Shown: positions 1 through 64,000 of the stretch, in pieces | Layout: the number at the start of each line of letters is the position of its first letter | Position numbering within the stretch: position 1 is the first letter of the stretch | Assembly: GCA_951406725.2 (NCBI GenBank) | Contig: OX597816.1 | Coordinates: forward strand, 36,580,001 to 36,644,000 | Direction: 5' to 3' | Length of the DNA: 64,000 bases | Origin: Octopus vulgaris | Taxonomy: Eukaryota | Position numbers and translations under genes: made by a program | The notes under the pieces: generated by a model | Database searches by the model: none | Seen by the model: only the letters and a program-made list of their open reading frames with translations | Told to the model about the DNA's origin: nothing

Positions 1-526
1 AAAAACCACTGTTATCACTCCAGATAGTATATTACTAAATTTGAACTTCAATTAATTGCAATACTATTGCATATGTTCGTTTCAAAGTAATATGTATTTT
101 ATTTGGAAGATGCAATATTTACCTTTGTTCGATTCACCAAAAGATTGAACATTTGCAGTGTGTAATGAAACTATTTTAATTATAATTTGTATATTGGCTA
201 AATTGGCAACATGACCATCCCCAAATATAACAAAGTATATTTCTATTTATGTGAAAACTGTTTAATATATCTATATATACATTTTCCACCTACGTTAAAC
301 GATAATTTGAGCTATTCGAACCAGCGTGCCAAGATACAAACTCTTACACGTATGGCTTTTACCAAAAGTGCTTCAGTTCATATATAAGTGTGGGATGTAG
401 ATACACGGTTATTGCACTATTGTATCCGCATTCATATAAGGTTTCATGCACGCGAAATGTACATACATGCCCTCTCATACATATACATGTTAACATATCT
501 TTCTTCCTCAATCTCGTTGTATATAC

Positions 527-558
<32 letters not shown>

Positions 559-1522
559 TCGTATACACACACAAACCCACATACATACATGTATGTGTGT
601 GCGTGTATGTATGCAATTATGTATGTATTTATTTACTCATATAATAGAATGTGTATGCGAAGTTATTTTAGTTCACTTCAAATATGCTCAGAAATCTTCG
701 AACAAAGAATCGAAAATCCAATTTACGTAACCCTTTAGCTTTACAGGTTTCGTTCTAATGTAAATTAGAAAAAAATGTAATTGACTCTAAGATGCTTTTA
801 TATTTTAAAAAAGCATTCCTGCGTATGTCTGTTTCATTGGAAAGTATATGTTTAACAAGGTAGAGTATATAAAATTATGTGGCGTAAAAGGATCCATGAG
901 CAAAATTTGAATTGTAAGCATGAAACATTCAACCAAATTTGTATTTAGCTGAAATTAACCTTAAAGCAAGATAAATGGAAATATGGTTGCAATGAAAGTG
1001 ATTATTTTTGAATACATGCCGAAAACTAAAGTATAGTATATTATTCTAAGCTCTTAATTTGTAAATTAAAAATGTGCAGAATTTTCAAAATGTTCATTCG
1101 ATGTTTTTATGGGTGTTCAAGTATTTTGCTTGAAATATATTTGTACGTCAAATGATGCAAATTTTATAAATGATATTTGGAATCATTGGAATAATTGTTT
1201 CTCTTTTAGATACCAGATCTCAATTTTGTGAGGATGGGGTAAGTCAGTGCTATCGAACCATTACTTATCGACCCTAAAACTATGTGAGTGTTGATCGCAG
1301 TGGGATGCAAAGACGGAGATGTATCTCAAGGAATATTGCCCAATTTTTTTACTATTTTGCAATTCAACAGCACTATGTAAATGAGACAGTAAAGTTTTGA
1401 ATTTCCAAAAGGCGATCAGTTATCTATAATACCGCATATTCTATATAAACTGCTCTTAATATTTTTTTTTAATATAGTGAAACTGCAGTTGAAATACTTT
1501 ATATAACGTCATTAATAATAAA

Positions 1523-1738
1523 TGGCAGAGCTGGCAGAGTTGTTAGCACGCCGGGCAAATTGCTTAGCAGCCTTTCATCCGTCTTTACGTTAGAAGTTCA
1601 AGTTGTGTCGAGGTCGAATTTATCTGTCATTCATTTAGGGTCGATAAAATAGGCATTAGTCGAGCACTGAGGTCGATATAATCGACTTATCCCCTCCTCG
1701 AAATTACTGCCCTTGTACCAAAATTTGAAATCAATATT
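1523..1738 (+). mobile_element. tRNA-derived SINE (dominant family of this window), diverged copy
   Basis: Head ggcagagctggcagagttgttagcacgccgggc, B-box-like gttcaagtt, core tcattcatttaggggtcgataaaataggca; same consensus as 13958 and 47911. Confidence 0.85.
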
Positions 1739-2212
1739 AATCATGTATCATCACACACTTGTATCTGTACAAGTCTGAAATGATATAAACATCAAGTCTT
1801 GATGGCAATTATGTTGAGAATTTGCTACATCGCATGATATCTTTAGGTTGTCCTAAATGATCAGTAGAAACAGAGCTAATTTGTTTTCTGATATATTAAA
1901 CTCGGTAATATTAAGGAACGATATTGAATTTTGTAGCACAATCTTGACACAGATCGATGGAAATAGATAAATAGATCTACTTGTATTCAACGTTAACGAA
2001 ATTCAACGTCAGAAACGAAAACGATATTATTTATTCTAAAGAGCCTGTTCAAAATATCTTCCGGAGTGAGAAATAATTTTTCGAACTACCAGGAATATAT
2101 CTATAACTCGGTAAATCTACGTCGTTCTCTAAATTTAATTGTTCACCAATTTCTCTGTATCTTTCTTGCTATTCTCTCTCTCTACCTAGCTTTCTCTCAT
2201 CCTCTTCCCACT

Positions 2213-2252
<40 letters not shown>

Positions 2253-2371
2253 CTAATCTCTGCTTTGATCTTCATTGAGCATACGAGGGATTAAACACAT
2301 CCCAACGCCGAAAGTTCAGTACGGAAATTAGTCGATCATGACACTTATATTTTAATACAAACGTCACAGGT

Positions 2372-3224
2372 TATATATATATATATATATATATATAAAA
2401 CTCAACTTTTGTGTCTGTGTGTGTATCTGTGTGTGTGTCTGTGTGTTTAACTTCCCGGCACATCTCCTCCTAGCCAACAAATCGTAGAACCACCAAAAAT
2501 GGGTCACTTAAAGTTTATCCGAATGAAAATTGACTTGCGCTATTTCTGTTCCGAAATTCATCTCGCAAGTGCAAAAATCGATAATGTGTTTGTTTATGCT
2601 TTATCCCATGCATTGAATAGTGAACTTTACTCAGTCAGCTGTTTGACGTGAACTGTGTTCACCACGCGTACAAGCATGCGTAAATTGCATGAAAAATTTT
2701 AAAAAATCAAGATATAAAAACGAATCGCTGTAAACATTGTAGAAATTTGGCAAAGAAATGAATTTTCGGGATGTAGCTTGGAGGGGTTTTTCGTATTAAT
2801 CGTTTCGACTTTGTGAATACATACCAATTGTTTTCATAACATTTTTAACGCTTTGAATTAAACGTGACCATTTTCCGTTGAGTCTGCAGTTTGAATCACT
2901 TTAACCAAATTTTAGCAGGCCGGATTTTTGATCATCACGATACATCACCAGCGACTCCCTGAAACTCTACCTTGAAATCCCCGTTGAGAAATACTGATCT
3001 AAAAGAATAATTCAACAATGCAATTATTTGATCAACAAAAATTTATGAAACGCTTCTACGTACTTCTTATTGAGGAAATGGAACACATAAGCGCAAAAAT
3101 AGACGGCATTAAATGCTTCATTTTAAAACCAAAAATAATTGAATTTTGATTGAACTTCATCCAAGTTTAGCTTAATTCGCGCGTGCATAGAACGCACGAG
3201 CGCACGGGCCGGGCAATATTGCTA

Positions 3225-3226
<2 letters not shown>
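2372..3226 (+). mobile_element. Non-autonomous Helitron-like element
   Basis: 5' tatataaaa followed by (GT/CTGT)n; 3' GC-rich hairpin region gcgcacgggccgggc then CTAG at 3222-3225; same terminal pattern as 14705 and 24239. Confidence 0.7.
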
Positions 3227-3289
<63 letters not shown>

Positions 3290-3291
<2 letters not shown>

Positions 3292-3432
3292 GAAAGCGCA
3301 TAGTCTGCTGTTATGGTGTTAGATTAACAACAATAAAGTCATGGGTTCGATCGGAAGCAGGTGTGTCTCCTTGTGCAACAGAGTGCATATTATATTACTC
3401 CAGTCTACTCAGCTAAAAATTAGTACCACCAT
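3290..3432 (+). mobile_element. Degenerate tRNA-head SINE (family of 54265)
   Basis: gggttcgatc B-box-like motif and ctccagtctactcagctaaaaattagtac core. Confidence 0.5.
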
Positions 3433-4449
3433 GTTTGTTAGGAATTTCGCTTCATAGGTTTAAACTGCAGCGTAGCGACTTTGGTAAGAGTCCTTTACCA
3501 TACACTTGAGTCGACCTTGGGAGAAAATTCCCAAACATGGAATTGTTTGGATGTCCGGTTACTTGTACTTATAATTCGAATATCCAGCCAGTGGCAAATA
3601 TTTGGATTAGGAAAGATGCTAATTGTCTGTGAAGTGCTCAGTCACTTATGTCAATTTAAGTAGTTCAATTAATGAAATACCATCGTTGGAAATTAAGGAT
3701 TACCCATCCTCGTGTTTACATTCATATTTATAGTAACGATATTTACACTGCAATATAACGTCATTTTCTAAAGTTTTATATTCGCATTGGGTCGGGAAAT
3801 AATAGCCAAATATGACTTTCTTGACTAAGTAAAGGAAGAACACTTTGGGTAATGAAGTTCTAAATATGATATGACTTTGCTCTTTGGTTTATTTAATTTA
3901 CAGTACGGACAAGAGCTTTTGGGAATTTATGATTCATAATCAAATCTTTGCTTGCTGCATCTGCACCTACATTTTCGATGGTTTCTAAGTAAAGGAAATT
4001 TCATAAGAAATCGATAAAATTTTACTTGCAATTATTCATCGACATTAAACCACTTTAACAAACACAGATATACAAATGTTCAGCGACTTCTTCTGAGTTT
4101 ACTTCAGTAACATTCTAGAAATAGCATTCCTCTATATGCAGTAACAAACCACTTATATATACGTCTCATTTAATATTTAGCCCTAAGCCCTTTATATTCT
4201 TGGCGTATCTCTCATCTGACAGGTTGCAACTATAGAACTGCACTCGTCCGCGCTCCGCACACCGATAAAGTGCAATTTCTACTATATGGACGCCAAGAAT
4301 GTATGTCTAAAATTATAGTATATGTAGGAGAAATATTTCTTGAACATGATTCAAGAGAGCAATTAATGGTCTTCATAAAGAAGAAAGTTATTTCGATTTA
4401 TGGATCATTTCTACAATATAAGTAACAATAATTATTCCTACTACAAACA

Positions 4450-4865
4450 CAAAACCTAAAATTTGGAGGGAGAGAAGCTAGTAAATTCCATCGACCAGAG
4501 TGTGTCACTAGTACTTAGTTTATCGACTCCGAAACATTGAAAAGCAAAGTGGACTCCGGTGGAGTTTGAACTCAGAACGTAAAGATGGTCGAAATACTTC
4601 TATGCATTTTGTCCAGCGGGATAACAAGACTTCCAATTCACCGCCTTAATATTGGTTTCAAATTTTGGCACAAGGCCATCAATTTGGGGAAAGGAACCGA
4701 GTCGATTATATCGTTCTCAGTGGTCAATTTGTGGATATTTTATCGACCCCGGAATATGAATGACAAAATCGACCTCGACGAAATTTGAACTAAAAACGTA
4801 AAATCGGACGAAATGCTTCTAAGCATTTTGTACGGGGAGAATGCAAATCGGCCAACTCGCCGACT
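4450..4865 (-). mobile_element. Two adjacent degenerate SINE copies
   Basis: Reverse complement of the SINE consensus (tttatcgac...gtggactccggtggagtttgaactcagaacgtaa; aatcgacctcgacgaaatttgaac...gccaactcgcc). Confidence 0.8.
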
Positions 4866-4973
4866 GAATATTAGTAACAATAGTTCTAAACCCAGAAGAA
4901 GTTATGTAATAAATGACGTATTTGACATTTCAGAAGTAATTATGCATATATTATAAGCGTAATAAATGGCTAG

Positions 4974-5315
4974 AAGGCGGCGAGCTGGCAGAGTTCTTAG
5001 CACACCGGGCGAAATGCTTAGTGGTATTTCGTTTGCAGCTATGTTCTCAGTTTAAATTCAGCGGAGGTCAACTTTGCCTTTCATCTTTTCGGGGTCAATA
5101 AATTAAGTACCAGGTACGCAGTGAGGTCGATATAATCGATTTAATCCGTTTGTCTGTCCTTGTTTGTCCTCTCTGTCTTTAGCCCCTTGTGGGTAATAAA
5201 GAAATAGGTATCTTGCTTATCTTCATGTTTTGAGTTCAAATTCCGCCGATGTCCTTTGCTTTCATACTTCGCCAACCACAAATTTCAGGCCTTGTGCCCA
5301 TAGTAAAAAGGATTA
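4974..5315 (+). mobile_element. SINE with partial second unit
   Basis: aaggcggcgagctggcagag head, gcctttcatcttttcggggtcaataaattaagtacc core, gccccttgtgggtaataaagaaata tail, then a restart at the gagttcaaattccgccg segment. Confidence 0.9.
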
Positions 5316-6499
5316 TGAATGAATGGTTAGTCCAGTCCAGGGTTTATTATCTGCTAATATGTGCCGGCAAAAATGTGCTGATATTCAAATTAGCAAAAAT
5401 CATTGCCTGTTACTCATATCACTTATTGTAACACTATATACTACTTTATATTATAGTTAAACGGACGGCATATACACTCTGAAAAACCTATAGAAATAAC
5501 AGATAGAAGCCACATTGTCTTTAACTGATAGAATGGTTCGTTGAAAGCAGCCAGAACTACGCTTTAACCACATGTACTAACACAGAAAGGTTAAACGCAT
5601 TTATATTAAAGTACACATTGAAACTTCTTAACAAGTTATTTATAAACGGTACTTCAGTGCGATTTATGTTTGACTGAATTAAAATGAAAGTTCTATATGC
5701 AAGAAATGGAATTTATTAAATAGAATTCTTACGTACTCAACTCAACTTTTTAAAAACAATTTTTGTTTAAATTTCCATGATATTTCTTCTTTTTATATCT
5801 CTCTCTCCGTCGTATGTATTCGTGAAAGCAGAAACGCTTAATGCTTATACAGTTGCATGTTTAGGAATTATTGGATGATCTAAAACAGCTATGTTAAAAT
5901 GAACAAACTTTACATTTATGAAATTACATGACATCATATAATTTGAATTCTTTCTCATTGTAACTTATAATGAATCACCATACCAAGAATAAGAATGGAT
6001 TTGTAAGATGACGAAATTGATGTTCAGTATAAACATCTGCAACAGAAGTTTTCCGATTGTATTTTCAAAAGAAAATATTTAATAAAATTATTTTCAATTG
6101 CAAGTGAACTTATTGTAATGTCACTGTGAACTGAGTAAACCTGATCATAGATGATATTCCTATAATAGAGTGTAGTTCCAGTGACTAGAATTGGGTTGGT
6201 AGTTGTTGAGATCATCCAAACAATCTAATGATGTTTGAATGGAATCATTGTTGTAATTTAAATAAGTTATATTATATAAAGGAAGTGAATTCAGAGGGGA
6301 ATAATTTATGAATGATGCTTTCGGTACATTTTGAGTGGAAACGTATTTTATAACAGAAACTGATATTGCACTCTAATAAGTAAAGAAATGTAACTTGATA
6401 GGGGAAAATAATTTGGGTTAAAGAGAAATTGGTTAATGCTTGTGAATATAGAGAAATATAAGTTACTACAAGTAATCAGTTTATTTCAGCTAATAAATA

Positions 6500-7900
6500 A
6501 GTAGGAGTAATCCTCCAGTCTTCCTTTTCAGAATACGTGGATGAAGCGTCAGCAATATGCATGATAATGTCTCTCTTATGTGTAAATTAATTGTAAAATG
6601 TTTCAGCTACCCAAAGAAAATTATCCATATGTTCCAAGTATCATATTTAATTATTTATAATACGGCTTAGTTTCCAAATAATCTTTCTGGCTTCGAACGA
6701 GCTACGGTTCTTCTATCCATCAATAAAATGTTGTGGTCTTTAACGTAGTCTTTCCCAGGACGTATAGACCACCTAGAAATTAGATTATGAACTATGTTTT
6801 TCCTTCCTGAATTACGTGAGGAAAAGTTATATTTAAGAAATTCAAGCTAACTTATCTCGGACATAAGTTTACTTATACACGATGTCTCTTTCATATTTCT
6901 CAATACTTTTTCCTTGTTTGTTTTTCTTTTGGATAATATCGTTATATGCAAGTTGTAGAACATGCTTTCTTCCTACAATCTTCATTAGATATTAATATTA
7001 GAAAAACGTTTTCCATCATCTAACTGACACGCTGAATATATGTGGGTGTATTCAATGTTTCTGCTTCCATCTTTAAATAGACTTCGCTTTACATGTTTCT
7101 TCCAGAGTTTTTTCTCATATATTCTGCATACATTTGTCTTATTATTCCCAAAGAGTACAATCTTTCTTTAAAAATCCCATGTTTTCCTTGAAGAAACCAA
7201 TTTCGCTTCCTTTTACAAAAATACTTATCCAGTCAAAACGTAAAACATAAATCGTTCAAACTACTGGCCAATCTGAATATATTTCCTTCGTGCCGCCGAA
7301 TAAATTTATTTGAATTCTACCATTAATTCCATCTAAAATGCCTAGATTTCCTAGATCGCATTCAACCATATCTATCAAATATCGAACCATTGAAACTACA
7401 CTGTAATAAATCTTTGTGAATAGAATTTTGACGAGTAATTCCAGTCTGATATCATTTTGTGTTCTTAATTACATTTCACCTGATATCCCCCGTGATTACT
7501 AATAATTGTGTACCCTTCCACCTTGTTTACCAATAACTGGAATATAGTTACTGTGACATTTCTTTTAACAAGAGCTCACATTCTGTAACCAATTATATCG
7601 CCAAAATGAATTAAGATTGATATCCCACTTCACGGAAATCAAATGGAGAGCACTTTCTCCTTACAGAAATAAAGGTTGTTTACGTGTTGCCCACTGATTA
7701 GTTTCACTCTCATTCTGCTTATCCACCAATCCCGACTATCGACATTTCATTCCCTCTATTACCAGACTCAACGATTGCTCTCGCAAGTTCAACCACACAA
7801 ATGCACATATGAAGTGAATATGGTGCGCCTCACCAAGTTTCAGATTTTCCAGTAGAAATTCACATTTCAGAGTATATCGTTTGGTCGAATTTTCTTTTCA
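6500..7900 (-). pseudogene. Heavily decayed non-LTR (RTE/CR1-like) reverse transcriptase remnant
   Basis: Minus-strand traces resembling KG..C.NYRGIS and QxGF motifs; no ORF left. Confidence 0.3.
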
Positions 7901-10399
7901 TATAGTTATCATGTATAAAAGGCTTGTGCTTTCATAAAACTAAGGAAGATGGCCTTCAAAGCCAGATGTCGCTTTGAAATCGGGTACTGGTTTGTCTGAG
8001 TTTCTGTCTCTATAGAAAGCTTATTTTATATTTAAAGCTATAGAGATCGATTCAAAACATCACTAAATTGAGTACAGAATTTTGAATGCAAGTTTCAAGT
8101 TAAAGCCTCACATTAAACCAGGAATCTTGAATAATAATATTTCATTCTTTTTTTCAAATAAATACTTTCCTGAAATTATTTTATTTTCCTTTTATCATTC
8201 TTGTAGACCTACCTTCTTTGTGACCAGTTATGTGTGCCTTACTCTTTTCAGTGACTGTAGCTTCAATGATTTCTAGAATGTTCTCTGGCCACAAAGTTAT
8301 TTCTATGCATTAAACCCAGAGTGCGTACTATCTTTACATTTCGTATATATTGAATTAATCTTTATAATTTTTGTAGTGTTAGCTGCTCTAATATCCAATA
8401 TTTACTTTTTTTATAATTTATTATTCTAAACCGCATTATTATTACATTATCGCCTTTAATTTATTCATGTGGAAGGATTGAATCTTAAATAATTTGGAGT
8501 TTATCGGTATTAGTTTTACGACTAACGTGTCAATTTCTTTAAGACTTGTTTGTCATAGGTTAATATAAGATATATCCGTTGCTTTTTTAATGAAACTATT
8601 ATGTTGCTTTATTTGCATTCTTCTATGCTACAACCTCTTTCGCCGTATGTTAATTCAAATAATATTATGTTAGAGTATATATTATAATTCAAGTGGTATA
8701 TATTTAATGATGTGTTTTGTTGTATTTCTGTCAAAACGTAAGTCATTTACGTTTCACATGCAATGTATCGGAGCTGCTTTCAGGAAAATTTTTAACACAA
8801 TTTATATCTAATTTCAGATATACCTTCTAAATAACGAGTTTTCCCTTACGCCTGATATTTTATTAACATCAGTGGCGGTGATGCATGTAACATGCATCTC
8901 TATGCTTTGTTGAAGGAATTTCTGTGACACAAATGATGACCCGCAAACAGCTTTACCCTCTGAATAAATTCTCTAGTAATTTACCTTTTATTGAACCTGA
9001 TGCAAGAAATTACATCTTTCGATATCTGAAATATTTTATTTCGCTGTAGGCCTCTTAATTTGTTGGTGATGCAGGCACAGTTTAACATATAATTTGACCG
9101 TCCTTGTGTATCAACACTTTCATTAGTTGCAATTTCACATGGTTGGTGAAGCGAATAATAAGTCATGTAAGATCGCTAAAACGTCTGTCATAATTAAGTT
9201 CCATTTGATACATTCCGACATCATATATTTGACGACAAAGTGGGATTTACCTTGTACTAGAGTTGTTTAAAGATTTGCGAAGCGAAATATAATGTAACCG
9301 AAAATATAGCCAGCGTATTTGTGATACAATAACAATTCTACTGCCAAAACATTATTTGGAAAATTGACATTCGAAATGCAAGTATCTCAATCACATGTGA
9401 ATTTTGTCATTTCCAATTATCATCGACACAAATTATATTATAATTTTATCAGGTATATGTTACTATTCTGAAATTACACAATACTAATACAATTATTAAA
9501 GTCTGAGTCGTGCAGTTCAACATACCAGAAGTGCACACACATAAATTTGATAACAGAGCAGAAAATCGATAAATAAACGTATATTTACATTCTTTATTAC
9601 ATATATACATTCAATTTATAAATAGAAATGTCGCCCCAACAAAATTATCTAACCATTTCATTGATATGATTATATAAGTGAAGCTAATAAGCAAAGAGTA
9701 AACAAATTAATTTAATATAACTTTAATAGAGTGCCACTAAACACCAAGTAAATGTAGGAAAAACTCAATTTCCATAAAGAATAAATATAGTGACTGTTAC
9801 TTAATATTATGAAAACAAACGTAAATACCACCAGAATGAACTTTGCTTTATTCCTTTCGTAATTGATATAATATAATGCGAGCAAGTACCGGGGTCGATA
9901 AAATATATCAGCAGGTATTTGTGTTCATCGAATCGATTCCTCTACTCTTTAAACATTGTGGAACCTCTGTATACCCTAAATTAAATGCTGGGAAAACAAC
10001 AAAAATTTCTTCTACAATTATGAAATACAATTCATATTAAATAACAAATCCCGAAACCCATTCATAAAAGGAGCCACAACACATGTCCCCCATAAACACC
10101 TCCCCAAAACACACCTCAAACGCACATACTATTCAACCCCCCTTCACACAGGACACAACCTCCCCAACCCTACAAAAAGCCCTTTCCTCCCCGAAAAAAT
10201 TCAAACAAAATCCACCTCAAAACTTGGATCTTTAATCATTCTAACCCTCCTCCCCACCGACAAAATGCATCAAGAACCCCCATACACTAGGAATTACCCC
10301 CTTCTCAATGCTCCCCACTCTCATACTAATATCAAAAAAGGTATCCTACCCACACCTATACATAGAATCCCATACAGCCCTCCCAACCAACACCCACAA

Positions 10400-10828
10400 T
10401 CCTAGAAATCTGGACACCTTTTCCACATCTCCTTAATGGAAAACTGGAAAAGATACCTAGATGATCGTTTCATCATATGGAAAGAATCTCATGAAAATCT
10501 TCTGGAATTCAAAACCACGCTTAACAACATACATCCCAACATTCAATTCACTATGGGAGTCAGCAAACATCATCTCCCTATTCTTGATCTCCTAATTATA
10601 AAAGCACCTCACAACCAAATCAAAACCAACATCTACCACATACCTACAAACTCACAATACTCACAAACTCACAAACTTCCTTTCATGCCACCGAAAACAC
10701 ACCAAGATAAATATCCACTTCAACTTAGTTAAAAGGATTTGCATCATTGTCTCGGACCCAACCATTCGAGAAGTAAGCCTTCAAGACCTCAAAAAAACAA
10801 TATTACAAGGCCAATATCCCTACACAAT
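10400..10828 (+). mobile_element. Penelope-like element RT C-terminal fragment (pseudogenised)
   Basis: WKRYLDDRFIIW..FKTTLNNIHPNIQFTM..LPILDLLI..TNIYHIPTNSQ, then frameshifted SCH.KHTKINIHFNL..RICIIVSD; homologous to 57044-58130. Confidence 0.85.
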
Positions 10829-11462
10829 ATCCCTAGGAAGCATCGAACGCCTCCTGATAGCTTTGACACGGTGTCCCTAGATGCAGTTCCGGCGGCCGGG
10901 GGTGTTTGTCTCCCCTTCGTATATGTATATAAGGACACATGGAAAAAATGTGTCAAAGCTATCAGGAGGCGTTCGATGCTTCCTAGAGCTATACAGCGGT
11001 GGTGTACCCCCTACTGTCACTTTCTTGTTAGATTGACAGTATGCAACCATTCTATCGCCCCACCACCGTACATGTCTCTACGAGAGATTTAGAAATTCAA
11101 TACTTCTTATTTTGATAATCAGTGAATAAACTTCACTGAATATAGGTATATACAATTACGAAGTCGAGGCAAATATCACCAGCTGACCGGTGTCTGCTAC
11201 TCTAGGCCGATGAAAGACAACGATCCTGAAACACAGTGTCCCTAGATGCTGTTCCGGCGGCCGGGGGTGTTTGTCTCCCCTTCGTAGGGGAAAATGTGTC
11301 AAAGCTATCAGGAGGCGTTCGATGTTTCCTAGGGCTATACAGCGGTGGTGTACCCCCTACTGTCACGTTCTTGTTAGATTGACAGTATACAACCATTCTA
11401 TCGCCCCACCACCGTACATGTCTCTACGAGAGATTTAGAAATTCAATATTTCTTATATATAT
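10829..11462 (+). mobile_element. Retrozyme-like cassette A: about 1.6 tandem copies of a 345-365 nt monomer with a short inverted 5' piece
   Basis: gtgtccctagatgc at 10871 recurs at 11236; 10829-10869 is the reverse complement of an internal segment; 3' end runs into (TA)n; contains an HHR. Confidence 0.8.
11201..11246 (+). ncRNA. Type I hammerhead ribozyme, variant core CCGAUGA
   Basis: tctagg-CCGATGA-aagacaacgatcct-GAAA-cacagtg-TC-cctaga; stem I perfect 6 bp and extends to a rod over 11157-11286; GUC cleavage triplet; stem II imperfect. Confidence 0.75.
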
Positions 11463-13957
11463 ATACCTAGTGAAACTACTAATATTGAAGTATTAAAAGT
11501 GAAATATAAGTGTATTAAGTCTATAAAATTGTGCATAAAGTATATAAAAAGTAGATGTAAACTGCATTAAGTATTCCAATTTCATTCACTGTTCAATGAG
11601 TAACAGATGATCGACTATTTTCCATACTGACAGAACAAACGCTATGCTTTCAGATTATTTGCATAAAGTTTTCAGAAATAACCCAATAGGTTTACCATTA
11701 ATTTCGTGAAATAGTCACGGCTCCCTCTAGTATATATAAATGTGTGTGTGTGTGTGTGTGAATATAGATTCCTTCTGTTTGTTCTTCAACTTTGCATTAG
11801 AAAGTATTCACTGCTACATAAATTCTGATGTATCCTTGCCATTGTTTCTACACACAACAATCCTAGCCAGCTTCAACTAGACTGATACAACAATTTTGAC
11901 TTGCATGCCTTAACTATTTGCCAACCGATTCATTATATATATGTTTCCTCCTTTGCTTATACTACACTTATATTTTTGGTTCCTATAGACTATCTATATG
12001 CATACTGCATACATATATTTACAGTACAGATTGCACATTATCTCCTAATTATCCCTATAATATGTTAGTTCGCAATAGTTCAATATGCCTCACGCGAACC
12101 TGAACCACTCTACTAACGCTCTTCCCTTGCACACGTTCCCAACTTTTCAAGCTGAATAATGAAAGCATCAATTTTTGAAAATCCATTTATAGTTCATTTT
12201 AATTTTACTCAAATAACAAATAACCTTTATTGCGGAAGTGAATGCTCTATTAGGACTTGTTTATCAGAGATACGCTATTTCTGGCCATATCCTGCAGACA
12301 GAGACAGTTGAAAGAACACTGAGTTTTCGAAACATTCCCTCATTTTGTTTTTAATATCAACATATCCAAGACTTTCGAACAATGTCATTGTTTAACAATT
12401 AATGGATCGAAATATGCATCTATGTATCATACTTACTTTAGAGATCTGTATGCATACAGCGGTGGTAAGTCAGTTGCAGTAATTCCTTTGTGCTTGCATT
12501 TCGTTACCGATGTTTCTGCAACTGAGTATTGAGTAGACGGAGAATGAGTAAATGTTTCTATGACAATCCACTACCCGCTATCTTGTGTAGACGCAATGCG
12601 GATATTGTAACCGGCTGGAAATAAGCTCTAATGAGCATAGAAAAAAGGGCGAATAGAATGGATTTCTATCAAGGTCTTAAAACCAGAAATCTGTGCCGCA
12701 CACAACCCTGAATTATGTTTCTCTTTGAATGAATTAATACATTGTCGTAAAGGGGAGTCTTACTTGTATAAACAGCAACAAGGTACTAGTCCAATATACG
12801 TAAACTGAAAGAAGCTCACAGTAGGGTGTCTGATCTTGAAACTTTTAATTGTAGACAATGTCAAATATGTTGATGTGTGAAATGAAAAATAAAACGTTTG
12901 CTAATCATCTCGAGTGGGACATACAATTTATTTGTGGATAACAGAGAAGAGAAGATCCTCGAATTATTTGCGTTTGGAAATAAGTAATCGCAGCTGAAGA
13001 TAGAGAGACACTCAAGAATTAATGTAAATCCATTTTTATATTAACGTGAGATTAGGAATATAGATCAATATATATCAGGTTTAGAGAGTTTGTCTCAGTT
13101 TAGAGTGGTAGAAATAACTGACTTGAAGTAATATCGTGCATACATGTATACAATCAATGTACCATACGTTGTCGAACAAATTTAAAATTACTGTTGTTCA
13201 GATATCTCGGAAAAGAGTGAATGTATCATTCTACCATGTGAATTATCCAAAAGCGCACCTCTTAAGAAATTGTAGAGAGTATGAAATTGATGACCTACAT
13301 GTTTTAATGCATCAAAATCCTTGCGGAATTTCATGATATATGCATCTATAATACTAAATTATTTTAAAACGTAACACTTCAATTACCTTGAATTGTGTTG
13401 AAAGATTTTCAGGTAAAGTGAAAGGGTGCTTATTATACAATCTTTTAGAAGTCAAGAAGCTAGTTTCATACCCTGTACATACATATAGATAGATTGGTAG
13501 ATAAGTAGGTAGGCAGGTAGGTAGGTAGCGAACTAGCTAGCGAAGCAGGTAGTTAGGTAAGTAGATATTTAGATAGATAAGACAGACAAACGGACGGGTG
13601 GTTGGATGGATGGATGGATGGATGGGTAGATGGGTGGATGGATTGATACATTTCCAAAGTGATTTATTTGACTTAATTTCCGAAGAAGCCATGTAATAAA
13701 TTAGTACATCTTGAAAAATTCAAGCTGTGTCTTAAAAGCGGCTGCATTTAAAATCGATATCAGAACAGCAAGGTTTTAATTCTGTGTCAAGTAACACTTC
13801 TAATAAATCAATTAGCCTAGTCAAGTTTTACTCAAGATAATTTCTCTGTTTTTCACTTGTATACATCGTGAAACTCGCATTGTATTGATAGGATTACATT
13901 CAGAATTCACGTAAACAATACATGGCCTGTGACCATAAGAGAAAGTCTATATGAGAG

Positions 13958-14412
13958 AAGGCGGCGAGCTGGCAGAAACGTTACCACGCCGGGCGAAATG
14001 CGTAGCCGTATTTCGTTTGCTGTTACGTTCTGAGTTCAAATTCCGCCGAGGTCGACTATACCTTTCATTGTTTCGGGGTAGATAAATTAAGTACCAGTTA
14101 CGCACTGGGGTCGATATAATCGACTTAATCCGTCTGTCTATCCTTGTTTGTCCGCTCTGTGTTTAGCCCCTTGTGGGTAGTAAAGAAATAAAAATAGAAA
14201 CGTTAGCACACCGGACGAAATGCGTTGCGGTATTTCGTCTGTCGTTACGTTCTGCGTTCAAATTCCGACGAGGTCGACTTTGCCTTTCATCCTTTCGGGG
14301 TCGATAAATTAAGTACCAGTTACGCACTGGGGTCGATGTAATCAGCTATATCCCTTTGTATGTCCTTGTTTGTCCCCTCTATGTTTATCCCCTTGTGGGC
14401 AATAAAGAAATA
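13958..14412 (+). mobile_element. Dimeric SINE with target-site duplication
   Basis: Two head-to-tail units; flanks agaaagtctatatgagaga / agaaagtccgtatgagaga. Confidence 0.92.
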
Positions 14413-14704
14413 AGAAAGTCCGTATGAGAGATCACATACGGTGTTACTAAAATGAATTGTCCTAATGAGTAAAGAATCTAAAGCTGATATTGTTCCATTG
14501 AACCATTAACCGTTTCTGATAGTCTAGATAACGTTTCTCCCTTCGTCGATGTTGATGCGGAGGGGGATGGTGAGCATTACTAATTGCAGCATTCACGTGG
14601 AGTTCTCTATGAACAGTTAATACGGGGTTGGTTAAGGTGGTGGTTGAACTCTGCCGATACTCCTGCTGTTGGAGTTCGATGGGTTTTTTTATCTTTTATC
14701 TTTT

Positions 14705-14999
14705 ACTAGCAGTATCGCCCGGCGTTGCTCGGGTTTGTAAGGGAAATAACTATATAAGCATTTTTAGAGAGTTATAGCCAAAAATAGCGAAAAAATGCAT
14801 TAAAATGGAAAAAAATTATGGTAATTTTTTTTTGTAATCGTAGACTCATCGTAGACGCGCGCTAATACCCAGAAGGGCTCGATATGAATCACGACTATAA
14901 GATACCCGGTTTTGGTTAAACTGCACCGCAAAATGTGGGAGTAGTTAGAATTTAAATCGTAGGAGACAGACACACAACCTCTCTTTTATATATAAAGAT
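14705..14999 (-). mobile_element. Non-autonomous Helitron-like element
   Basis: actagcagtatcgcccggcgttgctcggg (CTAG plus hairpin) at one end; gacagacacac...tatatataaagat at the other. Confidence 0.75.
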
Positions 15000-15112
15000 T
15001 TGTTTCAATCATTTGACTGCGGTCATGCTAGGCCATCGCCTTGAAAAAATAATTCAGTGGAACGAATCAACCCTGCATGTATTTTTTTAAAAGTTTGGTA
15101 CTTATTCAATCG
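15000..15112 (-). mobile_element. 3' fragment of the SINE family seen at 59775
   Basis: tgtttcaatcatttgactgcggtcatgcta...cttattc matches 59780-59880. Confidence 0.65.
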
Positions 15113-15289
15113 CATAATACCAATTATTATTCAGTGGAGTTTTGCATTCTTTCCAGAATTGTGATTGCCAGAGCAAGTTTCACCTAGGTTTTGGTATGCC
15201 AGCTTGATTTACGTGAAGCTTCCTCTGAAAACATTCAATAATTCAGTCCTTACTGTGGTTGAAACTCTAGGCAAATACTCACCACCCAC

Positions 15290-15496
15290 TTGTTCTCCGT
15301 GGAAATCAGATATGTCATGGATTTTCCCTTATATAACTCCAAATTTCCTACCCACAAAAAGACAGGCCAATATCATGGGTACAATACATATATAAAATAT
15401 ATCGGGGAGAGCATTGTCTGGCATGAAATAAACAAAAATTTATATAAGACATTCTATTGTAAAAATTGCCAGGCAACAACGGGCTAATCAGCTAGT
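15290..15496 (+). mobile_element. Helitron-like 3' end
   Basis: gccaggcaacaacgggc followed by gctagt. Confidence 0.5.
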
Positions 15497-15893
15497 ATAC
15501 TGATATGTGGGGAAATACGCATACATACGTATGAGAACATGTTTATCTATGTATCTCTTCCTCCAGAGATATGTGTGTGTAAATACAGAACACACATACA
15601 CTCATACATATATGTATCTATGTATCTATGTATCTATGTATCTATGTATGTATGTATGTATGTATATATGTATGTATGCATATATATATATACTAATATA
15701 TTTATATATACACGAAGGCACGACATGAGCACCTAAAAATAGAAGATAAAAATTCTTCTGCACCACAGTATTATATTTGTGAACATTCTGTGCTACAGAA
15801 GTACTTTTGACCTCTATTTTTAGCGATGTAGGTGCCCATGTGCTGCCTTCGGGTGTATATGTATACATACAAATAAGTAGATATCTTATGTTT

Positions 15894-15895
<2 letters not shown>

Positions 15896-15932
<37 letters not shown>

Positions 15933-16004
15933 TTATATATCTTTTGTTGTGTATCTATATATATATATATACATACACACAGGCACACACACACATACAC
16001 ACAC

Positions 16005-16089
<85 letters not shown>
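15896..16089. repeat. (TA)n/(CA)n compound microsatellite
   Basis: Direct inspection. Confidence 0.95.
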
Positions 16090-16090
<1 letters not shown>

Positions 16091-17339
16091 TCGCGTGTCA
16101 GTTTTAATTGTTCTTTATTGACTGAGAGGGTGCTAGTGTTATTTTCGTTTGTATAGTCATGAAATATGTAACTGCGAAAATCTCGACTGCTTTGCATACA
16201 GAATTGTAAAACAAAAACATACTTATTTTTGACATCCATCATGTCGCCTGTATGATGTATCGTTTACTAAAAATGAATGTTTCCTTCAACGTTTCTACCA
16301 CTCAATAGTAGGTTTCAAAGACACTGATTTTCTTTATTCTATGAGATATAGAATATAACACGGCAGTACGTGATACGTTCGTTTTAATTCAATAATTGAT
16401 TCCTGGTAGGATTTAAATAAAACTTACAACTATGTATTGGGAGAAATAAACGTTACAATGTAATCTCCACTTCAGTTCTAAGATTAAATACGTGAAACGC
16501 ACCTGAATTCTGTTTCGAAGTATGAAAGCGTGATATAGAAATACGTATAATGAATTTCCTTTCAGAGTTGATAGGCAGGTTATTGATAGAGAGAATTAAG
16601 ATATCTAATTTGGAAATCCGTCTTATAATTTAATAAAAGCTTTCTTAAGCAATCATGTAGGAAGGTTCACTGAAGCTAAACAAGATAGTGTATAGCTTAA
16701 CTAACAAACAGAAAGAGAAGTATGCGGACATGATATAAATTAGTTATATATGCAATGCAGATTTACTTTCATAACAATTAATCCCAATATCGACATGGCT
16801 GACATCTTAAGCTGGCAATAACCAGTCGTAAATATTGTAATTTTCTATCAATTTGTTGCCGCTTTCTTTGATAAGTTCGAGGCAAAGCATTGCTCTATAC
16901 TACACTTAAATATCTGCAGTTGAAGCGCGTCTTCAAATGGCAACATTCTGGTAATTCCTTAGATACGTCATTCTTTTCATTGTTCTACATGTTGACTTAG
17001 ACGGATAGTTATTTATATAAGTATATATAACACCTGAGATTCCATATGCGCTACTTTAGGTTTTCGAAGCAGTTTCTCAGTCAGAACTACCTGAATGATT
17101 CCTTTTCCTTACAGAAAGGAGTATGCAAGGAAAAACTGACCAAGTAGAAAATTTTACTCCATCACAGTGAAACATGAAAAATATGTAGCAGACCACAATA
17201 TGAAAATTCGTAGTCACTATTATATATAAGACACTATTATATATTAAATATGCATACATACGTATAACAAAATCATAGGCACACACACACACACACACAA
17301 CACACACAACACACACACAGATACATACATACACACGTT

Positions 17340-17772
17340 AAGGTGGTTTGGTCATATGAAGAGCATGGATTGGAGCGGATGGTAAAGACGATGATGAAAG
17401 CTGAAGTGGTAGGCAGCAGAACGGGAGGCACAGCTCGTTTTGTGTACATGGACAGAGTGAGTAAGGCCTTGGTGGTTAGAAGTGTTGGAGTGAGAGAGGA
17501 AAGACAGTTTATAAATGATAGGAAATCTTGGAGAGTGTTTGTGGATGGATGAGTGAACTCTGATGCTGCTCAAAGGGATACGAAACCAGCATGATGCGGC
17601 GGTGGTAAAAAAAAGTATATGCTCTCGGACCCCGCTGCTGATAATGGGGGTTGAGTTGTATGACCTGACCCGGGCAAAGAACGGGGCTCACCCCTTTGAG
17701 GTAGGAAATAAATGGAATGCCTGATGTGTCTTGTTATGACTACCCCTACTGAAAAAATGGGGAAGAGGCCTG

Positions 17773-17775
<3 letters not shown>
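17340..17775 (+). mobile_element. 3' end of an RTE-type LINE
   Basis: WFGH followed by ERMVKTMMKAEVVGSRTGG.ARFVYMDRVSKAL...DRKSWRVFV, the typical RTE C-terminus, then a 3' UTR ending in (TA)n. Confidence 0.7.
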
Positions 17776-17824
<49 letters not shown>

Positions 17825-17889
17825 TGTATGTATATATATGCATATATGTGTATATATATACATATTATATATATACACACACATATATA

Positions 17890-18212
17890 TATCATCATCA
17901 TCATCATCATCATCGTTTAGCGTCCGTTTTCCATGCTAGCATGGGTTGGACGGTTCAACTGGGGTCTGGGAAGCCAGAATGCTGCACCAGACCCAGTCTG
18001 ATCTGGCAAAGTTACTACGGCTGGATGCCCTTCCTAACGCCAACCACTCCATGAGTGTAGTGGGTGCTTTCTACGTGCCAGACGAGTCTGGCAAACGGCC
18101 ACGATCGGATGGTGCTTTTTATGTGCCACCGGCACAAGGGCCAGGTGAGGCTGGCAACGGCCTCGAACGGATGGTGCGTTTTACGTGCCACCGGCACGAG
18201 GCCAGTCGGGAT
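17890..18212 (-). mobile_element. Interspersed repeat with an RTE-like tail ending in (CAT)n
   Basis: (cat)n-cgtttagcgtccgttttccatgctagcatggg...ggctggatgcccttcctaacgccaacc; internal ~60-bp repeats of tgcttttacgtgccaccggcac. Confidence 0.65.
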
Positions 18213-18289
18213 GCATATACATATATTTATGTATGTATGTATGAATTTATATATATGTGTGTATATGTGTGTGTGTGTATACATATGTC

Positions 18290-18610
18290 GTAATGACCAG
18301 ATAGTTAATGTTCTTCGATTCCAACCATCTTTTACGACTTGTGTCCTATGTCAAAAAGCTTGTAAGACAATATCTGGATTTAAAAGACATATGCTAGTTC
18401 ACAAAGACATTCCTTCAGAATCAGATGCCAAAGAGCAAAGATATAGAAAAATATTGAATAACGTCTGTCTCTTGTGTTTTCAACCCTGACAGTAATCAGG
18501 TGGTCCTAAAAGTCATCTAAGGGCTCATTAACGGAGGAATTATACCGTGAGATAGGGTGTTGTGTGTATATTGATGGGATGGCTGTCATATCTCAAGATG
18601 AAGCAATCAT

Positions 18611-18612
<2 letters not shown>
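18290..18612 (+). mobile_element. RTE LINE 3' end carrying C2H2 zinc-finger remnants
   Basis: CVLCQKACKTISGFKRHMLVH and a disrupted CLLC...KSHLRAH, followed by a short 3' UTR and (TA)n. Confidence 0.55.
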
Positions 18613-18646
<34 letters not shown>

Positions 18647-18690
18647 GTATGTATGTGTGTGTGCATTTATATATATGTATATATATATAT

Positions 18691-18925
18691 TGTATAAATG
18701 ATTGTGGGTAAGGCCAAAACAATACGAAGTAAATGCAAGGTAAATCACAAGAAAACAAATATGTGAATCATACAACTTACGTTGTATTTAATTTCTTGAA
18801 AATGGGTTCGTAACCCCGAAATATCGAATACAAAGTAAGTCTACATTAATTCACATATTTGTTTTCTTGTGATTTACCTTGCATTTACTTCGCATTGTTT
18901 TGGCCTTACCCACGATTGTTATATA
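18691..18925 (+). mobile_element. Mini PLE pseudo-LTR remnant with inverted tail and a hammerhead
   Basis: About 65-bp inverted arms 18704-18768 / 18849-18913 around an HHR-like core; both ends in (TA)n. Confidence 0.65.
18775..18840 (+). ncRNA. Minimal type I hammerhead, U3-A8 variant
   Basis: ttc-TTGAAAA-tgggttcgtaacccc-GAAA-ta-TC-gaa; distal stem acttac..ttgtatt / aatacaa..gtaagt. Confidence 0.55.
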
Positions 18926-19009
18926 ATATATATATATATATATGTGTGTGTGTGTATGTGTGTGTATCTATGTATGCATATCTATATCTATATATGTATG
19001 CATATATAG

Positions 19010-19620
19010 TTATGTTCATATGCGTTTCACCGAGTACAAAAGTTGGCGTAATTGGGAAATTGCCACTTCATTGAACATGATTCACACATTTGCAAAAGTC
19101 GAAATGCATTAAATACATTCGCATAGGACATGTCTACGGTCTAGAGTTACTTGAAAGATACGTATTGCTAGAATTGCTACAATTCCTGTTAATTTGTGGA
19201 GAAACGTTGTCTATTCGATTGTAAAAATTCCAATACCTCGCTGGCACTTATGTTATCGACATTGTAAGAAGAATTGACCTTGCTGGGATTCGATGTCAGA
19301 ACTTAAAGATATGCATACCAACCGATTTTGTCGCTCCAATAATCATAGTTATAATCACTTGCTTTTGAACGCCTTTGGGATAACTATTGTCATGAACTCA
19401 ATTGTGAGCGGTGTATCTTCGACACTATCCCGGAAACGGAAGAGCATTAGCTTCCACGAGACAAAATTTATCTCCTCCGAATTACTTTGTTTTAATTGCC
19501 GCAAAACATTTATCGAATTAGACCTACGTCTACCGTCACCAGACAATGGCACTGTATTTATACAGCAATTTAACGATAGGCGATAATCGAAATGCGTACA
19601 ATTTCAATTTAGATATGATT
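19010..19620 (+). pseudogene. Possible decayed Helitron Rep-helicase fragment
   Basis: Broken frames RIARIATIPVN.CGETLSIRL, ERLWDNYCHELNCE and LLCFNCRKTFIELDLRLPSP resemble the RepHel linker region. Confidence 0.3.
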
Positions 19621-20059
19621 GATACAATTGATACGGGGGCCCCGCATCTACTTATTGAATTAACAAAGTGGAATTCCAAAGACAACACATTATTAGAGTG
19701 GAGAGCGATGCAGTTTCAATCACTAAAATTGATCAACTGTTTAATTTTGAAGAGATGTATTGTCTTACATTTTATTGGATTCCCAAAACCGATGTCAAAA
19801 CCACATTATTCTGGCACACATTATTCTAGAGGAAACGCAAAGCCCACATTGACAGATGGCAAATTAATGAATCGTATTGTGCCTACAAATCATCGAACTT
19901 ACTCCCCCTGATTTTAGGCCATTAGCAGCTAAATATTCTCCAATCACATCGTATCGCCTTAAAATCAAGAATGATATAATGGTCAATGTAATCCCAGATA
20001 TACAAAAATGTATTGTATTTTTGGTAAGAAACCTAAGAAAAAAATCTTTACATGAAAGA

Positions 20060-23000
20060 GATATTGGCGTCCGTGGTTCGCTTTCAACAGCAAGAGCAGC
20101 AACAACAGCTGCTACAGCAGCAGCAACAGCAACCACAATAGCAACAACAACACAACCAACACTCACTGGAATTAATGTTGAAGGAGTCTGAAAATACTTC
20201 AGGTTCCTACTCGCCAGGCAGCGTAGCAAATTCCATAGAATTCAGCTAATATCCAGAAGTGATTACATTCACCACATATTTTCGACGATACCAAGAAATC
20301 TTCGAAAAAGGGGTTAAAAGTTTGTCCAACGAGAGAAAAGTACGACTACTTTTAGAAAGTTATCTCCTGCCGAACGCGAAAAGTACAGTAACTATATTCT
20401 GCCGAAGGAATTGGGTGAAATTTCTTTAGATGAAACAATTTTTTATCGAAAATTTTCAGTGAAAGTATCTCCTTGTTTAATGTTTAAATCTGGTCAAAAA
20501 ATGATGATGAATATTTTGTCACATACGCCGGAGTGGTTAACAAAGAACCTATGATACTCAAATGAGTTGACGTTTTCAAGTGTTTAATTTTTGTTCAAGG
20601 GTTTGCTGTAAGCAAAGATACAGATATACGTTCCCGGATATTAGCAAAATTAAAACAGGACCAAAATTTAACTCTGCAGGCAGTAGCAGAAGTTTGTCAG
20701 AGGATTATAATTCCATGACGCAGATAAACTTGAAGAGAAAGATTGCTCTCCTGTTCAAGCGTGTCGACCGGTAACGAACAAATATATAGAGAAAAATGCC
20801 AGGACCGAATTCATATTATGGGCGCGGTCGTCTACATTTTAAAAATAAATGTCCGTTTAAAAATATGAAATGCTTGAAGTGTGGTAAAATAGGCCATAAA
20901 AAGGTGCATAATAGGACATCCTAAAGTGCGGTTCAGTAGAAACGATCAAGTAAAGGGGTTATCGGTGACAAAAATATGAATGAGTCTGAAAGGAAATTTG
21001 TGATGTAGATGTTAATAACACAAACGTAAAATGACATTTGAATACATGAAGTGACATCTCGATAATTAGCAGAGATATATGGATAGAAATCTAGAGATCT
21101 AAATTATAAGAAACTTCGAAAATTGCCGGTGCTGTTGCAGGAAAAAATATTATATTTTAAGGATGAATTGATAAGACACATTACATTTCGAGGAAAAAAC
21201 CTTAAAAGCCAAAGTTTTTCTGTTGAACGATACGACAAATTCATTCGGAACACACTGGATGGAATTATCTAACTTATGAGACCTCTCCATGAACATGAAT
21301 CTTTTCTGAAAAATGTGAATGGCTTTTTCGACAGTACAAATAATTCGTAAGACGAATTGAAACAATTTTTGCAAAATTTTTCCTGGTAAGTTATGTTTGT
21401 GCACCAAAACGAAGGAGAAGTTTCAAATAAAAGAAAACGTAATACCGACATTTAAACAAAAACGAAATGTACCGTTCACAGCGTTAGAACAGATAAACTT
21501 AGCGTTAGAGATGAGAAAAAATGGAATATAGTCGATGGGCAGCACCACCTGTGTACGTTAAGAAAAAGAATAATATAATTAGACTGTGTGGAGATTTTTC
21601 CACTGGTTGAAACGAATGTCTTCAAACGTGCCACTATCCGCCAACTACTACAGACTATATCGTCGCAAAATTAATCAGCGGCAATATTTTTTTCTAAATT
21701 AAGGCGGTGAGCTGGGAGAAACGTTAGCACGCCGGGCGAAAAGTTTAGCGGTATTTCGTGTCTTTACGTTGTAAGTTCAAATTCCGTCGAGGTCGACTTT
21801 GTCTTTCATCCTTTCGGGGTCGATAAATCAAGTACCATTTGCGTACTGAGGTCAGTCTGATCGACTGGCCACCTCCCCCAAAATTTCGGGCCTTGTGCCT
21901 AGAGTAGTTAGAATATATTTTCTAAGTTGGATCTCTTTGACGGGTACCTACAAATTAGAGGATGAATGCTTTATATACCTAACGGTGTACACACATAAAG
22001 AAATGTATAAATACAACTGGTTACCATTTCGCTTAAAAGGCGCACCAGCTATTTTTCAACAGATTATGGATGCAATGTTAGCGGACAGTGAATTCGCAAT
22101 TCCATATCTGGATGAAATACTCATTAAAAGCGAATCCAGTGTCCAACACGTAGAGCACGTAAAATATGTGTCCGATAATATTAGCGATTGCGGCTTTACT
22201 TTGTGTGAAGAAAGGTGTAAATTTTTCTCACTGAAAATAAGATATTTAGGACAATTCATTGACAGAAATGGACGTCGACCAGATCTGTCGAGGGCAAACT
22301 CAATTAAAAATTTGCCCCCTGCGACAAATACTGCAACGGTACAAACTTTTGTGGGGCTGGCAAATTACAAGCAAAATTATATTCCACATATGCATAAGTT
22401 GGTGGTTCCACTGAATAATCTGTTGAAAAGAATGTGAGCTGGAACTGGTCGGAAAATGATCAAAAGGCGTTTGACGAAATTAAGAAAAATATTAACATCA
22501 GATATAGGGTATAGGATCAGTATTTCTACATAAATATAGAGATGGTAATATGACGGCGTTGCTTCATGCCTCACGTTCTATGATATCTGCAGAAAAAAAG
22601 TTACAGCCAATCGAAAAGAGGCTCTAACGATTATTTTTGTCATAAAAAATTTAATTCACAAAGTTTTACACGGTAAAAAAATTACAGGGTTTTCGACTAC
22701 ATCGTCTGTTATTATTGAGATATGTTTCGAAGAAAGGAATCCTACACATACAACTAATAGGGTACGACTTTATTAAACAATGATTTTAAGATGGAGTGTA
22801 TAGCACCCACGAAATTAGGTCACGTTGATTGTTTATCAAGACTGATTTTTAAAAATGTTGAACCAGTTGAAGATGCCGTGATTGCTGCTTTGCGAGCAGA
22901 AAATAAAATTACAAATGTTTTGTGTAACATAATACCTGAACTGCCAGTTCTTTTACAAGACATAAATAAAAATCGGCGAACGGTAATTCATTAAAAAACT

Positions 23001-23320
23001 GAAAGAAATCCTGAAGGCTAAAACGTTTTTAAATTATGCGCGATACAAATGCGAATTAATTTCTCAATGTGTCACAACTTGATGATGTGCGTACAAAGAC
23101 TCGTAGTACCAGTCACACTACAAAAGCGATTAGTAAAGGAATTTAACATTGGTCACCCAGAGATTTCGAGAATGAAATCGTTAATGAGAAGTTATATATA
23201 TTGGTTAACAACGGACCGTGGCATTGAAGGATAGTATGCAGAAGGTGTGTATGCAGTGAAAGTATGCAGAGGGTGTGCCTAAGCTTCAAAAGCACCTACA
23301 ATTAAATGGAAGTCCCTGTG
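20060..23320 (+). mobile_element. Decayed Ty3/gypsy LTR-retrotransposon internal region (gag-PR-RT-RH-IN zinc finger)
   Basis: Poly-Q gag with RRYQEIF and EKYSNYILPK; knuckle CLKCGKIGHK; protease-like SDISII; RT WAAP...RLCGDFSTGLN and LPFRLKGAPAIFQQIMD...PYLDEILI; integrase GHPEISRMKSLMRSYIYW; many stops and frameshifts; no LTR identified. Confidence 0.9.
21701..21913 (+). mobile_element. SINE inserted into the gypsy RT
   Basis: Consensus SINE flanked by atatttttttctaaatt / atatattttctaagtt. Confidence 0.9.
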
Positions 23321-24238
23321 AGTAAGCAATCCACGGTGAGCCGTTGATTGAGAGCGTTGAGTCTCGTGTAATATTGATCATATTTTGACGTGTAAATACT
23401 TTCTTCCCCCATTGCTTCGTTAAACTATTTATCCAACCCCAGGATATATAACAGGGTTATATTTGATAGAGCACATAACCTTGATATCAAATAAAACATT
23501 GACTTAGTATATTTTGACTGTTCCACACTTTCATCCTCTTCATTTACCAATTAACGTTGTTATAGACTTGTGAATAGGTGCAATGTGTTTTACGTCTCAT
23601 CTTGACTGAAGTAAAATGTTATTTTAATTAAAACATTGAGACATGTAGCTCATTTACTCCCTGTTCTAACACCTGTTATATTGTCATTTAGTTGATAGTG
23701 GCATTCATTTCGCGCTTATTGTTATTGCTGCAGTTAAAGTATCAGTATCAGAATTTATTGGAATTGCAACTGTCCATTGTGCTTTTTGACTGTGTATTGT
23801 TGATGATGTTTTTACTATTGTTAGTGACATCGTTGTTAATATACAATTGAACGTTATCTTTCATAATGACCGTCTGCTACCATTCTCATTAAATCAGTTT
23901 CTTTATACCATCCATTTGTCATTGTGAGCGGGGTCGATCCCACATTTCTCTCTTAATTGTCTAAAACTCTATGTTGAAATATAGCTTTCAAAATTTTACT
24001 TTGAGCATTTTCTATTTTATTGCTTTACCTCATTACAATACTTACAATAAAATGATAATACGCTGTGTCGATCTTTTCAAATTTAAATACATAAAGGGAA
24101 AATGACCAGAGAAAATTGTTTGCCAATATTCAAAATTAATTTGGTCGACACTCGTATCGACGCACCGACAAGTCTTCTTTTATTCTCACTCTGCTACTAG
24201 TTAAGATGCTAGATATAAAGAAGATACTAGTATTTACA

Positions 24239-25046
24239 ACTAGCAGCATATCCCGGCGTTGCCCGGGTATGTAAGAGCCCCTAGTAGGCAACGACTAATC
24301 CCAATCTAGTCCTTTCCCTCTAGGGAACGAAGGCGCATGTGTAGGTTGCAATTTCTTCTCTTCACTCCCAAATAACTACCAAACAGCTATCGATAATTCA
24401 ACCCAACCAATTCCTAACAGGAAGAAAGTACATTCGAGACTTTACCCCCAACACCGCCACTTCTGCTAATAGCTGCTGCAGCCTCAAGTTATTCGAATCC
24501 ATTTTTGTTTACACTTTCTTTATAACTACCATCCCAAACGTTTTACCTTAAGTTTTTGATGTACCCTAAGGGTCCTCGGACGCTACTTGCAAACTCTTGG
24601 TTTATTATCGACCGCTTTTGTCGTGTGCACCAAAAAACCTTTTTCATTCGTTTGTTCAGTTTGGTCACTTTTGACTTTTTCGTTGTTGTCACTCACATTG
24701 CTGCCCGCTTTTTTGCCGTTTTTGTACATTTTTATACATTTTGGGATACTTACCCGACGTGTTCCGAGAGTTAAAAAGGTCGAGTTGCGTCCCCTAGACG
24801 GTCTGTAGAATATGTGTTGCATATAAAAAGCTTAGATTCTCGACCCATGTCGAATTTATCGATTTTTTTTCAGAACTGGGGGAACTTTTCAAAATTTTCG
24901 CTGCGTTAGTTTTGAATTATGACATTGGGTTATGTGTGTGTCAAGTTTCATCAGAATCGGTTGAAAGCCATGGTCAGGGTGAGGGTACAACCTGACAGAC
25001 ACACAGACACACAGACAGACAAACTGCCGTTTATATATAGAGAGAT
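24239..25046 (-). mobile_element. Non-autonomous Helitron-like element
   Basis: actagcagcatatcccggcgttgcccggg ... aagtttcatcagaatcgg ... (gaca)n ... tatatatagagagat. Confidence 0.8.
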
Positions 25047-28000
25047 ACTACTGAAGACAGCTGAAATACGTCTGTTAATATGGTTGTTGTTGCTGTGCTT
25101 GCTTAGTCTGACTTTGGCCTTCACCCAGAAGGATTATATGTAAAAGAGTTCCAGTCACGTACATTACAACTTCTGTACAGAAAGTCTTTACTGTTATCTA
25201 CATTATATACGATGTATTTTTCATTGAGGATGGGTGCGTATAATGTGAAGGAAACATTCTATTACTACTATCTTACATCCCTCAGCAAGTAACTATATAC
25301 CTATCTTATTTTCTGTATTTGAAATTTTCCATACACTGGGAGCTGATGTGAAATTAAAATATCACATAATCAAACACTTCCATCAAATCCCCCCCCCCCC
25401 AGTGTGAAATCTCAGAATTGGTAGTATAATTATCAGACTAAACTCACATTCACAACATTCTCAAAATGTTAAATGAAGAACTAAATTTTCTCTCCAATTC
25501 TAGAAAATGCTTAAGTTCTGAATATTTAAAATCAACTGTAAAATCTTGGTATGTATGGAGTATGTTCGCACGTATGGTAAGTTCCTTCTAAAATATATAA
25601 ACACATTTCCTTACTATCCAGTAGTTGATAGATGCTTCATTTCTTCTCCGCAATTCTTTTGCCTAAGCTAAATTAAGAGCGTTTGTCGCCCTAGACTAGA
25701 ATGTTCTTTCTCTAATTCATACCGACAAACAAATTCACCAAATGTTGACTATTTCTTATCTTATAAACCTAAATTGCAGGTACTCAACTTCTTTTACAGA
25801 TATTTGGAGATATTTAAGTAATATTACCAGTTTCATTCCCTCTAAAAAGTGCATCCCGGAGCAATGTTAGAAATTAAGCTTAATGTAGAGGAAAATGAAC
25901 TAAAAAAATTATTCGCTCATAGTAAAATGTGGACTGTGGGAGTAAGCCCATCGCTCCTGTTCATAGCGACATTAGCAGCGCCAACCGATTGTTTACCACT
26001 CTTAAATTATCCCCTATCACTGTCAGATTATTGCCGAACGTTATATGTTAATTTTATAATCTCTGAAAATGACAAGTAATACTTCACTGGAAGGATTAAC
26101 TGGTAGAAATGGTACACCTATTGGAGCGACCAAAAGTTTAATAATTTAAAATGAAAATATTAATTGTACCTTCCTGAAAAAACCCTGACACACACAAATT
26201 TAACCGACTTATACCTTGTATTTGTAGTAAATGCTACAAAACTCACTGGATTTACAAGTATGGGATCGTGAGTTCCAATCCCGGAATGGCCAGTATGACG
26301 CTTGAGTGGGGCAATTCATTTCAAGTACCTCTCACCTACTAATTTGAAAATTAGTACTGGTGCAGTTATGTCTAGCGCTTAGGTTCACATCCTTGATGTG
26401 CCACTCGGTCAAGAATGGGAGGATGAAGATGTTTCCCAAATTTCTGATTATATAGGCAGCTAAAACAATCAGCAACGGCATGGAGCATGCTGCTATATTA
26501 TACTAGATGTCTTTGGTTTTTGAGACGAGTGTTGAATGTATATTGACCTACTAATAAACTTTTATACTTATAGAGTGATGCTCATATATAAAAGTTGGGT
26601 TTGATACTAACAAATTATCTTTCATACTTAGTATGTGGAACTCATGACTACTGCTACAGCTATATTTATGATCACTTTGTTGGAGCTAAGAATCTGCTTA
26701 CACATTTCTTGCATGCAATGGCAATTACTCAGGAAATATAACGACAAATTTCTATTCTCCCCACAGAGACATCAATCACAGTGATTACAAACTTTCAGAG
26801 TATATTCATATCATCTTGTGTTGTAGTTAAATGTTATCGTTTCTATTCGTAAATTACATGTAACAAAAAGCATTAAGCTTTCAGATGGTGTTAAATTAAT
26901 ACCTGCATTTCCCTGAACATTTAATATAATACTGTCCAGTCACATTCAGGTCATTTACTCTTTAAGATTTAACATTGTTTCAAATAGGGAAACTAACTAA
27001 CATCGTTTCCGAAAAGTGTTTCTAAACTTTATTCATTAGTTTTATTGTAGGGAATATATAACATTTGTGTCATTTATGTTCGTTTACTATTATTTACAAT
27101 ATTCTCTGTGCTATTATAATGTGTCAGATCATTGAATGTATTCTAATGGAGTGACGGAAGTGGAGATGATAGTATATGTTGAAAAGTAGATAATTATGAA
27201 CGATAAAGCCAAAAGTCATTATATTTTGTAATATATTTAAAGGAGTTGAGTCGTTGTAATCATGGTTTTTCGACGATTCATACTAACGCAATTTCTACTG
27301 TTGTTGGTCAACAAATAAAGACTGGCGCATATATAAGCAAATATGAGGGAGAAGGAATGTGGCAGGTAGGTAATTACAAAGAGTAAACATTTTGGTTAGA
27401 TATTTAGTAAAGATGATTGAAGGAGGTTGGTCCACGAGTGAAATGAGGAGTATACCAGGGGATGACATTTTCAGGTTTTCATTGAGGCGATCAGAGGCCA
27501 TGATATTAAGAACCGATTGAGAAAGGGAAGCATTAAATCTGTTAATGTTGATGATGGAATCTTAATACATCCCTTAACTGGGTATATATTGTATAGCTCA
27601 AGAATGTAATGTTGTTGTTTAGGCCCAGGACAGTCCTGACATTATCAACCACCTTATGAACAATCATATTTCAGCAGTAAAAAATTCACCTAATTTTCCT
27701 TGTTCTACATCGAGAATAACATTGTCCAATATGTAGTTTCTACTTTTAATAGGAAAGACTGTAATAGGAAAGACAGTTAGATGCTGTTTCTAGCATATCT
27801 AAGGAAAAAGAAAAGGTAAACTTTAGACTGTTTGTATACCTAACAATAGGAAGAATCTATATATATATGAACTATACTATAGAATGAGTTTTTCTGGGCT
27901 ATGTAGATTTTTAGCAACTGATCATGGCAACATAATGTCCTGCCTCTAATTCAAAATCCGGAGGTTTGTTTTGAAATTGCTGTAATTCGAGTGAGTTTGA

Positions 28001-28629
28001 CACAGTAAACTATATTGTGGGGTCTAATATGTGTAAAGAAAGAGGATTTTTCATTCTTGTTAGTCCTTAAAGACTGAATCAAGGGATGTAATATATTTTC
28101 TGCGAATCTTTGGCATTTTAATTTCAGAAGTCATTCCATTGCCAGAGTAAGTATTGACCAGGAATTTCAAAGAGCTCCAATATCCAATATTACCGAGCTT
28201 CAATGTTTTAATCGTTTAACATCAAAGATAAGCAAAAAAAAAATACGGGCTGGTAATTCCCAAGTGAGGAGATTTCTTGGAGTATAATCTTTCCACATAG
28301 GTAAAATCTCTACATCGTTTCAAAACCATAATTTATGCTTGGCCAACATTTTAAGTTTTAAATTTATACCTTCAATATTTGTCGATTCTAGTTTCAACGG
28401 GATAACAATTTGTGTATAAGGTTCATATAATCCATTTATAAAGTATTTTTAGTGTTGATAAGTAAATGAAATGTGTCTTCTTCCACGTTTGGTAAATTGT
28501 CAAAATTAGGGAATAAGTTTAGATGTCAGTTGATATAGATACACATGCAAGCGAATCTCGCATACTCATTCACACACTCGCATACATAAATTATTCTTGC
28601 ACTATTATTTCAGATTACATACATACATA

Positions 28630-29180
28630 CATGGTGGCTGCCCCCTCGTTATCGAGTATGGCCATTGCACGAAGCTTAATCAATGTTGTTATCGTGAAAT
28701 GCCTGTGCAAGAAGATTTTTTTTTAAGTGAGGAAAGGCTGTGCACTGAGTCAATCTCACTCACTAAGCAACAGAAGCCATAATCCGAAAAGAAGAACAAG
28801 TTAACATCATCGGTAACCACTGAGCCGCAGGTTTTATGTCGGAGTTATCCCAGTTACCTGAGTTGCCTTCTCCTAGAAGGATGCCCTGACAAAGGCTAGG
28901 AGTCCTACACTCCCAAAGGTTTAACTGCGCGATCGGGTATTCAATCCGATTATTTCTATGTCCCCGCGCATGATACAGCTTTAAGACATTTATTGGATGG
29001 CTGTTGACTCAAGAGTTCCTCCGCTCTTTGACGGGTTTTGTTTTTCATCCCGCAGGGTGACCAATACACACCCTCCTCACCAAGCGAGCTTGGTGGGGTC
29101 GCCGGTTTAGTCGCCGACGACCATATGCAACAGGTAGTACTGGGTTACATATTACCAGTAACTCTCGAAAGTGACCTGAC
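28630..29180 (-). mobile_element. Short non-autonomous RTE-derived element (5' UTR plus 3' tail)
   Basis: About 550 bp, GC-richer than the flanks; RTE-UTR-like gttgccttctcctag..aaggctagg and ttagtcgccgacgac; minus-strand tail ggccatactc..ggcagccacc(atgt)n; (CATA)n on both sides. Confidence 0.6.
29102..29152 (-). ncRNA. Candidate HDV-like ribozyme
   Basis: P1 atatgta/tgcatat; P2 ccagt/accgg (one mismatch); short P3 ac/gt; cc-gg P1.1; P4 tcg..cga; J4/2 CUAA; P3 and L3 are non-canonical. Confidence 0.35.
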
Positions 29181-29233
29181 ATACATACATACATACATGC
29201 ATACATACATACATACATACATACATACATACA

Positions 29234-29267
<34 letters not shown>

Positions 29268-29302
29268 CATATACACACACATACATACATACAAATACAC
29301 TT

Positions 29303-29600
29303 ATTGAGTCATCCTATAAGTAATGCCGTTTTTTTATGCTTCTTTTATTTTTCAAAATTAAGATAAAGGAACTGCTTTTTTAGTCTAAAATATATTCTCC
29401 TTCATTCTCTACAATGCTCTTCCATTTACCAGGTAGACCAGGCAAGACCTCTCTTTCAAAATTCACTTTTCTGTGACGAAAAATACTCCTCCACTATTAT
29501 TCTGACATCGTCGACAGAATTCCTATTCTTACGTCCAAATGATTTTGAAGAATGCAGAATAAGTGATAATCAGGCTACTAAACCTAGGATTTCGAGTACG
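29303..29600 (-). mobile_element. mariner transposase C-terminal remnant with terminal inverted repeat
   Basis: Minus strand DYHL..., EEYFSSQKSEF, LPGKWKSIVENEGEYILD*; terminus tattgagtcatcctataagtaatgc. Confidence 0.75.
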
Positions 29601-29618
29601 ATTCCAGCCAGTAATCTG

Positions 29619-29635
29619 AATAATAATAATAATAA

Positions 29636-29710
<75 letters not shown>
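29619..29710. repeat. (TAA)n(TAG)n microsatellite
   Basis: Direct inspection. Confidence 0.95.
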
Positions 29711-29768
29711 CAGGTGTAGCAGCAGAAAATACCTTAGGAATGAAAACCTAGGTCCGAAATTCCCCCCG

Positions 29769-29814
29769 GACACCTGATGAAAGCTGCAGATTACATCAGC
29801 CGAAACGTTGTGTC
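29769..29814 (+). ncRNA. Minimal type I hammerhead (PLE pseudo-LTR type)
   Basis: gacac-CTGATGA-aagctgcagattacatcagcc-GAAA-cg-TT-gtgtc; stem I perfect 5 bp; palindromic AACGTT stem III. Confidence 0.8.
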
Positions 29815-29899
29815 AACAACAAACAAGATGAGGACAAATATCCGTCAAATGTAAATAACGTACATAATTAATTATCTCTCAAATATATATATATATGTA

Positions 29900-29945
<46 letters not shown>

Positions 29946-31046
29946 TGTGTGTGCGTGCGTGTGTAGCTTTTTCAAAAATTTAATCCGTTGGTACCTACAA
30001 TTCTAAAACAAATGCAGCTGAATTTGGGGTAATATACATATAATACATTCTAGCTACATGTCGTGAATGATCCAGGTTTTATTATTAATTGTAGTCGACT
30101 CTTATACAAAAATAAATATGTACGCTCACATTTTAGTTAATTTCTTTGTGAAGTTTTAGAAGTTGTTCAACATTATTCCGATGTTATAATTAATGGTAGT
30201 CTTAGCTGCGTATCATTGATTGGTATAAGTGCATTACTAGTATTTTATTTAACATTAGAGTGAAGCGAGTATAAGGGCCATATATTTAATTGGACCAGGA
30301 TTAAGATGTCCGTTTGTTATTATTGTCAGTTTGTCTGGATAATGCTGTTTAACAGAATTACTAGGTTGCAGCTTAGTATGACGGATTTGTGAGAAATAGT
30401 AAATGGAGTTTATCTTCATCATGAAAAAATACTATGGTTAAATATGTGACTATATAATTTTATTTGAAACCATTTTATCCGAGAAAGCTTAAAATTGAAA
30501 GCAAATCAAATTATATATGGAAATTGGAGAATGTTTTCAAAATGAAAAAAATAATTTTAAAAGGAAAAGTAACAGAGATAAACAAACTTATCTATAAAAC
30601 AGATATCATTATAGATTGTGGCTATAAAAAGTGAATATAATCTTCTGATTTACAATTCATTTTAGAAGTTCAAATTGAAATCATAGAAGTATTTTTTGAT
30701 GAAAAAGTTTTCGAAAGTAAATTCATAGAAGTGAACTTAATGAAAATAGTATAAATATACGAAAATAAATAGAATCACAGACAGACGATCTCAAGATTTG
30801 TGAAATAAAAAAAAACCTCACTTTGAAACAGTTGGACTACTCTAGTGAATATAAATTCTGTAAAGAAATTAAACATTGGTGATGATTGTGTCTCTTAAGT
30901 AAACTTCTTATGTTAAGAAGAAGGCGCTGGAGTATATCTACAAACTGGACATCTACGAATTGTACAAAACGAAAATCATGAAAAGTAAATACTCGTGTTG
31001 TTCATCCGAAATGTGCGTGTAGGTGTATGTATGTTTATATATATTT

Positions 31047-31116
<70 letters not shown>

Positions 31117-31479
31117 ACAGGTATCTAATCTTCCTAACGTAGTTCAAGAGATGACAGTTTCGCGCATTTACACTTTCTGTTCAGTCATTTATGTAACATT
31201 TTAGACGGTTAACGAACAAGAAAAATATACGCAGTAATGTTTTATGTTCTATTTCTCTTGCTTATTCTACCTTAGACACACACATACGCACACAAACACA
31301 CAAATACAAGCACACAAACGCACACACACACAAGCGCACACACACACACAAACACACGCATGTATACATGTATCATATGCATATACCATGATAAACCGTT
31401 TAATCCCTACATATTTTATTCTGTCTCTGTTTTTTCGTTCTCTCCCCATTTTTCTCTGTCATCCCTTTCTATAGAAAAG

Positions 31480-31880
31480 CGTAGGCTCCAAAAGTCAAAG
31501 ACGTATTCATATAGAGGCTCAGGCCGACGCCTTACGAGTGAATTTGGGAGACAAGAGCTGAAGAAGTGTGTGGTATACTTACACACACCGATATATCTGT
31601 GTGCCTGTATGTATGTATATATGCATGTATGTGTGTGTCTGTGCCTATTTGTGTGTGTGCATGTCTTTGTATCTCTTTGTTCACCACCGCCGTTTCACAG
31701 CCAGCGTTGTTTTGTTTACTTCCCCGCACCTAGCGCTTCTGCAAAAGGGTCCGATAAAATAAGTAGAAGGTTTTTTAAAAAATCAGTACTTGGTCTATTC
31801 GTTAGACTAAAATTCTTCAAGGTGGTGCCTCAAAATTATCTTAATCTAATGATTGATACAAAAATATAAGAGATAAAAGA
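31480..31880 (+). mobile_element. Degenerate SINE (family of 59775)
   Basis: tataga ggctcaggccgac..ttacgagtgaatttgggagacaagagctgaagaag, internal (TG)n, ccgataaaataagtag..aaggtggtgcctc. Confidence 0.6.
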
Positions 31881-31882
31881 AA

Positions 31883-31895
31883 TAGACAGACAGAC

Positions 31896-31991
<96 letters not shown>
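31883..31991. repeat. (GACA)n(GATA)n microsatellite; another (GATA)n run at 32411-32474
   Basis: Direct inspection; the dimeric SINE at 31994 sits between the two runs. Confidence 0.95.
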
Positions 31992-31993
31992 GA

Positions 31994-32408
31994 AAGCTGC
32001 AAGCTGGCAGAAACGTTAGCACGCCGAGCGAAATGTGTAGCAGTATTTCGTCTGCCGTTACGTTCTGAGTTCAAATTCCGCTGAGGTAGACTTTGCCTTT
32101 CATCCTTTCGGTGTCGATAAATTAAGTAGCAGTTACGCACTGGGGTCGATGTAATCGACTTAATCCGTTTGTCTGTCCATGTTTGTCCCTTCTGTGTTTA
32201 TCCCCTTGTGGGTAGTAAAGAAATAGGTATTTCGTCTGCCGCTACGTTTTGAGTTCAAATTACGCCGAGGTCGACTTTGCCTTTCATCCTTTCGGGGTCG
32301 ATTAAATAATTACCAGTTACCCACTGGAGTCGATATAATCGGCTTAATCCGTTTGTCTGTCGCTGTTTGTCCCCTTTGTGCGTATCCCCTTGTGAGCAGT
32401 AAAGAAAT

Positions 32409-32410
<2 letters not shown>
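31994..32410 (+). mobile_element. Dimeric SINE inserted in (GATA)n
   Basis: Two consensus units; the second lacks the 5' head. Confidence 0.9.
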
Positions 32411-32475
<65 letters not shown>

Positions 32476-33557
32476 GAGAAAGTAAGAAAGAAAATATGAA
32501 AGAAGGAAAGAAAGAAAGAAAGAAAGAAGGAAAGAAAGAGAACAGTGATATGAAACCATTTGTAAGGCTCGTGAAAAGTCCTGGCAAATGATTCTTGCCA
32601 TATATGTGTACATTGAAACACATAGAAAAATGCAAAATCCTTTCATGATATACATGTGTTTTAAGATTAAATCATTAGAAATTTATCTAGTATTTCATAG
32701 AAGACGTACACTCAAATCTTTATACATATTGGTTGGCATATTGCAGAAAGAGTGATATTGCTTCAATACTGCCCCTTAGTTGTTCGCATAACCACGGGAG
32801 GGTGGGGTTACGTAACACAAGGAATTACATTTGAATATGTTGATGTTTCTAATAAAGTATAAGGCTCTATTTTGTTCATTATGCAATTTCCCTATATGTT
32901 AACTCAAATTTTACTTATCGAGATAGCTAGAAAGATAGAGAGAGAGAGAGAGAGACAGAGGAAGAAATCTTATGTATGGAATAGGTCTCCCACTTTATAA
33001 ACACGTTCAACCAACTAGACATTTCTTCAATTTGTCAAATATCAAGCAAGGTACTAATCTGAATACAGATCATGAGTTTCTCATAGTTGCTGAAATGAAT
33101 GCTGTTGTAGAATCTGAAAATATTTCGGGCGTGGCTCTTTATCCGATACAGAAGAGAGGGAAGGTCCGGAGAGAAAGAAAAGAGTCCAAAATAACAACAC
33201 GTTTCGTTACATGGTTGAAGTGACAGGAAGTGAAATGTGTGTGTGTGTGTGTATGTGTGAATGAGTGTGTGTGTATGTACTGTTAGACATAAACTAATCC
33301 AAATATCTTTAGAGAAAATGCTGATATTATTAACAATACTAACATTAATTAATCCATCAAATCGACGTCTCTACCGAATGAATGGATATAGAACCTAAAA
33401 TCATTGTCTCACAAACACGTGTAATACATTTTACACCGTTTTATCAATTTTAGAGAAATATCTCATCTGCAAGTATTTAGCACTTAGTCATTTCTTAGAC
33501 AACGGATTTGTTTCAACCTGAAATATGGTCATATCATTGAAATAAATATTCATCAGC

Positions 33558-33646
33558 CCTAAACTAACTTGAGCAATAGAAATTACATTACTTACCTGTG
33601 CCTTAAACTAACTTGAGCAATAGCAATTATATTGCTTACTTGTGCT
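33558..33646. repeat. 44-bp tandem duplication
   Basis: taaactaacttgagcaatag(a/c)aatta(c/t)att(a/g)cttac(c/t)tgtgc occurs twice. Confidence 0.85.
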
Positions 33647-34929
33647 TTATAAGCATGATACTAAAACAGTGATGAAAATGTCAGTAAAGCTTTCTACCAA
33701 ATGGAATACAAATGAGGGATTTGATATTACTTTCAAATGAAAATTAGATCACTGAACGTCAATATACTTTCACTTTCTATACTATGCTTGGACGAGATAA
33801 AAAGGAATTCCTATCACGAATATCTAGTCTCTATTTCAGGTAAACCGTCAATTATTATACATCCAACTCCGTTGTTTCTTTCTTTTTTCTAAATATACCT
33901 TAGCGTGGGATTTCGATGCAAATTCAAACTAAGTACGCTACCATGGAGAGGAATCACCCATTACATCACAACGGAAGATGTTTTTGTTTTTTTTTTAATA
34001 GTTTAAATTACTTCTTTCGATTTCTCTGGAATGGAAATATTTACACATGATAGTGGATATATATATATGGGTGCATATGTGTGTGGGTGTACGTTTATAT
34101 ATAACAGTTTCAAGGATATTTGTAGTACCATATGATCGATATGCTACTTCAACTAATCTTAGCTAGCAGCATAGCTATACTGGCAGGATGACGACAAATA
34201 TAATCTTGTGTATGAACAAACTCGTGAATGCCATAAGGATGTTGTTTTACAAGTGAAAGTTATAATATCTAGGGTCAAAAACCATGAGGTAATCGATAAA
34301 ACGCAGCTTGGAAAAAGTAATCTGTGTAAAGAGATTTTGAATATTTTTAGTTTTATTGATTATTGCGTTGATAGCTAAGTGGTGTTTAGGATAGTTTAAC
34401 TGGAAAGCGTAAACAATTCATATCATCTTGAAATTTCATTATACATGGATATACAATTTTCTTTAAAATATTTTGGATGTTGGAAACAAACATCTAAGAG
34501 TGGCGAGGATGCATTCAAGAGAAAAATCGAATTATAAACTAAGGTAAATTTGCTATATTTAAGCTGATGTAGAATCTTCAAGTGGAAATAATTCATTTAG
34601 ATTTTCCAAGAGCAGTTGACGTATTTCGTCTCTAATATATTTTTAATTATTTTTGTTTCTGGGAAAGTTTATTCATATAGCCTGTTTTTGAAGTGTATGA
34701 ATGTGTGACAGTGGAATGGCAATGTGTATATTCAGTTGATGATAAATGATAAAACCCCCGCAGATCCGAAGGTGGGCACTCCCAAACTGGCAATACGTAG
34801 TATTCATTTTGTGAATTATATAAAGTCGGTTACTAAGTTAAGTAAAAATTTAGAATCACAAAAATTAATACACAGAAAACGATTGGAGAGGTATAGTTTG
34901 AGGCAGAGATCTTTCTTTGCTCCGTTTGT

Positions 34930-37900
34930 GGTAGGTCTTGATACATACGTTTATATCGATTGTTAGAGTGATATCAAAGACGAGGTATGATTTTTGTCTG
35001 AAGTCTTTCAATATGATGTCTGGACTATGTGCATTTATCTTTCTGATGGTTTGAATAGTGAAGTTCCATAGGAGTGAGATGTGATCATTTTCATGCACTG
35101 GAAGTGTTTTGTGTTCCCACCAATTTTTATCATGGGGCAAATCCAGGTTTTTGCAGATTACCCAGTGAATATATTGTGCAGTTCTATCATGCCAGTTAGA
35201 TACACTGTAGGCGCAAGAAGACTGCTCATGGAGACAACATGATCAATGGTTTCACTTTGTTGTTGACATACACGGCATGTTGGGAAGCTGCCGATCTTTA
35301 ATATGTTGGCCTGGTAGTTCCTTGTAGGTAGGTATTGGTCTTGGGCTGCTATGATAAACCCTTCTGTTTTAGATTTTATGCCAGAAGCCATTAGCCATTG
35401 ATGGGTAAGGGCTTTGTCAACATCGGCATTATTCGCTCTCTTTGGGTATTATCCATTGAGAGGTTTTTCTTGCCACTTAGTCAGAATATCTATGGCAGCA
35501 GTTTTAGCACGGGTCTTCATGCGCTTGGCTTTTTCTGCACTAGTTTCTAGTCTGTCTAATTCTGGAATTTGTTTTATTTGGAATTCACTTAGATATTCCT
35601 TTGCTTGTTTTGTTACTGAGTACGATTCTTTCTTGTTTTCATGTTTTGAGACGAGTTTTAACATCCAGTCCTCGGAGTTTTTCAGGTAGGTGTCTAGGCC
35701 AATTGGGGAAATCTTCATTGTCAATGCCAATCGTAAAAGCCGAAGCCTCCCAGTTTTCTTGGCAGATAAAGTCTTTCTATATCTGCCTTAGGGTGGTGTA
35801 TTCTATGCATTGTCAACAGTTTTCGTATTTTTCTGTCAAGATTACATATTTCAGTAATTGACTAGTTAATGATATTGAAATTGTATGTCACGGCTTGTAA
35901 GGCTAAAGCATTGATCGCTTCGATCCTGTTACTTTTTTAAGTACGATAACATTCTTTTCTGATCCTTTCTCTCATCATAGAATGCCTCATTCTGTTCCCT
36001 TCAAGTACCCCTAGGTACTTGTAGCTCTCCTCTGGTTCTACCTCTTTTATGATATTCAAATGGTCATGGTTAATGTTAGATGTTTCTCTCGCATTTCCTT
36101 TGATAAAGGTAGCTTTTTCACATTTATCGAGGCCAAATTGCATTCTGATGTCATCACTGAATTGTTTAACAATCGCTAGTAAGCCCTTGAGTTGTTGGTC
36201 ATTTTTTGCAAAGAGCTTTAAATCATCCATGTAAATGAGAGGATTTATTTGTTTATCAAACATTTTATAACAATACTGTGCATCATTGAGCAATTTTGAG
36301 AGAGGTATTAAAGCTAGACAAAAGAGGAGTGGTGATAGTGAATCACCCAGGAAAATGCCACATGAAACTTTTACATCTCCAGCATTTAGAGATTCATTGC
36401 CACTGTTCAAAGTCAGTGTCGTTCTTCATGGTTTCATACTTACAGACAAAAAGACTTCCATTTGCTTGACCTCCTGAAAGCAGATTTTATATCTTCAACC
36501 TTGACACCCTCCTCTAATGAGTCTAAGTCTGTTGATATTCTATCAATCCAAGGGCCTTTTTATTGTGTGTTTCCTCTTCTGTCCAAATTGTATTCCCAAA
36601 TTCCTATACTTCTTCTTTTGATGGGACAGACTTTACTACAACTGGTGTTTTCCCTATCTTCCTCTACAACATTTTGAGATTATTTTTGGATATGTTTTTG
36701 TCCTTGAAGAATCTAACGCACTTTTCATACCTTGCTATGCGGGTAGCTTTAACAATACCATTTGCCATGTGGTTTCTATGGTGGCATCAATGTTAGGTAT
36801 GGTTTTCATATTATATCTTTTCTTTAATTTTCGGATTTTTGTAGTTTTGGCAGTCTTGTCAAACTTAAGGTTTTTCAAACATTCTATGTAAGACTTGAGT
36901 AGCTGAATATGGTGTTGAATATGCTCTTGCCAAGAAAGCCTTTTGTGGGAATGTTTTCGTTTTCTAATCTTTTCACTACATAGAATCGTTGAGATTTTCG
37001 CGGATGTATAATAGAGGTGGTTGAGATCTGTGATATCAACATCATTAGCTGATGTTATATCCTTAAGTGCAAGGCAGAATTTATCAATTATTTTTCAGGT
37101 TTTGTTTAGAATTGCGACTTTTTGGGAGAGTAATGTGTTCATTCATACTGGTTTCTTTAATTTTCAGCCATTGAATCATGATTTGATTTTTTCGATCATG
37201 TGGTTCTGTTGCGTCGATATTTTTGTGATTTTCTTCATGTATTTGATTTTCATTTGCCTTAATGTTTGTTTGGTTCAGAGAATATTTTACTTTACCTATC
37301 AGTTACTTTTTCAATCATTACTGCGTTTTCACAAGCTCCGGGCTGATCTAAAAGTATTTCCTCTGTAGTATCTTCTTTAGCTGCAGCTTCGTATGTTTTA
37401 TCCCCTACTGCTTGTTTAATGTGGTCAATATCTACTTCTGTTAGTATTTGTTTTTCATAATGTTTCTTCTGACGTTGGCAAGCTTGTTACTGTCTATATA
37501 GGGTCTTAATTCAGGGTGTTTCTGTCTCCAGTTTAAGTAGGTTTCTACAGTATTAGATTTATTTGTTGGGAAATATATGGCATGGTAGAAGGCTGTAAGA
37601 ACTTCTTTATTATCTTCCCTAGAACATTTTCATTCTTTTTCTTTTGGTTATTTGATAACGAGCATTGACGACCATCTGTTGTAATATTCCGTTGTTGGGT
37701 ACTTCCAGCTCCTGTGTGTCGGGAAGATTTGAACCAGTAGCTGATTTTTCGTGTCGAATCTGGTTCAACATTCGAGTACGTGGTCCTTTGTAATCCGGTT
37801 GGTGACAATTCCGGTTTGTATTTTGCTTTGTTAACAGTGAGACATGACAAGCTTTGACGTTGACATTAGGGGACCTGATCAGTCTGTTTAGGATTAATTT

Positions 37901-38250
37901 TATGAAACAACACCGTCTCCGAGATCTCTATATTGCTCGTAACGTAGCTTTTTAAGGCTAACAGATCTATATCGCGTACGTGGCCCTTTTTGATCCGGTG
38001 GAAAATTGATCTGGTTCGTATTTTGCTTTGTTATCATTGAGGCATAACGAGCTTCGACGTTGACATTAGGGGACGGATTTGTCTGTTTAGGGTCAATTTT
38101 TTGAGACAACACCGCCACCGAGTTCTCTGCATGTAAACATTGCTCGTAACGTAGATTCTTAACGCTAACAGATCTATATTCGTCTGTATTTTTTGTTGAT
38201 ATATTTATCTCCGAGCATATTTCTTTTGTGGTGTTTTAAAACTTATGAAT
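34930..38250 (-). mobile_element. R4/Dong-clade RLE non-LTR retrotransposon, decayed and internally deleted
   Basis: RT GIFLGDSLSPLLFCLALIPL..YMDDLKLFAKN..FGLDKC..YKYLG; CCHC-like CRVCQQQSETIDHVVS; REL endonuclease LLWNFTIQT..SPDIILKD..FDIT. Confidence 0.9.
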
Positions 38251-38254
38251 GGTT

Positions 38255-38783
38255 CACTCTCTATGTGTTAGTTCGAGAAATGAAAATAAAAATAAAAAAG
38301 TTTTCTTTTTGTTTTTGCTTCGTTTGTGACACGCGATTTAATATGCGTGTGTGTCCTGTTAATTGTACGTAGTTGTATAAACGTTGAGTTGCATGTGTAG
38401 TCCTATGGGTATCATAATGTATATAAAATAGAATAAAGGGGAATAAGGAAAGGAAATTCACAGTGACAATGCTCTTCTCTATACGTGTGACATACCAGTT
38501 AAGACAATCTTTTGCACTTCCTACATGGATAGTAATCCAAGGATCATTCTTAAATAATTTCCAGTTACTTTTTTGATCATTCCAAATGCTCCTATAACCA
38601 CTGGTATTGTAACTGTCTTGATATGCCACATCTTTCGAATTCGATTACCAAATCTTATATTTTCTGAGCTTATCAAATTCTTTTGCCGAAATTCTTATGG
38701 TCACAGTCAATCGATAAACATACTTTATTGTTTTGGTCTTTCACAGCAATATCCGGGTTATTTGCATTGATCTGGTCTATACA
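38255..38783 (-). mobile_element. 5'-truncated R4/Dong copy (REL domain, C-terminus and 3' UTR)
   Basis: NANNPDIAVKDQNNKVCLSID and MWHIKTVTIPVVIGAFGMIKK; bounded by (TTA)n at 38785-38814. Confidence 0.8.
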
Positions 38784-38815
<32 letters not shown>

Positions 38816-38816
<1 letters not shown>

Positions 38817-39060
38817 ATGTTTGGGCTTTGCTTTGTATTTGTACTCCAAGTCTCATCCATTGACCTCAAGAGGCAAGTTAGAAGTTCAAGCTGGTGTTAA
38901 GATTGAGGTGTCATATATTTTTTAATTTTGTACAGAGTATTGTTCTCGAGGATGTCTGTTATATTGATGAGGAGGCATGATTTTTGGCTGAAATCCGTCA
39001 ATATAATGTTTGGTCTATTTGCATCTCTTTTTCTGTCTTTTTGAACAGAAAAGTTCCCTT
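38816..39060 (-). mobile_element. R4/Dong REL-domain fragment
   Basis: ANRPNIILTDFSQKSCLLINIT, homologous to 34975-35075; bounded by (TTA)n. Confidence 0.7.
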
Positions 39061-39119
39061 ACTATTATTATTATTTTCATATAAATTCAACAGAATAGAC
39101 TGTTGAGAGAGAAAAGAAT

Positions 39120-39262
39120 CCGAAAATCGGGCTACAACAGGTAACCAAGTACCCTCTTAAGTATCCTAGATGTTCCTAATGACACTGTTTTCTGGAGCTG
39201 TACTAAAGTGGGTTTTATGCCTACTTCCGCTATCCATCTGTTCGTATCTTTAGGAATGGGAT
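39120..39262 (-). mobile_element. C-terminus of a second R4-like family
   Basis: PKDTNRWIAEVGIKPTLVQLQKTVSLGTSRILKRVL. Confidence 0.65.
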
Positions 39263-39319
39263 GCATTTTACTCATACTTTCCTAGCTTTTGAATTACAGT
39301 CGCTGTAATTAAAAAGCTT

Positions 39320-39422
39320 TGCTTTCGGCGTCGATAAATTAAGTACCAGTTGCATACGGGCGTCGATCTAATCGACTGCCCCTCTCCCTCCAAAATTTCG
39401 GGCCTTGTGCCTAGAGTAGAAA
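39320..39422 (+). mobile_element. SINE 3' half
   Basis: tttcggcgtcgataaattaagtacc...gggccttgtgcctagagtag. Confidence 0.8.
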
Positions 39423-39840
39423 ATAATTTTGCTGATACTATTCGCTTTTAAATATTGTTGATGTTTCTTTTAAAACCAGTAATATTTACACTTGACATAA
39501 GCACAACATATACACAGCAAAAAATCTGTTTTACATTCAAAATATTATTTTACACTGTACAATCTTGTTTTCTTCAGTTGCTAATATTGTTTACCTTTTA
39601 TTTGTAAGTGTGATTTTCCTATTAAACATAATTAGTCCATCTGTCTAGAGAGAACTTTTTTTACACAAAACATATACAGAAATAGTGTAAATATATGCGT
39701 ACAACTCTTGCAATTTTAATGGTTTCTCTATTTAGAATTCACAGGGATTCTGTAATAAACTAGCCAAATCATATGCATACACACAAACATTTAAATACAC
39801 AGATATATATATATATACGCATATAAAAATACATACATAC

Positions 39841-39902
<62 letters not shown>

Positions 39903-40297
39903 GTGTGTATGTGTGTGTGCACACATCATTATACGCATACACACAATTTCATATATACTTGGATGCATGCAAACAAGCATCCCTAAATGTATTTCGACTC
40001 TAATCTTTTCTCCTATTAGAGTTCAGTAGTGCAACTCCCAGATTCTGTTTCTAAACAGTTCATGAAATCTATTTATAAATTGCAATTTTGAACTGCATCA
40101 ACATAAACATTTTCACTGTTCAATTTAAATGAAAGGTCGATGGCAAATGTCGAGTTCCATCATCACGGACAATACAATAAATTCTTATAAAAGAAATATT
40201 CCCTCTCTCCTCTGTCTATTACTCCTGCCTCGCCCACACGTGTACGCGCACTTACATACACGTACGCGTACACACACAAACAACACACACATATTTT

Positions 40298-40748
40298 ACT
40301 GGCGTCGATATAATCGACTTAATCCGTTTGTCTGTCCTTGTTTGTCCTCTCTATGTTTAGCCCCTTGTGGGTAGTAAAGAAATAGGTATTTCGTCAGCTG
40401 CTACGTTCTGAGTTCAAATTCCGTCGAGGTCGACTTTGCCTTTCATCCTTTCGGTGTCGATTAAATAAGTACCAGTTACGCACTGGGGTCGATGTAATCG
40501 ACTCTGTCCCTTTGTCTGTCCTTCTTTGTCCCCTCTATATTTAGCCCCATTGTGGGCTATAAAGAAATAAGAAACGTTAACAGGCCGGGCGAAATGCTTA
40601 GCGGTATTTCGTCAGTTATCCTGTTCTGAGTTCAAATTCCGCTGAGATCGACTTTGCCTTTCATCCTTTCGGGGTCGATAAATTAAGTACCAGTTGCATA
40701 CTAGTGTGGATCTAATTGATTGGCCCCCTTGTGCCTAGAGTAGAACAG
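40298..40748 (+). mobile_element. Trimeric, 5'-truncated SINE array
   Basis: Three successive partial consensus units. Confidence 0.88.
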
Positions 40749-41097
40749 AATATTTCATATGGAATATCTCATACATAAATATAGCTTAATTTCGCGACAA
40801 AGCTTAATATTCATTTATTACTTCATATTTCTGCACATGACAGAGACTACATTTGAAAACTTAGGGTCTCTTTTCTTTAACCCTACCAAATTTCTAACGC
40901 GGTTTCTGGAACAAGCTAGTTTCTCTTATCTAGCGAGTGCTAGTTCTAGTGCAACCCTGTTCCTCTTACTTCTGTATGGAACTGACTGGCATCTTTAAGT
41001 GAATGGCAATATATAGGTAAAGAACGAGGAGAACTTGCAGAATTGTTAGCATGTCGGGCAAAATGCTTAGCGGCATTTCGACCGTCTTTACGTTCCG

Positions 41098-42330
41098 GTC
41101 AAGAAAATGGAAAAAAAGTAAAGGAATGAAAGAGAAACTTTGCGAACTTTGCGAAGTGCCAGGGAAATTATATTAATATTAGCGAAGTTGAATATTACAA
41201 AAATTTATTCAGTGGGGATAAATTTGACGTTAAATTGCACTCCCTTCCACCGCAAGAGACGCTTAATGATATGAAAGAAAGAACAATTTTGTACGAAACA
41301 TTTTCAATATTCAAAGGAAGAACTGACGTCATGGCCACGGGTAAAATTGAAAACCATTAAAACCAATATGGCATGAAAGTTTCTACATTGCGAAAGGTAC
41401 TAAGTTCGGAGTAGTGGAGGTGAGATTCAAGGACGCAGCAACAACAAAAAAGCACGCATTAAGAGAGAGGAAACGGTGCTTTTGCCCACTTACCGTGGAC
41501 AACGTGCCAAAGGGCTAGGTTGGAGTGAATCCGCCAGAGATAGTTGTGACCTGTATAGCAGCCGCTCTCCTTCTGAGTAATTGAGTAATGAGGACAACAA
41601 AGCGGTTCTCCAGGCCACAAAAAACGCAAACTGTTATATGGAAGGGACAGATACCGGACATAACTAGTCAAGGTTCAACCGAAACCTTAAAAAACATTAC
41701 AGAAACAATAATTTGGACGACGTGATAATGAGGGTCAGGGTGGAGGGCAAAATCTCTCGAAGTTTTAAATGTGGCCTGAAAGGCCACATCAGTGCTGACT
41801 GTCTTTCAGCGATCAAAATGACGGAGGAGATACAAGAGGAAGAGCCCCAAAAAGAGCAAGAAAATAAGGAGGAAGGAAAAATATCAACAGAAGTAGAGAA
41901 GAATGAAACAGACAACGAATGGGAAAAAATAGGAAAAGGAACAAGAGAAAAAGAAAACAATTAAGCCCCATAACCACCCAACATGCAGACGCACCCTCTT
42001 CGACCTATCCTCCCCCTACAGACACCAAACCTGCCCATTCCCCTCTGACACAGAAAAGTGTACAGGCAGACAAGAACTCCCAAACTCCACCCCACTTGCT
42101 CGTTGTGCTAGGGTGAACAGAAAGAAAAGATAACAAAATGTTAAAGTGGATATAGATGTCGGGAGGTGAAATTGGATTGGGATGTATTACCACAGTATAT
42201 GGCATATGAAGAAGTGGGGGAAGGGTTTGGAATCGATATTCGAGTGGGAACGAAGTTTAAAATGTATAAATGAAACTGCTATGAAGTGGGGCAGAGTGGC
42301 ATCATTCCATTTTCATTTTACTTTTCATGT
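41098..42330 (+). mobile_element. LINE ORF1-like (gag-knuckle) fragment between SINE pieces
   Basis: IMRVRVEGKISRSFKCGLKGHISADC (degenerate CCHC) followed by an E/K-rich tail; SINE 5' part at 41025-41097 and SINE at 42380-42615. Confidence 0.5.
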
Positions 42331-42379
42331 CATTTTTTCATACGTTGGTTCTAAATTTTTTTCACTTATTTGTATATTG

Positions 42380-42615
42380 TCCCCTCTATGTTCGCCCTGT
42401 CATGGGTAATAAAAAAATTTAGAATCGTTAGCATGCTGGACGGTATGCTAAGCGGTATTTCGCCCGTCGCTACGTTCTGAGTTCAAATTCCGCTGAAGTC
42501 GACCTTGCCTTTCATACTGTCGGTAAATTAAGTATCATTTGAGTACAGGTGTCGATGTAATCGACTTAACTTCTCTCCCCAAATGACAGACCTTGTGCCT
42601 ATAGTAGAAAGGATT
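42380..42615 (+). mobile_element. SINE (tail of one unit plus a second unit)
   Basis: ccctctatgttcgccctgtcatgggtaataaa, then gaatcgttagcatgctgg...ccttgtgcctatagtagaaaggat. Confidence 0.85.
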
Positions 42616-43400
42616 ATAAATACCATATAAAATTAAAATATATGTATCAAATATTAAATGAAAAAAATAAAAATACCTATGGAAATGTGATTATAAGATT
42701 TTTCTGATATACATTAAATACACTATTCTAGGTAGAATAACAGATCCTTGGTGTTATACCTTATACTTAGTGGAGGTGCAAGGTTTAGTAATCCATTGAA
42801 AATTTATTTGTTATACTAACTAGGAAGGAGGAGAATTCGAATACTGAAGGGGAAAATATATAATATAATTATTGGAAGATTACAGATCAAAAGGATTAAG
42901 GTTTATTAGAAAGCAATACTACATAGATCTGGAGATAATAGAGGGTATATTATGAAAGATACAACACCCTGGATAACTCGTGCTAGCAAATCATACTATG
43001 ATATACTTATAACCTGCTTCTGAAGTATTTAAAATTACAGGCAATTCTATGAACACATGATCGTCTAATTTATTATTAACTAGGTTTTCCTTATCTCTAT
43101 ATTTGAATAATGCATATATCTTCATACAACATAGTTGCTATCCATAAGCCATACACAAATAGCCGGTATGAATTCTTTCCCCGCATAGTTAGTATAATAC
43201 ATTTATTTACAACAGATTACTAAGTCTTGCGCCTTCCCTAAGTATAACAGATAATCCCTAGGATCTGTAATTATGCTACATAGATCAGTGTATTTGATGA
43301 ATTTTAGAAATATATTATAAACACATTTACATAGGTATTTTTATTTATATTTTTTCAATAGATATTTAATACATCTATTATTTTATATGGTCTTTATAAT
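42614..43400. repeat. Long diverged inverted repeat (arms about 235 bp), MITE/foldback-like
   Basis: 42614-42846 aligns to the reverse complement of 43163-43400. Confidence 0.7.
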
Positions 43401-44839
43401 AACATACCTAAAAAATTCTTTTCAATATTCTAATATAAGTTACATTATAATTTATAGATTAAGCCTTATTTTATTTTATGGTATTTTTATTTATCCTTTC
43501 TATCAGTTATACATTTTACATCATTCTGTAAGGAAATCTATATCTATAAAACAGTCCTTGGACTAAAATTGTATGCACATTTTGCTTTGACGTTTAATGG
43601 CGGCGAAACCGAGGCTAGGATCGAACTGAAAATTGGCAGGAATACTGAATGCGTAGTGAGGATGAGACCCGCGAAGGTTAAAATTCGCAAACTATAAAGA
43701 TGTGGTTGCTATGGCAAAAAGAGTGATTTTTTATCAATTCAACGGGCCCCAGAGCCCCTCTAGGTTTGGGCGATTAGCTTTTAATGCCCAGCGGCATGCA
43801 TTGCAGGCTGTTGTGCTTAATAAACATGCATTTTGTTGCGAAATTCCAGCTGCTAGGAAACGATTTTTCATTATTAAAAGACGAGTGCTTTTTGCCCTCA
43901 TTTTCTTTTTAATCTCTATTTCTTTTTATCGTCTATTTATTTCTGCTGACCACTTACGACGGTGATTCAGTTGACTAGGAAAACTATACGTGATGAATAT
44001 CCAATACTAATCTATCTTAATCTACCTACTGAAACTGTATTAAACTTTGGCAAGCTTACCTTTACCTATTCTGAGTTACTTGAAAGTTGGGCCTTCCCTA
44101 CACTCTCTTCTGATTGATGATACCGTTGTTTCACTTTAAGGATGCTTCTTTACCCAGCCATTATGATATTTCGACTACTGTCCATAGTTTCAAATAGGTT
44201 TTAGCATTGGCATTCTAGCATTTTTTAAACACTCACATATGATTCGTCCCAAAGAATCAAACTTTAACTAAGAATTTTACTTCCACTAGCGAAAGCTATA
44301 AGTATTTTTCAGGAAGTTCCATACCAATTTAACTTTATGCAGCATTCGCTGTTAGTTTATATGCACGCTATGTGGAAAGATAGAAGAAAGGGTCTTTTGT
44401 TAGCTTTTCTCTCCGAAAGAAATAGCTCCCTTTGCTGTTGAAAAAAATAAACTGGCAGACGGGAAGTTTCAAAATCTTCCTTCAATTTCCTTACACCAAT
44501 TATGTGACTGTTTCTGACAAGAACTTTCGCTTACATGTAAAACAACTATATTTTGTAGTCATTATCCGTAATCTACTCCCAAGACACTTCAGTAGCTCTA
44601 TTTTACATTGCTTGCAAACTTATATGTTTATGATAATCAAGGTGCTACGACATCCACAATAACCAGCCTTCAATTTGATTTTCAGTTCCTAGGTTACTCG
44701 GAAACAGATTGGCATGCTACACATAATCCTTCGCGGTAGTTCAATTATTTCGTGAAATAAATACCACGAAAGCAACTTAAACCGCCCAAATGCTAGCATT
44801 TATATAATTTTCATATTTTTATTGTTCTTTGTATTTTAT

Positions 44840-44844
<5 letters not shown>

Positions 44845-44890
<46 letters not shown>

Positions 44891-44943
44891 GTATATATGT
44901 ATATGTATATATGTATATGTATATATATGTATATGTATATATG

Positions 44944-44992
<49 letters not shown>

Positions 44993-45045
44993 GTATATGT
45001 ATATATATATATATGTATATATATATGTGTGTATATATATATATA
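44845..45045. repeat. (TA)n/(TATG)n microsatellite
   Basis: Direct inspection. Confidence 0.95.
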
Positions 45046-45179
45046 TATTTATTTATATATAGAGGGCATTATTATACATACATGCCACACGCTAAGAGGG
45101 ACAACATTAGTCATTTCTACCAAAAAGTTTACTAATCCCACCGAATGCAATTTTTCAAAGTAAGACATTTAAAAATATG

Positions 45180-45226
45180 GACTTGTATCACCTGTGATTT
45201 CATACCTCTGTATTCATCAGCAAGCC
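45180..45226 (-). ncRNA. Canonical type I hammerhead ribozyme
   Basis: Minus strand ggcttg-CTGATGA-atac agag gtat-GAAA-tcac ag gtga-TA-caagtc; all three stems pair; AUA cleavage site. Confidence 0.9.
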
Positions 45227-45639
45227 TGGACGTATCATAAATAAACGACCCTACCTCGTCTAAGCCGAGCAGCTAACTGATCAACATCAACGAAGCACAT
45301 GGGTGAGTTTACATATATTACATCCGGTAAATGGCAGACTTTTACGAATTGCATTTCGGGAAAGGAAAAGTTTTTTCGGAATAAAAATTTAGCAATTAAG
45401 GACAACTTCTTAATAAGGAAAACTTAACAAGAAATTATCGGGTAGATAGCGTGAAAGACCTCATAAGAGAAAAAAATTTCGAAAATAATTCTTTCTTATT
45501 GAACATATTAATTTATATATAGAGGGCATTATTATACATACATGCCACACGCTAAGAGGGACAAAATTAGTCATTTCTACCAAAAGTTTTACTAATCCCA
45601 CCGAATGCAATTTTTCAAAGTAAGACATTTAAAAATATG

Positions 45640-45686
45640 GACTTGTATCACCTGTGATTTCATACCTCTGTATTCATCAGCAAGCC
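45640..45686 (-). ncRNA. Canonical type I hammerhead ribozyme (second copy)
   Basis: Identical to 45180-45226, 460 nt upstream on the minus strand. Confidence 0.9.
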
Positions 45687-47910
45687 TGGACGTATCATAA
45701 ATAAACGACCCTGCCTCGTCTATATATATATATATATAACCTCTGATATATTTGCGTAGTTTATATAGCTTATAAATGGTTCCTAATCTCTCGCATAAAA
45801 TTCTGTATAATACAATATTATATTTTATATTTATAGTTACACATATTTTATATTTATAGTTACACATTTTAAATATTTGTGTATCTATATTTGACATCTT
45901 TATACATTTGTATATCTTTTTATATACTTTCCAAGTGTTTGTAAGTTATAATTTTTTTATAAGGTCTTTTTATATAATTTACTGGATATGGGAATCCATA
46001 TTCTAGCATATTTTTAATAATGCATTATTCATTAAATGCTTACATGCCCAAATATATATATATCCGCATGAACATTAAGTGCTAGATTTATCCTATCAAC
46101 GTTAATGCATCATTCAACCTGCTGCTTGGATTTACTTGAGATTATAAGTAAGCATTTACACCTTCACGGAAATACGAATAAACACCATACCCTCCGAATT
46201 AACATGAACTATGAACCTTATACTTGTATCTACTTTCAATTTTCTGTCTAGAACATCCCTGCACACCCCTGTTGTCTCTGACGGAATACTCAGTGCATGG
46301 AGATGTCGATAAACATATTGAAACATATCGCCGTAATGTGTTAACCACCATGTTTGAGCAAGGAAATCATTATTAAATTCCAAGTTAGCTCAAACAATCG
46401 GGTGGATTTGAGCTGATATTTTTTGTATCATATTTTTTTCACATGTTTACTATGTTGAGTCGGTTCTAATGGTCAGCGTTGATAGCGACGGATGATCGAG
46501 CATCAGTATTATCATCAGTGTATCCGTTTTGACCGTCTACGTAATTACAAGGAAAAGGAGTACCGACGTAGATTCATTAAATATATTTCAATCATATTCA
46601 CATATATACGCACAGTATATATGTGAATATACACGGAAGCGAATAATATACGCACTAGTATGTTTACTTACAAGCAAGTATAAACTCTCATACAAATATG
46701 TATGTATATATTTATGTAGGCATCTGTAGGAACCATGACAGAAAAGAATTTAACTATCTTTATTAGAAGACGTAAAAATGTAAAATGCATTCCGCTGAAT
46801 CTACTGATGACAACATTTCGAAATTAAAGTCTGATTCCAGTGATACAATGCTATCTCATTATTTCATCTAACTTCAATTACAGCGCAGATATACGTTTCC
46901 TGCTCTGTTACAGGTAATAGATTTTCTGATATATTGTATCTCATTTCGAATGTAAAATACATATTAAACAGGGCTTGTTATTGATTCTGTCATAATGTAT
47001 TACATATCGGTATCTCGCTAGGAGTTAACAATGCGCAAATATTCTCTGGCGTCAGTTATGGAATATCCATGAACATGCTCGGTGACATAGACGACGTAAT
47101 TATTCAATGCTTTGCTCTCACTCTCACGTTTTGCTGAACTGAATAGACACTAGGTTTAACATAGACATAACTGAAGATATCCTTGAAATCAAGATTCATT
47201 TCCTTGTCCTGTTGTGTTACTGCCAGTTTCAATTTAATTCCCAATACAGAATCCTTAGCTTGGACAAACCTGATTCAAAAAGCACAGTATAATTTTTAGA
47301 AATCAATGTCGAATAGAAAACTGGCTCCCGTCGGGAAAATACCCGGCAATATTTGCTTGCAGCCTCTTTATCTTTTTGAGCATACATACAGCACGGATAC
47401 ACGTTGCGTTTAATCCTTTTCAAATCCATACAATTAGAACAGATCAGATTAATGAAACATGGATTAGCGTTATCGACTATACCCTAAAGAAATATCTTTT
47501 ATGAGAAGGAGACTGTGACGATTAAAGTGATCAGATGAATGCGCAGGTTTAGTAAAAATTATTTAAAATTTTCAAAGATCATAATGAAGATAGAATCATT
47601 TTGTCCTTTCAAAATCTAATTTTATTCTATTTTAAAAGAAAAGTGGGACGGAGCAATAGAGTAGATTAGGATTTCTCAGGGTTTTATAACAAGTAAAACA
47701 GAGGCCGTTTCATCATAACCAATATCTAATAAGACCATGCAAATGGGATTGAAAACAATTAAATAAAATAACTAAGTCGTGTTTAATAGTAAGTTTTACG
47801 GTGATTGAACATGTTAATCACGTTGAATTTCGACAGATAGTGAACGTAATCACATTTTACGATTTCAGTCATAAAACGTAACCTTAATCTCACGATAGGT
47901 TAGTGAGGTG

Positions 47911-48292
47911 AAAGGCGGCGAGCTGGCAGAATCGTTAGCACGTCGAGCGAAGTGCTTAGCAGTATTTCGTCTGCCGTTACGTTTCATCCTTTCGAGGTCG
48001 ATTAAATAAGTACCAGTTACGCACTGGGGTCGATATAATCGACTTAATCCGTTTGTCTGTCCTTGTTTGCCCTCTCTGTGTTTAGCCCCTTGTGGGCAAT
48101 AAAGAAATAGGTATTTTGTCTGCCGCTACGTTCTGAGTTCAAATACGCCGAGGTCGACTTTGCCTTTCATCCTTTCGGGGTCGATTAAATAAGTACCAGT
48201 TACGCACTAGGGTCGATATAATCGACTTAATCCGTTTGTCCTTGTTTGTTCTCTCTGTGTAGCCCCTTGTGGGCAGTAAAGAAATAAAGAAA
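47911..48292 (+). mobile_element. Dimeric SINE with target-site duplication
   Basis: Flanks ataggttagtgaggtga / ataggttagtgaagtga. Confidence 0.92.
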
Positions 48293-48426
48293 TAGGTTAG
48301 TGAAGTGATATGAATGGACAGGAATTGATTCTTTACTAATCACAGCTGCCCTACAGCAAATGAACGTATTCTATACAAATCCCTAACATCATTTTCATTC
48401 AGAATATATGCATTATAATATCACTT

Positions 48427-48636
48427 TCAAATTTTGGCAGAAGGCCAGAAATATGGGGAAGCGATTACTCGATTACATTGACTCCAGTATTAAACTTTTA
48501 TGTATTTTATTCACCCTGACAGTTTGAAAAGCAAAGCTGAGACCTTGCTGGCATTTGAACTGAGGAGGTAAAGTCGGAAGAAATACAGCTACGTATTTTA
48601 TCCGGTGCGGTATCGATTGCGCCAGTTCACCACCTC
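48427..48636 (-). mobile_element. Degenerate SINE
   Basis: ttcaaattttggcagaaggcc...gcatttgaactgagg...gccagttcaccacct. Confidence 0.7.
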
Positions 48637-48804
48637 ATCTAAATATTATAATGTTGAACATTTCTGTTCAATAAACAATTATAATGATTTGGTATATATA
48701 TATATATTTTAAAATGTGTAGAGGTAACACACGAGTTAGTAGATATTTATGAAAAAGAAAAACGAAAATGCTTTCTTTCAATTGGGTACATTTTAATTTC
48801 CCAT

Positions 48805-49208
48805 TTAAAGAAGAATGTTTTTGTTTTGTTTTACATGTTTCAGTTTTTGGAAAACTGTATCGAAAATATGTACTAAAATAGAATATATAGAGAGAAAAGA
48901 GTACCAATACAATTAAATTAAAATTAAGATTAACATTCATAGTTGACCTTACTTTTTTCTACAAGAGCACGTGGTAATTTCCGTTAATTTTCGTGACATG
49001 ACAAGTTGAACTGTCTGTGACCGCAAATTACTACTTACTTGTAGAAAAACAGGAAAATAAACTATGAATGTTAATCTGAATTTTAATTTTAATTTTATTT
49101 TATCAATAGCTCTTTTCTCTCTACATATACTATTTTAGCACGTATTTTTGATAAGTTTTTTTCAAAAACCGAAACGAGTAAAACAAAGCCAAAACATACT
49201 TAATTTAG
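48805..49208. repeat. About 400-bp palindromic MITE-like element
   Basis: Left arm 48805-48980 is the reverse complement of 49025-49208 (e.g. agattaacattcatagtt / aactatgaatgttaatct). Confidence 0.8.
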
Positions 49209-49624
49209 AGTATTTATATAAAGGAAAATTAATATATATGTATATAGCATATATCTGTCGTTGCACGGACTATATCATATATAATTTGGAGATTTTTTAT
49301 GTTAATCACCCTGAAAATATTCCCACTTTTGAACTACCTGAGAAGTCAGGTAGTCATAGAAATATGAATTTTAATAATTTCCCAATATCGATTCCTATAT
49401 TTCAATAATCCTCGAATATTATCTTATAATAGACATTTATGATGTCTACGTTATCGACCTTCTATGTCTTTGCTAATAACTCTTAGCAATCTTTATAATC
49501 ACATTTTATTCGGATGTCTTCCGTCCACTAATGATTTCAGACGATGATACCTTATCCTGCCCAGTCGCGAACCATGTTTCAGGCACTTGTCCACTAACGT
49601 CGTTCACTAAAATTGGTGTCTATA

Positions 49625-49855
49625 TCTTATTTCTTTATTGCCCTCAAGGGGCTAATCATAGAGGGGACAAAGAAGGACAGACAAACGGATTAAGTCGATT
49701 GCATCGACCCCAGTGCGTAACTGATACTTAATTTATCGACCCCGAAAGGATGAAAGGCAAAGTCGACCTCGGCAGAATTTGAACTCACAACGTAACGACA
49801 GACGAAATACCACTAAGCATTTCTCCCGGCATGCTAACGTTTCTGCCAGCTCGCC
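49625..49855 (-). mobile_element. SINE with target-site duplication
   Basis: Full reverse-complement consensus; flanks tgtctatatct. Confidence 0.92.
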
Positions 49856-51659
49856 TGATGTCTATATCTAGTGATGATAAATATATTAACCAGGAATATG
49901 TCTTGAGTCACACATATATGTAGATATTTATAAATGTAATCATACGCGTTTGAAGTTCTCCAGTAAGAACTAAAATAATTCTTAAATAAATAATCTATTC
50001 ATACGAAACAATATCAATTGCCCTTGAAGCTACTACTCATATCTCAGGATTCAGGAGCATGTACCTCAAGGGTAGGATAGCAGCACACCTACACTTGCAA
50101 AATCTGTACATTTGTTAATCAATATAAATTTTTTTATCCATATCTTTTGCATTGACAATTTCCCTCCATACGCTTATGAATTTTATTTTTTATGTAACAT
50201 AAGCAAGGGATCACAGCTTCTCCATTATCGAAACAACAGCTAAATCACCATACTATTTCAAATTGGAAGAATGTATTAAAGTGTAACGTAGGTATATTAT
50301 GTCAGAAAAACATGAATAGAGTAGTTTCGACTGGATTACCTTATATCATAGGTTCGCTAATCAGAAAGAAATCTCAGTAAAGCATTATTGAAGTACTCGT
50401 TACATGCAGACAACTTGTAGTAGTTTTTTTTAAATTCTGTCTGGACCTAAATTGTTTAGCGTTAATGCAAATTAGGACGTTACATGAATATTTTGAAGGT
50501 CAGATTTTGTAATTACTTGTCTGGAAAATCTTCTTAGCCGACTCGACACCATATAAAAAAAAAAGACTTTTATTTAGGGTACCGCAAATTGCTAAACAAC
50601 ATATTCGCCAAGTAATCCTCTTAACTCAGAGCTACGAATTTATCTACCCACACATTAACTTACTATGCGGTGACATGCGTGATGTTTTCAAATTATCCCA
50701 CCCTCTGACATAAGGTTTTTTTATAAATATATCATCTCATTATATTTTAAATAATGTTGGTTAAATTTCTTTAGTTTCGTATATTCCAACACTGCTGAGC
50801 TAATTGCGCAAAATGTATAAGCATTAACAATGTCCTGCACTCTACAATCTCTCAGTCGAAGCACTTATACTTTATAAAGTTTTCCTTCCATCTTTATACT
50901 GTAACCAAAAATCTGTATATTTCTTCCTTCGTGAGTTCATAGATAATTGTATTTTATTTTGACAAATTCACGATATACAAATTTTTGGTGCATGAGAAAC
51001 GTTTGTAACAATGAAAGGTAGTAATTTTCAGACGCCCGTAATTTCCTTTTACTTTGATTTAATGTTGCATTTCTTGATTATTCTATTTTTCATTCACATT
51101 TACAATGGACGTCGAATTATTATTTGCGTCTAAACTAAAGTGTTTTCTTTTTTTTCCCCCTTTTTTCTCTTAATTTTTGTTCATCAGTTTATTTTTCTAT
51201 TTTGAGTTACTTACAGAATATAATTTTCTTTCTTTTTTTATATGTTACACTATTTTACTGTCCATTCCAGCACTTCCCCCATGTACATTATATTGACAGA
51301 TAAATATGAGACATGTTTGATTTATCATTTGTTGACGAGATTCATTATTTACACGTAGACTTTCTCCGTGTATTATCTTTGTATATCAATCATGATATTG
51401 ATGTTCTTTGTTCTGTGTGAGATGATTTTTATGCGTGCATTTTTTTTTTAGTTTCTTTAATGTATTTTGTTATCAGGCTCGGCAATGTCATTTTTCACTA
51501 ACACTATTTGCGATATATTTATTTGTATGATATCCTAATACATAATCTGTTGACAGTTTGTGACTCACGAGTGAAAGATATCCAATGTTTTATCCTGATA
51601 TTTTGTTTGTTCATTTTTTGTGAATGTGAAGGTGATGCAGGATTTTTTTTTATGTTGTT

Positions 51660-52122
51660 AGCAGAGAAAATATTAGTATGTAGTATTGTTAACAGAGATA
51701 ATATTAAGATTTGGTGTTGTTATTTGCGAAAACGTTAGGATTTGGTAATAGTTGTAGAGAACAGGTTAGTATTCGTTAGTAGTAACGAAGTAAACAGCAT
51801 CTGATATTGGTTGTACAGCAGATATTAGTAGTTGGTATTTGTACTATCAAAGAGGCTCGTATTTGATAATGGTAATAGCGAAGTGTACACTATTTGATAT
51901 CGTCTGAAGAGAACAGCAAAACATTTGGCGTTGGTAGTAAAGATATTAGCATTTGTTTGTGGTGGTGAAGCGATTAGTACCAAGTATTGTTTATAGAAGG
52001 AAAAGATAGTACTTGATATTGGTAGCAGTAAAGAGGTTAATACTTGTCGTTGGAGAAGGTGAGTAAGTTAGTATTTAGTACTGGTATTTAGTACTGGTAC
52101 TAAAAATACTAGTACTTGGTAT
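51660..52122. repeat. Degenerate ~30-bp minisatellite
   Basis: Recurring tag(t/c)atttgatattggtagtagcgaagagg-like units. Confidence 0.5.
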
Positions 52123-54187
52123 CAGAAATTATTTTGTGATCCTCCTATACCGGAGGAACATGTGCATCACTATCAATATACTGTCTTTCTCTTTGAAGAG
52201 AAGGTTGAGTATAACTCTGGTTTAGAGCTACGATCAACTTAAATCAACAATGTCAGTTATTACTACTGCTAAAACTACGGCTGATGTCCCTGACATCTTC
52301 AATTGTTTGAATGTTCTTTTATATAACATTATTCCTAAAAATCTCGTGGCTTTTCTCTACTTTTCTTCGCATTGAATTATAGCTTCCAATATAGTAGAGA
52401 CTAAGCGAATTTTGTGGCTGACTTTATGTCACATATTCAGATTAGTTTAATCCATTATATAGCACTATTCCTCTAAATCGATCATTTATGTTCTTACGGT
52501 TTTTATTAACTGCCTGCATAGACTGATCTTGTTTTCTATATTGCAATGACTTGGATGGCTTATGGACTTTGTGTTGTATTTTCCATAAATATTGCCCCTC
52601 AATACTTATAAAAGTAGTATGGTGTTAAAATATATTCTGTAATGAATTAATCACATGCATCGACAGTTTCACTCTCTCTGCATTCTATTAATTGATTTTT
52701 CAGTTCATAGAGATATTCCTTCTAATCGCTATCGCTTATTTTCTTCTCTGTTGGCTTACCGAAAATCACAATCAGAAATGGAAAATCAGAGTGACACATC
52801 TCGGTTAGAAAAGAAGCCTAGATTAATAACAGTTAGTTGCCTGAAGAAAGAAATACAGGTGTGCTGATGGGGTCATACTGTGGGCCATTATCAGAGGATA
52901 ATGGAAAGGATCCGCTCAGCGACAACACATTCCTTGGTTTCAATTGAAGAGCATTTCACTTTGAATGGCTGTGAATAACGGTAGAGAAGAGTAGATGTGG
53001 TATTTTTCGAAGGCATTTAGGTGGAGTTGCTTGACAAAAACTGGCTGGGAATTTAGAAAATTTGGAGCAGGATTGATTCTATCATCATTGTGATGATTCT
53101 ATGAAGTCGACGGAATTAAATGACAAAAAGGATTTGGTGACAAAAATGCAAAATGTATACAAGAATCAGCTGAAGCAATCTGTGTAATGCAAGGACGTTT
53201 CCTTAGGGCTTCGGATGATGTTTTAGTTGAAAATATTTAAGAATCATGAGCGGGGACATATATATATATGTTTCTGAGTTTATATATTTAAATATACACG
53301 TATGTGTCTCATCGCTCTGATATCAGCAGATACCTGGTCGATTAGACGAGCGCATTTGTGCCTAGGATATTCTGAGTAATAAATGTGTGAGTAATTAACT
53401 TTTTGCCTAGAAACATATATTTGGTATAAATGTTCAGAGCTCTTTCATTTACTTTGTACTCATCCTTCTGCATTGAAATATAAAAATGTAGTAACACATT
53501 TCTAAGTTGTTTGGGGGTATTTTCTGTCGACCAGTCGGGATAATGTATCGTAAATGATTTGAAATTTTATGAATTAGTGGCAACTGAATCAGATTTTGGA
53601 CGGATTGTCTAGTAGGAACGATTGGATCTTAAAATCAAGATGTTCAGTAAACTACAGTTCTACCGCTGTGTCATGTAATTATTACATCCTCAGATTTAAA
53701 TATAACTAGCATTTCCTGATGCGGAAATATAGACGAATATTCAAACGTACCCATTTTGTAAACCATGTATACACTCTGGTCACCATTTCAGCTTGAGGAA
53801 AAAATTTAACACCTGATAATACTGAGTACTATTATGTTGAGTTCAAATATTTTCATCTTTCCGGGGTGGGGGGTACAGAAACAAACTACCAGTTAAGCGC
53901 TAGTCAATACCATCGAATAATCCGCTTCCTCCAGAATTGCTGGCATTATATCTCAATTAAAAAAAACAAAAACTATATATTCCCTTTCGGTTAAAGAGTA
54001 TCAGTATACATCCTTCAAGGCAAGGCCAATAATAATAGGAGGGTACGATTATTTACTAGTACTTCATATTATCGACCCCAAAAGTATAAAAGGCAAAACT
54101 AACCTGAACATTATCTAAACTGAAAGGGTATTTACCCGATTCTTTAAGCTGTGCCAACACCCTTCCAGAATTCGCAAATTCCTTTAT

Positions 54188-54236
<49 letters not shown>

Positions 54237-54264
54237 CATATATATATATATAATAAAAAATAAT

Positions 54265-54516
54265 AAATGCACCCTTTTAAAGCCTAGCCAGGCTCATGGG
54301 CCCGGTCTCCCGGTTTCTATGGCATATGTGTTCCCCAGCTGGACGGGACGCCAGTCCATCGCGGCGTAACTCACTTTTGCCAGCTGAGTGGACTGGAGTA
54401 ACGTGAAATGAAGTAATTTGCTCATGAACATAACGCATCGCCTGGTCCAGGAATCGAAACCACAATCTTTCGATTATGATGCTGACACCCTAACCACTAA
54501 GTCACGCGCCCCCACC
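54265..54516 (-). mobile_element. tRNA-derived SINE, second family
   Basis: Minus-strand head gcgcgtgacttagtggttagggtg...ggtttcgattcctggacc (A/B boxes); core tccagtccactcagctggcaaaa. Confidence 0.85.
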
Positions 54517-54533
54517 TCTTTTATAAATATGTT

Positions 54534-54564
<31 letters not shown>

Positions 54565-54741
54565 ATAAATAATTAAAAGGGCGGGCAACATATACATATG
54601 TATGTATGTATATAAATTGGAAGGTTTGGAGATGATGTAGAGGTATCATATATTAGAAGAAATGAGGTACTCAGAAGATCGGATGGGTTATATTTACAGA
54701 TATTTATTTATGTATTACATTTTTTATATATATATCATATC

Positions 54742-54797
54742 ACTTAGATCATTACCGCTTTCTCCCATTCTAGTGGGGTTTTCAAATCCAACTAAGT
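54742..54797 (-). ncRNA. Degenerate minimal hammerhead (U3-A8 core) in the PLE tail
   Basis: Minus strand acttagttggat-TTGAAAA-ccccactagaatggga-GAAA-gcgg-TA-atgatctaagt. Confidence 0.45.
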
Positions 54798-55404
54798 TCC
54801 TGTGTGTGGAATTTTGATCATTTTATAGAGTTTCGTAGTGGTGGGGAGGAATATAAAACAGTACAAGAGGATTATGCGTGAGGAGAAAGTGAGAGAGAGA
54901 ACATGTGTGTATGTGTGTGTGTGTGTGTGTTTGTATCTGGGGTGAGTGCTAAAGAGAAAGAGGGGAAGGGAGAGGGAAGAAGAAGGAAAGAATTTTTTGG
55001 GTCTGCTGGACAGAATATTGACTCCAAGGGGGTTCTAAGGCCTTAGGAAAAAAAAGAAGTTCAGCTTTGGCCACTTCACAGTGTCACTGAGTGTGTGGTG
55101 GCGGGGAGGCAGGCCATAAATTATACTTCCTTTTATCATTGTGAGAACGGTCAAATGCTTTTTTGGGTTTAAGAATTCTTTCCACTTTTTATGTGGAGGT
55201 GTGTGTGTGTCTATGTGCGAGTGTCTGTGTATGTGTGTGTGTGTGTGTGTCCGTGTGCGTTTGTGTGTGTGTGTGCGTGTGTGCGTGTGTGCGTGTGTGT
55301 GTGCGTGCGTGTGAGTGTGTCTGTGCGTTTGGAGAAGGGAAGAGAGAAAAAAAAGAAAAAGAAAAATAAGGGAGGAAGAGGAAAAAATTGTGTTGATATT
55401 TATA

Positions 55405-55889
55405 CCACTATATATATATACATGCTTATACATGAAATATTAGGAAAAAAAACACATTGTTAACAAAATGAACAACTAAATTGCACCATCTTGAAAATTG
55501 TATATCATAGGGAAGTTAAAATTAAAGTGACGATTAAAAAGTAAAGATGAAGTAAATTACAAAAATGATATAATGTATATAACAGGTAATATATATATAC
55601 ACACACACATATATATATATACATATACACACATATACTAAATGTTCTACTATATTAAATTGTAAATCGAAAGATGTGTCCTTCAATGTCACTATATATC
55701 TATACATGCTTATGCATGAAATATTAGAAAATAAACACCTTTTATCGATTCACAATGAACAGTCAAATTACACCATCTTGAAAATTGCATATCATAGGAA
55801 GGTTAAAATTAAAATGATAATTGGCAAGTAAATATTAAGTAAATTACAAAAATAATATAATGTATATAACAGGTAATATATATATATAT

Positions 55890-55927
<38 letters not shown>
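55405..55927. repeat. Diverged ~285-bp tandem duplication in the PLE 3' tail; the second unit is completed at 56933-57028
   Basis: cactatata..catgcttat..aacaggtaatatata at 55407 and 55690; atactaaatgttctac..ccttcaatgt at 55635 and 56974. Confidence 0.8.
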
Positions 55928-55930
<3 letters not shown>

Positions 55931-56099
55931 ACATAAGGGACTAAAGCCATCTGAATATGGCTAGGGACAGGGCAGGGTGGTGGGGGTGTTACTGTTGCAT
56001 TTAGCCCCAGGCGAACATCGACGTCACCAGAAAGGCTCGACACCGTCACGGTGCCCTAAACCTGCAAAGGGAGGTAATTCCCCGATGAAGCGGAAACCA

Positions 56100-56145
56100 C
56101 ACACGGACCATGGTTTCAAGGTGTATTGCCTATCATCGGCGTGTG
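56100..56145 (-). ncRNA. Type I hammerhead, CCGAUGA variant
   Basis: cacacg-CCGATGA-taggcaatacacctt-GAAA-ccatgg-TC-cgtgtg; extended stem I spans 56061-56184. Confidence 0.8.
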
Positions 56146-56459
56146 GTAGGCCTCCGCTTCCTCGACGAATTCTCACTCTGCAGGATTTTCTTATATAGAT
56201 TTTCAAGCAAAATACATTTGCTGATTTCGAAAATCTGTTCGAAAGCAATAATAATTCTCTAAAAGGGATATAGACAGTAACTGCTCGATAACATAAGGGA
56301 CTAAAGCCATCTGAATATGGCTAGGGACAGGGCAGGGTGGTGGGGGTGTTACTGTTGCATTTAGCCCCAGGCGAACATCGACGTCACCAGAAAGGCTCGA
56401 CACCGTCACGGTGCCCTAAACCTGCAAAGGGAGGTAATTCCCCGATGAAGCGGAAACCA

Positions 56460-56505
56460 CACACGGACCATGGTTTCAAGGTGTATTGCCTATCATCGGC
56501 GTGTG
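56460..56505 (-). ncRNA. Type I hammerhead, CCGAUGA variant (copy 2)
   Basis: Identical core, 360 nt from copy 1. Confidence 0.8.
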
Positions 56506-56670
56506 GTAGGCCTCCGCTTCCTCGACTAATTCTCACTCTGCAGGATTTTCTTATATAGATTTTCAAGCAAAATACATTTGCTGTTTCGAAATCAGCAAAT
56601 GTATTTTGCTTGAAAATCTATATAAGAAAATCCTGCAGAGTGAGAATTCGTCGAGGAAGCGGAGGCCTAC

Positions 56671-56716
56671 CACACGCCGATGATAGGCAATACACCTTGA
56701 AACCATGGTCCGTGTG
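56671..56716 (+). ncRNA. Type I hammerhead, CCGAUGA variant (inverted copy)
   Basis: Same motif read directly on the + strand; rod spans 56632-56755. Confidence 0.8.
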
Positions 56717-56931
56717 TGGTTTCCGCTTCATCGGGGAATTACCTCCCTTTGCAGGTTTAGGGCACCGTGACGGTGTCGAGCCTTTCTGGTGACGTCGATG
56801 TTCGCCTGGGGCTAAATGCAACAGTAACACCCCCACCACCCTGCCCTGTCCCTAGCCATATTCAGATGGCTTTAGTCCCTTATGTTATCGAGCAGTTACT
56901 GTCTATATCCCTTTTAGAGAAATTATTATTG

Positions 56932-56976
<45 letters not shown>

Positions 56977-57043
56977 CTAAATGTTCTACTATATTATATT
57001 GTAAATCGAAAGATTTGTCCTTCAATGTATGATGAGTAAAATT

Positions 57044-58130
57044 TCAGCCATTTAATTTGGGGAAGAACTTAGCTATGAAACATTTTTCCATATTCCTCCC
57101 GAAAGAAGTGTCGTTCTTCGGACATTTGTAGAAGGGAAAGATCTTAAATTTTTCTTTCTCCACACGTAGCTAGGTGTGTACTTAGTGGTATTTTGCGTAG
57201 TTCTTCCTGCCGAATATGTTGTCGGTGAATCCTGGCTCGCTGGCACAAAGAATTAGCAGTTTCACCTACGTAATTCTCCTTGTATGTGGGGCAGGTTATG
57301 CAGTATATAACGTTCTGCGTCTTGCAGTTCATACCTGCATTTACTTTGAATACGTAACCACTTTTAAATCTCATCTCTCTGTTTCCCTCTATGTATTTGT
57401 AGGTGGGGTTGCTGCAGATCCCACATCTACCATCTCCGCACTCTTTTGCCAAGAATTCCGTTTTAGTTTCTGAAGAGAATTTCGCTCTTGTTAGATGTTT
57501 CTTTAGGTTTTTGTCCTGTCGTCTACTGTTTTTTATGCTATATTTGTTTAATATGTTTTTCATTTTGGGGCTTTGTAAGGCTATTGGTAGGTTTGAATGT
57601 ATGGTTTGGAAGATGTTGGTAACTCCAGGGTTGTGCGTGTTTATAAAAGGGATAATGTTTTCTTTGTTTTTTGTTTTGGGTGTCCTGAGTTGTGCGATGT
57701 CTAGTTTTAATGCTCTTGTGATTCCATTTTCTATTAGTTTAAGGGAGTATTTTTGCTCTAGGAGCAAGTTTTTGAGTTCATCTAGTCTTATTAGTCGTGT
57801 TTGTGAATCAGTTACTATGCTACATATTCGTCTTGCCATACTATATGGGATGTTTCTTTTTTTGTGGGATGGGTGGCAGGAATGGAAATTTAAATATTGT
57901 TGTGCGTCAGTTTTTTTTTTTGTAGTGGATGTCTGTTGTGACGATGGAGTTGTGTATTTTGATGTTGATGTCTAGGAAGGGAAGTTCGTTGTGGCTGGTA
58001 TCTATTGTGACGTTGATAGATGGGTGCATCGTTTTGAGGATGTTGTGGAATGTTCGTAGATCTTCTTCTGATCTGTTTCAAAAGATGAGGCAGTCATCGA
58101 GGTAGCGTTTCCACTTTTTCTTGATGTCTC
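57044..58130 (-). pseudogene. PLE reverse transcriptase C-terminus plus GIY-YIG endonuclease (frameshifted)
   Basis: KWKRYLDDCLIF, LPFLDI, YLNFHSCHPSHKKRNIPYSMARRICSIV, Cys linker CGDGRCGIC, NVIYCITC..YVGET...R..H; ends FPFYK..EKCFIAKFFPKLNG*; ORF-track entry 57144-57839 is the intact middle. Confidence 0.92.
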
Positions 58131-58192
58131 CTCTGAAGTCGTGTTCGAAGACTTTCCCAATTTCATCGCATATACGAATGTATATATATATA

Positions 58193-58262
<70 letters not shown>

Positions 58263-58305
58263 ATTTATATATATATATATTTATATATATATTACATATA
58301 TTATA

Positions 58306-58347
<42 letters not shown>

Positions 58348-58350
<3 letters not shown>

Positions 58351-58582
58351 GGTATGTAGAAAAATACAACATGGACAAGAACGTATAACTCTTAGAAGAC
58401 GATACAATAAACACGGACAGGACATTCGAAACCCTCAGTCTTCAGTCAAGAACCGGATCATCGTAGTAATTTCGGCTGATTAATCTTGAGATTACTAGAT
58501 CACGGCCAGCCCTCCAAGAAAAACTAAGCAACGAGCATTAGAAAAACTAAGCTGGGAGCGTAGATTTCCTGGAAGAAGGATC

Positions 58583-58586
<4 letters not shown>
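58348..58586. mobile_element. Short interspersed repeat between (TA)n runs, possibly PLE pseudo-LTR-derived
   Basis: Non-microsatellite island flanked by (TA)n with an internal agaaaaactaagc duplication. Confidence 0.4.
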
Positions 58587-58649
<63 letters not shown>

Positions 58650-59774
58650 CACATGCATTCATGTATATATTATTTGTACGAGAAAAGAACTGTTTAGAAA
58701 GAAGTAATTCAAAAAGATGTTCACATGCTTTTACTTAAAATAAATTGTAGAGTTCATTATAAGGAAAACCAGTAGCATGTACAATGCTATATTTCTTGTT
58801 GAAGCATGTTCAGATTATTTTCATTTCACAGACTGAGGCCCTTCTTATTTCCTCATACGGTCTTCGTTTTGCAGTTTTAAAAGCTACATCGGAATAGTAT
58901 TGTGTGCATTCTGTATTTGCTATCTTTTGTAAAACAGAACATTATTAAATAATGTGAAAGCAGAGAAACAGACAACTTTAAAAATAAACATAACCCGAAT
59001 TAAAAATATATTTTCATTCCGAGATTGTTACATTGATAATCATTAACAAAACATTCGGATAGAGCAAGAAAACAAACATCAATAAGTTTAATTTCTTCAA
59101 AATAACAATATATTGTTTTCAAACGTAGATCGAAATTCAGTAGAAAACAATATATTTATTATAAAGTAATTTCTTCTATTTCACATATCATGCTGACGTA
59201 TGACAATACGTATGAAACATTTTTTTTTAAATTGCTTAGCTTGAAAAGAAGCAACTATAAAACCATTTAACTGATCGTGTATAGTGATATTCTAATCAAC
59301 GAAAGGTAATTGAAATTCTAAGGTTACGTCGAAATGAATAATACACATGTTAACATTTATAATGTTATATTTGTTTTGTTGCGCATGCCGGTAAAGAATT
59401 TGGATCTGTTGCCGTTAAGAAATTGGCTTCTTCACTACATGCTTCCGTGTTCCGTTCTCAGTACACCGAACTTTCAGGAAGTGCCTTCAACGGTAGCCTA
59501 AACTGGGCCAAACCCGAGATGGTGGAATTTTACGCAAAAAAGCAACTGGAAACACATCAGATAGACAAATTCTCTCCGTGAATCTCACAGATATTAAGCA
59601 GTAGATTTTACCAGTCACCAAATTAATCACATTTTTTCCACGTGTACTCTTAGTGTGCCTCCACATAGTTGTAATCAATCGATGTTAGGACTCCCCCTTA
59701 ATAACTCCCTACTGAGTGCCTCTCGTGTGAAGAGCTGGTTGATGGAGGTTGCTTTTCGTCCTCTGATTACTCTT

Positions 59775-59975
59775 TTACTTGTTTCAGTCATTTCACTGCG
59801 GCCATGCTGGAGCACTGCCTTTAGTCGAGCAAATCGACCCTAGGACTTATTCTTTGTAAGCCTAGTTCTTATTCTATCGTTCTCTTTTGCCGAACCGCTA
59901 AGTTACGGGGACGTAAACACACCAGCATCTGTAGTGAAGCGATGTTGGAGGGGACAAACATATACACACAAATAT

Positions 59976-60048
<73 letters not shown>

Positions 60049-60208
60049 TTCGACGGGATTCTTTCAGTTTCCGTCTACCAAATCCACTCACAAGGCTTTG
60101 ATCGGTCCGAGGCTATGGTAGAAGACACGTGCCCAATGTGCCACGCAGTGAGACTGAAACCAGAACCATGTGGTTCGAAAGCAAGCTACACAGCCACTCT
60201 TACGCCTA
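59775..60208 (-). mobile_element. tRNA-derived SINE, third family, with internal (TA)n
   Basis: Minus-strand head aggcgtaagagtggctgtgt..ggtttcagtctcactgcgtggcacattgggc; tail gctccagcatggccgcagt..gactgaaacaagtaa. Confidence 0.88.
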
Positions 60209-60799
60209 TAATTATTAAAAAATACACAAAATAACCGACTTGAAAGATACAATTTCTAATATAGTCTATAGATATAAATTTGATTATAGATTATTTACCA
60301 TGTTTATCTGTATGGAGATAAAGATGCTGAATATAGATGTAATATTAACGCCAAAACTCTTAAGAATGTACTTTATTTAATATCACCCATTTTGTGTTCC
60401 TTGGAAGACAATGAATGCTAACATACGACAGTCCATATATGTAATTGCTTTATCCGCAAGAAACAGAATAAATTTCACTCAAATCACATCATACTGTCAT
60501 AAATTGCGTATTGTATATTCAGTAATGTCATACCAGTACAGAAAATGACAGGTAGATCGCTCGTAGAAAGTTCTGTGGGCATTGTGTTAAACAACAATAG
60601 AATTCAGTCGTCTACAAATTACGCTCGCTTTTGTGCATGTATAGCCACTTAGTTAAAAGATGCACAGCATTGATATAAAAAAAGCATATCAGACACTCAT
60701 AAGTGAGTATGACTTGATAGCCTGTACGATTTTTTCGCTAAATATTTTAGGTGCAATTGTTGTTGCGATAGAACACAGATATGTCATCTTTCTACCCTT

Positions 60800-60990
60800 C
60801 ATCCGAATGGAATATCTAAGATGTCGAGACCGGAGAGCAAAGGGCTGCGCTAGCTTTAACTCAGTGCTTTTATGAGCTAAGTTGACTTGAATGAAATGCC
60901 CTGCTCAAGGACACAACGCTTAACTCAGCCTAGGAATCAGACCCATGAAGATGTAATATCAATTGATATCCTAACAACTAGGTCACGTGA
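60800..60990 (-). mobile_element. Degenerate tRNA-head SINE
   Basis: gaaatgccctgctcaaggacacaacgc..aggaatcag..cctaacaactaggtcacgtg. Confidence 0.55.
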
Positions 60991-61159
60991 GTACTGAGTT
61001 ACAAAAACGCTTTTAGATACCAGAAAAAAGTCCGTAACATAGCCTTCCTATTTTAAATTCCCTAACAGCCAAGACGACAAGCAATGTAATATTTCGTAAC
61101 TACAAAAAATAAAAGTAGCATTTGATACTGATTTCAAATTAAAGTAACATTCGATGTTG

Positions 61160-61362
61160 ATTTCTAATTTTGGCACAAGGCCAAAAATTTCGTAGGACGA
61201 GGTTAAGTCGACTACATCGACCCCAGTTCTCAACTAGTATTTATTTTATCGATCCTTAAGGATGAAAGTCCACATCGGCAACATTTGAACTCAAAACCTA
61301 AAGACGGATGAAATGCCACTAAGCACTTTGCCCGGCATGTTAACGATTCTACCAGCTCACTG
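61160..61362 (-). mobile_element. SINE
   Basis: ttggcacaaggcc...tcgaccccagt...gcccggcatgttaacgattctaccagctcac. Confidence 0.85.
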
Positions 61363-61671
61363 TATTTGACAGCGTTTAATATTAAACAGAGAATAGTCTT
61401 TGATTGTTGAAAGTAACATAGAGTTAACAGTTACACTTTTAAATATCAAGAATAACGTCTTCCACATCTCCCTCGCTGCCATCACAAAATCGCAGAAGTG
61501 AAGATGAAAAAGTACCACTAACAGCTATTTAATCGGGAAATAGAAAGCCTAGAAATATTGATGGAATTAAGAATGTTATTGTCCCAATCTAAGCATAAAG
61601 AACGGATTAGGAATTATGAAAAGAGGAAAAAGCAGGGAAGTAGATTCAGTATAAACGCAGTCGTGATTTTA

Positions 61672-61932
<261 letters not shown>

Positions 61933-62589
61933 TGATACAGAAAGCTAGATAGAAAGAGGGAAAGCATAGCTCTGTATTAATTTATTAAAACATGAGCTTA
62001 GTAAATTTCAATATGCCAGTTGTAATGGAAATCGATTTCTGAGCCTAAGAATTTGCGTTTTACATTCGTCACGATTTTTCAGAGTCAAGTAGCAAAAGTA
62101 AATTGATTCGATTGTGTAAATCCAATGTTTTGAATTTCAAACACTTTTCTTAACACCAACTGCATAAATACGAATCTTGTCATTCAAAATGAAAGAATAG
62201 AGAAAAAAAATGAACAAAACAGTCTGAAGGGTTACTTCGGGTACCAAATTAATATTAGATCATGACAAATCACAGATACATTTATATACTCGTATGTATA
62301 CTCAAATATACACACATAGATGATATGGTAATTTAAAGGTAGTTTACAGATGATATGGTAATTCTAATATAATCACGTTTCCCTGTAGTAATATTACTAA
62401 TAAATGCAACGCCAAATTCGCCATTGTAACCGATTAGCCATTTGTGCTTTAAAAGGTCAGCACAATGTAGAATTTTGCAAAATCCAGTTAAGTAACAGCG
62501 GGAGCAGCAAACAAATTATTCACCTACTAGCAAAGTTCTTCTTTGTCAAAGGAATTGCGACTAGGCAAAGTAAACTGACCCTGATGTCA

Positions 62590-62893
62590 TTTCGTGACGT
62601 GGGCATCAACGAGGCATATTGTTTATTGACTATCTTCAAAAGGGCCACACCATCAATAGAGAGTACTATGCCAACTTGCTGAGGCAACTAAGAAACTCAA
62701 TCAAGACCAAACACTGACAGAAGGTGTTTGTTTCATCAAGCGCACAAATCCTTTGTTTCAATAGCTGCTGTACTTGACTGTGATTTTGAACCGGTTGATC
62801 AAACCTCCTCTTCTGCTCATTTCCGGTCATCTGTCCCCCAACATGTAAAAACATTTGGCTGGATAGCAGTATCGCAGTGATTATGATATCATA
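62590..62893 (+). mobile_element. mariner transposase remnant
   Basis: GILFIDYLQKGHTINREYYANLLRQLRNSIKTK...FHQ...KHLAG*QYRSDYD. Confidence 0.8.
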
Positions 62894-62894
62894 T

Positions 62895-63922
62895 TGAAAA
62901 ACGAACGACTAGCAGTGTCTGCTATCGTCAGAGACATTAACAGATCAAAGACAGTTGTTTCATGAATACACAAGCTTTATGAAGACTGTGACTGGTCATT
63001 TGAAGAAAGTTTGACTTCAGACCCATTCCGCTGCCACTAATCATCTCGCCAGTATGAAGAACTGAAAAGTGAGGTTATCCTTTGCCAATGAGCAGGTACT
63101 TTAGACGGATGACAACTGGTCGCGTGTGTTCAATTTGATTGGCTCTGATAGTGAAACGTTGTAAAAGTGAACGATTGCTCCCTAAAGGCGTGACAAAATC
63201 GATGAAGTTTGAGTGTTTAATGGTGTAGGGAATGATTTCTGCAGCAGGTGTTGGGCCCTTAATCCAGATCCATGGTAATGTGAGTGCAGTCATATGCAAA
63301 AACATTCTGCTGCATGTTGTGCCAGCTATGATGTCATTTGCAACTCGTCAGCCAGTCTTTATCCTGGATAATGCGACTTGTCGCAGTGCTAATATAGTTA
63401 AGGTAGTATCTCATTCTGAAAACATCCCTGTGATGCGTTGACCAACTCAGAACCCTAACTTTAATCCCATTAAAAACTTATGAAAGATACTTGGTGATGA
63501 GATCAAAGAACCTCGACCAGCGCATATTACAAATTTGTAGGAAAAGTTTCAAGAAGGATGGAATAAAATAATGTCAAAACAATGTGAGAAATTCATCATA
63601 ACCTGTATACGTAAATGTGCTATAAATTAAAACCATAAAAATGTACATTTTTATTAATGTATTGATGTCAATTGTAAAACATTCTCGCAAAATTTTGATT
63701 TATGGAATTTTGAATCATACATCCATTTGTCCATCTTGTATTTTTCAAATACATAACTTTTCTATAAAAGATTATTTTGTTATTAATCACTTCCTATAAA
63801 ATCTATTGTAAATAATCAACATACTTTAAAATATATACAAAAAATCCCATTCGGAAATATGAAGTACAAATGTAAATATTTATATTTTAAATTTTTGCTC
63901 TCTAATTTTGGCCACTACTGTA
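62895..63922 (+). mobile_element. Tc1-like transposon remnant with 3' terminus
   Basis: MV*GMISAAGVGPLIQIHG..FILDNATCRSA..VMR*PTQNPNFNPIKNL; ends ttttggccactactg followed by TA. Confidence 0.85.
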
Positions 63923-64000
63923 TAAACAGTATGTCCCTTAATTACATTTGGAATCTTAAAGATTAGAAAAGATGGAAAATAATATTTCAGCAATCTTCAT

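What the first reader, a model, noticed from the sequence alone, without database searches (positions are those of the whole stretch)
10400..58180. Window-scale pattern: PLE enzymes plus several HHR passengers that all end in (TA)n
Seen: at least nine HHR motifs from about six sequence families in 64 kb, plus two PLE RT remnants. Four HHR-bearing inserts (10.8k, 18.7k, 45.0k, 55.9k) have 3' ends fused to (TA)n, three have inverted 5' segments, and none shows a clear TSD, unlike the SINEs here. Inference: an autonomous PLE / non-autonomous retrozyme system that primes at, or extends, TA microsatellites and may contribute to the microsatellite load of this genome.
Basis: inference. Interest (0 to 1): 0.75.

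Follow-up and report, generated by a model that had tools for sequence, protein, structure and literature searches.

The report
Penelope-copied ribozyme repeats in TA microsatellites
Three short non-coding repeats that carry a hammerhead-ribozyme motif, and the ends of two Penelope-type jumping genes, sit inside TA microsatellites across this animal genome; they were likely pasted into TA runs that already existed by a Penelope-type enzyme, which is a known kind of system with unusually regular ends.

Summary
Partly confirmed; a known kind of system.

Count: the window holds 7 complete type I hammerhead (HHR) motifs from 4 families, not 9 from 6.

What they are: three families (10.8k, 45k, 55.9k) are ORF-less tandem units of 363, 460 and 360 nt, i.e. 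retrozyme-like. The 18.7k insert is no passenger; it is the 3' end of a second PLE and lacks the HHR core.

TA link: real genome-wide. Ends at (TA)n: 35/42, 39/44, 43/54, 26/37, and 23/23 for the young Neptune-like PLE, against 5.1% of random positions. It is not general: the 29.7k HHR family has 0/26, and SINEs abut about as many TA arrays.

Mechanism: each family stops at two fixed points (the PLE 'tail'); head-to-head inserts pair one short with one long end (47/49). The TA pre-exists and hides target duplications. Filled arrays are longer than expected, so some net TA gain is plausible; TA synthesis by the enzyme is unproven.

Open: partner enzyme, cleavage, RNA circles. PLE targeting of (TA)n (also in Octopus), the two start sites and the retrozyme-PLE link are in print, and this scan noted the pattern before elsewhere in this genome.

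The parts
10415..10856 (+). Broken PLE reverse-transcriptase remnant (YLDD and thumb), joined without a TA spacer to the family A insert
   Evidence: tblastn 43-45% to aa 412-555 of the intact 775-aa ORF
10824..10877 (-). Short inverted arm of family A
   Evidence: unit 74-115 inverted
10866..11456 (+). Family A retrozyme-like repeat, 1.6 units of 363 nt; type I HHR core at 11207; ends at the long (L) site, then (TA)6 at 11454-11465
18691..18925 (.). Family D: head-to-head pair of 3' ends of a second endonuclease-bearing PLE, in TA on both sides; HHR-like stems without the catalytic core (about 18792-18835)
   Evidence: GIY-YIG-like frame upstream in L198
29561..29895 (+). Family E: tRNA-like head, (AAT)n/(AGT)n run, minimal HHR (core 29774), fixed 3' ends; not TA-targeted genome-wide although this copy ends in (TA)6
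45044..45722 (-). Family B retrozyme-like repeat, 1.5 units of 460 nt, HHR cores 45680 and 45220; single arm with TA on both sides (44845-45047, 45721-45738)
55400..55904 (-). 3' UTR of the Neptune-like PLE (about 290-nt duplication) with an internal TA/TG run that received the family C insert; the duplicate, unfilled run has (TA)6
55931..56932 (.). Family C retrozyme-like repeat (360-nt unit, 98-100% identical copies): minus arm 55931-56586 ending at the short (S) site, plus arm 56591-56932 ending at the L site; HHR cores 56139, 56499, 56677; TA on both sides
56973..58176 (-). 5'-truncated Neptune-like PLE: RT core end and thumb, Cys-x4-Cys-x2-Cys linker, GIY-YIG endonuclease, start of 3' UTR; frameshifted
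58181..58347 (.). TA array at the truncated 5' end of the PLE

Best explanation
Three ORF-less hammerhead repeats (360-460 nt units) and the ends of two Penelope-like elements lie in (TA)n arrays with two fixed 3' end points each, and were likely inserted by a PLE reverse transcriptase-endonuclease into TA runs that already existed.

SHOWN: fixed short (S) and long (L) ends; TA fusion; S+L pairing of head-to-head arms; arms of one insert more alike than copies at other loci; 1-4 nt of TA-like overlap at the junctions; insertion into runs that are part of other repeats; target duplications where they can be seen.

INFERRED: a GIY-YIG endonuclease with a zinc-finger linker nicks both strands of a long (TA)n. 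A protein dimer bound to one RNA (uncleaved multimer or ligated circle) starts cDNA from each nick, one at S and one at L, helped by a few paired bases. Both cDNAs run through the HHR site for one to many units and are joined 5' to 5'. The stretch between the nicks is duplicated, so each event splits an array and adds some TA; the halves may then regrow by slippage. The HHR would serve to make unit-length or circular RNA, not to target TA. The young Neptune-like family is one candidate enzyme; Naiad and Hydra elements are others.
For: Terminal ends with TA within 16 nt: A 35/42 (29 loci), B 39/44 (29), C 43/54 (30 loci, 27 distinct), D 26/37 (30), PLE 23/23 (20); random 5.1%; one SINE family 0/12.

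Fixed ends in unit coordinates from the HHR cut: A 179/234, C 178/222, B about 141/258-265, PLE about 35-40 nt apart. Simple two-arm inserts that are S+L: A 15/15, B 8/9, C 16/17, E 8/8, PLE 4/4, D 10/13; 47/49 for A+B+C+E, p 9e-4 under a conservative null of 0.79. Opposite arms differ by 2.5/1.4/0.34% against 5.3/3.2/0.82% between loci (A/B/C). Overlap with the TA run: 3 nt in 13 (A-S), 12 (A-L) and 21 (C-S) ends, 1 nt in 20 C-L ends.

Pre-existing target: units A and C hold no (TA)n; ends also join TC, AAT and TG runs (L021, L050, L303); four inserts lie in the internal microsatellite of a SINE that has 53 unfilled copies in the sample; 4 of 7 single-arm C inserts have TA at the 5' side too.

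Duplications: about 7-13 nt by eye in 4 of 7 multi-hit E loci, and an AAG interruption on both sides of C insert L052, about 36 nt. Intact PLE frames in many near-identical copies. Literature: two RT start sites equal the tail, both strands are cut and extended, dimer predicted (PMC11167929); (TA)n preference of PLEs (PMC8557442).
Against: No call ties a passenger to a given enzyme: no significant shared sequence with the Neptune-like element beyond one AT-rich 22-mer in B, and only 2 of 30 A loci and none of the B or C loci are fused to PLE sequence without a TA spacer. That PLE has no HHR. Frangieh et al. found priming without homology to the cut DNA for a Poseidon element, unlike the short overlaps here, which in AT-rich units could partly be chance (no null computed). 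Queries for A, B, C and E contained the tail and returned only best matches, so end counts favour young copies with an L end. D has 3 S+S pairs, B and C one L+L each. 9-30% of ends in A-D are not TA-fused. Within-arm divergence in C (0.84%) is not lower than between loci. Filled arrays are longer than splitting alone predicts (see rival 1).
Confidence: 0.8

Rival explanations
1. The telomerase-related RT adds TA itself: it repeatedly copies the UAU at the start site onto the nicked target before entering the unit, so insertions lengthen or create the arrays.
For: TAT/ATA lies at most start sites. In 15 two-arm C inserts the shorter TA side is under 20 nt in 1, against 55-86% expected from splitting background arrays; the total is 70 nt or more in 12, against 14-59% expected. 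All 4 filled SINE-internal sites have 45 nt or more of TA against 2 of 53 unfilled.
Against: Junctions to TC, AAT and TG runs; one visible duplication of about 36 nt. A preference for long runs, duplication and later slippage explain the lengths without new chemistry. The C long end shares only 1 nt with TA and is still TA-fused in 23/29. Background runs are older and more interrupted.
Confidence: 0.12
2. A, B and C are not independent passengers but the terminal repeats (pLTRs) of unseen full-length PLEs, left as truncated ends, as family D is.
For: D proved to be so; PLE pLTRs carry type I HHRs (PMC4209133); retrozymes derive from pLTRs (10.64898/2026.07.22.740005).
Against: Units repeat head to tail with themselves (C about 14 times at one locus). 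The longest stop-free frame is 62-98 aa. No PLE frame is contiguous with B or C in 30 and 31 loci, searched with one PLE protein only.
Confidence: 0.1
3. The TA association is background: the genome has about one (TA)6+ run per kb, and TA runs arise at any repeat end.
For: 967 runs per Mb; the 150-nt HHR test is not significant and 8/18 HHRs have TA within 250 nt upstream too; SINEs abut about 106 of 663 arrays.
Against: Base-exact fusion at two fixed sites in 70-100% of ends against 5.1%; family E, with the same two-end layout, has 0/26.
Confidence: 0.02

Closest known systems
Metazoan non-LTR retrozymes (Cervera & de la Pena 2020, PMC7229834, passages; Li, Clavereau & Pollet 2026, 10.64898/2026.07.22.740005, parts 1-3 of 5)
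   Same: Tandem non-coding units of a few hundred nt with one type I HHR each (mussel units 350-390 bp); proposed to be non-autonomous PLE derivatives.
   Different: The parts read give no TA targeting, fixed ends or head-to-head arms for retrozymes. Here the passengers carry the PLE tail footprint directly. Circles and cleavage are untested here.
TA-targeting PLE clades Naiad, Hydra, Neptune (Craig et al. 2021, PMC8557442; passages, section 3, supplement rows)
   Same: Microsatellite bias, TSDs hidden by it, partial tandems, inverted 5' copy, 30-40 bp tail often at one end only, putative non-autonomous partners in Chlamys. Naiad_Obim, Naiad_Ovul (comment 'HHR_half_core') and Hydra-1_Obim are listed with (TA)n preference in Octopus.
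   Different: The active element here has a C-terminal endonuclease with linker and CCHH motifs (Neptune/Nematis-like), a frameshift-linked ORF1 and no HHR found. The S+L pairing is counted here (47/49) where the paper describes it in words.
Poseidon PAc in vitro (Frangieh et al. 2024, PMC11167929, parts 1-2 of 4)
   Same: Two internal RT start sites that define the tail; both strands cut and extended; AT-rich targets; HHR cleavage not needed for insertion; dimer predicted.
   Different: PAc primes without homology and with no strand difference reported. Here junctions share 1-4 nt with (TA)n, and the two strands nearly always use different sites.
Sm-alpha/Sj-alpha SINE-like elements with hammerhead (PMC2770079, passages)
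   Same: Family E (29.7k) likewise joins a tRNA-like head to an HHR.
   Different: E shows PLE-type two ends, inverted arms and 7-13 nt duplications; its tRNA origin is by eye only.

Membership tests
Non-LTR retrozyme (A, B, C) | Type I HHR in each unit | tested here: met
   A and C carry a C at core position 4 in most copies
Non-LTR retrozyme (A, B, C) | Short tandem unit of a few hundred nt, dimers to multimers | tested here: met
   363, 460, 360 nt
Non-LTR retrozyme (A, B, C) | No protein coding | tested here: met
   longest stop-free frame 67, 62, 98 aa in trimers
Non-LTR retrozyme (A, B, C) | Self-cleavage and circular RNA | not testable with these tools
   needs in-vitro transcription and stranded RNA reads
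Non-LTR retrozyme (D, 18.7k) | HHR with catalytic core, no linked ORF | tested here: not met
   core absent; endonuclease frame upstream
Neptune/Nematis-type EN+ PLE (57-58k family) | RT followed by C-terminal GIY-YIG | tested here: met
   Pfam RVT_1 and GIY-YIG on L160
Neptune/Nematis-type EN+ PLE (57-58k family) | CX2-5CxxC linker and CCHH zinc finger | tested here: met
   read from the translation, against the motif text of PMC8557442
Neptune/Nematis-type EN+ PLE (57-58k family) | pLTR, partial tandems, inverted copies, tail | tested here: met
Neptune/Nematis-type EN+ PLE (57-58k family) | HHR in the pLTR | tested here: not met
   relaxed scan of the whole element, both strands, found none; hence called Neptune-like only
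Neptune/Nematis-type EN+ PLE (57-58k family) | RT phylogeny within the clade | not tested
Sm-alpha-like SINE with HHR (E) | tRNA-derived Pol III head | tested here: inconclusive
   A/B-box-like motifs by eye (box patterns recalled); ARAGORN 0 genes in 6 loci

The most novel reading that the evidence does not exclude
A dimeric, telomerase-related PLE enzyme copies one circular ribozyme RNA from two fixed start points onto both strands of a nicked (TA)n at once, and adds TA at each event (by reiterative copying of the UAU at the start sites, beyond plain duplication). PLEs and their retrozymes would then be an active engine of TA microsatellite growth in this genome.
Probability: 0.15. Interest if true: 0.72.

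Novelty: new member of a known kind. Interest (0 to 1): 0.36.

Why it matters
How PLEs make tandem and inverted insertions and why they favour microsatellites is named as open in PMC8557442, and how retrozymes are mobilised is named as open in the 2026 preprint. This genome has a very young intact PLE and a very young passenger with base-exact start sites and a near-strict short+long rule, so an in-vitro test has clear predictions. Family E (same layout, no TA) and family D (TA, no HHR core) show that ribozyme and TA targeting are separable. The parts themselves are known.

Tried and rejected
Empty orthologous sites: the run search listed 24 runs, all as contigs; no RNA holder listed. Four runs laid on 43500-59500 were swamped by repeat copies and gave no usable empty allele. 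Neither result counts as evidence.

Rfam: only microsatellite-driven miRNA-type matches, no hammerhead family.

Other HHR candidates: 24659, 38967, 43125 (relaxed hits at about chance level) and 25051, 46804, 48560 and the 58.4k repeat did not pass the scan and have no match in the HHR library.

Sequence link between passengers and the Neptune-like PLE: none significant. One search timed out and was rewritten. In one search the family B tally (24/50) was distorted by a TA-like stretch inside the unit and was redone. The loci for D were biased to inverted pairs, so a pattern search was used for the counts. Nesting of C next to PLE copies (window, L165) was rejected as proof of partnership, because a shared target explains it. 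No fold or complex job was run.
Full report
SETTING. The window is G000:C3:36580001-36644000 of a 2.8-Gb animal genome. It looks octopus-like from its SINEs; that label is recalled, is also used in earlier scan notes, and was not tested. TA runs are dense: 967 runs of (TA)6+ in 100 evenly spaced 10-kb stretches.

OBSERVATION. My descriptor finds 7 complete type I HHR motifs in 4 loci; shuffles give 0.1-0.26 per window. A 139-member HHR library adds only a 3' half at 10866. Rfam gave no hammerhead match, and RNAfold favours the fold for two of the five motifs folded, so the motifs rest on core, stems and recurrence in genome copies, not on activity. Both PLE remnants are real. The four named inserts are TA-fused and three have inverted parts.

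WHAT THE PARTS ARE. A (10.8k), B (45k) and C (55.9k) are tandem units of 363, 460 and 360 nt with one HHR each and no long frame. First-look candidates number 2182, 1800 and 777; these are not copy numbers. C copies are 98-100% identical and reach about 14 units at one locus. D (18.7k) is the 3' end of a second PLE: longer copies lead upstream into a GIY-YIG-like frame (L198; L183 carries the same upstream sequence), and the HHR core is missing. The 57-58k remnant belongs to a family with many intact 775-aa RT-endonuclease frames. It has the Cys linker and CCHH motifs of Neptune/Nematis, an upstream 557-codon frame, and no HHR that I could find.

TA TEST. Unbiased census: 18 HHRs at least 420 nt from stretch ends (shuffles 0-1). 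(TA)5+ lies downstream within 150, 250 and 400 nt in 4, 12 and 12 of 18, against 13%, 18% and 25% of random points (p 0.2, 8e-6, 2e-4); upstream 5, 8, 12. Family ends with TA within 16 nt: A 35/42, B 39/44, C 43/54, D 26/37, PLE 23/23, E 0/26, one SINE family 0/12; random 5.1%. The window's own copies were left out. Loci were the best 19-30 matches per family, or for D the first 30 of 95 exact pattern hits, so they favour young copies.

TWO FIXED ENDS. Ends cluster at two unit positions, far from the HHR cut: A 179/234, C 178/222, B about 141/258-265, and about 35-40 nt apart in the PLE. Simple head-to-head inserts carry one of each: A 15/15, B 8/9, C 16/17, E 8/8, PLE 4/4, D 10/13; single-arm and complex loci were not counted as pairs. 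Because queries selected for one long end, I used a null of 0.79: 47/49, p 9e-4. Opposite arms of one insert are about half as divergent as copies at different loci, which fits one RNA source per event. Of 12 C head-to-head joints, 8 overlap by 1-8 nt, 2 are blunt and 2 have extra bases.

PRIMES AT OR EXTENDS? The arrays pre-exist. Units A and C contain no (TA)n; single ends join TC, AAT or TG runs; four inserts (2 PLE, 2 C) sit in a SINE's internal microsatellite, seen unfilled 53 times with a median TA run of 13 nt; and the window's C insert sits in a run whose duplicate 290 nt away has (TA)6. Duplications are hidden, not absent: about 7-13 nt in 4 of 7 multi-hit E loci and about 36 nt in C locus L052; the other C flanks shown gave at most one further short candidate. 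Against pure splitting: filled arrays are long on both sides (shorter side under 20 nt in 1/15 against 55-86% simulated; all 4 SINE-internal cases 45 nt or more against 2/53). Long-run preference, duplication and slippage can explain this; synthesis by the RT is not excluded.

MICROSATELLITE LOAD. Of 663 compound arrays, 251 share a junction-anchored flank with another array (random points 33 and 47 of 663). By a rough classification about 106 abut SINEs, 12 abut HHR- or PLE-supported families, 95 unclassified repeats (some are PLE ends) and 53 low-complexity sequence; an array can fall in two classes. PLE-type ends thus touch 2-16% of arrays in this sample, rare families being missed, and SINEs a similar share.

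MECHANISM. See Best explanation. The nicking, dimer, circle and partner steps are inferred from PMC11167929 and PMC8557442, not shown. Two of 30 A loci (the window's and L002) join PLE-like sequence without a TA spacer; this hints at template switching but does not name the enzyme.

LITERATURE SEEN. PMC8557442: passages, section 3, first two supplement hits per term from a file cut when stored; figures not seen. 10.64898/2026.07.22.740005: parts 1-3 of 5; supplements not seen, and they may list more on flanks. PMC11167929: parts 1-2 of 4. Passages only: PMC7229834, PMC3846280 (tail on one of the inverted pLTRs), PMC4209133, PMC2770079, PMC12602865. Searches showed no paper on cephalopod retrozymes with TA-fused, paired ends; the library lacks most subscription journals. 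The scan's notes list 251 fitting entries in this genome, several with the same reading; these are not independent support.

VERDICT. Real and well supported as a TA-targeted PLE system with retrozyme-like passengers; smaller and more mixed than first read; new members of known kinds. Interest 0.36.

Noticed in passing
L160:1696-5603 (also L151-L169): Full-length copies of the young PLE have a 557-codon ORF1 overlapping the RT-endonuclease frame in the -1 frame, with a T TTT TTA slippery heptamer in the overlap (13 of 20 loci carry the site; 2 of them lack one base after it). No stable downstream hairpin (z -0.07). The Fig. 1 legend of PMC8557442 allows a frameshifted ORF1; the clade it refers to was not seen.
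   Followed up: partly
window 29561-29895; L322-L340: Family E: tRNA-like head, (AAT)n run and minimal HHR with PLE-type two ends, inverted arms and visible duplications, not TA-targeted; a candidate PLE-moved, Sm-alpha-like SINE (4075 first-look candidates). No earlier scan note matched it by sequence.
   Followed up: partly
window 18792-18835; L171-L200: Family D spread widely with an HHR-like fold whose catalytic core is missing, in line with cleavage not being needed for insertion.
   Followed up: partly
L201-L300: One SINE family carries an internal TA/TG microsatellite (53 unfilled copies in 1 Mb) that is itself a target for PLEs and family C; 18 SINE 5' ends and 11 3' ends also abut TA arrays.
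   Followed up: partly
L002:1982-2084; window 10824: Family A arm joined head-to-head to PLE-like UTR sequence (4-nt gap), and in the window to an RT remnant with no spacer: possible template-switch chimeras.
   Followed up: partly
all loci fetched: At least 16 recurring HHR sequence clusters, several with long stem II.
   Followed up: no
window 21850-22437(+), 34865-37094(-): Other RT remnants (RVT_1 hits); by their look LTR-type and RTE/LINE-type, labels recalled.
   Followed up: no
window 58347-58585, 15631-15939, 48811-49201, 42613-43400: A TA-bounded repeat end with an HHR-like but non-passing motif (58.4k), and three imperfect inverted repeats of unknown kind.
   Followed up: no

Follow-up and report, generated by a model that had tools for sequence, protein, structure and literature searches.

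What is the pair of small RNA hairpins that recurs in two different hammerhead repeats of Octopus vulgaris, and has it been selected for a function of its own? The question arises from a stretch of 64,000 nucleotides (hereafter the window), in which two cassettes, A and C, carry the pair at corresponding places. The parts of the two cassettes, and the elements that adjoin them, are the following.

10876..11240, plus strand: family A retrozyme monomer, from predicted cut site to predicted cut site, 365 nt here against 364 nt in the family
10934..10954, plus strand: hairpin 1 (HP1) of cassette A, with a 6-bp stem; the family loop is 8 nt, against 5 nt in the other ten families
10957..10990, plus strand: hairpin 2 (HP2) of cassette A, with a lower stem of 4 bp, an internal loop, an upper stem of 6 bp and a variable apical loop
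10996..11069, plus strand: helix P4 domain of cassette A, P4 (8 bp) enclosing hairpin HP4b; cccaccacc lies in the 3' arm
11118..11129, plus strand: 5' arm and loop of HP7 in cassette A, a candidate PSE whose motif is common to the U2 snRNA promoters of this genome
11201..11246, plus strand: type I hammerhead of family A, with C at core position 4 and a predicted cut after 11240; without an Rfam match
11241..11453, plus strand: second, partial A monomer, its HP1 5' arm lost by an 18-nt deletion and its terminus T1 in a TA run
10827..10877, minus strand: inverted short 5' piece of cassette A, a copy of the HP1/HP2 region
9983..10825, plus strand: remnant of a Neptune-type Penelope-like element adjoining cassette A (context, outside the module)
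56761..56777, plus strand: hairpin 1 of cassette C
56779..56813, plus strand: hairpin 2 of cassette C
56821..56902, plus strand: helix P4 domain of cassette C, with cccaccacc (56832-56840) in the loop
56671..56716, plus strand: type I hammerhead of family C, with C at core position 4 and a predicted cut after 56710
56584..56932, plus strand: right arm of cassette C, terminus T1 in a TA run
55928..56591, minus strand: inverted left arm of cassette C, about 1.8 monomers, terminus T2 in a TA run
56363-56415 and 56003-56055, minus strand: two further module copies in the left arm of cassette C
57050..58158, minus strand: remnant of a second Neptune-type family beside cassette C (context)

Cassettes A and C are, as far as their features can be read from the DNA, non-LTR retrozymes with a type I hammerhead and monomers of 364 and 360 nt, respectively. 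Of the features of such elements, a type I hammerhead in each unit, short non-coding tandem monomers (150-400 nt in elements of this kind) and many dispersed copies are present. Copies of family A are about 90% identical to the query, and those of family C are 99% identical and form long tandem arrays; both families are dispersed genome-wide. Searches with the Rfam covariance models found no family at gathering score within the window, and around the two cassettes nothing meaningful at E≤10 (best E 1.9), ribozymes and module being unmatched alike. Another repeat of the window, cassette B (45180-45720, minus strand), is a 460-nt AT-rich hammerhead dimer with a canonical core, located in a TA run; the module was searched for in it and is absent, and cassette B is unrelated to the superfamily described below. 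The window also holds an abundant SINE-like repeat, with at least 13 copies between 1531 and 48273, some of them as tandem pairs.

Both hairpin sequences quoted in the original prediction are found in the window, at 10934-10990 in cassette A and 56761-56813 in cassette C, and the proposed two-hairpin folding is recovered (z of -5.5 for A and -2.0 for C against 200 shuffles), with the antisense strands folding worse. Parts of the drawing had to be amended: two pairs of the A copy in the window, the seventh of hairpin 1 and the T-A that tops the lower stem of hairpin 2, are not those of the family majority, and the C hairpin drawn with a 1-nt loop has a loop of 3-5 nt. The two modules do match in position, at equal distance from the type I hammerhead in monomers of similar length, and lie about 57-114 nt past its predicted cut site. 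They had been placed downstream of the hammerhead rod; instead, the module sits atop the rod, the 5' strand of which pairs with sequence immediately ahead of the next hammerhead.

It had also been claimed that most other sequence has diverged between the two monomers. This is not the case, as the A and C consensus monomers can be aligned end to end, with a score of 190 against 85.5 ± 12.6 for 300 shuffles (best shuffle, 121). Identity between A and C amounts to 37 of 52 columns in the module, 170 of 295 outside it (P = 0.09) and 25 of 39 in the hammerhead. On this non-significant excess alone, the similarity of the modules could be a neutral residue of common descent, or chance; we consider this very improbable in view of the covariation, the strand bias and the depletion of shared variants found over eleven families, which are presented below.

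Nine families (D, E, F, G, H, I, J, K and M) were added to A and C from the flanks of fetched loci and from 40 arbitrary 10-kb stretches, so that the expectation of further families is borne out; discovery was by DNA searches and flanks in a genome of 2.8 Gb, and the superfamily thus comprises at least 11 families. Family F is known from one copy and family I from one to three partial copies, and few copies stand behind the hammerhead half of family D. The 11 monomers measure 351-364 nt, are 46-83% identical and have their arms in one common order. The type I hammerhead core and the stem I-III pattern are present in all of them, with C at core position 4 in families A, C, D and M. Each family search returned between 486 and 4228 first-look candidates, tandem arrays reach at least nine units at one locus, and six of the 40 arbitrary stretches contained a member of the superfamily, a frequency that would correspond to tens of thousands of loci. 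In families G and K (loci L140, L151 and L260-L288) the hammerhead core has U3...A8 in place of C3...G8, a compensatory variant that is on record for the hammerheads of Penelope-like elements (PLEs) in the accessible text of PMC4209133.

Among the contigs of four sequencing runs guessed to be RNA, the 360-nt monomer was self-closed in three runs, as would be expected of tandem DNA and of a circle equally; TA-junction contigs also occur among the contigs of these four runs. The exact module pattern was searched for elsewhere and matched 64 metagenome and at least 120 viral stretches, none of them extending past the pattern, with a best profile score of 10.8 bits. As the similarity is confined to the pattern, we take these matches as chance. 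The collections are animal-poor, and the result has no bearing on other molluscs.

Most monomers fold as a basal rod closed by hammerhead stem I, with a junction on top from which the predicted arms HP1, HP2, P4 (enclosing HP4b), HP5, HP6 and HP7 extend. The single-sequence folds of C, J and I deviate in part from this common fold, and the HP1 and HP2 segments fold locally in all families with the exception of HP1 in I, whose copy is degenerate. Relative to shuffles, the folding of every monomer is far better (z from -3.5 to -12.8, 25 shuffles each). Since the monomers fold as a rod with a multi-arm junction, the two-hairpin module is, in this predicted structure, two arms of a larger conserved junction, of which HP5 and HP6 are predicted arms only. 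The original notion of a free-standing module thus has to be given up, given that homology and fold span the whole monomer and that P4 and HP7 covary as well. A second shared element had been seen in the sequence cccaccacc. It does occur in both monomers; its places are non-homologous, at monomer position 183 in A, in the 3' arm of P4, and at position 122 in C, within a loop. With only three of 11 families containing it, we rejected it as a common motif.

In the alignment of the 11 families, the module is the best 58-column segment, with a mean identity of 0.65 against 0.50 outside, 0.58 in the hammerhead core and 0.64 in HP5, the means being taken from 49 of the 55 family pairs after exclusion of six close pairs. 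The comparison with the rest of the monomer, which had been proposed as a check, is therefore in favour of the module. The stems also covary, in agreement with the compensatory changes first noticed between A and C, and the check for covariation likewise turned out positively. The P values come from an in-house tree-based null, different from R-scape, and are biased towards structure because arms were placed by anchors, one bulged base was removed in C and D, and best register decided which 3' arms P4 and HP7 were given; on this basis, HP1 is paired in 64 of 66 cells with double changes in two of six pairs (P 0.04), the HP2 lower stem in 43 of 44 with two of four (P 0.04), and the HP2 upper stem in 65 of 66 with four of six (P 0.009). 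For P4 the corresponding values are 85 of 88 cells and seven of eight pairs (P 0.0003), stronger than for the module; HP7 has 54 of 55 cells paired and three of five pairs doubly changed, HP4b 51 of 55 and two of five, and hammerhead stem I covaries in six of six pairs. No covariation was found for HP5 over the 11 families (36 of 44 cells paired, P 0.31). A MAFFT alignment of 11 real copies was made without fitting, and part of HP2 is misplaced in it for C and J; even so, 92% of 165 cells are paired and seven of 15 pairs doubly changed, against 27-53% paired cells in slid controls on the same alignment. Covariation therefore supports the module, and is not unique to it. The module stems contain 11 G-U cells against one A-C cell, which points to the sense RNA as the strand that would be folded.

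The hairpins could be purely architectural, keeping the monomer compact and helping rod and hammerhead to fold, in which case their high identity would merely reflect short stems that tolerate few changes. The strong folding of every monomer relative to shuffles would fit this, as would the conservation of several other arms and the free variation of the apical loops. However, stem I and P4 change freely (six of six and seven of eight pairs), while HP1 has changed on both sides in only two of six, and we regard the architectural account as unlikely.

Selection was assessed in the seven families with enough diverged copies, after removal of 17 overlapping or duplicate loci and with CpG transitions left out. 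Variants shared by subfamilies are depleted in the module, with 17 in 362 positions against 149 in 1814 elsewhere (P = 0.02), where elsewhere means all other positions, linkers included, rather than other helices. Private mutation rates, in contrast to shared variants, were equal inside and outside the module in all seven families, and deletions of at least 5 nt common to two loci were searched for in these families and not found. Since shared variants are depleted while private mutation rates are alike, selection probably acts on the source elements, before insertion, instead of on the inserted DNA. Conservation, covariation and variant depletion agree in indicating that the module is a real, selected RNA structure of a retrozyme superfamily, and the central claim of the original prediction, a selected cis-acting element, is upheld by the analysis.

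The GU(U)CGAU apical loop of HP2, said to be kept, is limited to families A, C, E and F, that is, four of 11. A 7-nt loop of another sequence occurs in family J, which is the nearest sister of C (76%); the loop is 3 nt in D, I and K and 4 nt in G, H and M. Because the long loop occupies two separate clades of the tree, two gains would be more parsimonious than retention. An 8-nt palindrome over the 5' side of the HP2 internal loop is present in D, H, I, K and M and not in A, C, E, F or J.

According to another proposal, on which these loops bear, the module would act as an internal Pol III promoter, at the DNA level or in the manner of a tRNA (T-loop/B-box). Judged against the B-box/T-loop consensus, the loop of family A fits once and the other ten families do not; loops vary between 3 and 7 nt, and the register of the HP2 stem is incompatible with a tRNA T-arm, the closing pair being off. 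Moreover, all 11 monomers contain T runs of at least 4 nt, and the G-U bias indicates an RNA strand. We therefore rejected a T-loop or type 2 Pol III promoter, and hold a promoter role of the module to be extremely improbable, even though a Pol III promoter is described for a schistosome hammerhead satellite in the accessible part of PMC2220036.

A promoter may instead lie elsewhere in the monomer. Of 20 U2 snRNA loci that we fetched, 18, representing three promoter types, have in common a short motif (-57 to -61). Every one of the 11 families has a similar motif, about 12 bases long, which makes up the 5' arm of HP7 together with its loop and lies at constant spacing. In repeats with an snRNA-type promoter, a PSE-like motif is expected about 55-60 nt ahead of the start. 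The match (about 12 bases, few independent promoters) is suggestive of a U2-like promoter, from which transcription would start about 25-33 nt upstream of the hammerhead core; a generic profile scan did not pick out the HP7/U2 motif. With such a motif located elsewhere in the monomer, an internal Pol III box is unneeded. HP7 seems to be doubly used, at 11118-11129 and 56591-56602, as a covarying hairpin and as the U2-like motif. In the two remaining U2 loci (L324 and L331) the promoter motif is missing from a common upstream sequence, which may be an element that inserted at the first base of U2.

The ends of inserted copies were found to be fixed. Of 336 distinct 3' ends, 266 are no more than 9 nt away from one of two positions, against an expectation of about 11%; these termini are located about 168-179 nt (T2, its positions being derived from the same data as the end counts) and about 219-235 nt (T1) after the cut site. 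In all 85 loci with both end types, overlapping loci being counted, the two ends are on opposite strands, as in cassette C, and many copy ends run into TA repeats, fewer in old families. Inverted arms and a tail of 30-40 nt are given as the Penelope footprint in the accessible text of PMC8557442, and the fixed ends on opposite strands match what such a footprint would be.

Two Neptune-type families of Penelope-like elements with open frames of 753 and 775 aa, ending in TA runs, are present in the genome, and remnants of these two different families adjoin cassettes A and C, respectively. The junction between Neptune and cassette A in the window may be chimeric, or may result from insertion followed by deletion. 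The tails of both families contain what look like minimal hammerhead cores. The module model, which it had been proposed to run against the tails of autonomous elements, and a whole-monomer profile were both unmatched in the tails of the two families (8 long and 9 short loci for the first, 29 loci for the second, and a further 7 loci), and no pLTR sequence common with an autonomous partner was found among the two families. Matches at Neptune loci that could have been taken for a tail-borne module are inserted retrozyme copies. A third PLE open frame, on the minus strand at L131:1410-1820, breaks off within its endonuclease domain and continues directly as a family G monomer, both ends of which are close to the predicted start site; unrelated T-rich sequence follows. 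A template switch, or insertion at the start site, is possible there.

Taking into consideration that the module (i) lies between the hammerhead and the first start site, (ii) is the most sequence-constrained part of the monomer and (iii) is selected before insertion, we tentatively favour, at somewhat less than even confidence, the reading that HP1 and HP2 are part of an RNA surface bound by a borrowed Penelope-type protein before copying starts. Each monomer would be transcribed from the U2-like motif, with the start placed as above, and two hammerheads would free a unit-length RNA that, as the literature suggests, is then circularised. This RNA would fold into the rod topped by HP1, HP2, P4/HP4b and HP7, the arms that covariation supports. 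Copying would start at two fixed sites 55-125 nt 3' of the module, which are the positions where the genomic copies end, on opposite strands. Selection on the module would take place in the source RNAs, prior to insertion, because inserted copies mutate at an equal rate in the module and elsewhere, and the selected function would be the putative binding of the Penelope protein. Against this reading, neither Neptune tail carries the module. Moreover, the P4/HP5 domain lies between both start sites and covaries more, and would thus be a closer candidate for positioning the starts. Cassette B lies in a TA run without a module, and the module is therefore dispensable for some such elements.

The same hairpins could be the target of a host protein through which the circular RNA is stabilised, exported or silenced, for instance by a block of the hammerhead within the circle, and would then take no direct part in reverse transcription. 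In HP1 and the HP2 lower stem, sequence is conserved as well as pairing, and the conservation of HP1 with few changes would fit a host protein equally well; the lack of a counterpart in the tails of the two Neptune families also agrees with it. The available text of PMC7229834 proposes that circles are blocked in vivo by a cause other than self-pairing, and that of PMC2837043 mentions an amphibian retrozyme RNP. However, the module lies in the stretch from hammerhead to start sites, which overlaps with the minimal RNA of the one Penelope protein tested, and we regard the host-protein account as rather unlikely.

Should a Penelope-type protein be the partner, the junction with HP1 and HP2 might further be the first recognisable RNA-binding domain for a Penelope reverse transcriptase (RT), a natural equivalent of the domain by which telomerase RNA binds its RT, and parasitic circular RNAs would have evolved it without copying the tail of their partner; we consider this extension doubtful. 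If it were true, the 11 natural variants would map the bases read by the enzyme and the placement of the two start sites. Penelope-type enzymes are the sister group of telomerase, and the borrowing of these enzymes by retrozymes has so far only been proposed. For the question of how they choose their RNA and start inside it, a covariation-supported fold that has persisted through several amplification waves, together with its pair of fixed start sites and its natural variants, offers a short and defined substrate for binding and initiation assays. Binding of a host factor instead would make the module the first non-ribozyme element to be defined in the circles of animal retrozymes.

Metazoan non-LTR retrozymes have been described as repeats of 350-390 bp in mussels and 330/350 bp in the axolotl (Cervera and de la Pena 2020, PMC7229834). 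According to the accessible text of that paper, the octopus elements, known here from genomic sequence, share with them tandem non-coding monomers (351-364 nt), a single type I hammerhead per unit whose helix III is short, strong self-pairing, many dispersed copies and Penelope-like elements in the same genome. That text presents single-sequence minimum-energy folds and species-specific sequences, whereas a covarying multi-arm domain and fixed ends are found here. The frog retrozymes (Li, Clavereau, Pollet 2026, bioRxiv 10.64898/2026.07.22.740005) resemble ours in co-occurring Penelope-like elements and in having tandem as well as solo copies. In frogs, 24 of 57 families resemble known elements, 21 of these being PLE-annotated and matching at pLTRs; no such match to the tails of the two Neptune families was found here. 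The accessible part of the frog study leaves structure outside the hammerhead unanalysed, in contrast to the whole-monomer fold considered here. In the cave-cricket repeats, the hammerhead is the most conserved part, as far as PMC2837043 could be consulted, while in the octopus a non-ribozyme region exceeds it.

With respect to transcription, newt satellite 2 is reported to have an snRNA-type promoter (Coats et al. 1994, cited in PMC2220036). Going by the available text, the combination of a hammerhead repeat with an internal snRNA-type promoter is shared; promoter use would here be predicted from the HP7 motif, which lies outside the two-hairpin module.

As for the start sites, the green anole Poseidon element is the closest in kind: its reverse transcription initiates at two internal sites downstream of the hammerhead, the anole Penelope protein nicks both strands of AT-rich DNA in vitro, and the minimal RNA lies between +20 and +172, around the start sites (Frangieh et al. 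2024, PMC11167929). Two internal sites past the hammerhead, involvement of both strands of AT-rich DNA and inverted arms are likewise features of the octopus retrozymes. Poseidon differs in being autonomous, and its sites are 30-40 nt apart and about 85-125 nt past the cut, against 45-60 nt apart and 168-235 nt past the cut in the octopus; in the accessible text, its binding motif is unmapped and an HP1/HP2-like structure undescribed. The literature searched, subscription papers on salamander satellite 2 excepted, contains no description of the module or of a conserved non-ribozyme fold in animal retrozymes. The octopus elements would thus belong to a known kind, the non-LTR hammerhead retrozymes, and what appears to be new in them is a selected, covarying fold outside the ribozyme.

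Follow-up and report, generated by a model that had tools for sequence, protein, structure and literature searches.

A probable non-LTR retrozyme with a U4C hammerhead core in Octopus vulgaris, preserved as a decayed copy with the insertion anatomy of a PLE

The short tandem repeat around the hammerhead at 11201-11246 of the 64,000-nucleotide stretch of Octopus vulgaris DNA analysed here (the window) is probably a decayed copy of a high-copy non-LTR retrozyme that was copied in trans by a TA-targeting Penelope-like element (PLE) of Neptune/Nematis type. The kind of element has already been described; its unusual trait is a U4C substitution in the hammerhead core that seems to be fixed family-wide. 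The anatomy of the insertion offers direct sequence evidence for PLE machinery copying retrozymes, a link that the literature, in the parts accessible to us, argues from co-occurrence and homology. The variant core, common to two diverged families, provides a natural test of how retrozyme circles avoid re-cleavage and exposes a blind spot of standard hammerhead searches.

The cleavage GUC triplets end at 10875 and 11240 and so delimit a 365-nt unit (10876-11240) with a GC content of 44%. A second copy, in which 9 of 224 aligned bases are substituted relative to the first and 19 bp are deleted, extends from 11241 to about 11455, for a total of about 1.6 units at the locus. The earlier note had described a monomer of this length in this number of tandem copies, abutting a broken PLE RT and ending in (TA)n, and all of this was borne out, down to the (TA)6 at the 3' end and the RT fragment upstream. 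The features of the locus are as follows.

10319..10825, plus strand: decayed, frameshifted PLE RT fragment (catalytic motif to thumb), cut at 10825 (tblastn)
10826..10835, plus strand: short repeat of 10813-10822 marking the 5' junction; it overlaps the few bases of microhomology shared with the inverted piece
10827..10869, minus strand: truncated unit in inverse orientation, 95% identical to the reverse complement of 10950-10992; an inverted 5' piece of PLE type
10866..10881, plus strand: remnant of the upstream hammerhead, with a stem III strand, GUC (site 10875) and the 3' strand of stem I
10876..11240, plus strand: complete 365-nt unit, cleavage site to cleavage site, predicted to form a branched circle (circular fold)
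10876..10931, plus strand: 5' arm of the 48-bp closing helix, an extension of stem I (fold)
11056..11110, and 11402-11456 in copy 2, plus strand: 'tail' between two alternative 3' ends (after 11055; after about 11109-11112)
11147..11206, plus strand: 3' arm of the closing helix; 6 bp from the core it contains a U/UAC internal loop, shared with the sister family (fold)
11201..11246, plus strand: type I hammerhead with a 6-bp proximal stem I, cleavage after 11240
11241..11456, plus strand: partial second copy, stopping at the distal 3' end (repeat comparison)
11454..11465, plus strand: (TA)6, probable target microsatellite (sequence)

As a short tandem of 365 bp without an ORF and with a GC content below 50%, the unit matches the layout of non-LTR retrozymes. 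No RT or EN homology was found inside it beyond spill-over at the junction, and no LTR, PBS or PPT, the last two judged by eye. Animal non-LTR retrozymes are described as highly self-paired circles of 170-400 nt in which the hammerhead is mostly free to fold, and include a 350-390-bp family in mussels (Cervera & de la Pena 2020, PMC7229834). The present unit shares with them the size range, the low GC content, one type I hammerhead per unit, a self-paired circle with an unsequestered ribozyme, a high copy number and the occurrence of PLEs in the genome, which that paper regards as candidate partners. It differs in the U4C core, in being present as only 1.6 units with one complete ribozyme, and in being known here from DNA sequence.

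The earlier note had placed a hammerhead at 11201-11246. The type I motif is there, and the canonical metazoan layout given in PMC4209133 fits it; its core at 11207-11213, however, reads CCGAUGA (U4C) and not CUGAUGA, and stem II contains a mismatch. Stem II is formed by 11214-11216 and 11225-11227 and is followed by GAAA at 11228-11231 and a short, palindromic stem III. An A at 11215 produces the A-C mismatch in this copy, where the family base, in essentially all of the contig depth in four sequencing runs, is G. The architecture as a whole is canonical, with a 6-bp stem I bounded by an internal loop, a stem II of 3-4 bp in the family and the palindromic stem III. The UAC bulge in stem I presumably resembles the Schistosoma tertiary contact.

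Just one ribozyme at the locus is complete, since at the upstream site (10875) the 5' half of the core is gone. An active copy in the sense of Li, Clavereau & Pollet (10.64898/2026.07.22.740005) has two consecutive complete hammerheads; this locus falls short of that count, while the sister element described below has two in tandem. The shortfall lowers the standing of this locus as an active copy and not its membership of the family.

A loose hammerhead descriptor (stem I of at least 6 bp) matched six places in the window, compared with one match in 30 shuffled windows. Rfam searches returned no hammerhead, either across the window with E values up to 1, where nearly all of the 79 matches were of microsatellites to miRNA models, or for the two ribozyme regions, a 151-bp region here and that of the sister, at E up to 10. 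The C at 11208 seems to characterise the family as a whole, and the same change is apparently fixed in both of the diverged genomic families: none of the 40 variants listed falls at this position, the loose-end consensus of five contigs of run X4 starts with CCGA as this copy does, and all three ribozymes of the sister family read CCGAUGA. The variant itself is already known in nature. In a natural viroid variant the same substitution lowers activity in vitro and keeps infectivity (Perreault et al. 2011, PMC3088659, citing Ambros & Flores 1998); it is rare there and apparently fixed here. Variation between C and U at this position was also seen in a 2026 virome paper, which searched with CYGANGA. 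We found no report of a fixed U4C core in a retrozyme, nor of this 365-nt family, in the full-text literature exclusive of most subscription papers and key supplements, and the word 'ribozyme' is absent from the consulted parts of a 2026 octopus repeat annotation.

We considered how readily the active ribozyme might form. In terms of model energies, the circle of this copy must give up 7.6 kcal/mol relative to its minimum to adopt the active fold, and 3.1 kcal/mol if 11215 is given the family-majority base. For the linear 1.6-mer, with a free minimum of -213.5 kcal/mol, docking the core on the downstream site gives -198.4 kcal/mol and docking it on the upstream site, via the long helix and with a 4-bp stem III, gives -200.5 kcal/mol, so that the active folds lie 13-15 kcal/mol above the minimum. 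The upstream docking corresponds to half of the dimer fold described for hammerheads with a short stem III (PMC4209133).

The predicted circle is strongly structured. The earlier note had called for its energy to be compared with dinucleotide shuffles, and the 365-nt circle folds at -124.6 kcal/mol against a shuffle mean of -83.3 (sd 5.8), a z of -7.1; no shuffle among 200 reached so low an energy. For ten further segments of 365 nt from the window, among them repeats and PLE coding DNA, z ranged from -1.7 to +1.3, the minus strand of the same circle gave -5.7, and the interior of the unit without the rod still gave -4.6. The circular minimum-energy fold pairs 62% of the bases and contains every helix that had been listed; the rod-shaped stem I of about 50 bp appears in it as a closing helix of 48 bp (10876-10931 with 11147-11206) that includes 5 G-U pairs and 8 internal loops. 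Such a long closing helix is ordinary for animal retrozymes. The novelty implied by the earlier note thus falls away, since animal retrozymes are typically described as highly self-paired circles of 170-400 nt whose type I hammerhead is free, and the sister family has a similar rod. Its term 'viroid-like' also overstates the case, because viroid and plant circles block the ribozyme by pairing (PMC7229834) and the core here is not sequestered by a long complement. Furthermore, the 365-nt unit has no minus-strand hammerhead, and the family is an integrated high-copy DNA repeat rather than a viroid or viroid-like replicon.

The unit had been presented as a third family. It is homologous, even outside the ribozyme, to a young family at 56 kb in the same window, which lies next to a second PLE:

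55929..56933, minus strand: homologous young sister family with a 360-nt unit (56106-56465) (alignment, folding)
57050-58149, minus strand: 5'-truncated PLE ORF with RT, CX4CxxC linker and GIY-YIG endonuclease (a few frameshifts and stops)

The sister element contains three identical CCGAUGA hammerheads, has one copy inverted and (TA)n at both ends, and forms a 690-bp near-perfect palindrome; its copies are 99.3-100% identical. Since it is young and carries the CCGAUGA core, U4C is compatible with recent mobility. The 360-nt and 365-nt units align colinearly with about 60% of positions identical (z 6.7; no shuffle out of 100 scored as high). When the ribozymes were removed, the local alignment score of the sister (37) exceeded all of 300 shuffles, and TA-rich tiles elsewhere scored up to 50. 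As this local test was not decisive, a global tile test was used, in which the in-register tile scored 16 and the best of 12,276 other tiles scored 0; the reciprocal comparison agrees. The two TA-joined ends of the sister align to 11055 and about 11100-11110. Its tail is about 45 nt long, and because both ends fall at the same aligned places we regard the supposed third family as a sister of the 56-kb family. The circle of the sister folds with a z of -5.6 and is likewise closed by a long helix, of different sequence. The host sequence flanking the sister, at 55590-55790 and 56933-57030, is duplicated at 85-87% identity.

As regards covariation, the comparison of the two families points both ways. 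Anchored on the core, four of the six proximal stem I pairs change on both sides with the U/UAC loop kept; these changes are not independent of detection, because stem I is part of the descriptor. Over the whole fold, the sister retains the capacity for 69 of 97 ungapped pairs, mostly through identity, compared with 35-48 under register shifts. Pairs changed on both sides number 4-16, as against 6-17 in register-shift controls, and do not exceed the controls in any of four sequence-only alignments. RNAalifold on the two family units yielded 37 pairs, 10 of them with both-side changes; the rod was not among them, as the two sequences are aligned out of register in that part. Within the family, the 27 variants listed inside the unit, which come from unphased contigs, comprise 13 at unpaired and 14 at paired positions; among the latter, 6 leave the pair intact or restore it, 1 (10960/10987) is balanced by the family base opposite, and 7 disrupt it; 4 of these 7 belong to a diverged hairpin subfamily. 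In the rod, three of four variants keep the pair.

Public sequencing runs show that the family is abundant. Parts of the stretch occur in 20 of the 24 runs listed, under five organism labels. Four runs (X1, X4, X9 and X16) were placed on 10600-11250 as contigs at 80% likeness, with 2271, 1104, 62 and 14 contigs per run, the 2271 coming from one DNA run. X9 and X16 are presumed to be RNA and serve as sequence evidence; the contigs are unphased and carry no information on the ends, strand or level of an RNA. Depth summed in X1 comes to 64 over the unique flank and to between 2e4 and 1.1e6 over the unit; this is no copy number, yet far above single copy. X1 is perhaps the source sample and is then not independent. 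Depth is lowest at 11128-11171 and 11238-11250. The first of these dips is the part of the unit farthest, going round it, from the end at about 11110, as 5' truncation predicts; fragmentation of contigs could also cause it. The head-to-tail joint from 11230 to 10866 occurs in X1, X9 and X16, and X4 has a 363-bp form, so that all four runs contain a wrap-around joint. By itself this joint proves little, because the ribozyme spans it. In X16, however, one contig leads from 11044 past the 3' end site and through the ribozyme to the following unit, and is a real tandem in another copy. At 11006-11043, in all four runs, a diverged subfamily replaces the hairpin region, and loose ends there suggest that the hairpin occurs in both orientations among copies. 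Two pattern scans of metagenome contigs gave no matches.

The structure of the insertion is what ties the element to PLEs. PLE insertions are characterised by partial tandems, an inverted 5' copy, an optional tail of 30-40 bp and targeting of (TA)n (PMC8557442, PMC11167929, PMC4209133), and each of these features, with a microsatellite as the target, is present here. The inverted 5' piece, 43 bp long and contained in the span of the earlier note though not described there, is joined to the flank in one X1 contig with 0 differences and in one X4 contig with 3, two runs that carry different organism labels. At 10987 it keeps the family base that copy 1 has lost by mutation. At 10960 it and the two direct copies all have T, at a position that is C in 56-77% of the X1 and X4 depth. 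On this account the sequences fit copying of the three pieces from a single template. The direct copy starts about 10 bases upstream of the 10875 site, so the RT crossed the cleavage junction twice, which calls for a circular or an uncleaved multimeric template.

At the other side, two alternative 3' ends lie about 55 nt apart. Among the matches listed, an end after 11055 followed by a TA run occurs in at least 7 contigs of X1, and distal ends occur after 11109 in X9 (TA run, at least 1 contig) and after 11111 and 11112 in X16 (at least 2). In PLEs the tail has been traced to two internal RT start sites (PMC11167929). The pLTRs of EN+ PLEs of Neptune/Nematis type (Craig et al. 2021, PMC8557442; Frangieh et al. 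2024, PMC11167929; Cervera & de la Pena 2014, PMC4209133) likewise show the partial tandem, inverted 5' copy and optional tail, an AT-rich or (TA)n target and a hammerhead upstream of the 3' end; they differ from the present unit, which has no ORF, a canonical rather than minimal hammerhead and a tail of about 55 nt rather than 30-40. The combination of an inverted 5' piece with two TA-joined 3' ends is not met in the consulted parts of PMC7229834. PLE-derived vertebrate retrozymes are also non-autonomous hammerhead tandem units tied to PLEs, in their case to PLE pLTRs (10.64898/2026.07.22.740005); that work deals mainly with vertebrates and draws on co-occurrence and pLTR homology, where the link here is insertion anatomy.

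The adjacent RT fragment at 10319-10825 is itself genuine. It contains a frameshift, and in the best frame its identity to RT+GIY-YIG proteins reaches 45-56%. Pfam returned nothing in any of the five reading frames around it; it was identified by BLAST and by homolog searches. Named relatives at the protein level are from a mussel and a sample of clam gill. In X4, X9 and X16, copies of this PLE other than the present one run past 10825 with different, in-frame coding sequence, and this continuation is absent from the window, from which it follows that the junction at 10825, with its 10-base duplication and microhomology, is secondary. Clean insertion of the unit into the PLE was considered and rejected, because the search for target-site duplications turned up none of at least 7 bases and the window does not contain the other, downstream half of this PLE. 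The adjacent PLE is thus a neighbouring older element outside the unit, its ORF is cut mid-domain so that at this locus the unit does not flank an RT-EN ORF of its own, and adjacency does not show partnership.

A PLE of a suitable kind is present elsewhere in the window. The CX4CxxC linker, which marks the Neptune and Nematis clades in published accounts, would place the ORF at 57050-58149 in one or the other of these two. The sister element lies about 120 bp past its stop, and the descriptor found no hammerhead at the 3' end of this PLE. A PLE query against other collections gave 0 confirmed of 26 candidates in viral contigs and 1 of 80 in genome contigs, a 29% relative. This is a PLE-like RT+GIY-YIG gene (29% to P0006) at 3001-5090 of contig L001, with a hammerhead-like motif about 770 bp downstream; the contig, 539 kb long, is labelled as a Rhodospirillales MAG, for which contamination or misbinning is likely and transfer a lesser possibility.

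These observations suggest a pathway for the element. Tandem copies would be transcribed, and the hammerhead would cut after GUC, probably in a dimer-type fold that pairs the palindromic stem III strands of neighbouring units; the long stem I would then hold the ends for ligation into a circle, as in known retrozymes. The PLE protein may nick (TA)n and its RT start internally at one or other of two fixed sites, the ends of which are seen in the contigs; the start would lie 55-235 nt into the unit and not at the cleavage site. The RT travelled more than once round the unit, here twice across the cleavage junction, and a strand switch would have closed the 5' end, leaving the anatomy that is seen, a 43-bp inverted piece joined through microhomology to the older PLE RT gene. 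The locus has decayed since, to one complete ribozyme. Self-cleavage and the circle are predicted here from folding energies, and the contigs yielded neither a full-length family copy nor an autonomous partner with this unit. We also count against this pathway the lower activity of U4C hammerheads in vitro, the height of the active fold above the minimum, the both-side changes within the range of the controls, the paired variants that break their pair, the finding that PLE insertion in vitro did not depend on hammerhead cleavage (PMC11167929), and the finding that 8 of 9 predicted Xenopus dimers did not cleave (10.64898/2026.07.22.740005). The proposal of the earlier note, a structured non-autonomous RNA mobilised by PLEs, is in this respect strengthened by the inverted 5' piece, the two (TA)n-joined 3' ends and a Neptune/Nematis-type PLE in the window, and loses its claim to novelty.

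We also considered an extension of this pathway, in which the retrozyme lineage has fixed the attenuating U4C substitution as a built-in brake. Multimers might then be the only form to cleave efficiently, with the core brought by the long stem I onto the upstream GUC site and a stem III of 4 bp, and monomer circles might stay intact. We offer this reading tentatively. If it were true, the brake would explain why retrozyme circles with a free ribozyme stay closed, a matter that PMC7229834 leaves open; descriptors built on CUGANGA, and Rfam, would miss whole high-copy families; and the pair of conserved 3' ends joined to TA would mark the signal from which the RT of the Neptune/Nematis-type partner starts.

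An alternative that we consider rather unlikely is that U4C has shut off cleavage, leaving the ribozyme vestigial, and that the family moves as uncleaved linear tandem transcripts, in the manner of a PLE-dependent SINE-like repeat. Such transcripts would carry signals for PLE binding and RT start, and part of the self-complementarity would stem from fold-back errors of the RT instead of selection on a circle. Several observations are in keeping with this: the lower activity of U4C hammerheads in vitro (PMC3088659), PLE insertion in vitro without any need for hammerhead cleavage (PMC11167929), the reading of this insertion twice through the cleavage site, the palindromes that PLE insertions make, 690 bp long in the sister, the good folding of both strands, and the both-side changes that stay within the range of the register-shift controls. 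However, at about 60% identity the two families have kept the other core positions, the 6-bp stem I with its four both-side changes, the U/UAC loop and stem II, and a dead motif would not be expected to survive intact over such a distance. U4C is, moreover, the very substitution reported to keep a viroid infectious (PMC3088659).

It is improbable that the unit is merely the pLTR or UTR of an autonomous PLE and the locus a partial-tandem terminus with no independent life. This element and its sister do both adjoin PLE ORFs on the same strand, and 24 of 57 Xenopus retrozyme families match Repbase elements at the termini, nearly all of them PLEs (10.64898/2026.07.22.740005). The tendency of PLEs, according to published accounts, to insert in or next to PLEs also counts in favour of this rival. 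Against it, the 10825 junction is secondary, as other copies of the adjacent PLE continue in frame past it. The unit closes head-to-tail with no ORF between, the sister is bounded by (TA)n on both sides and is separate from its PLE neighbour, and the hammerhead is canonical, where those of metazoan PLE pLTRs are minimal (PMC4209133). Descent from a pLTR is possible and compatible with the retrozyme interpretation. Finally, the motif might resemble a hammerhead by chance and the repeat be an ordinary satellite or tandem duplication. The lack of an Rfam match and the off-consensus core might speak for this reading, but it is very hard to reconcile with the excess of descriptor matches over shuffled windows, the same core and architecture in a diverged sister family and the z of -7.1 for the fold.

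The window contains further repeats of related interest. On the minus strand at 45060-45720 there is a 460-nt tandem unit, present about 1.4 times. It carries two hammerheads with a CUGAUGA core and an AUA triplet, is bordered on either side by TA runs, and folds as a circle with a z of -5.5. It is alignable neither to the 365-nt unit (z 1.6, with 7 of 100 shuffles as high) nor to the sister family at 56 kb. A solitary minimal hammerhead at 29769-29814 (plus strand), with a long stem II, almost no stem III and a microsatellite following it, looks like a PLE terminal remnant. SINE-like repeats of one family are present in many copies (1528-1740, 4428-5269, 13957-14418, 21701-21921, 31988-32412, 40298-40729, 47906-48295, 49616-49855 and 61154-61360), several of them in partial tandems of 184-222 bp. 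Two self-complementary stretches, 18673-18943 (about 270 bp) and 15631-15939 (about 310 bp), are possibly MITE-like, and frames at 21850-22437 and 34865-36425 resemble, by eye, fragments of the reverse transcriptases of other retrotransposons.

What the first reader, a model, noticed from the sequence alone, without database searches (positions are those of the whole stretch)
55928..56932. Young 360-nt hammerhead retrozyme cassette with a head-to-head inversion: candidate circular-RNA retroelement
Seen: a non-coding 360-nt unit occurs about 2.8 times with near-identical copies (one visible substitution, at 56527). Each copy carries a foldable type I HHR. The two minus-strand HHRs would cut at 56466/56465 and 56106/56105 and release an exact 360-nt monomer. 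The third copy is inverted, giving a palindrome of about 700 bp centred near 56586, and both outer ends are 3' ends fused to (TA)n. The monomer is rich in hairpins (agccat..atggct, ggcaccgt..acggtgtc, agcaaa..tttgct). Established: animal non-LTR retrozymes are tandem few-hundred-nt HHR repeats that yield circular RNAs, and PLE insertions often have inverted 5' ends. Inference: this is a recently active retrozyme family copied from a circular or multimeric RNA by PLE RT. I cannot tell whether this family is already catalogued.
Basis: partly seen in the sequence, partly recalled or inferred. Interest (0 to 1): 0.9.

Follow-up and report, generated by a model that had tools for sequence, protein, structure and literature searches.

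The report
Penelope-copied hammerhead retrozyme with paired ends
A 360-base non-coding repeat carrying a hammerhead ribozyme motif has recently spread to hundreds of places in this animal genome, and its mirror-image insertions end at two fixed points, one at each end, which likely records a Penelope-type jumping gene copying one small, probably circular, RNA from both sides of a DNA break.

Summary
Observation confirmed. The cassette is one insertion of a very young, protein-less 360-nt hammerhead repeat (animal non-LTR retrozyme): 808 exact hammerhead copies genome-wide, about 0.07% unit-private divergence. The hammerhead is real by covariation (C3-G8/U3-A8, stem I, palindromic loop III CAUG/CUAG), but its core is never canonical: U4C here, U3 in sister subfamilies; Rfam misses it. 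This is the Penelope-like (PLE) 'tail', the two internal RT start sites shown in vitro; an autonomous PLE in the same genome follows the same rule. Both arms and all units of an insertion share one haplotype, arms cross the cleavage site without scars, and 5' ends ignore it, favouring a monomeric circle as template. Cleavage, circularity and the partner PLE are not shown; four active PLE families share no sequence with it. The scan noted PLE-type tandem or inverted non-autonomous insertions in other genomes before. Known class, unusually clear mechanistic record.

The parts
55928..56583 (-). Arm 1, 1.82 units; 3' end at site A (monomer 178) joined to (TA)n; 5' end at monomer 243
56584..56933 (+). 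Arm 2 (inverted), 0.97 unit; 5' end at monomer 234, 3' end at site B (monomer 222) joined to (TA)n; one 1-nt insertion near the end
56106..56465 (-). 360-nt monomer between two predicted cleavage sites (monomer position 1 = 56465); candidate circular RNA
   Evidence: closed 390-nt unitigs identical to it
56100..56145 (-). Type I hammerhead motif, copy 1 (stem I CACACG/CGUGUG, core CCGAUGA, U.U + 3-bp stem II, GAAA, palindromic stem-loop III, GUC); predicted cut 56106/56105
56460..56505 (-). Hammerhead motif, copy 2; predicted cut 56466/56465
56671..56716 (+). Hammerhead motif, copy 3 (inverted arm); predicted cut 56710/56711
56244..56287 (-). 44-nt 'tail' (monomer 179-222) between the two fixed start sites, internal copy in arm 1
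56889..56933 (+). Tail at the end of arm 2 (present at this end of the insertion, absent at the other)
56274..56355 (-). Predicted helix between monomer 111-118 and 185-192 (in the tail), with an A-U/G-C change between subfamilies and kept in older families; candidate RT-recognition element (inferred)
55876..55927 (.). Left (TA)n-rich target flank
56934..56976 (.). Right (TA)n target flank
54611..58176 (-). Host: 5'-truncated, frameshifted copy of an active Neptune-type PLE (PLE-A; 94% DNA identity over 57011-58174); the cassette sits in a (TA)n tract of its 3' non-coding part and shares no sequence with it

Best explanation
This is a young insertion of a protein-less 360-nt hammerhead repeat (non-LTR retrozyme) whose two arms end at two fixed sites 44 nt apart, and it was likely written into a (TA)n tract by a borrowed Penelope-like reverse transcriptase that primed from both DNA ends on one, probably circular, monomer RNA. 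Steps: (1, inferred) tandem arrays are transcribed and cut at GUC by hammerheads working as dimers through the palindromic stem III, then ligated into 360-nt circles; (2, inferred from ends and TSDs) a PLE GIY-YIG endonuclease cuts both strands of (TA)n, staggered by about 10-15 nt; (3, shown as a pattern, enzyme inferred) one DNA 3' end starts reverse transcription at site A (monomer ~176-178), the other at site B (222); (4, inferred) each RT runs round the template for 0.2 to about 15 turns; (5, shown as a pattern) the two cDNAs are joined head-to-head with 0-8 nt overlap or a short insert, or only one survives and gives a single-orientation array. Some long arrays were reshuffled afterwards at DNA level. 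Odds by step: PLE two-site priming 0.9; monomer circle as template 0.65; hammerhead still cleaving in vivo despite U4C 0.65.
For: Family: 753 candidate sites, 40 scored, listed matches 97-100%; 808 exact core 23-mers; 750 site-B/(TA)n and 697 site-A/(TA)n junctions including sister subfamilies; 62 unit-private substitutions in 87,462 bases. Two-site rule: of the first 99 A and 100 B junctions listed (contig 1 and 120 Mb of contig 2), 67 pairs lie within 12 kb and 67 of 67 are one A plus one B, all divergent; in 53 fetched loci 37 are divergent, 0 convergent, 31 of 32 classifiable are A+B. Same ends in sister subfamilies down to about 84% identity. Positive control: active PLE-D has a 36-nt tail at exactly one end in 10 of 11 inverted loci. 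In vitro a PLE cuts and extends both strands and starts internally at two sites that bound the tail (PMC11167929). TSDs of 12 and 15 nt at non-(TA)n sites (L041, L044). In 3 of 4 loci of the 177G haplotype the terminal base at site A reads as target, not RNA, in line with priming without pairing there. Monomer template: seven family SNPs are all-or-none within loci with few exceptions; arm haplotypes disagree in 2 of 36 comparable loci (both homopolymer indels) against a mean of 25.4 in 5000 permutations, minimum 17; nested haplotypes are each fixed across up to 23 units; 230 of 233 passages across the cleavage site are exact; 2 of 90 5' ends lie within 5 nt of it, 2.75 expected. Hammerhead under selection: on 23 rows, 98.7% of cells paired; pair 3-8 U-A 14, U-G 8, C-G 1; stem I C-G to U-A in 3; loop III AU/UA keeps the palindrome (189 CUAG copies); self-duplex -11.2 against +2.9 kcal/mol for the monomer hairpin. 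A closed 390-nt unitig identical to the monomer in guessed-RNA runs X1 and X5.
Against: No cleavage or circle was observed. U4C is reported to lower activity considerably in vitro (PMC3088659, passage), and 8 of 9 Xenopus retrozyme dimers did not cleave (10.64898/2026.07.22.740005); PLE priming in vitro did not need the hammerhead. A closed unitig also arises from tandem DNA and is seen in run X16 of unknown kind; no run is on record as RNA. L033, L054 and L062 carry sub-variants in scattered units, some in both arms, and L037 and L251 are mixed at a family SNP: DNA-level duplication or conversion, or a multimeric template, acted there. One haplotype in both arms also fits a fold-back copy or two RNAs from one dominant donor. 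No partner found: four active PLE families share no sequence with the monomer and have tails of about 30-37 nt, not 44. Rows are related, so its shuffle counts are not probabilities; only 4 pairs change on both sides (54 of 500 shuffles reach that).
Confidence: 0.68

Rival explanations
1. Same PLE two-site priming, but the template is an uncut linear multimer transcribed from a homogeneous donor array; the hammerhead is weak or dispensable and circles, if any, are by-products.
For: U4C core in 227 of 229 units read; unprocessed RNA was the main substrate for the Anolis PLE in vitro; arrays of 14-15 units exist as donors; 5' ends ignore the cleavage site; sub-variants shared between arms in L054 and L062.
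Against: Daughters could never exceed donors, and each of about a dozen nested haplotypes must have passed a monomer-to-multimer step to be fixed in all units; unit-level substitutions are almost never shared between loci in partial patterns; core, stem I and loop III covary.
Confidence: 0.18
2. Insertions start as one or two units per arm and become arrays afterwards by unequal crossing-over and conversion (satellite-type growth).
For: L033 shows variants at a 5-unit spacing and L062 a repeated variant block; this is the model discussed in 10.64898/2026.07.22.740005.
Against: Most variants stay private to one unit (62 singletons), so homogenisation is incomplete; 20 of 37 inverted loci have both arms of one unit or more and 9 both of two or more in a family about 0.07% old; any arm longer than 178 or 222 nt already needs a template that continues past the cleavage site.
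Confidence: 0.07
3. One cDNA folds back and copies itself (self-priming), or L1-type twin priming on a linear RNA, makes the inversion.
For: Explains identical haplotypes in both arms; the window's junction lies in a local palindrome (monomer 231-243); self-priming was proposed for PLE palindromes (PMC3846280, passage).
Against: It gives no reason why the two ends should be A and B in 67 of 67 pairs and never A+A or B+B; junction positions of the two arms are unrelated in most loci and either arm may be the longer; in vitro both target strands are extended.
Confidence: 0.05
4. The palindrome is an assembly artefact or the unit is an ordinary pseudo-LTR of a coding PLE.
For: Inverted repeats are hard to assemble; 3 of 40 young loci lie beside a PLE (window, L039, L059).
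Against: Arms differ in length and in their ends by a fixed 44 nt, flanks are not mirrored, TSDs occur, the pattern repeats at dozens of loci; the three neighbours belong to two PLE families, are separated by (TA)n and share no sequence with the unit.
Confidence: 0.02

Closest known systems
Animal non-LTR retrozymes (Cervera and de la Pena 2020, PMC7229834; Li, Clavereau and Pollet 2026, 10.64898/2026.07.22.740005)
   Same: Non-coding tandem unit of 150-450 bp with one type I hammerhead per unit, GC under 50% (47%), strongly self-paired, dispersed dimers to multimers, TSD over 4 bp, PLEs in the same genome; U.U at the base of stem II as in axolotl HHR_Amex2; mussel units are 350-390 bp.
   Different: Core never canonical (U4C, or U3 with G8 or A8); most insertions inverted with two fixed ends. 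'Inverted', 'microsatellite' and 'cephalopod' do not occur in the main text of PMC7229834, and the parts of the 2026 preprint that I read describe no tail or inversion; there the PLE link rests on co-occurrence and pLTR homology, here on the insertion footprint, with no pLTR homology found.
PLE insertions with inverted 5' copy and one-sided 30-40-bp tail (Craig et al. 2021, 10.1101/2021.04.23.441226; Arkhipova et al. 2013, PMC3846280; Frangieh et al. 2024, PMC11167929)
   Same: Head-to-head inversion, tail on one end, (TA)n target, TSD of about 10 bp, variable 5' truncation, two internal RT start sites.
   Different: No ORF; tail 44 nt; both arms can hold many whole units, so the template has no usable 5' end.
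Non-autonomous Chlamys elements such as MRC1 (Craig et al. 2021, passage)
   Same: [quoted passage not shown]
   Different: Those resemble their autonomous partner at the 3' end and belong to a clade reported without hammerheads; here a hammerhead is present and no partner homology was found.
Natural hammerhead core variants (Perreault et al. 2011, PMC3088659; Cervera and de la Pena 2014, PMC4209133)
   Same: U3-A8 covariation, U10.1.U11.1 mismatch and a viroid U4C variant are each known.
   Different: Here U3-A8, U3.G8 and C3-G8 with U4C each define amplified subfamilies of one genomic element, and the canonical CUGANGA is absent in this context (0 hits).

Membership tests
Animal non-LTR retrozyme | Tandem non-coding unit of a few hundred bp, no LTR/PBS/ORF | tested here: met
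   360-nt units; no ORF of 100 aa or more in the cassette
Animal non-LTR retrozyme | A type I hammerhead in every unit | tested here: met
   Motif intact in 227 of 229 units read; covariation; core is a variant (U4C) and Rfam does not score it
Animal non-LTR retrozyme | Dispersed, recently mobile copies with TSD longer than 4 bp | tested here: met
   12- and 15-nt duplications at L041 and L044; most sites are (TA)n where a TSD cannot be read
Animal non-LTR retrozyme | Self-cleavage of the transcript | not testable with these tools
   Prediction only; active fold 7.4 kcal/mol above the minimum
Animal non-LTR retrozyme | Expressed as circular RNA | tested here: inconclusive
   Closed 390-nt unitigs in guessed-RNA runs, also in a run of unknown kind; contigs cannot tell circle from tandem
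PLE-mobilised element | [quoted passage not shown] | tested here: met
   67 of 67 pairs; 31 of 32; tail 44 nt against 30-40 in print
PLE-mobilised element | Inverted 5'-truncated copy, head-to-head | tested here: met
   37 of 53 loci divergent, 0 convergent
PLE-mobilised element | AT-rich or (TA)n target | tested here: met
   (TA)n on at least one side in 37 of 40 loci
PLE-mobilised element | Sequence shared with the pLTR of an autonomous partner | tested here: inconclusive
   No homology to four active families in the loci fetched; other PLE families were not sampled
Autonomous PLE pseudo-LTR | Attached to an RT/GIY-YIG ORF | tested here: not met
   PLE coding sequence within the fetched flanks in 2 of 39 young, 1 of 41 sister and 1 of 50 older loci (overlapping duplicates included), none contiguous

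The most novel reading that the evidence does not exclude
A dimeric PLE reverse transcriptase copies a single 360-nt circular RNA from both ends of one DNA break at once, by double rolling-circle synthesis from two fixed sites on a conserved RNA structure that mimics its own RNA without sharing its sequence; the element's most successful lineages carry deliberately weakened hammerhead cores (U3.G8, U4C) because a slow, dimer-only ribozyme keeps the circle closed. That would supply the missing proof of the retrozyme life cycle, explain PLE inverted-repeat and tail formation, and offer a natural circular template for reconstitution.
Probability: 0.35. Interest if true: 0.82.

Novelty: new variant of a known kind. 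Interest (0 to 1): 0.6.

Why it matters
The step 'circular RNA to tandem cDNA by a borrowed RT' in the retrozyme cycle is a hypothesis, with PLEs named as candidates (PMC7229834), and how PLEs make tandem and inverted insertions is called undefined. This family is young and numerous enough to read the reaction from the genome: two start sites, one per DNA end, one haplotype per insertion. It gives a defined 360-nt substrate, two predicted start nucleotides and four intact candidate enzymes for an in vitro test, and a natural series of hammerhead core variants that standard models miss.

Tried and rejected
Rfam: no hammerhead family at gathering score or up to E=10; only hairpin-type matches to the palindrome. 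Partner search: PLE-A, PLE-B, PLE-C and PLE-D show no homology; a 46-nt, 78% match to the tail in L236 looked like the partner but is a separate older retrozyme copy about 600 nt beyond the end of PLE-C, absent from 39 other PLE-C copies; a profile hit in L121 lies outside the PLE. The one canonical-looking core found (contig 14) is a junction artefact of a 5'-truncated arm. A viroid-like blocking fold (core paired to monomer 7-24) and an opposite-strand hammerhead were considered: the fold is about 20 kcal/mol worse, the antisense motif lacks stems I and II, and the complement is absent from the most distant subfamily. Dating sister subfamilies by arm-versus-arm identity was confounded by the unit's own hairpins, so the order of the core variants is not rooted. 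Sequencing runs: no RNA holder listed on record; the contigs laid cannot show ends, strand or level. Literature searches for octopus + Penelope + hammerhead ribozyme and retrozyme + Penelope + tail + twin priming returned no paper describing this family or pattern; Repbase and Dfam were not available, and supplements (PMC7229834 not opened; bioRxiv closed) may list related cephalopod elements.

Full report
Observation. The sequence at 55928-56933 is as described. A 360-nt unit runs 1.82 times on the minus strand (55928-56583) with one substitution at 56167/56527, followed by 0.97 unit on the plus strand; the inverted arms are 332 nt at 99% with the axis at 56588. Both outer ends are 3' ends joined to (TA)n. 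I number the monomer from the predicted cut (position 1 = window 56465). It folds much better than shuffles (linear -123.3 kcal/mol, z -5.7; circular -116.7, z -5.1). The cassette lies in a (TA)n tract in the 3' non-coding part of a broken Neptune-type PLE copy (GIY-YIG match below the Pfam cut-off; 94% DNA identity to an active family) with which it shares no sequence. The genome has 2.8 Gb; its repeats look like those of an octopus (recalled, not tested).

The hammerhead. The motif is stem I CACACG/CGUGUG, core CCGAUGA, U.U then a 3-bp stem II, GAAA, a 2-bp stem III with a palindromic loop, and GUC. Position 4 is C, not U. Rfam finds no hammerhead. The exact 23-mer with CCGAUGA occurs 808 times and with CUGAUGA 0 times; a looser canonical pattern also gives 0. 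Sister subfamilies have UUGAUGA or UUGACGA (154 exact hits; about 90-96% identical) and UUGAUAA (in 20 loci fetched from the 189 hits; mostly 84-87% identical). On 23 aligned rows, 98.7% of cells in my structure pair; the 3-8 pair is U-A in 14, U-G in 8 and C-G in 1; one stem I pair goes C-G to U-A in 3; loop III is CAUG or CUAG, both keeping an 8-nt palindrome. Rows are related, and the number of pairs with two-sided change (4) is reached by 54 of 500 shuffles, so the case rests on which pairs change. The palindrome self-pairs at -11.2 kcal/mol while the monomer hairpin is unstable (+2.9), as expected for dimer cleavage (PMC4209133, part 1 of 4). U3-A8 and a U.U at the base of stem II are known active variants, and U4C is said to lower activity in vitro yet allow viroid infectivity (PMC3088659, section 8 and passages). 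The UAC bulge in stem I recalls the Schistosoma tertiary contact (recalled). The active fold lies 7.4 kcal/mol above the predicted minimum. Cleavage is not shown.

The family. A DNA search of the own genome gave 753 candidates; the 40 scored give 220 matches, those listed at 97-100%. I fetched those 40 loci (window included) and 13 more from the first 100 hits. Unit-private substitutions are 62 in 87,462 bases. Older families with canonical cores are related: a profile of the monomer hits 23 of 51 such loci at E up to 0.01, they keep a CAGUAAC/GUUACUG helix (also covarying) and appear by eye to end at two sites as well. PLE coding sequence falls within the fetched flanks in 2 of 39 young, 1 of 41 sister and 1 of 50 older loci (overlapping duplicates included) and is never contiguous with the unit, so this is not a pseudo-LTR.

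Two fixed ends. Outer 3' ends fall at monomer ~178 (site A) or ~222 (site B); 5' ends vary. Of 53 loci, 37 are divergent and none convergent; 31 are A+B, 1 B+B (a 34-nt piece), 5 have one end elsewhere, 0 are A+A; of 16 single-orientation loci 11 end at A, 4 at B, 1 elsewhere. Genome-wide there are 750 B/(TA)n and 697 A/(TA)n junctions. From the first 100 places listed for each (99 A places used, to match the range), 67 pairs lie within 12 kb, all one A plus one B and all divergent; 65 junctions were unpaired. (TA)n flanks at least one side in 37 of 40 loci, and non-(TA)n sites show 12- and 15-nt duplications. This is the PLE tail: a 30-40-bp extension on one end with an inverted 5' copy (10.1101/2021.04.23.441226, 12 of 14 passages; PMC3846280, passages), which in vitro is the stretch between two internal RT start sites of a protein that cuts and extends both target strands (PMC11167929, parts 1-2 of 4). 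In the same genome, active PLE-D has its 36-nt tail at exactly one end in 10 of 11 inverted loci, the eleventh having a full and a partial tail; PLE-A does so in both inverted loci seen. The divergent orientation is what priming from both DNA 3' ends predicts. Of 31 two-segment junctions, 24 overlap by 0-8 nt and 7 hold 1-39 extra nt.

The template. Seven SNPs shared between loci are fixed or absent within a locus, with few mixed cases (L037, L062, L251; others are a deletion at the site or the terminal base). The two arms disagree in 2 of 36 comparable loci, both at homopolymer indels, against a mean of 25.4 in permutations. Haplotypes are nested and each is fixed over up to 23 units. Of 233 passages across the cleavage site 230 are exact, and 2 of 90 5' ends lie near it, 2.75 expected. 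A cleaved linear monomer could give at most 178 or 222 nt, and jumping between monomers would be expected to leave scars or mix haplotypes. A monomer circle explains all of this. An uncut multimer from a homogeneous donor explains most of it but needs a separate monomer-to-multimer step for each haplotype. Against a pure circle model, L033, L054 and L062 carry sub-variants in scattered units, some in both arms, so conversion, block duplication or multimeric templates also occur. In public data, 20 of 24 listed runs hold the stretch, none on record as RNA. Of four laid, guessed-RNA runs X1 and X5 give a closed 390-nt unitig identical to the monomer, X8 an exact joint in shorter pieces, and X16 (kind unknown) a closed unitig with two differences; this does not separate circle from tandem.

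The partner. Four PLE families with many near-identical copies were found: A (775-aa frame), B (781), C (no full-length frame seen) and D (784). Their tails are about 34, 36, 30 and 36 nt. None shares sequence with the monomer; a promising match beside PLE-C was a separate old retrozyme copy. Searches score only the best 40-150 of thousands of candidates, so other families remain.

Comparison with what is known. The element meets the testable features of animal non-LTR retrozymes (PMC7229834, passages and parts 2-4 of 6). That paper proposes circles as templates and PLEs as likely helpers, and notes that something other than self-pairing must keep the circles closed. The 2026 preprint (10.64898/2026.07.22.740005, parts 1-3 of 5) supports PLE origin by co-occurrence and pLTR homology and found cleavage in 1 of 9 dimers. 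In what I read neither describes tails or inversions in retrozyme insertions; searches listed no paper on this family. Supplements were not seen and Repbase/Dfam were not available. Earlier notes of this scan describe PLE-type tandem and palindromic non-autonomous insertions in other genomes; none matched this sequence or this genome.

Verdict. A real, very young retrozyme: a known class with a variant ribozyme core and a PLE insertion footprint clear enough to test. PLE two-site priming is well supported as a pattern; the circle and ribozyme activity are inferred. Interest 0.6.

Noticed in passing
L122, L125-L128, L130 (PLE-A); L224, L231, L233 (PLE-B); L255, L266 (PLE-D); host copy at window 54611-58176: Three active PLE families have a long upstream frame overlapping the RT-EN frame by 61-88 nt in the -1 frame: 12 of 16 RT frames examined have it, 11 of the 12 with an in-frame U_UUU_UUA heptamer. 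Candidate programmed -1 frameshift in elements described as single-ORF; no strong stem-loop follows. One search listed no paper with 'slippery' among those holding three of the four terms (listing only).
   Followed up: partly
L255-L266, about 70 nt before the 3' end of PLE-D: PLE-D (at least 121 copies identical over 186 aa) carries a hammerhead-like motif with a U3-A8 core (UUGAAAA, 4-bp stem II, palindromic CCGG stem III). PLE-A shows no hammerhead.
   Followed up: partly
L072, L073, L076-L078, L082, L085, L087, L088, L192-L221, L236:5078-5317: Older related retrozyme families with canonical cores (215 exact hits of one 23-mer), with both CAUG and CUAG loop III; L236 looks intermediate between old and young tails.
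   Followed up: partly
L070, L074, L075, L079, L084, L086, L089: A separate family of minimal hammerheads (CUGAAGA, very short stem II with U.U, the same palindromic stem III), not attached to an ORF in the flanks fetched.
   Followed up: no
window 29774 (+), 45220 and 45680 (-, 460-nt direct repeat), about 58450 (-): Further hammerhead-like cores in the window; the pair 460 nt apart could be another retrozyme or pLTR tandem.
   Followed up: no
window 10406-10856 (+): Another decayed PLE RT fragment, 43-52% identical to PLE-A, B and C.
   Followed up: no
L033, L062, L245: Sub-variants in scattered units of long arrays; a clustered block in L062 and one unit of L245 look like local micro-inversions within hairpins.
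   Followed up: partly
window 56442-56459 (monomer 7-24): Monomer 18-24 and 7-13 are exact complements of the two core strands; the CC at core positions 3-4 may have been copied from this complement by a fold-back event (speculative); the blocking fold itself is unfavourable.
   Followed up: partly
window 55400-55930 and 56933-57030: The host PLE copy has a tandem duplication of about 290 nt in its 3' non-coding part (75-88% identity), absent from young PLE-A copies.
   Followed up: no

What the first reader, a model, noticed from the sequence alone, without database searches (positions are those of the whole stretch)
56671..56716. Shared non-canonical CCGAUGA (U4C) hammerhead core with palindromic stem III
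Seen: all four complete HHRs of cassettes A and C have C instead of the usually conserved U4, a weak base of stem II, and a stem III that is a near-loopless palindrome (ccatgg; cac-a-gtg). Established: minimal PLE-type HHRs with palindromic stem III work poorly as monomers and better as dimers. Inference: U4C is a heritable family trait rather than decay, since it is fixed in two divergent families, and cleavage may be restricted to tandem transcripts. Strict CUGANGA pattern searches would miss these motifs.
Basis: partly seen in the sequence, partly recalled or inferred. Interest (0 to 1): 0.7.

Follow-up and report, generated by a model that had tools for sequence, protein, structure and literature searches.

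The report
Retrozyme hammerheads that swap core letters
This is one of about 800 near-identical copies of a young 360-base jumping repeat whose hammerhead RNA has C where the textbook core has U; related repeats in this genome changed that letter independently several times, so it is likely a tolerated, still self-cutting variant rather than decay, although cutting is untested.

Summary
The motif is real: four type I hammerheads with C4 in the window. Family A is a young 360-bp non-LTR retrozyme: 800 exact C4 copies, none with another base, in head-to-head arrays in (TA)n with a Penelope-type 44-nt tail. Family C has C4 in 38 of 40 copies. C4 is heritable but not inherited from one ancestor: A and C belong to one retrozyme superfamily in which position 4 changed at least 6 times. 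A loose genome pattern gives 2,555 C4, 4,835 U4 and 405 purine hits. A third core (U3-A8, 979 hits) is almost never combined with C4. Family A arose from inside a U3-A8 clade: C4, a restored C3-G8 pair and a palindrome-preserving stem III swap lie on one short branch, which points to selection on catalysis and dimerisation. Corrections: these are full-size retrozyme hammerheads, not minimal PLE ones; palindromes and weak stem II bases also occur in U4 families; cac-a-gtg is private to the window copy. U4C is known from a viroid, and CYGANGA descriptors exist. Cleavage is not shown. The scan noted a CCGAUGA retrozyme elsewhere in this genome before.

The parts
56671..56716 (+). Type I hammerhead, C4 variant (family A); C4 at 56678, predicted cut 56710/56711
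   Evidence: 800 exact genomic copies of its 5' part
56632..56755 (+). Predicted long rod (extended helix I with a 3-nt bulge opposite one U) carrying the hammerhead at its tip
   Evidence: folding; same layout predicted in families C, D, G and S
56584..56933 (+). Plus arm of the cassette A insertion (unit positions 234 to 222)
   Evidence: locus L024
56889..56933 (+). 44-nt 'tail' (unit positions 179-222) present on one arm only; Penelope-type signature
   Evidence: 78 of 95 arm ends at unit position 178 or 222; tail concept
55928..56591 (-). Minus arm of cassette A: 1.8 tandem 360-bp units (positions 234 to 178)
56460..56505 (-). Second C4 hammerhead of cassette A
56100..56145 (-). Third C4 hammerhead of cassette A
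55876..55930 (.). (TA)n target, left side
56933..56976 (.). (TA)n target, right side
11201..11246 (+). C4 hammerhead of cassette C (older family C; two private changes in this copy)
10823..11455 (+). Cassette C: partial tandem of the 363-bp family C unit with a short 5' inversion (ends approximate)

Best explanation
The motif is the hammerhead of a young 360-bp tandem repeat (a non-LTR retrozyme) in which C4 is fixed at family level, and it likely still self-cleaves, predicted to be slow as a monomer and faster as a double hammerhead. Shown: fixation of C4, array architecture, repeated U4/C4 switching, near-absence of amplified purine-4 or C4+U3-A8 cores, and a compensatory 3-8 change on the branch to family A. 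Inferred: tandem arrays are transcribed; neighbouring units pair through the 8-bp stem III palindrome and cut out 360-nt monomers whose ends are held by the long helix I rod; a host ligase circularises them; a Penelope-like RT-endonuclease nicks (TA)n, starts at two internal sites 44 nt apart and copies round the template, giving head-to-head multi-unit arrays. C4 would be a mildly weakening, tolerated core state that is buffered by helix I-loop II contacts and dimerisation; a core would tolerate C4 or U3-A8 but not both.
For: Fixation: 800 copies with C, 0 with A/G/T at position 4; family C 38 C, 1 T, 1 deleted of 40. Pyrimidine only: same loose pattern gives C4 2,555 (control 165), U4 4,835 (457), purine-4 405 (1,179), G5A 589 (565); the first 100 listed purine-4 and G5A hits are scattered with no tandem arrays, whereas the C4 and U4 lists are full of arrays. 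Recurrence: with position 4 masked, 31 rows need 8 changes, 6 forced by starred branches; one C4 clade rejected, p-AU 6e-74. Exclusivity: U3-A8 979 hits (control 1), all 100 listed have U4; a looser C4+A8 pattern gives 36 hits (control 12), 10 of them U3-C4-A8, all single. Selection on the A branch: with positions 3, 4, 8 masked A nests in U3-A8 rows under starred nodes, U3-A8 monophyly rejected p-AU 3e-7; of 22 differences in 360 nt from the 5 nearest U3-A8 copies, 3 are positions 3, 4, 8 and 2 convert one stem III palindrome into another (about 0.004 for hitting both 3 and 8 at random, post hoc). The 3-8 pair is a catalytic-core pair. Palindrome kept in 8 different sequences among 18 of 24 rows; the double-hammerhead fold costs less than the active monomer in 9 of 12 families, A 5.1 vs 8.3 kcal/mol. 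Mobilisation: arm 3' ends at 178 or 222 in 78 of 95 (A), 18 of 22 (A2), 16 of 22 (U3-A8 sister), matching the PLE tail and two RT start sites. Circular unit folds at z -5.1. A natural U4C viroid variant is weak in vitro but sufficient in vivo (Perreault 2011 citing Ambros and Flores 1998).
Against: No cleavage was observed. 5' ends of arms are not enriched at the cut site overall: 4 of 193 within 5 nt, 2.7 expected, p 0.28; the 4 are all family A at unit position 2, with 5 genome-wide. In an in vitro PLE system hammerhead mutants did not affect insertion. The three core changes on the A branch could have come in together by a template switch from another C4 family (family D has the same helix I and core); no C3-U4 intermediate exists in the A lineage (0 hits) and the U3-G8 intermediate was not counted. 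Nearest-neighbour folding gives the active fold of A a low probability as monomer and as dimer, and the dimer is worse than the monomer in 3 of 12 families; it ignores tertiary contacts. Tree rows were hand-picked from first-listed hits, mostly contig C1; one U4 row (L032) is a single mutated copy, and several other rows are single older copies. No driver PLE was identified.
Confidence: 0.68

Rival explanations
1. C4 is favoured, not just tolerated: a slower ribozyme keeps the 360-nt circle from re-opening while still releasing monomers from tandem transcripts, so lineages repeatedly pick one weakening core state (C4 or U3-A8).
For: Repeated origins; near exclusivity with U3-A8; A swapped U3-A8 for C4 on one branch; G-C at 10.1-11.1 in 0 of 11 C4 rows and 3 of 13 U4 rows; Cervera 2020 notes that metazoan circles need some block other than self-pairing. 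In silico, C4 lowers the active fraction in A (0.3 and 1.8 kcal/mol, monomer and dimer) and C2 (2.0, 1.2).
Against: Young arrays with the fully canonical core and G-C base also amplify (L132, L133); no folding effect of position 4 in D, E, G; U-to-C is a simple transition and drift among master elements explains recurrence.
Confidence: 0.17
2. The C4 hammerhead is nearly dead and hitch-hikes: the Penelope enzyme copies uncleaved read-through transcripts of tandem arrays, so cleavage is dispensable.
For: Hammerhead mutants did not change PLE insertion in vitro and no reads ended at the cut site in that study; Naiads spread without canonical hammerheads; no overall excess of 5' ends at the cut.
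Against: Purine-4 and G5A cores appear only as scattered hits near or below control level; compensatory 3-8 and stem III changes on the branch that gained C4; helix I stays paired with different sequences in C4 families.
Confidence: 0.11
3. C4 is corrected to U in the RNA (C-to-U editing), so the working ribozyme is canonical.
For: None found; it would reconcile a C4 gene with a U4 requirement.
Against: An edited template would be copied back as T, yet 0 of 800 young copies have it; no change at 56678 is listed in four contig sets (which may be DNA); where 56678 differs it goes with 56677, and in two of three runs with 56682, i.e. the U3-A8 sister family.
Confidence: 0.02
4. C4 is decay or an assembly/CpG artefact of individual copies.
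For: C4 creates a CpG, so some old U4 copies may be deaminated C4 copies (e.g. L032).
Against: Fixed in 800 near-identical copies on many contigs and in independent public contig sets; CpG decay runs C to T, the wrong direction.
Confidence: 0.02

Closest known systems
Metazoan non-LTR retrozymes (Cervera and de la Pena 2020, PMC7229834; passages and sections 15, 17 read): mussel 350-390-bp repeats, axolotl Rtz_353 with HHR_Amex2
   Same: Tandem 350-363-bp non-coding units with one type I hammerhead; structured unit; Amex2 also has a U.U at the base of helix II and a 2-bp helix III with tetraloop, and cuts better as a dimer.
   Different: C4 and U3-A8 cores fixed in whole families were not mentioned in the parts read (supplementary figures of the mussel and coral families not seen). 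Head-to-head arrays with a fixed 44-nt tail in (TA)n were not mentioned there either. Circles and cleavage are shown there, not here.
Natural U4C hammerhead of a viroid (Ambros and Flores 1998; not held, known only through Perreault et al. 2011, PMC3088659, passages and section 8 read)
   Same: Same core substitution; reported there as much weaker in vitro but sufficient in vivo, thought to be offset by tertiary contacts.
   Different: There a rare variant; here about a third of pattern hits in an animal genome, fixed in several families by independent changes.
Minimal PLE hammerheads (Cervera and de la Pena 2014, PMC4209133; parts 1-2 of 4 read), including the U3-A8 variant of Schistosoma Cercyon elements (about 1,300 hits)
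   Same: Type I, palindromic helix III region, dimer model, family-level core variant (U3-A8).
   Different: Those have long helix II, short helix I and little or no helix III and lie in pLTRs; the motifs here match that paper's 'canonical' sizes (helix I 6 bp, helix II about 4 bp, 1-2 bp helix III) and lie in ORF-less repeats. U4C is not reported in the parts read.
Penelope-like elements with tail and 5' inversion (Craig et al. 2021, PMC8557442; Frangieh et al. 2024, PMC11167929; passages read)
   Same: Two fixed 3' ends about 40 nt apart, inverted 5'-truncated arm, microsatellite targets.
   Different: No ORF; multi-unit arrays of a 360-bp unit; no sequence match to the one young PLE examined.
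CYGANGA hammerhead descriptors (PMC13481778; passages read)
   Same: Y at position 4 is already allowed and C/T degeneracy reported in viral-metagenome hammerheads.
   Different: No animal retroelements, no family-level or phylogenetic analysis in the passages read.

Membership tests
Type I hammerhead ribozyme | Three-helix junction with core C3, G5, A6, G8, A9, G12, A13, A14, A15.1-U16.1, H17 | tested here: met
   helices keep pairing with different sequences across families
Type I hammerhead ribozyme | U at position 4 | tested here: not met
   C in 800 of 800; a natural active U4C exception is reported
Type I hammerhead ribozyme | G10.1-C11.1 pair | tested here: not met
   U.U in A, A-U in C; U.U is reported in active natural hammerheads
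Type I hammerhead ribozyme | Helix I bulge / loop II tertiary contact | tested here: inconclusive
   A 3-nt bulge starting with U opposite a single U after 6 bp is kept in 23 of 24 rows and loop II is A-rich; that this is the Schistosoma-type contact is recalled, not tested
Type I hammerhead ribozyme | Rfam hammerhead model match | tested here: not met
   No hammerhead family hit in the whole window or 56600-56800; the U4 hammerheads of the window were missed too, so this is not due to C4
Type I hammerhead ribozyme | Site-specific self-cleavage | not testable with these tools
   Only contigs available; genomic 5'-end test inconclusive
Minimal PLE hammerhead (min-HHR) | Long helix II, short helix I, absent or vestigial helix III, located in the pLTR of an ORF-bearing PLE | tested here: not met
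   no ORF in arrays and no match to the PLE examined
Non-LTR retrozyme | Non-coding 150-450-bp tandem unit with one type I hammerhead per unit, dispersed arrays | tested here: met
   360-bp unit, arrays up to 14 units per arm on many contigs
Non-LTR retrozyme | Expression as linear and circular monomers | tested here: inconclusive
   390-nt contigs that close on themselves in runs guessed to be RNA fit a circle or a tandem array equally; none is on record as RNA
PLE-mobilised element | 30-45-nt tail on one arm, inverted 5'-truncated arm, microsatellite target | tested here: met
PLE-mobilised element | Identified autonomous partner sharing the priming region | tested here: inconclusive
   One young RT-GIY-YIG family checked (10 loci), no similarity to unit A; other PLE families not examined

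The most novel reading that the evidence does not exclude
Retrozyme lineages in this genome are selected to carry one, and only one, weakening change in the hammerhead core (C4 or U3-A8), trading one for the other, as a built-in brake that lets tandem precursors cut as dimers while monomer circles stay closed. The superfamily would then be a natural, phylogenetically ordered map of epistasis in a ribozyme active site, and an answer to how animal retrozyme circles avoid re-cleaving themselves.
Probability: 0.2. Interest if true: 0.72.

Novelty: new variant of a known kind. Interest (0 to 1): 0.5.

Why it matters
U4 is treated as invariant in many searches of animal genomes, yet here C4 hits are about a third of C3-G8 pattern hits and a further 979 have U3-A8, so retrozyme censuses based on CUGANGA can miss whole young families. 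The superfamily offers matched natural pairs (same unit, different core) with a known order of changes, which makes core epistasis and the monomer-versus-dimer question directly testable in vitro. The fixed 44-nt tail in ORF-less arrays is independent genomic support for mobilisation of animal retrozymes by Penelope-like enzymes. The substitution itself, the element class and the dimer model are all known, which caps the surprise.

Tried and rejected
1) 'Anti-core' switch: the stretch just downstream of the cut is complementary to the core, but folding shows it pairs with upstream sequence as a long extension of helix I; an antisense hammerhead has no helix I. Rejected. 2) Genomic footprint of cleavage: 4 of 95 family A arms start one base after the cut (5 of 11 pattern hits genome-wide are true ends), but 0 of 98 further arms in four other sets do; pooled 4 of 193, p 0.28. 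Inconclusive. No untemplated bases at the junction in 245 junctions. 3) Expression: no RNA holder listed; only contigs could be laid, which show no ends or strand. 4) My interim note that divergent contigs in X5 keep C4 is withdrawn: those contigs start within a few bases of the core and match the U3-A8 sister seen; a search for a C3-G8 form with that stem III found nothing. 5) One apparent U4 copy in subfamily A2 (L117) is an inversion junction at position 4. 6) Rfam: no hammerhead hit. 7) Driver: the neighbouring young PLE shares no sequence with unit A and shows no hammerhead by my scan; Pfam did not recognise the window's ORF fragment but did the full ORF. 8) A general folding role for C4: inconsistent across 12 families (crashed). 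9) Literature: searches found U4C with hammerhead only in Perreault 2011, and no paper on C4 families in animal retrozymes or on octopus hammerheads. Lunse et al. 2017, Ambros and Flores 1998 and Przybilski and Hammann 2007 were not held, and no supplements were opened; these may already show C4 motifs. 10) The census of core intermediates in the A lineage is incomplete (U3 with G8 and the lineage total were not counted).

Full report
OBSERVATION. The window lies in a 2.8-Gb animal assembly; that it is octopus-like is inferred from its size and repeats and from earlier scan notes. A two-strand scan found eight type I hammerhead-like motifs, four with C at position 4: three in cassette A (56671-56716+, 56460-56505-, 56100-56145-) and one in cassette C (11201-11246+). 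Two with U4 lie in a separate repeat at 45180-45686, and two are weak (25047, 29769). Rfam found no hammerhead of either kind.

FAMILY A IS A YOUNG RETROZYME. The unit is 360 bp. A DNA search scored 40 of 767 candidates and gave 212 matches, the listed ones 99-100% identical. An exact 34-letter pattern over the core has 800 hits with C4 and none with A, G or T; a subfamily A2 with C7 is 96-97% identical and also C4. In 54 loci, 78 of 95 arm 3' ends fall at unit position 178 or 222, mostly next to (TA)n, usually one of each in a head-to-head pair of arms, with scattered 5' ends and up to 14 units per arm. This matches the tail, inversion and microsatellite bias described for Penelope-like elements (Craig 2021, passages) and the two internal RT start sites shown in vitro (Frangieh 2024, passages). 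The unit has no ORF-sized coding role that I could find and fits non-LTR retrozymes (Cervera 2020, passages and sections 15, 17; Li et al. 2026 preprint, part 1 of 5 and passages). As a circle it folds at z -5.1 against 40 shuffles, with the hammerhead at the tip of a long rod.

FAMILY C IS OLDER. Copies are 82-97% identical to the window copy (40 of 2,279 candidates scored). Among 40 distinct copies from 30 loci, position 4 is C in 38, T in 1, deleted in 1; stem III is the perfect palindrome in 17, a G-inserted form in 12, and the window's cac-a-gtg in 1. The weak stem II of the window copy is also private.

C4 IS COMMON AND AROSE REPEATEDLY. One loose pattern gave 2,555 hits with C4 (reversed control 165), 4,835 with U4 (457), 405 with a purine (1,179) and 589 with G5A (565) (only the first 100 of each were listed). 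The C4 list holds at least six distinct stem II/III families. A and C align over about 240 nt with 20 C4 and 20 U4 loci fetched from these lists; 31 rows hand-picked from them and earlier loci (non-alignable families left out) gave a tree, position 4 masked, that needs 8 changes, 6 forced by starred branches, and rejects one C4 clade (p-AU 6e-74); the label is hardly more clustered than shuffled labels (37 of 500). One change is a single mutated copy, so at least five concern families or older single rows. Palindromic stem III (7 of 11 C4 rows, 11 of 13 U4 rows) and a mismatch at the base of stem II (7 of 11, 6 of 13) belong to the superfamily, not to C4.

A THIRD CORE AND THE ORIGIN OF A. Public contigs showed a close relative differing at positions 3, 4 and 8. 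A pattern for U3-A8 cores gave 979 hits (control 1); all 100 listed have U4. A looser pattern for C4 with A8 gave 36 hits (control 12), 10 with U3, all single copies, and one tandem pair among the C3 hits. With positions 3, 4, 8 masked, A and A2 nest inside U3-A8 rows under successive starred nodes; the U4 family S nests there too; U3-A8 monophyly is rejected (p-AU 3e-7; 25 rows). Against the 5 nearest U3-A8 copies, A and A2 differ at 22 of 360 positions, including 3, 4, 8 and the two central stem III bases, which turn one palindrome into another. The 3-8 pair is a core pair whose covariation is known in nature (Perreault 2011 section 8; Cervera 2014 parts 1-2). A compensated change there, on the branch that gained C4, is the best evidence that the C4 ribozyme is under selection for catalysis. 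A template switch importing the short core from another C4 family is an alternative; no C3-U4 intermediate was found and the U3-G8 intermediate was not counted.

MECHANISM. Shown: sequence, fixation, architecture, phylogeny. Inferred: transcription of arrays, cleavage, ligation, copying by a PLE. Perreault 2011 states that U4 contacts the A6-N7 phosphate and that a natural U4C viroid variant is much weaker in vitro yet sufficient in vivo, likely thanks to tertiary contacts (the original paper was not held). Tertiary-stabilised hammerheads tolerate other core changes too (PMC3884650, passages). In nearest-neighbour folding the double hammerhead costs less than the active monomer in 9 of 12 families (A 5.1 vs 8.3 kcal/mol; C 0.6 vs 3.8) and more in 3; swapping position 4 has no consistent effect. 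The axolotl Amex2 motif has the same U.U base and 2-bp stem III and cuts 22% in an hour as monomer, far more as dimer, so 'dimer-preferred' is more likely than 'dimer-only'.

AGAINST. No cleavage or circle was seen: no run on record as RNA holds the unit, self-closing 390-nt contigs fit arrays as well as circles, and arm 5' ends are not enriched at the cut overall (4 of 193, p 0.28). Hammerhead activity was dispensable for PLE insertion in vitro. The driver PLE is unknown.

NOVELTY. Retrozymes, the dimer model, U4C and U3-A8 are each known, and CYGANGA descriptors with C/T degeneracy are in print (PMC13481778, passages). Searches found no report of C4 fixed in animal retroelement families, of repeated switching, or of exclusivity with U3-A8; Lunse 2017 and all supplements were not seen and could bear on this. 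The scan had noted a 359-nt CCGAUGA retrozyme elsewhere in this genome and a phage U4C hammerhead. Verdict: real, heritable, convergent core variant in a known class of element; new variant of a known kind; interest 0.5.

Noticed in passing
window 57144-57971 (-); full copies L164-L173, e.g. L169:1275-5185: 5'-truncated copy of a young RT + GIY-YIG Penelope-like family: many copies with the same top score, 775-aa frame, preceded by an overlapping 557-aa frame with no Pfam match; no hammerhead found by my scan. A two-frame, hammerhead-less C-terminal-EN PLE is unusual by the passages of Craig 2021 read.
   Followed up: partly
G000-wide; L175-L198: 979 hits of U3-A8 hammerhead cores in the same retrozyme superfamily, several subfamilies, some in tandem arrays.
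   Followed up: yes
window 45060-45720 (-): Two-unit 460-bp repeat between (TA)n runs with U4 hammerheads, 4-bp stem III and A17; no BLAST similarity to the A/C superfamily.
   Followed up: no
L113, L120, L124, L135; L032, L085, L137, L168, L171; L096, L122: Three other hammerhead-like families outside the superfamily also occur with both C4 and U4; may be pLTR hammerheads of autonomous PLEs.
   Followed up: no
contig C1 hits: About five similar family G-like motifs carry G5A together with C4; either CpG decay or an amplified inactive subfamily.
   Followed up: no
family A unit position 234-237 (window 56584-56591): 5' truncation/inversion hot spot next to a small hairpin: 4 of 95 arms start at 234 and 3 more at 235-237.
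   Followed up: partly
window 55500-55930 and 56976-57030: Cassette A sits in a (TA)n inside an older degenerate tandem of the neighbouring PLE's 3' region.
   Followed up: partly
window 9980-10830 (+): Broken RT-like frame directly upstream of cassette C, resembling the PLE RT by eye; probably an older PLE fragment.
   Followed up: no
window 1531-49855, about 13 copies: Dispersed 150-280-bp SINE-like family, some in tandem.
   Followed up: no
window 29769-29814 (+): Single minimal hammerhead-like motif with U4, long stem II and 2-nt stem III beside a (TAG)n run.
   Followed up: no
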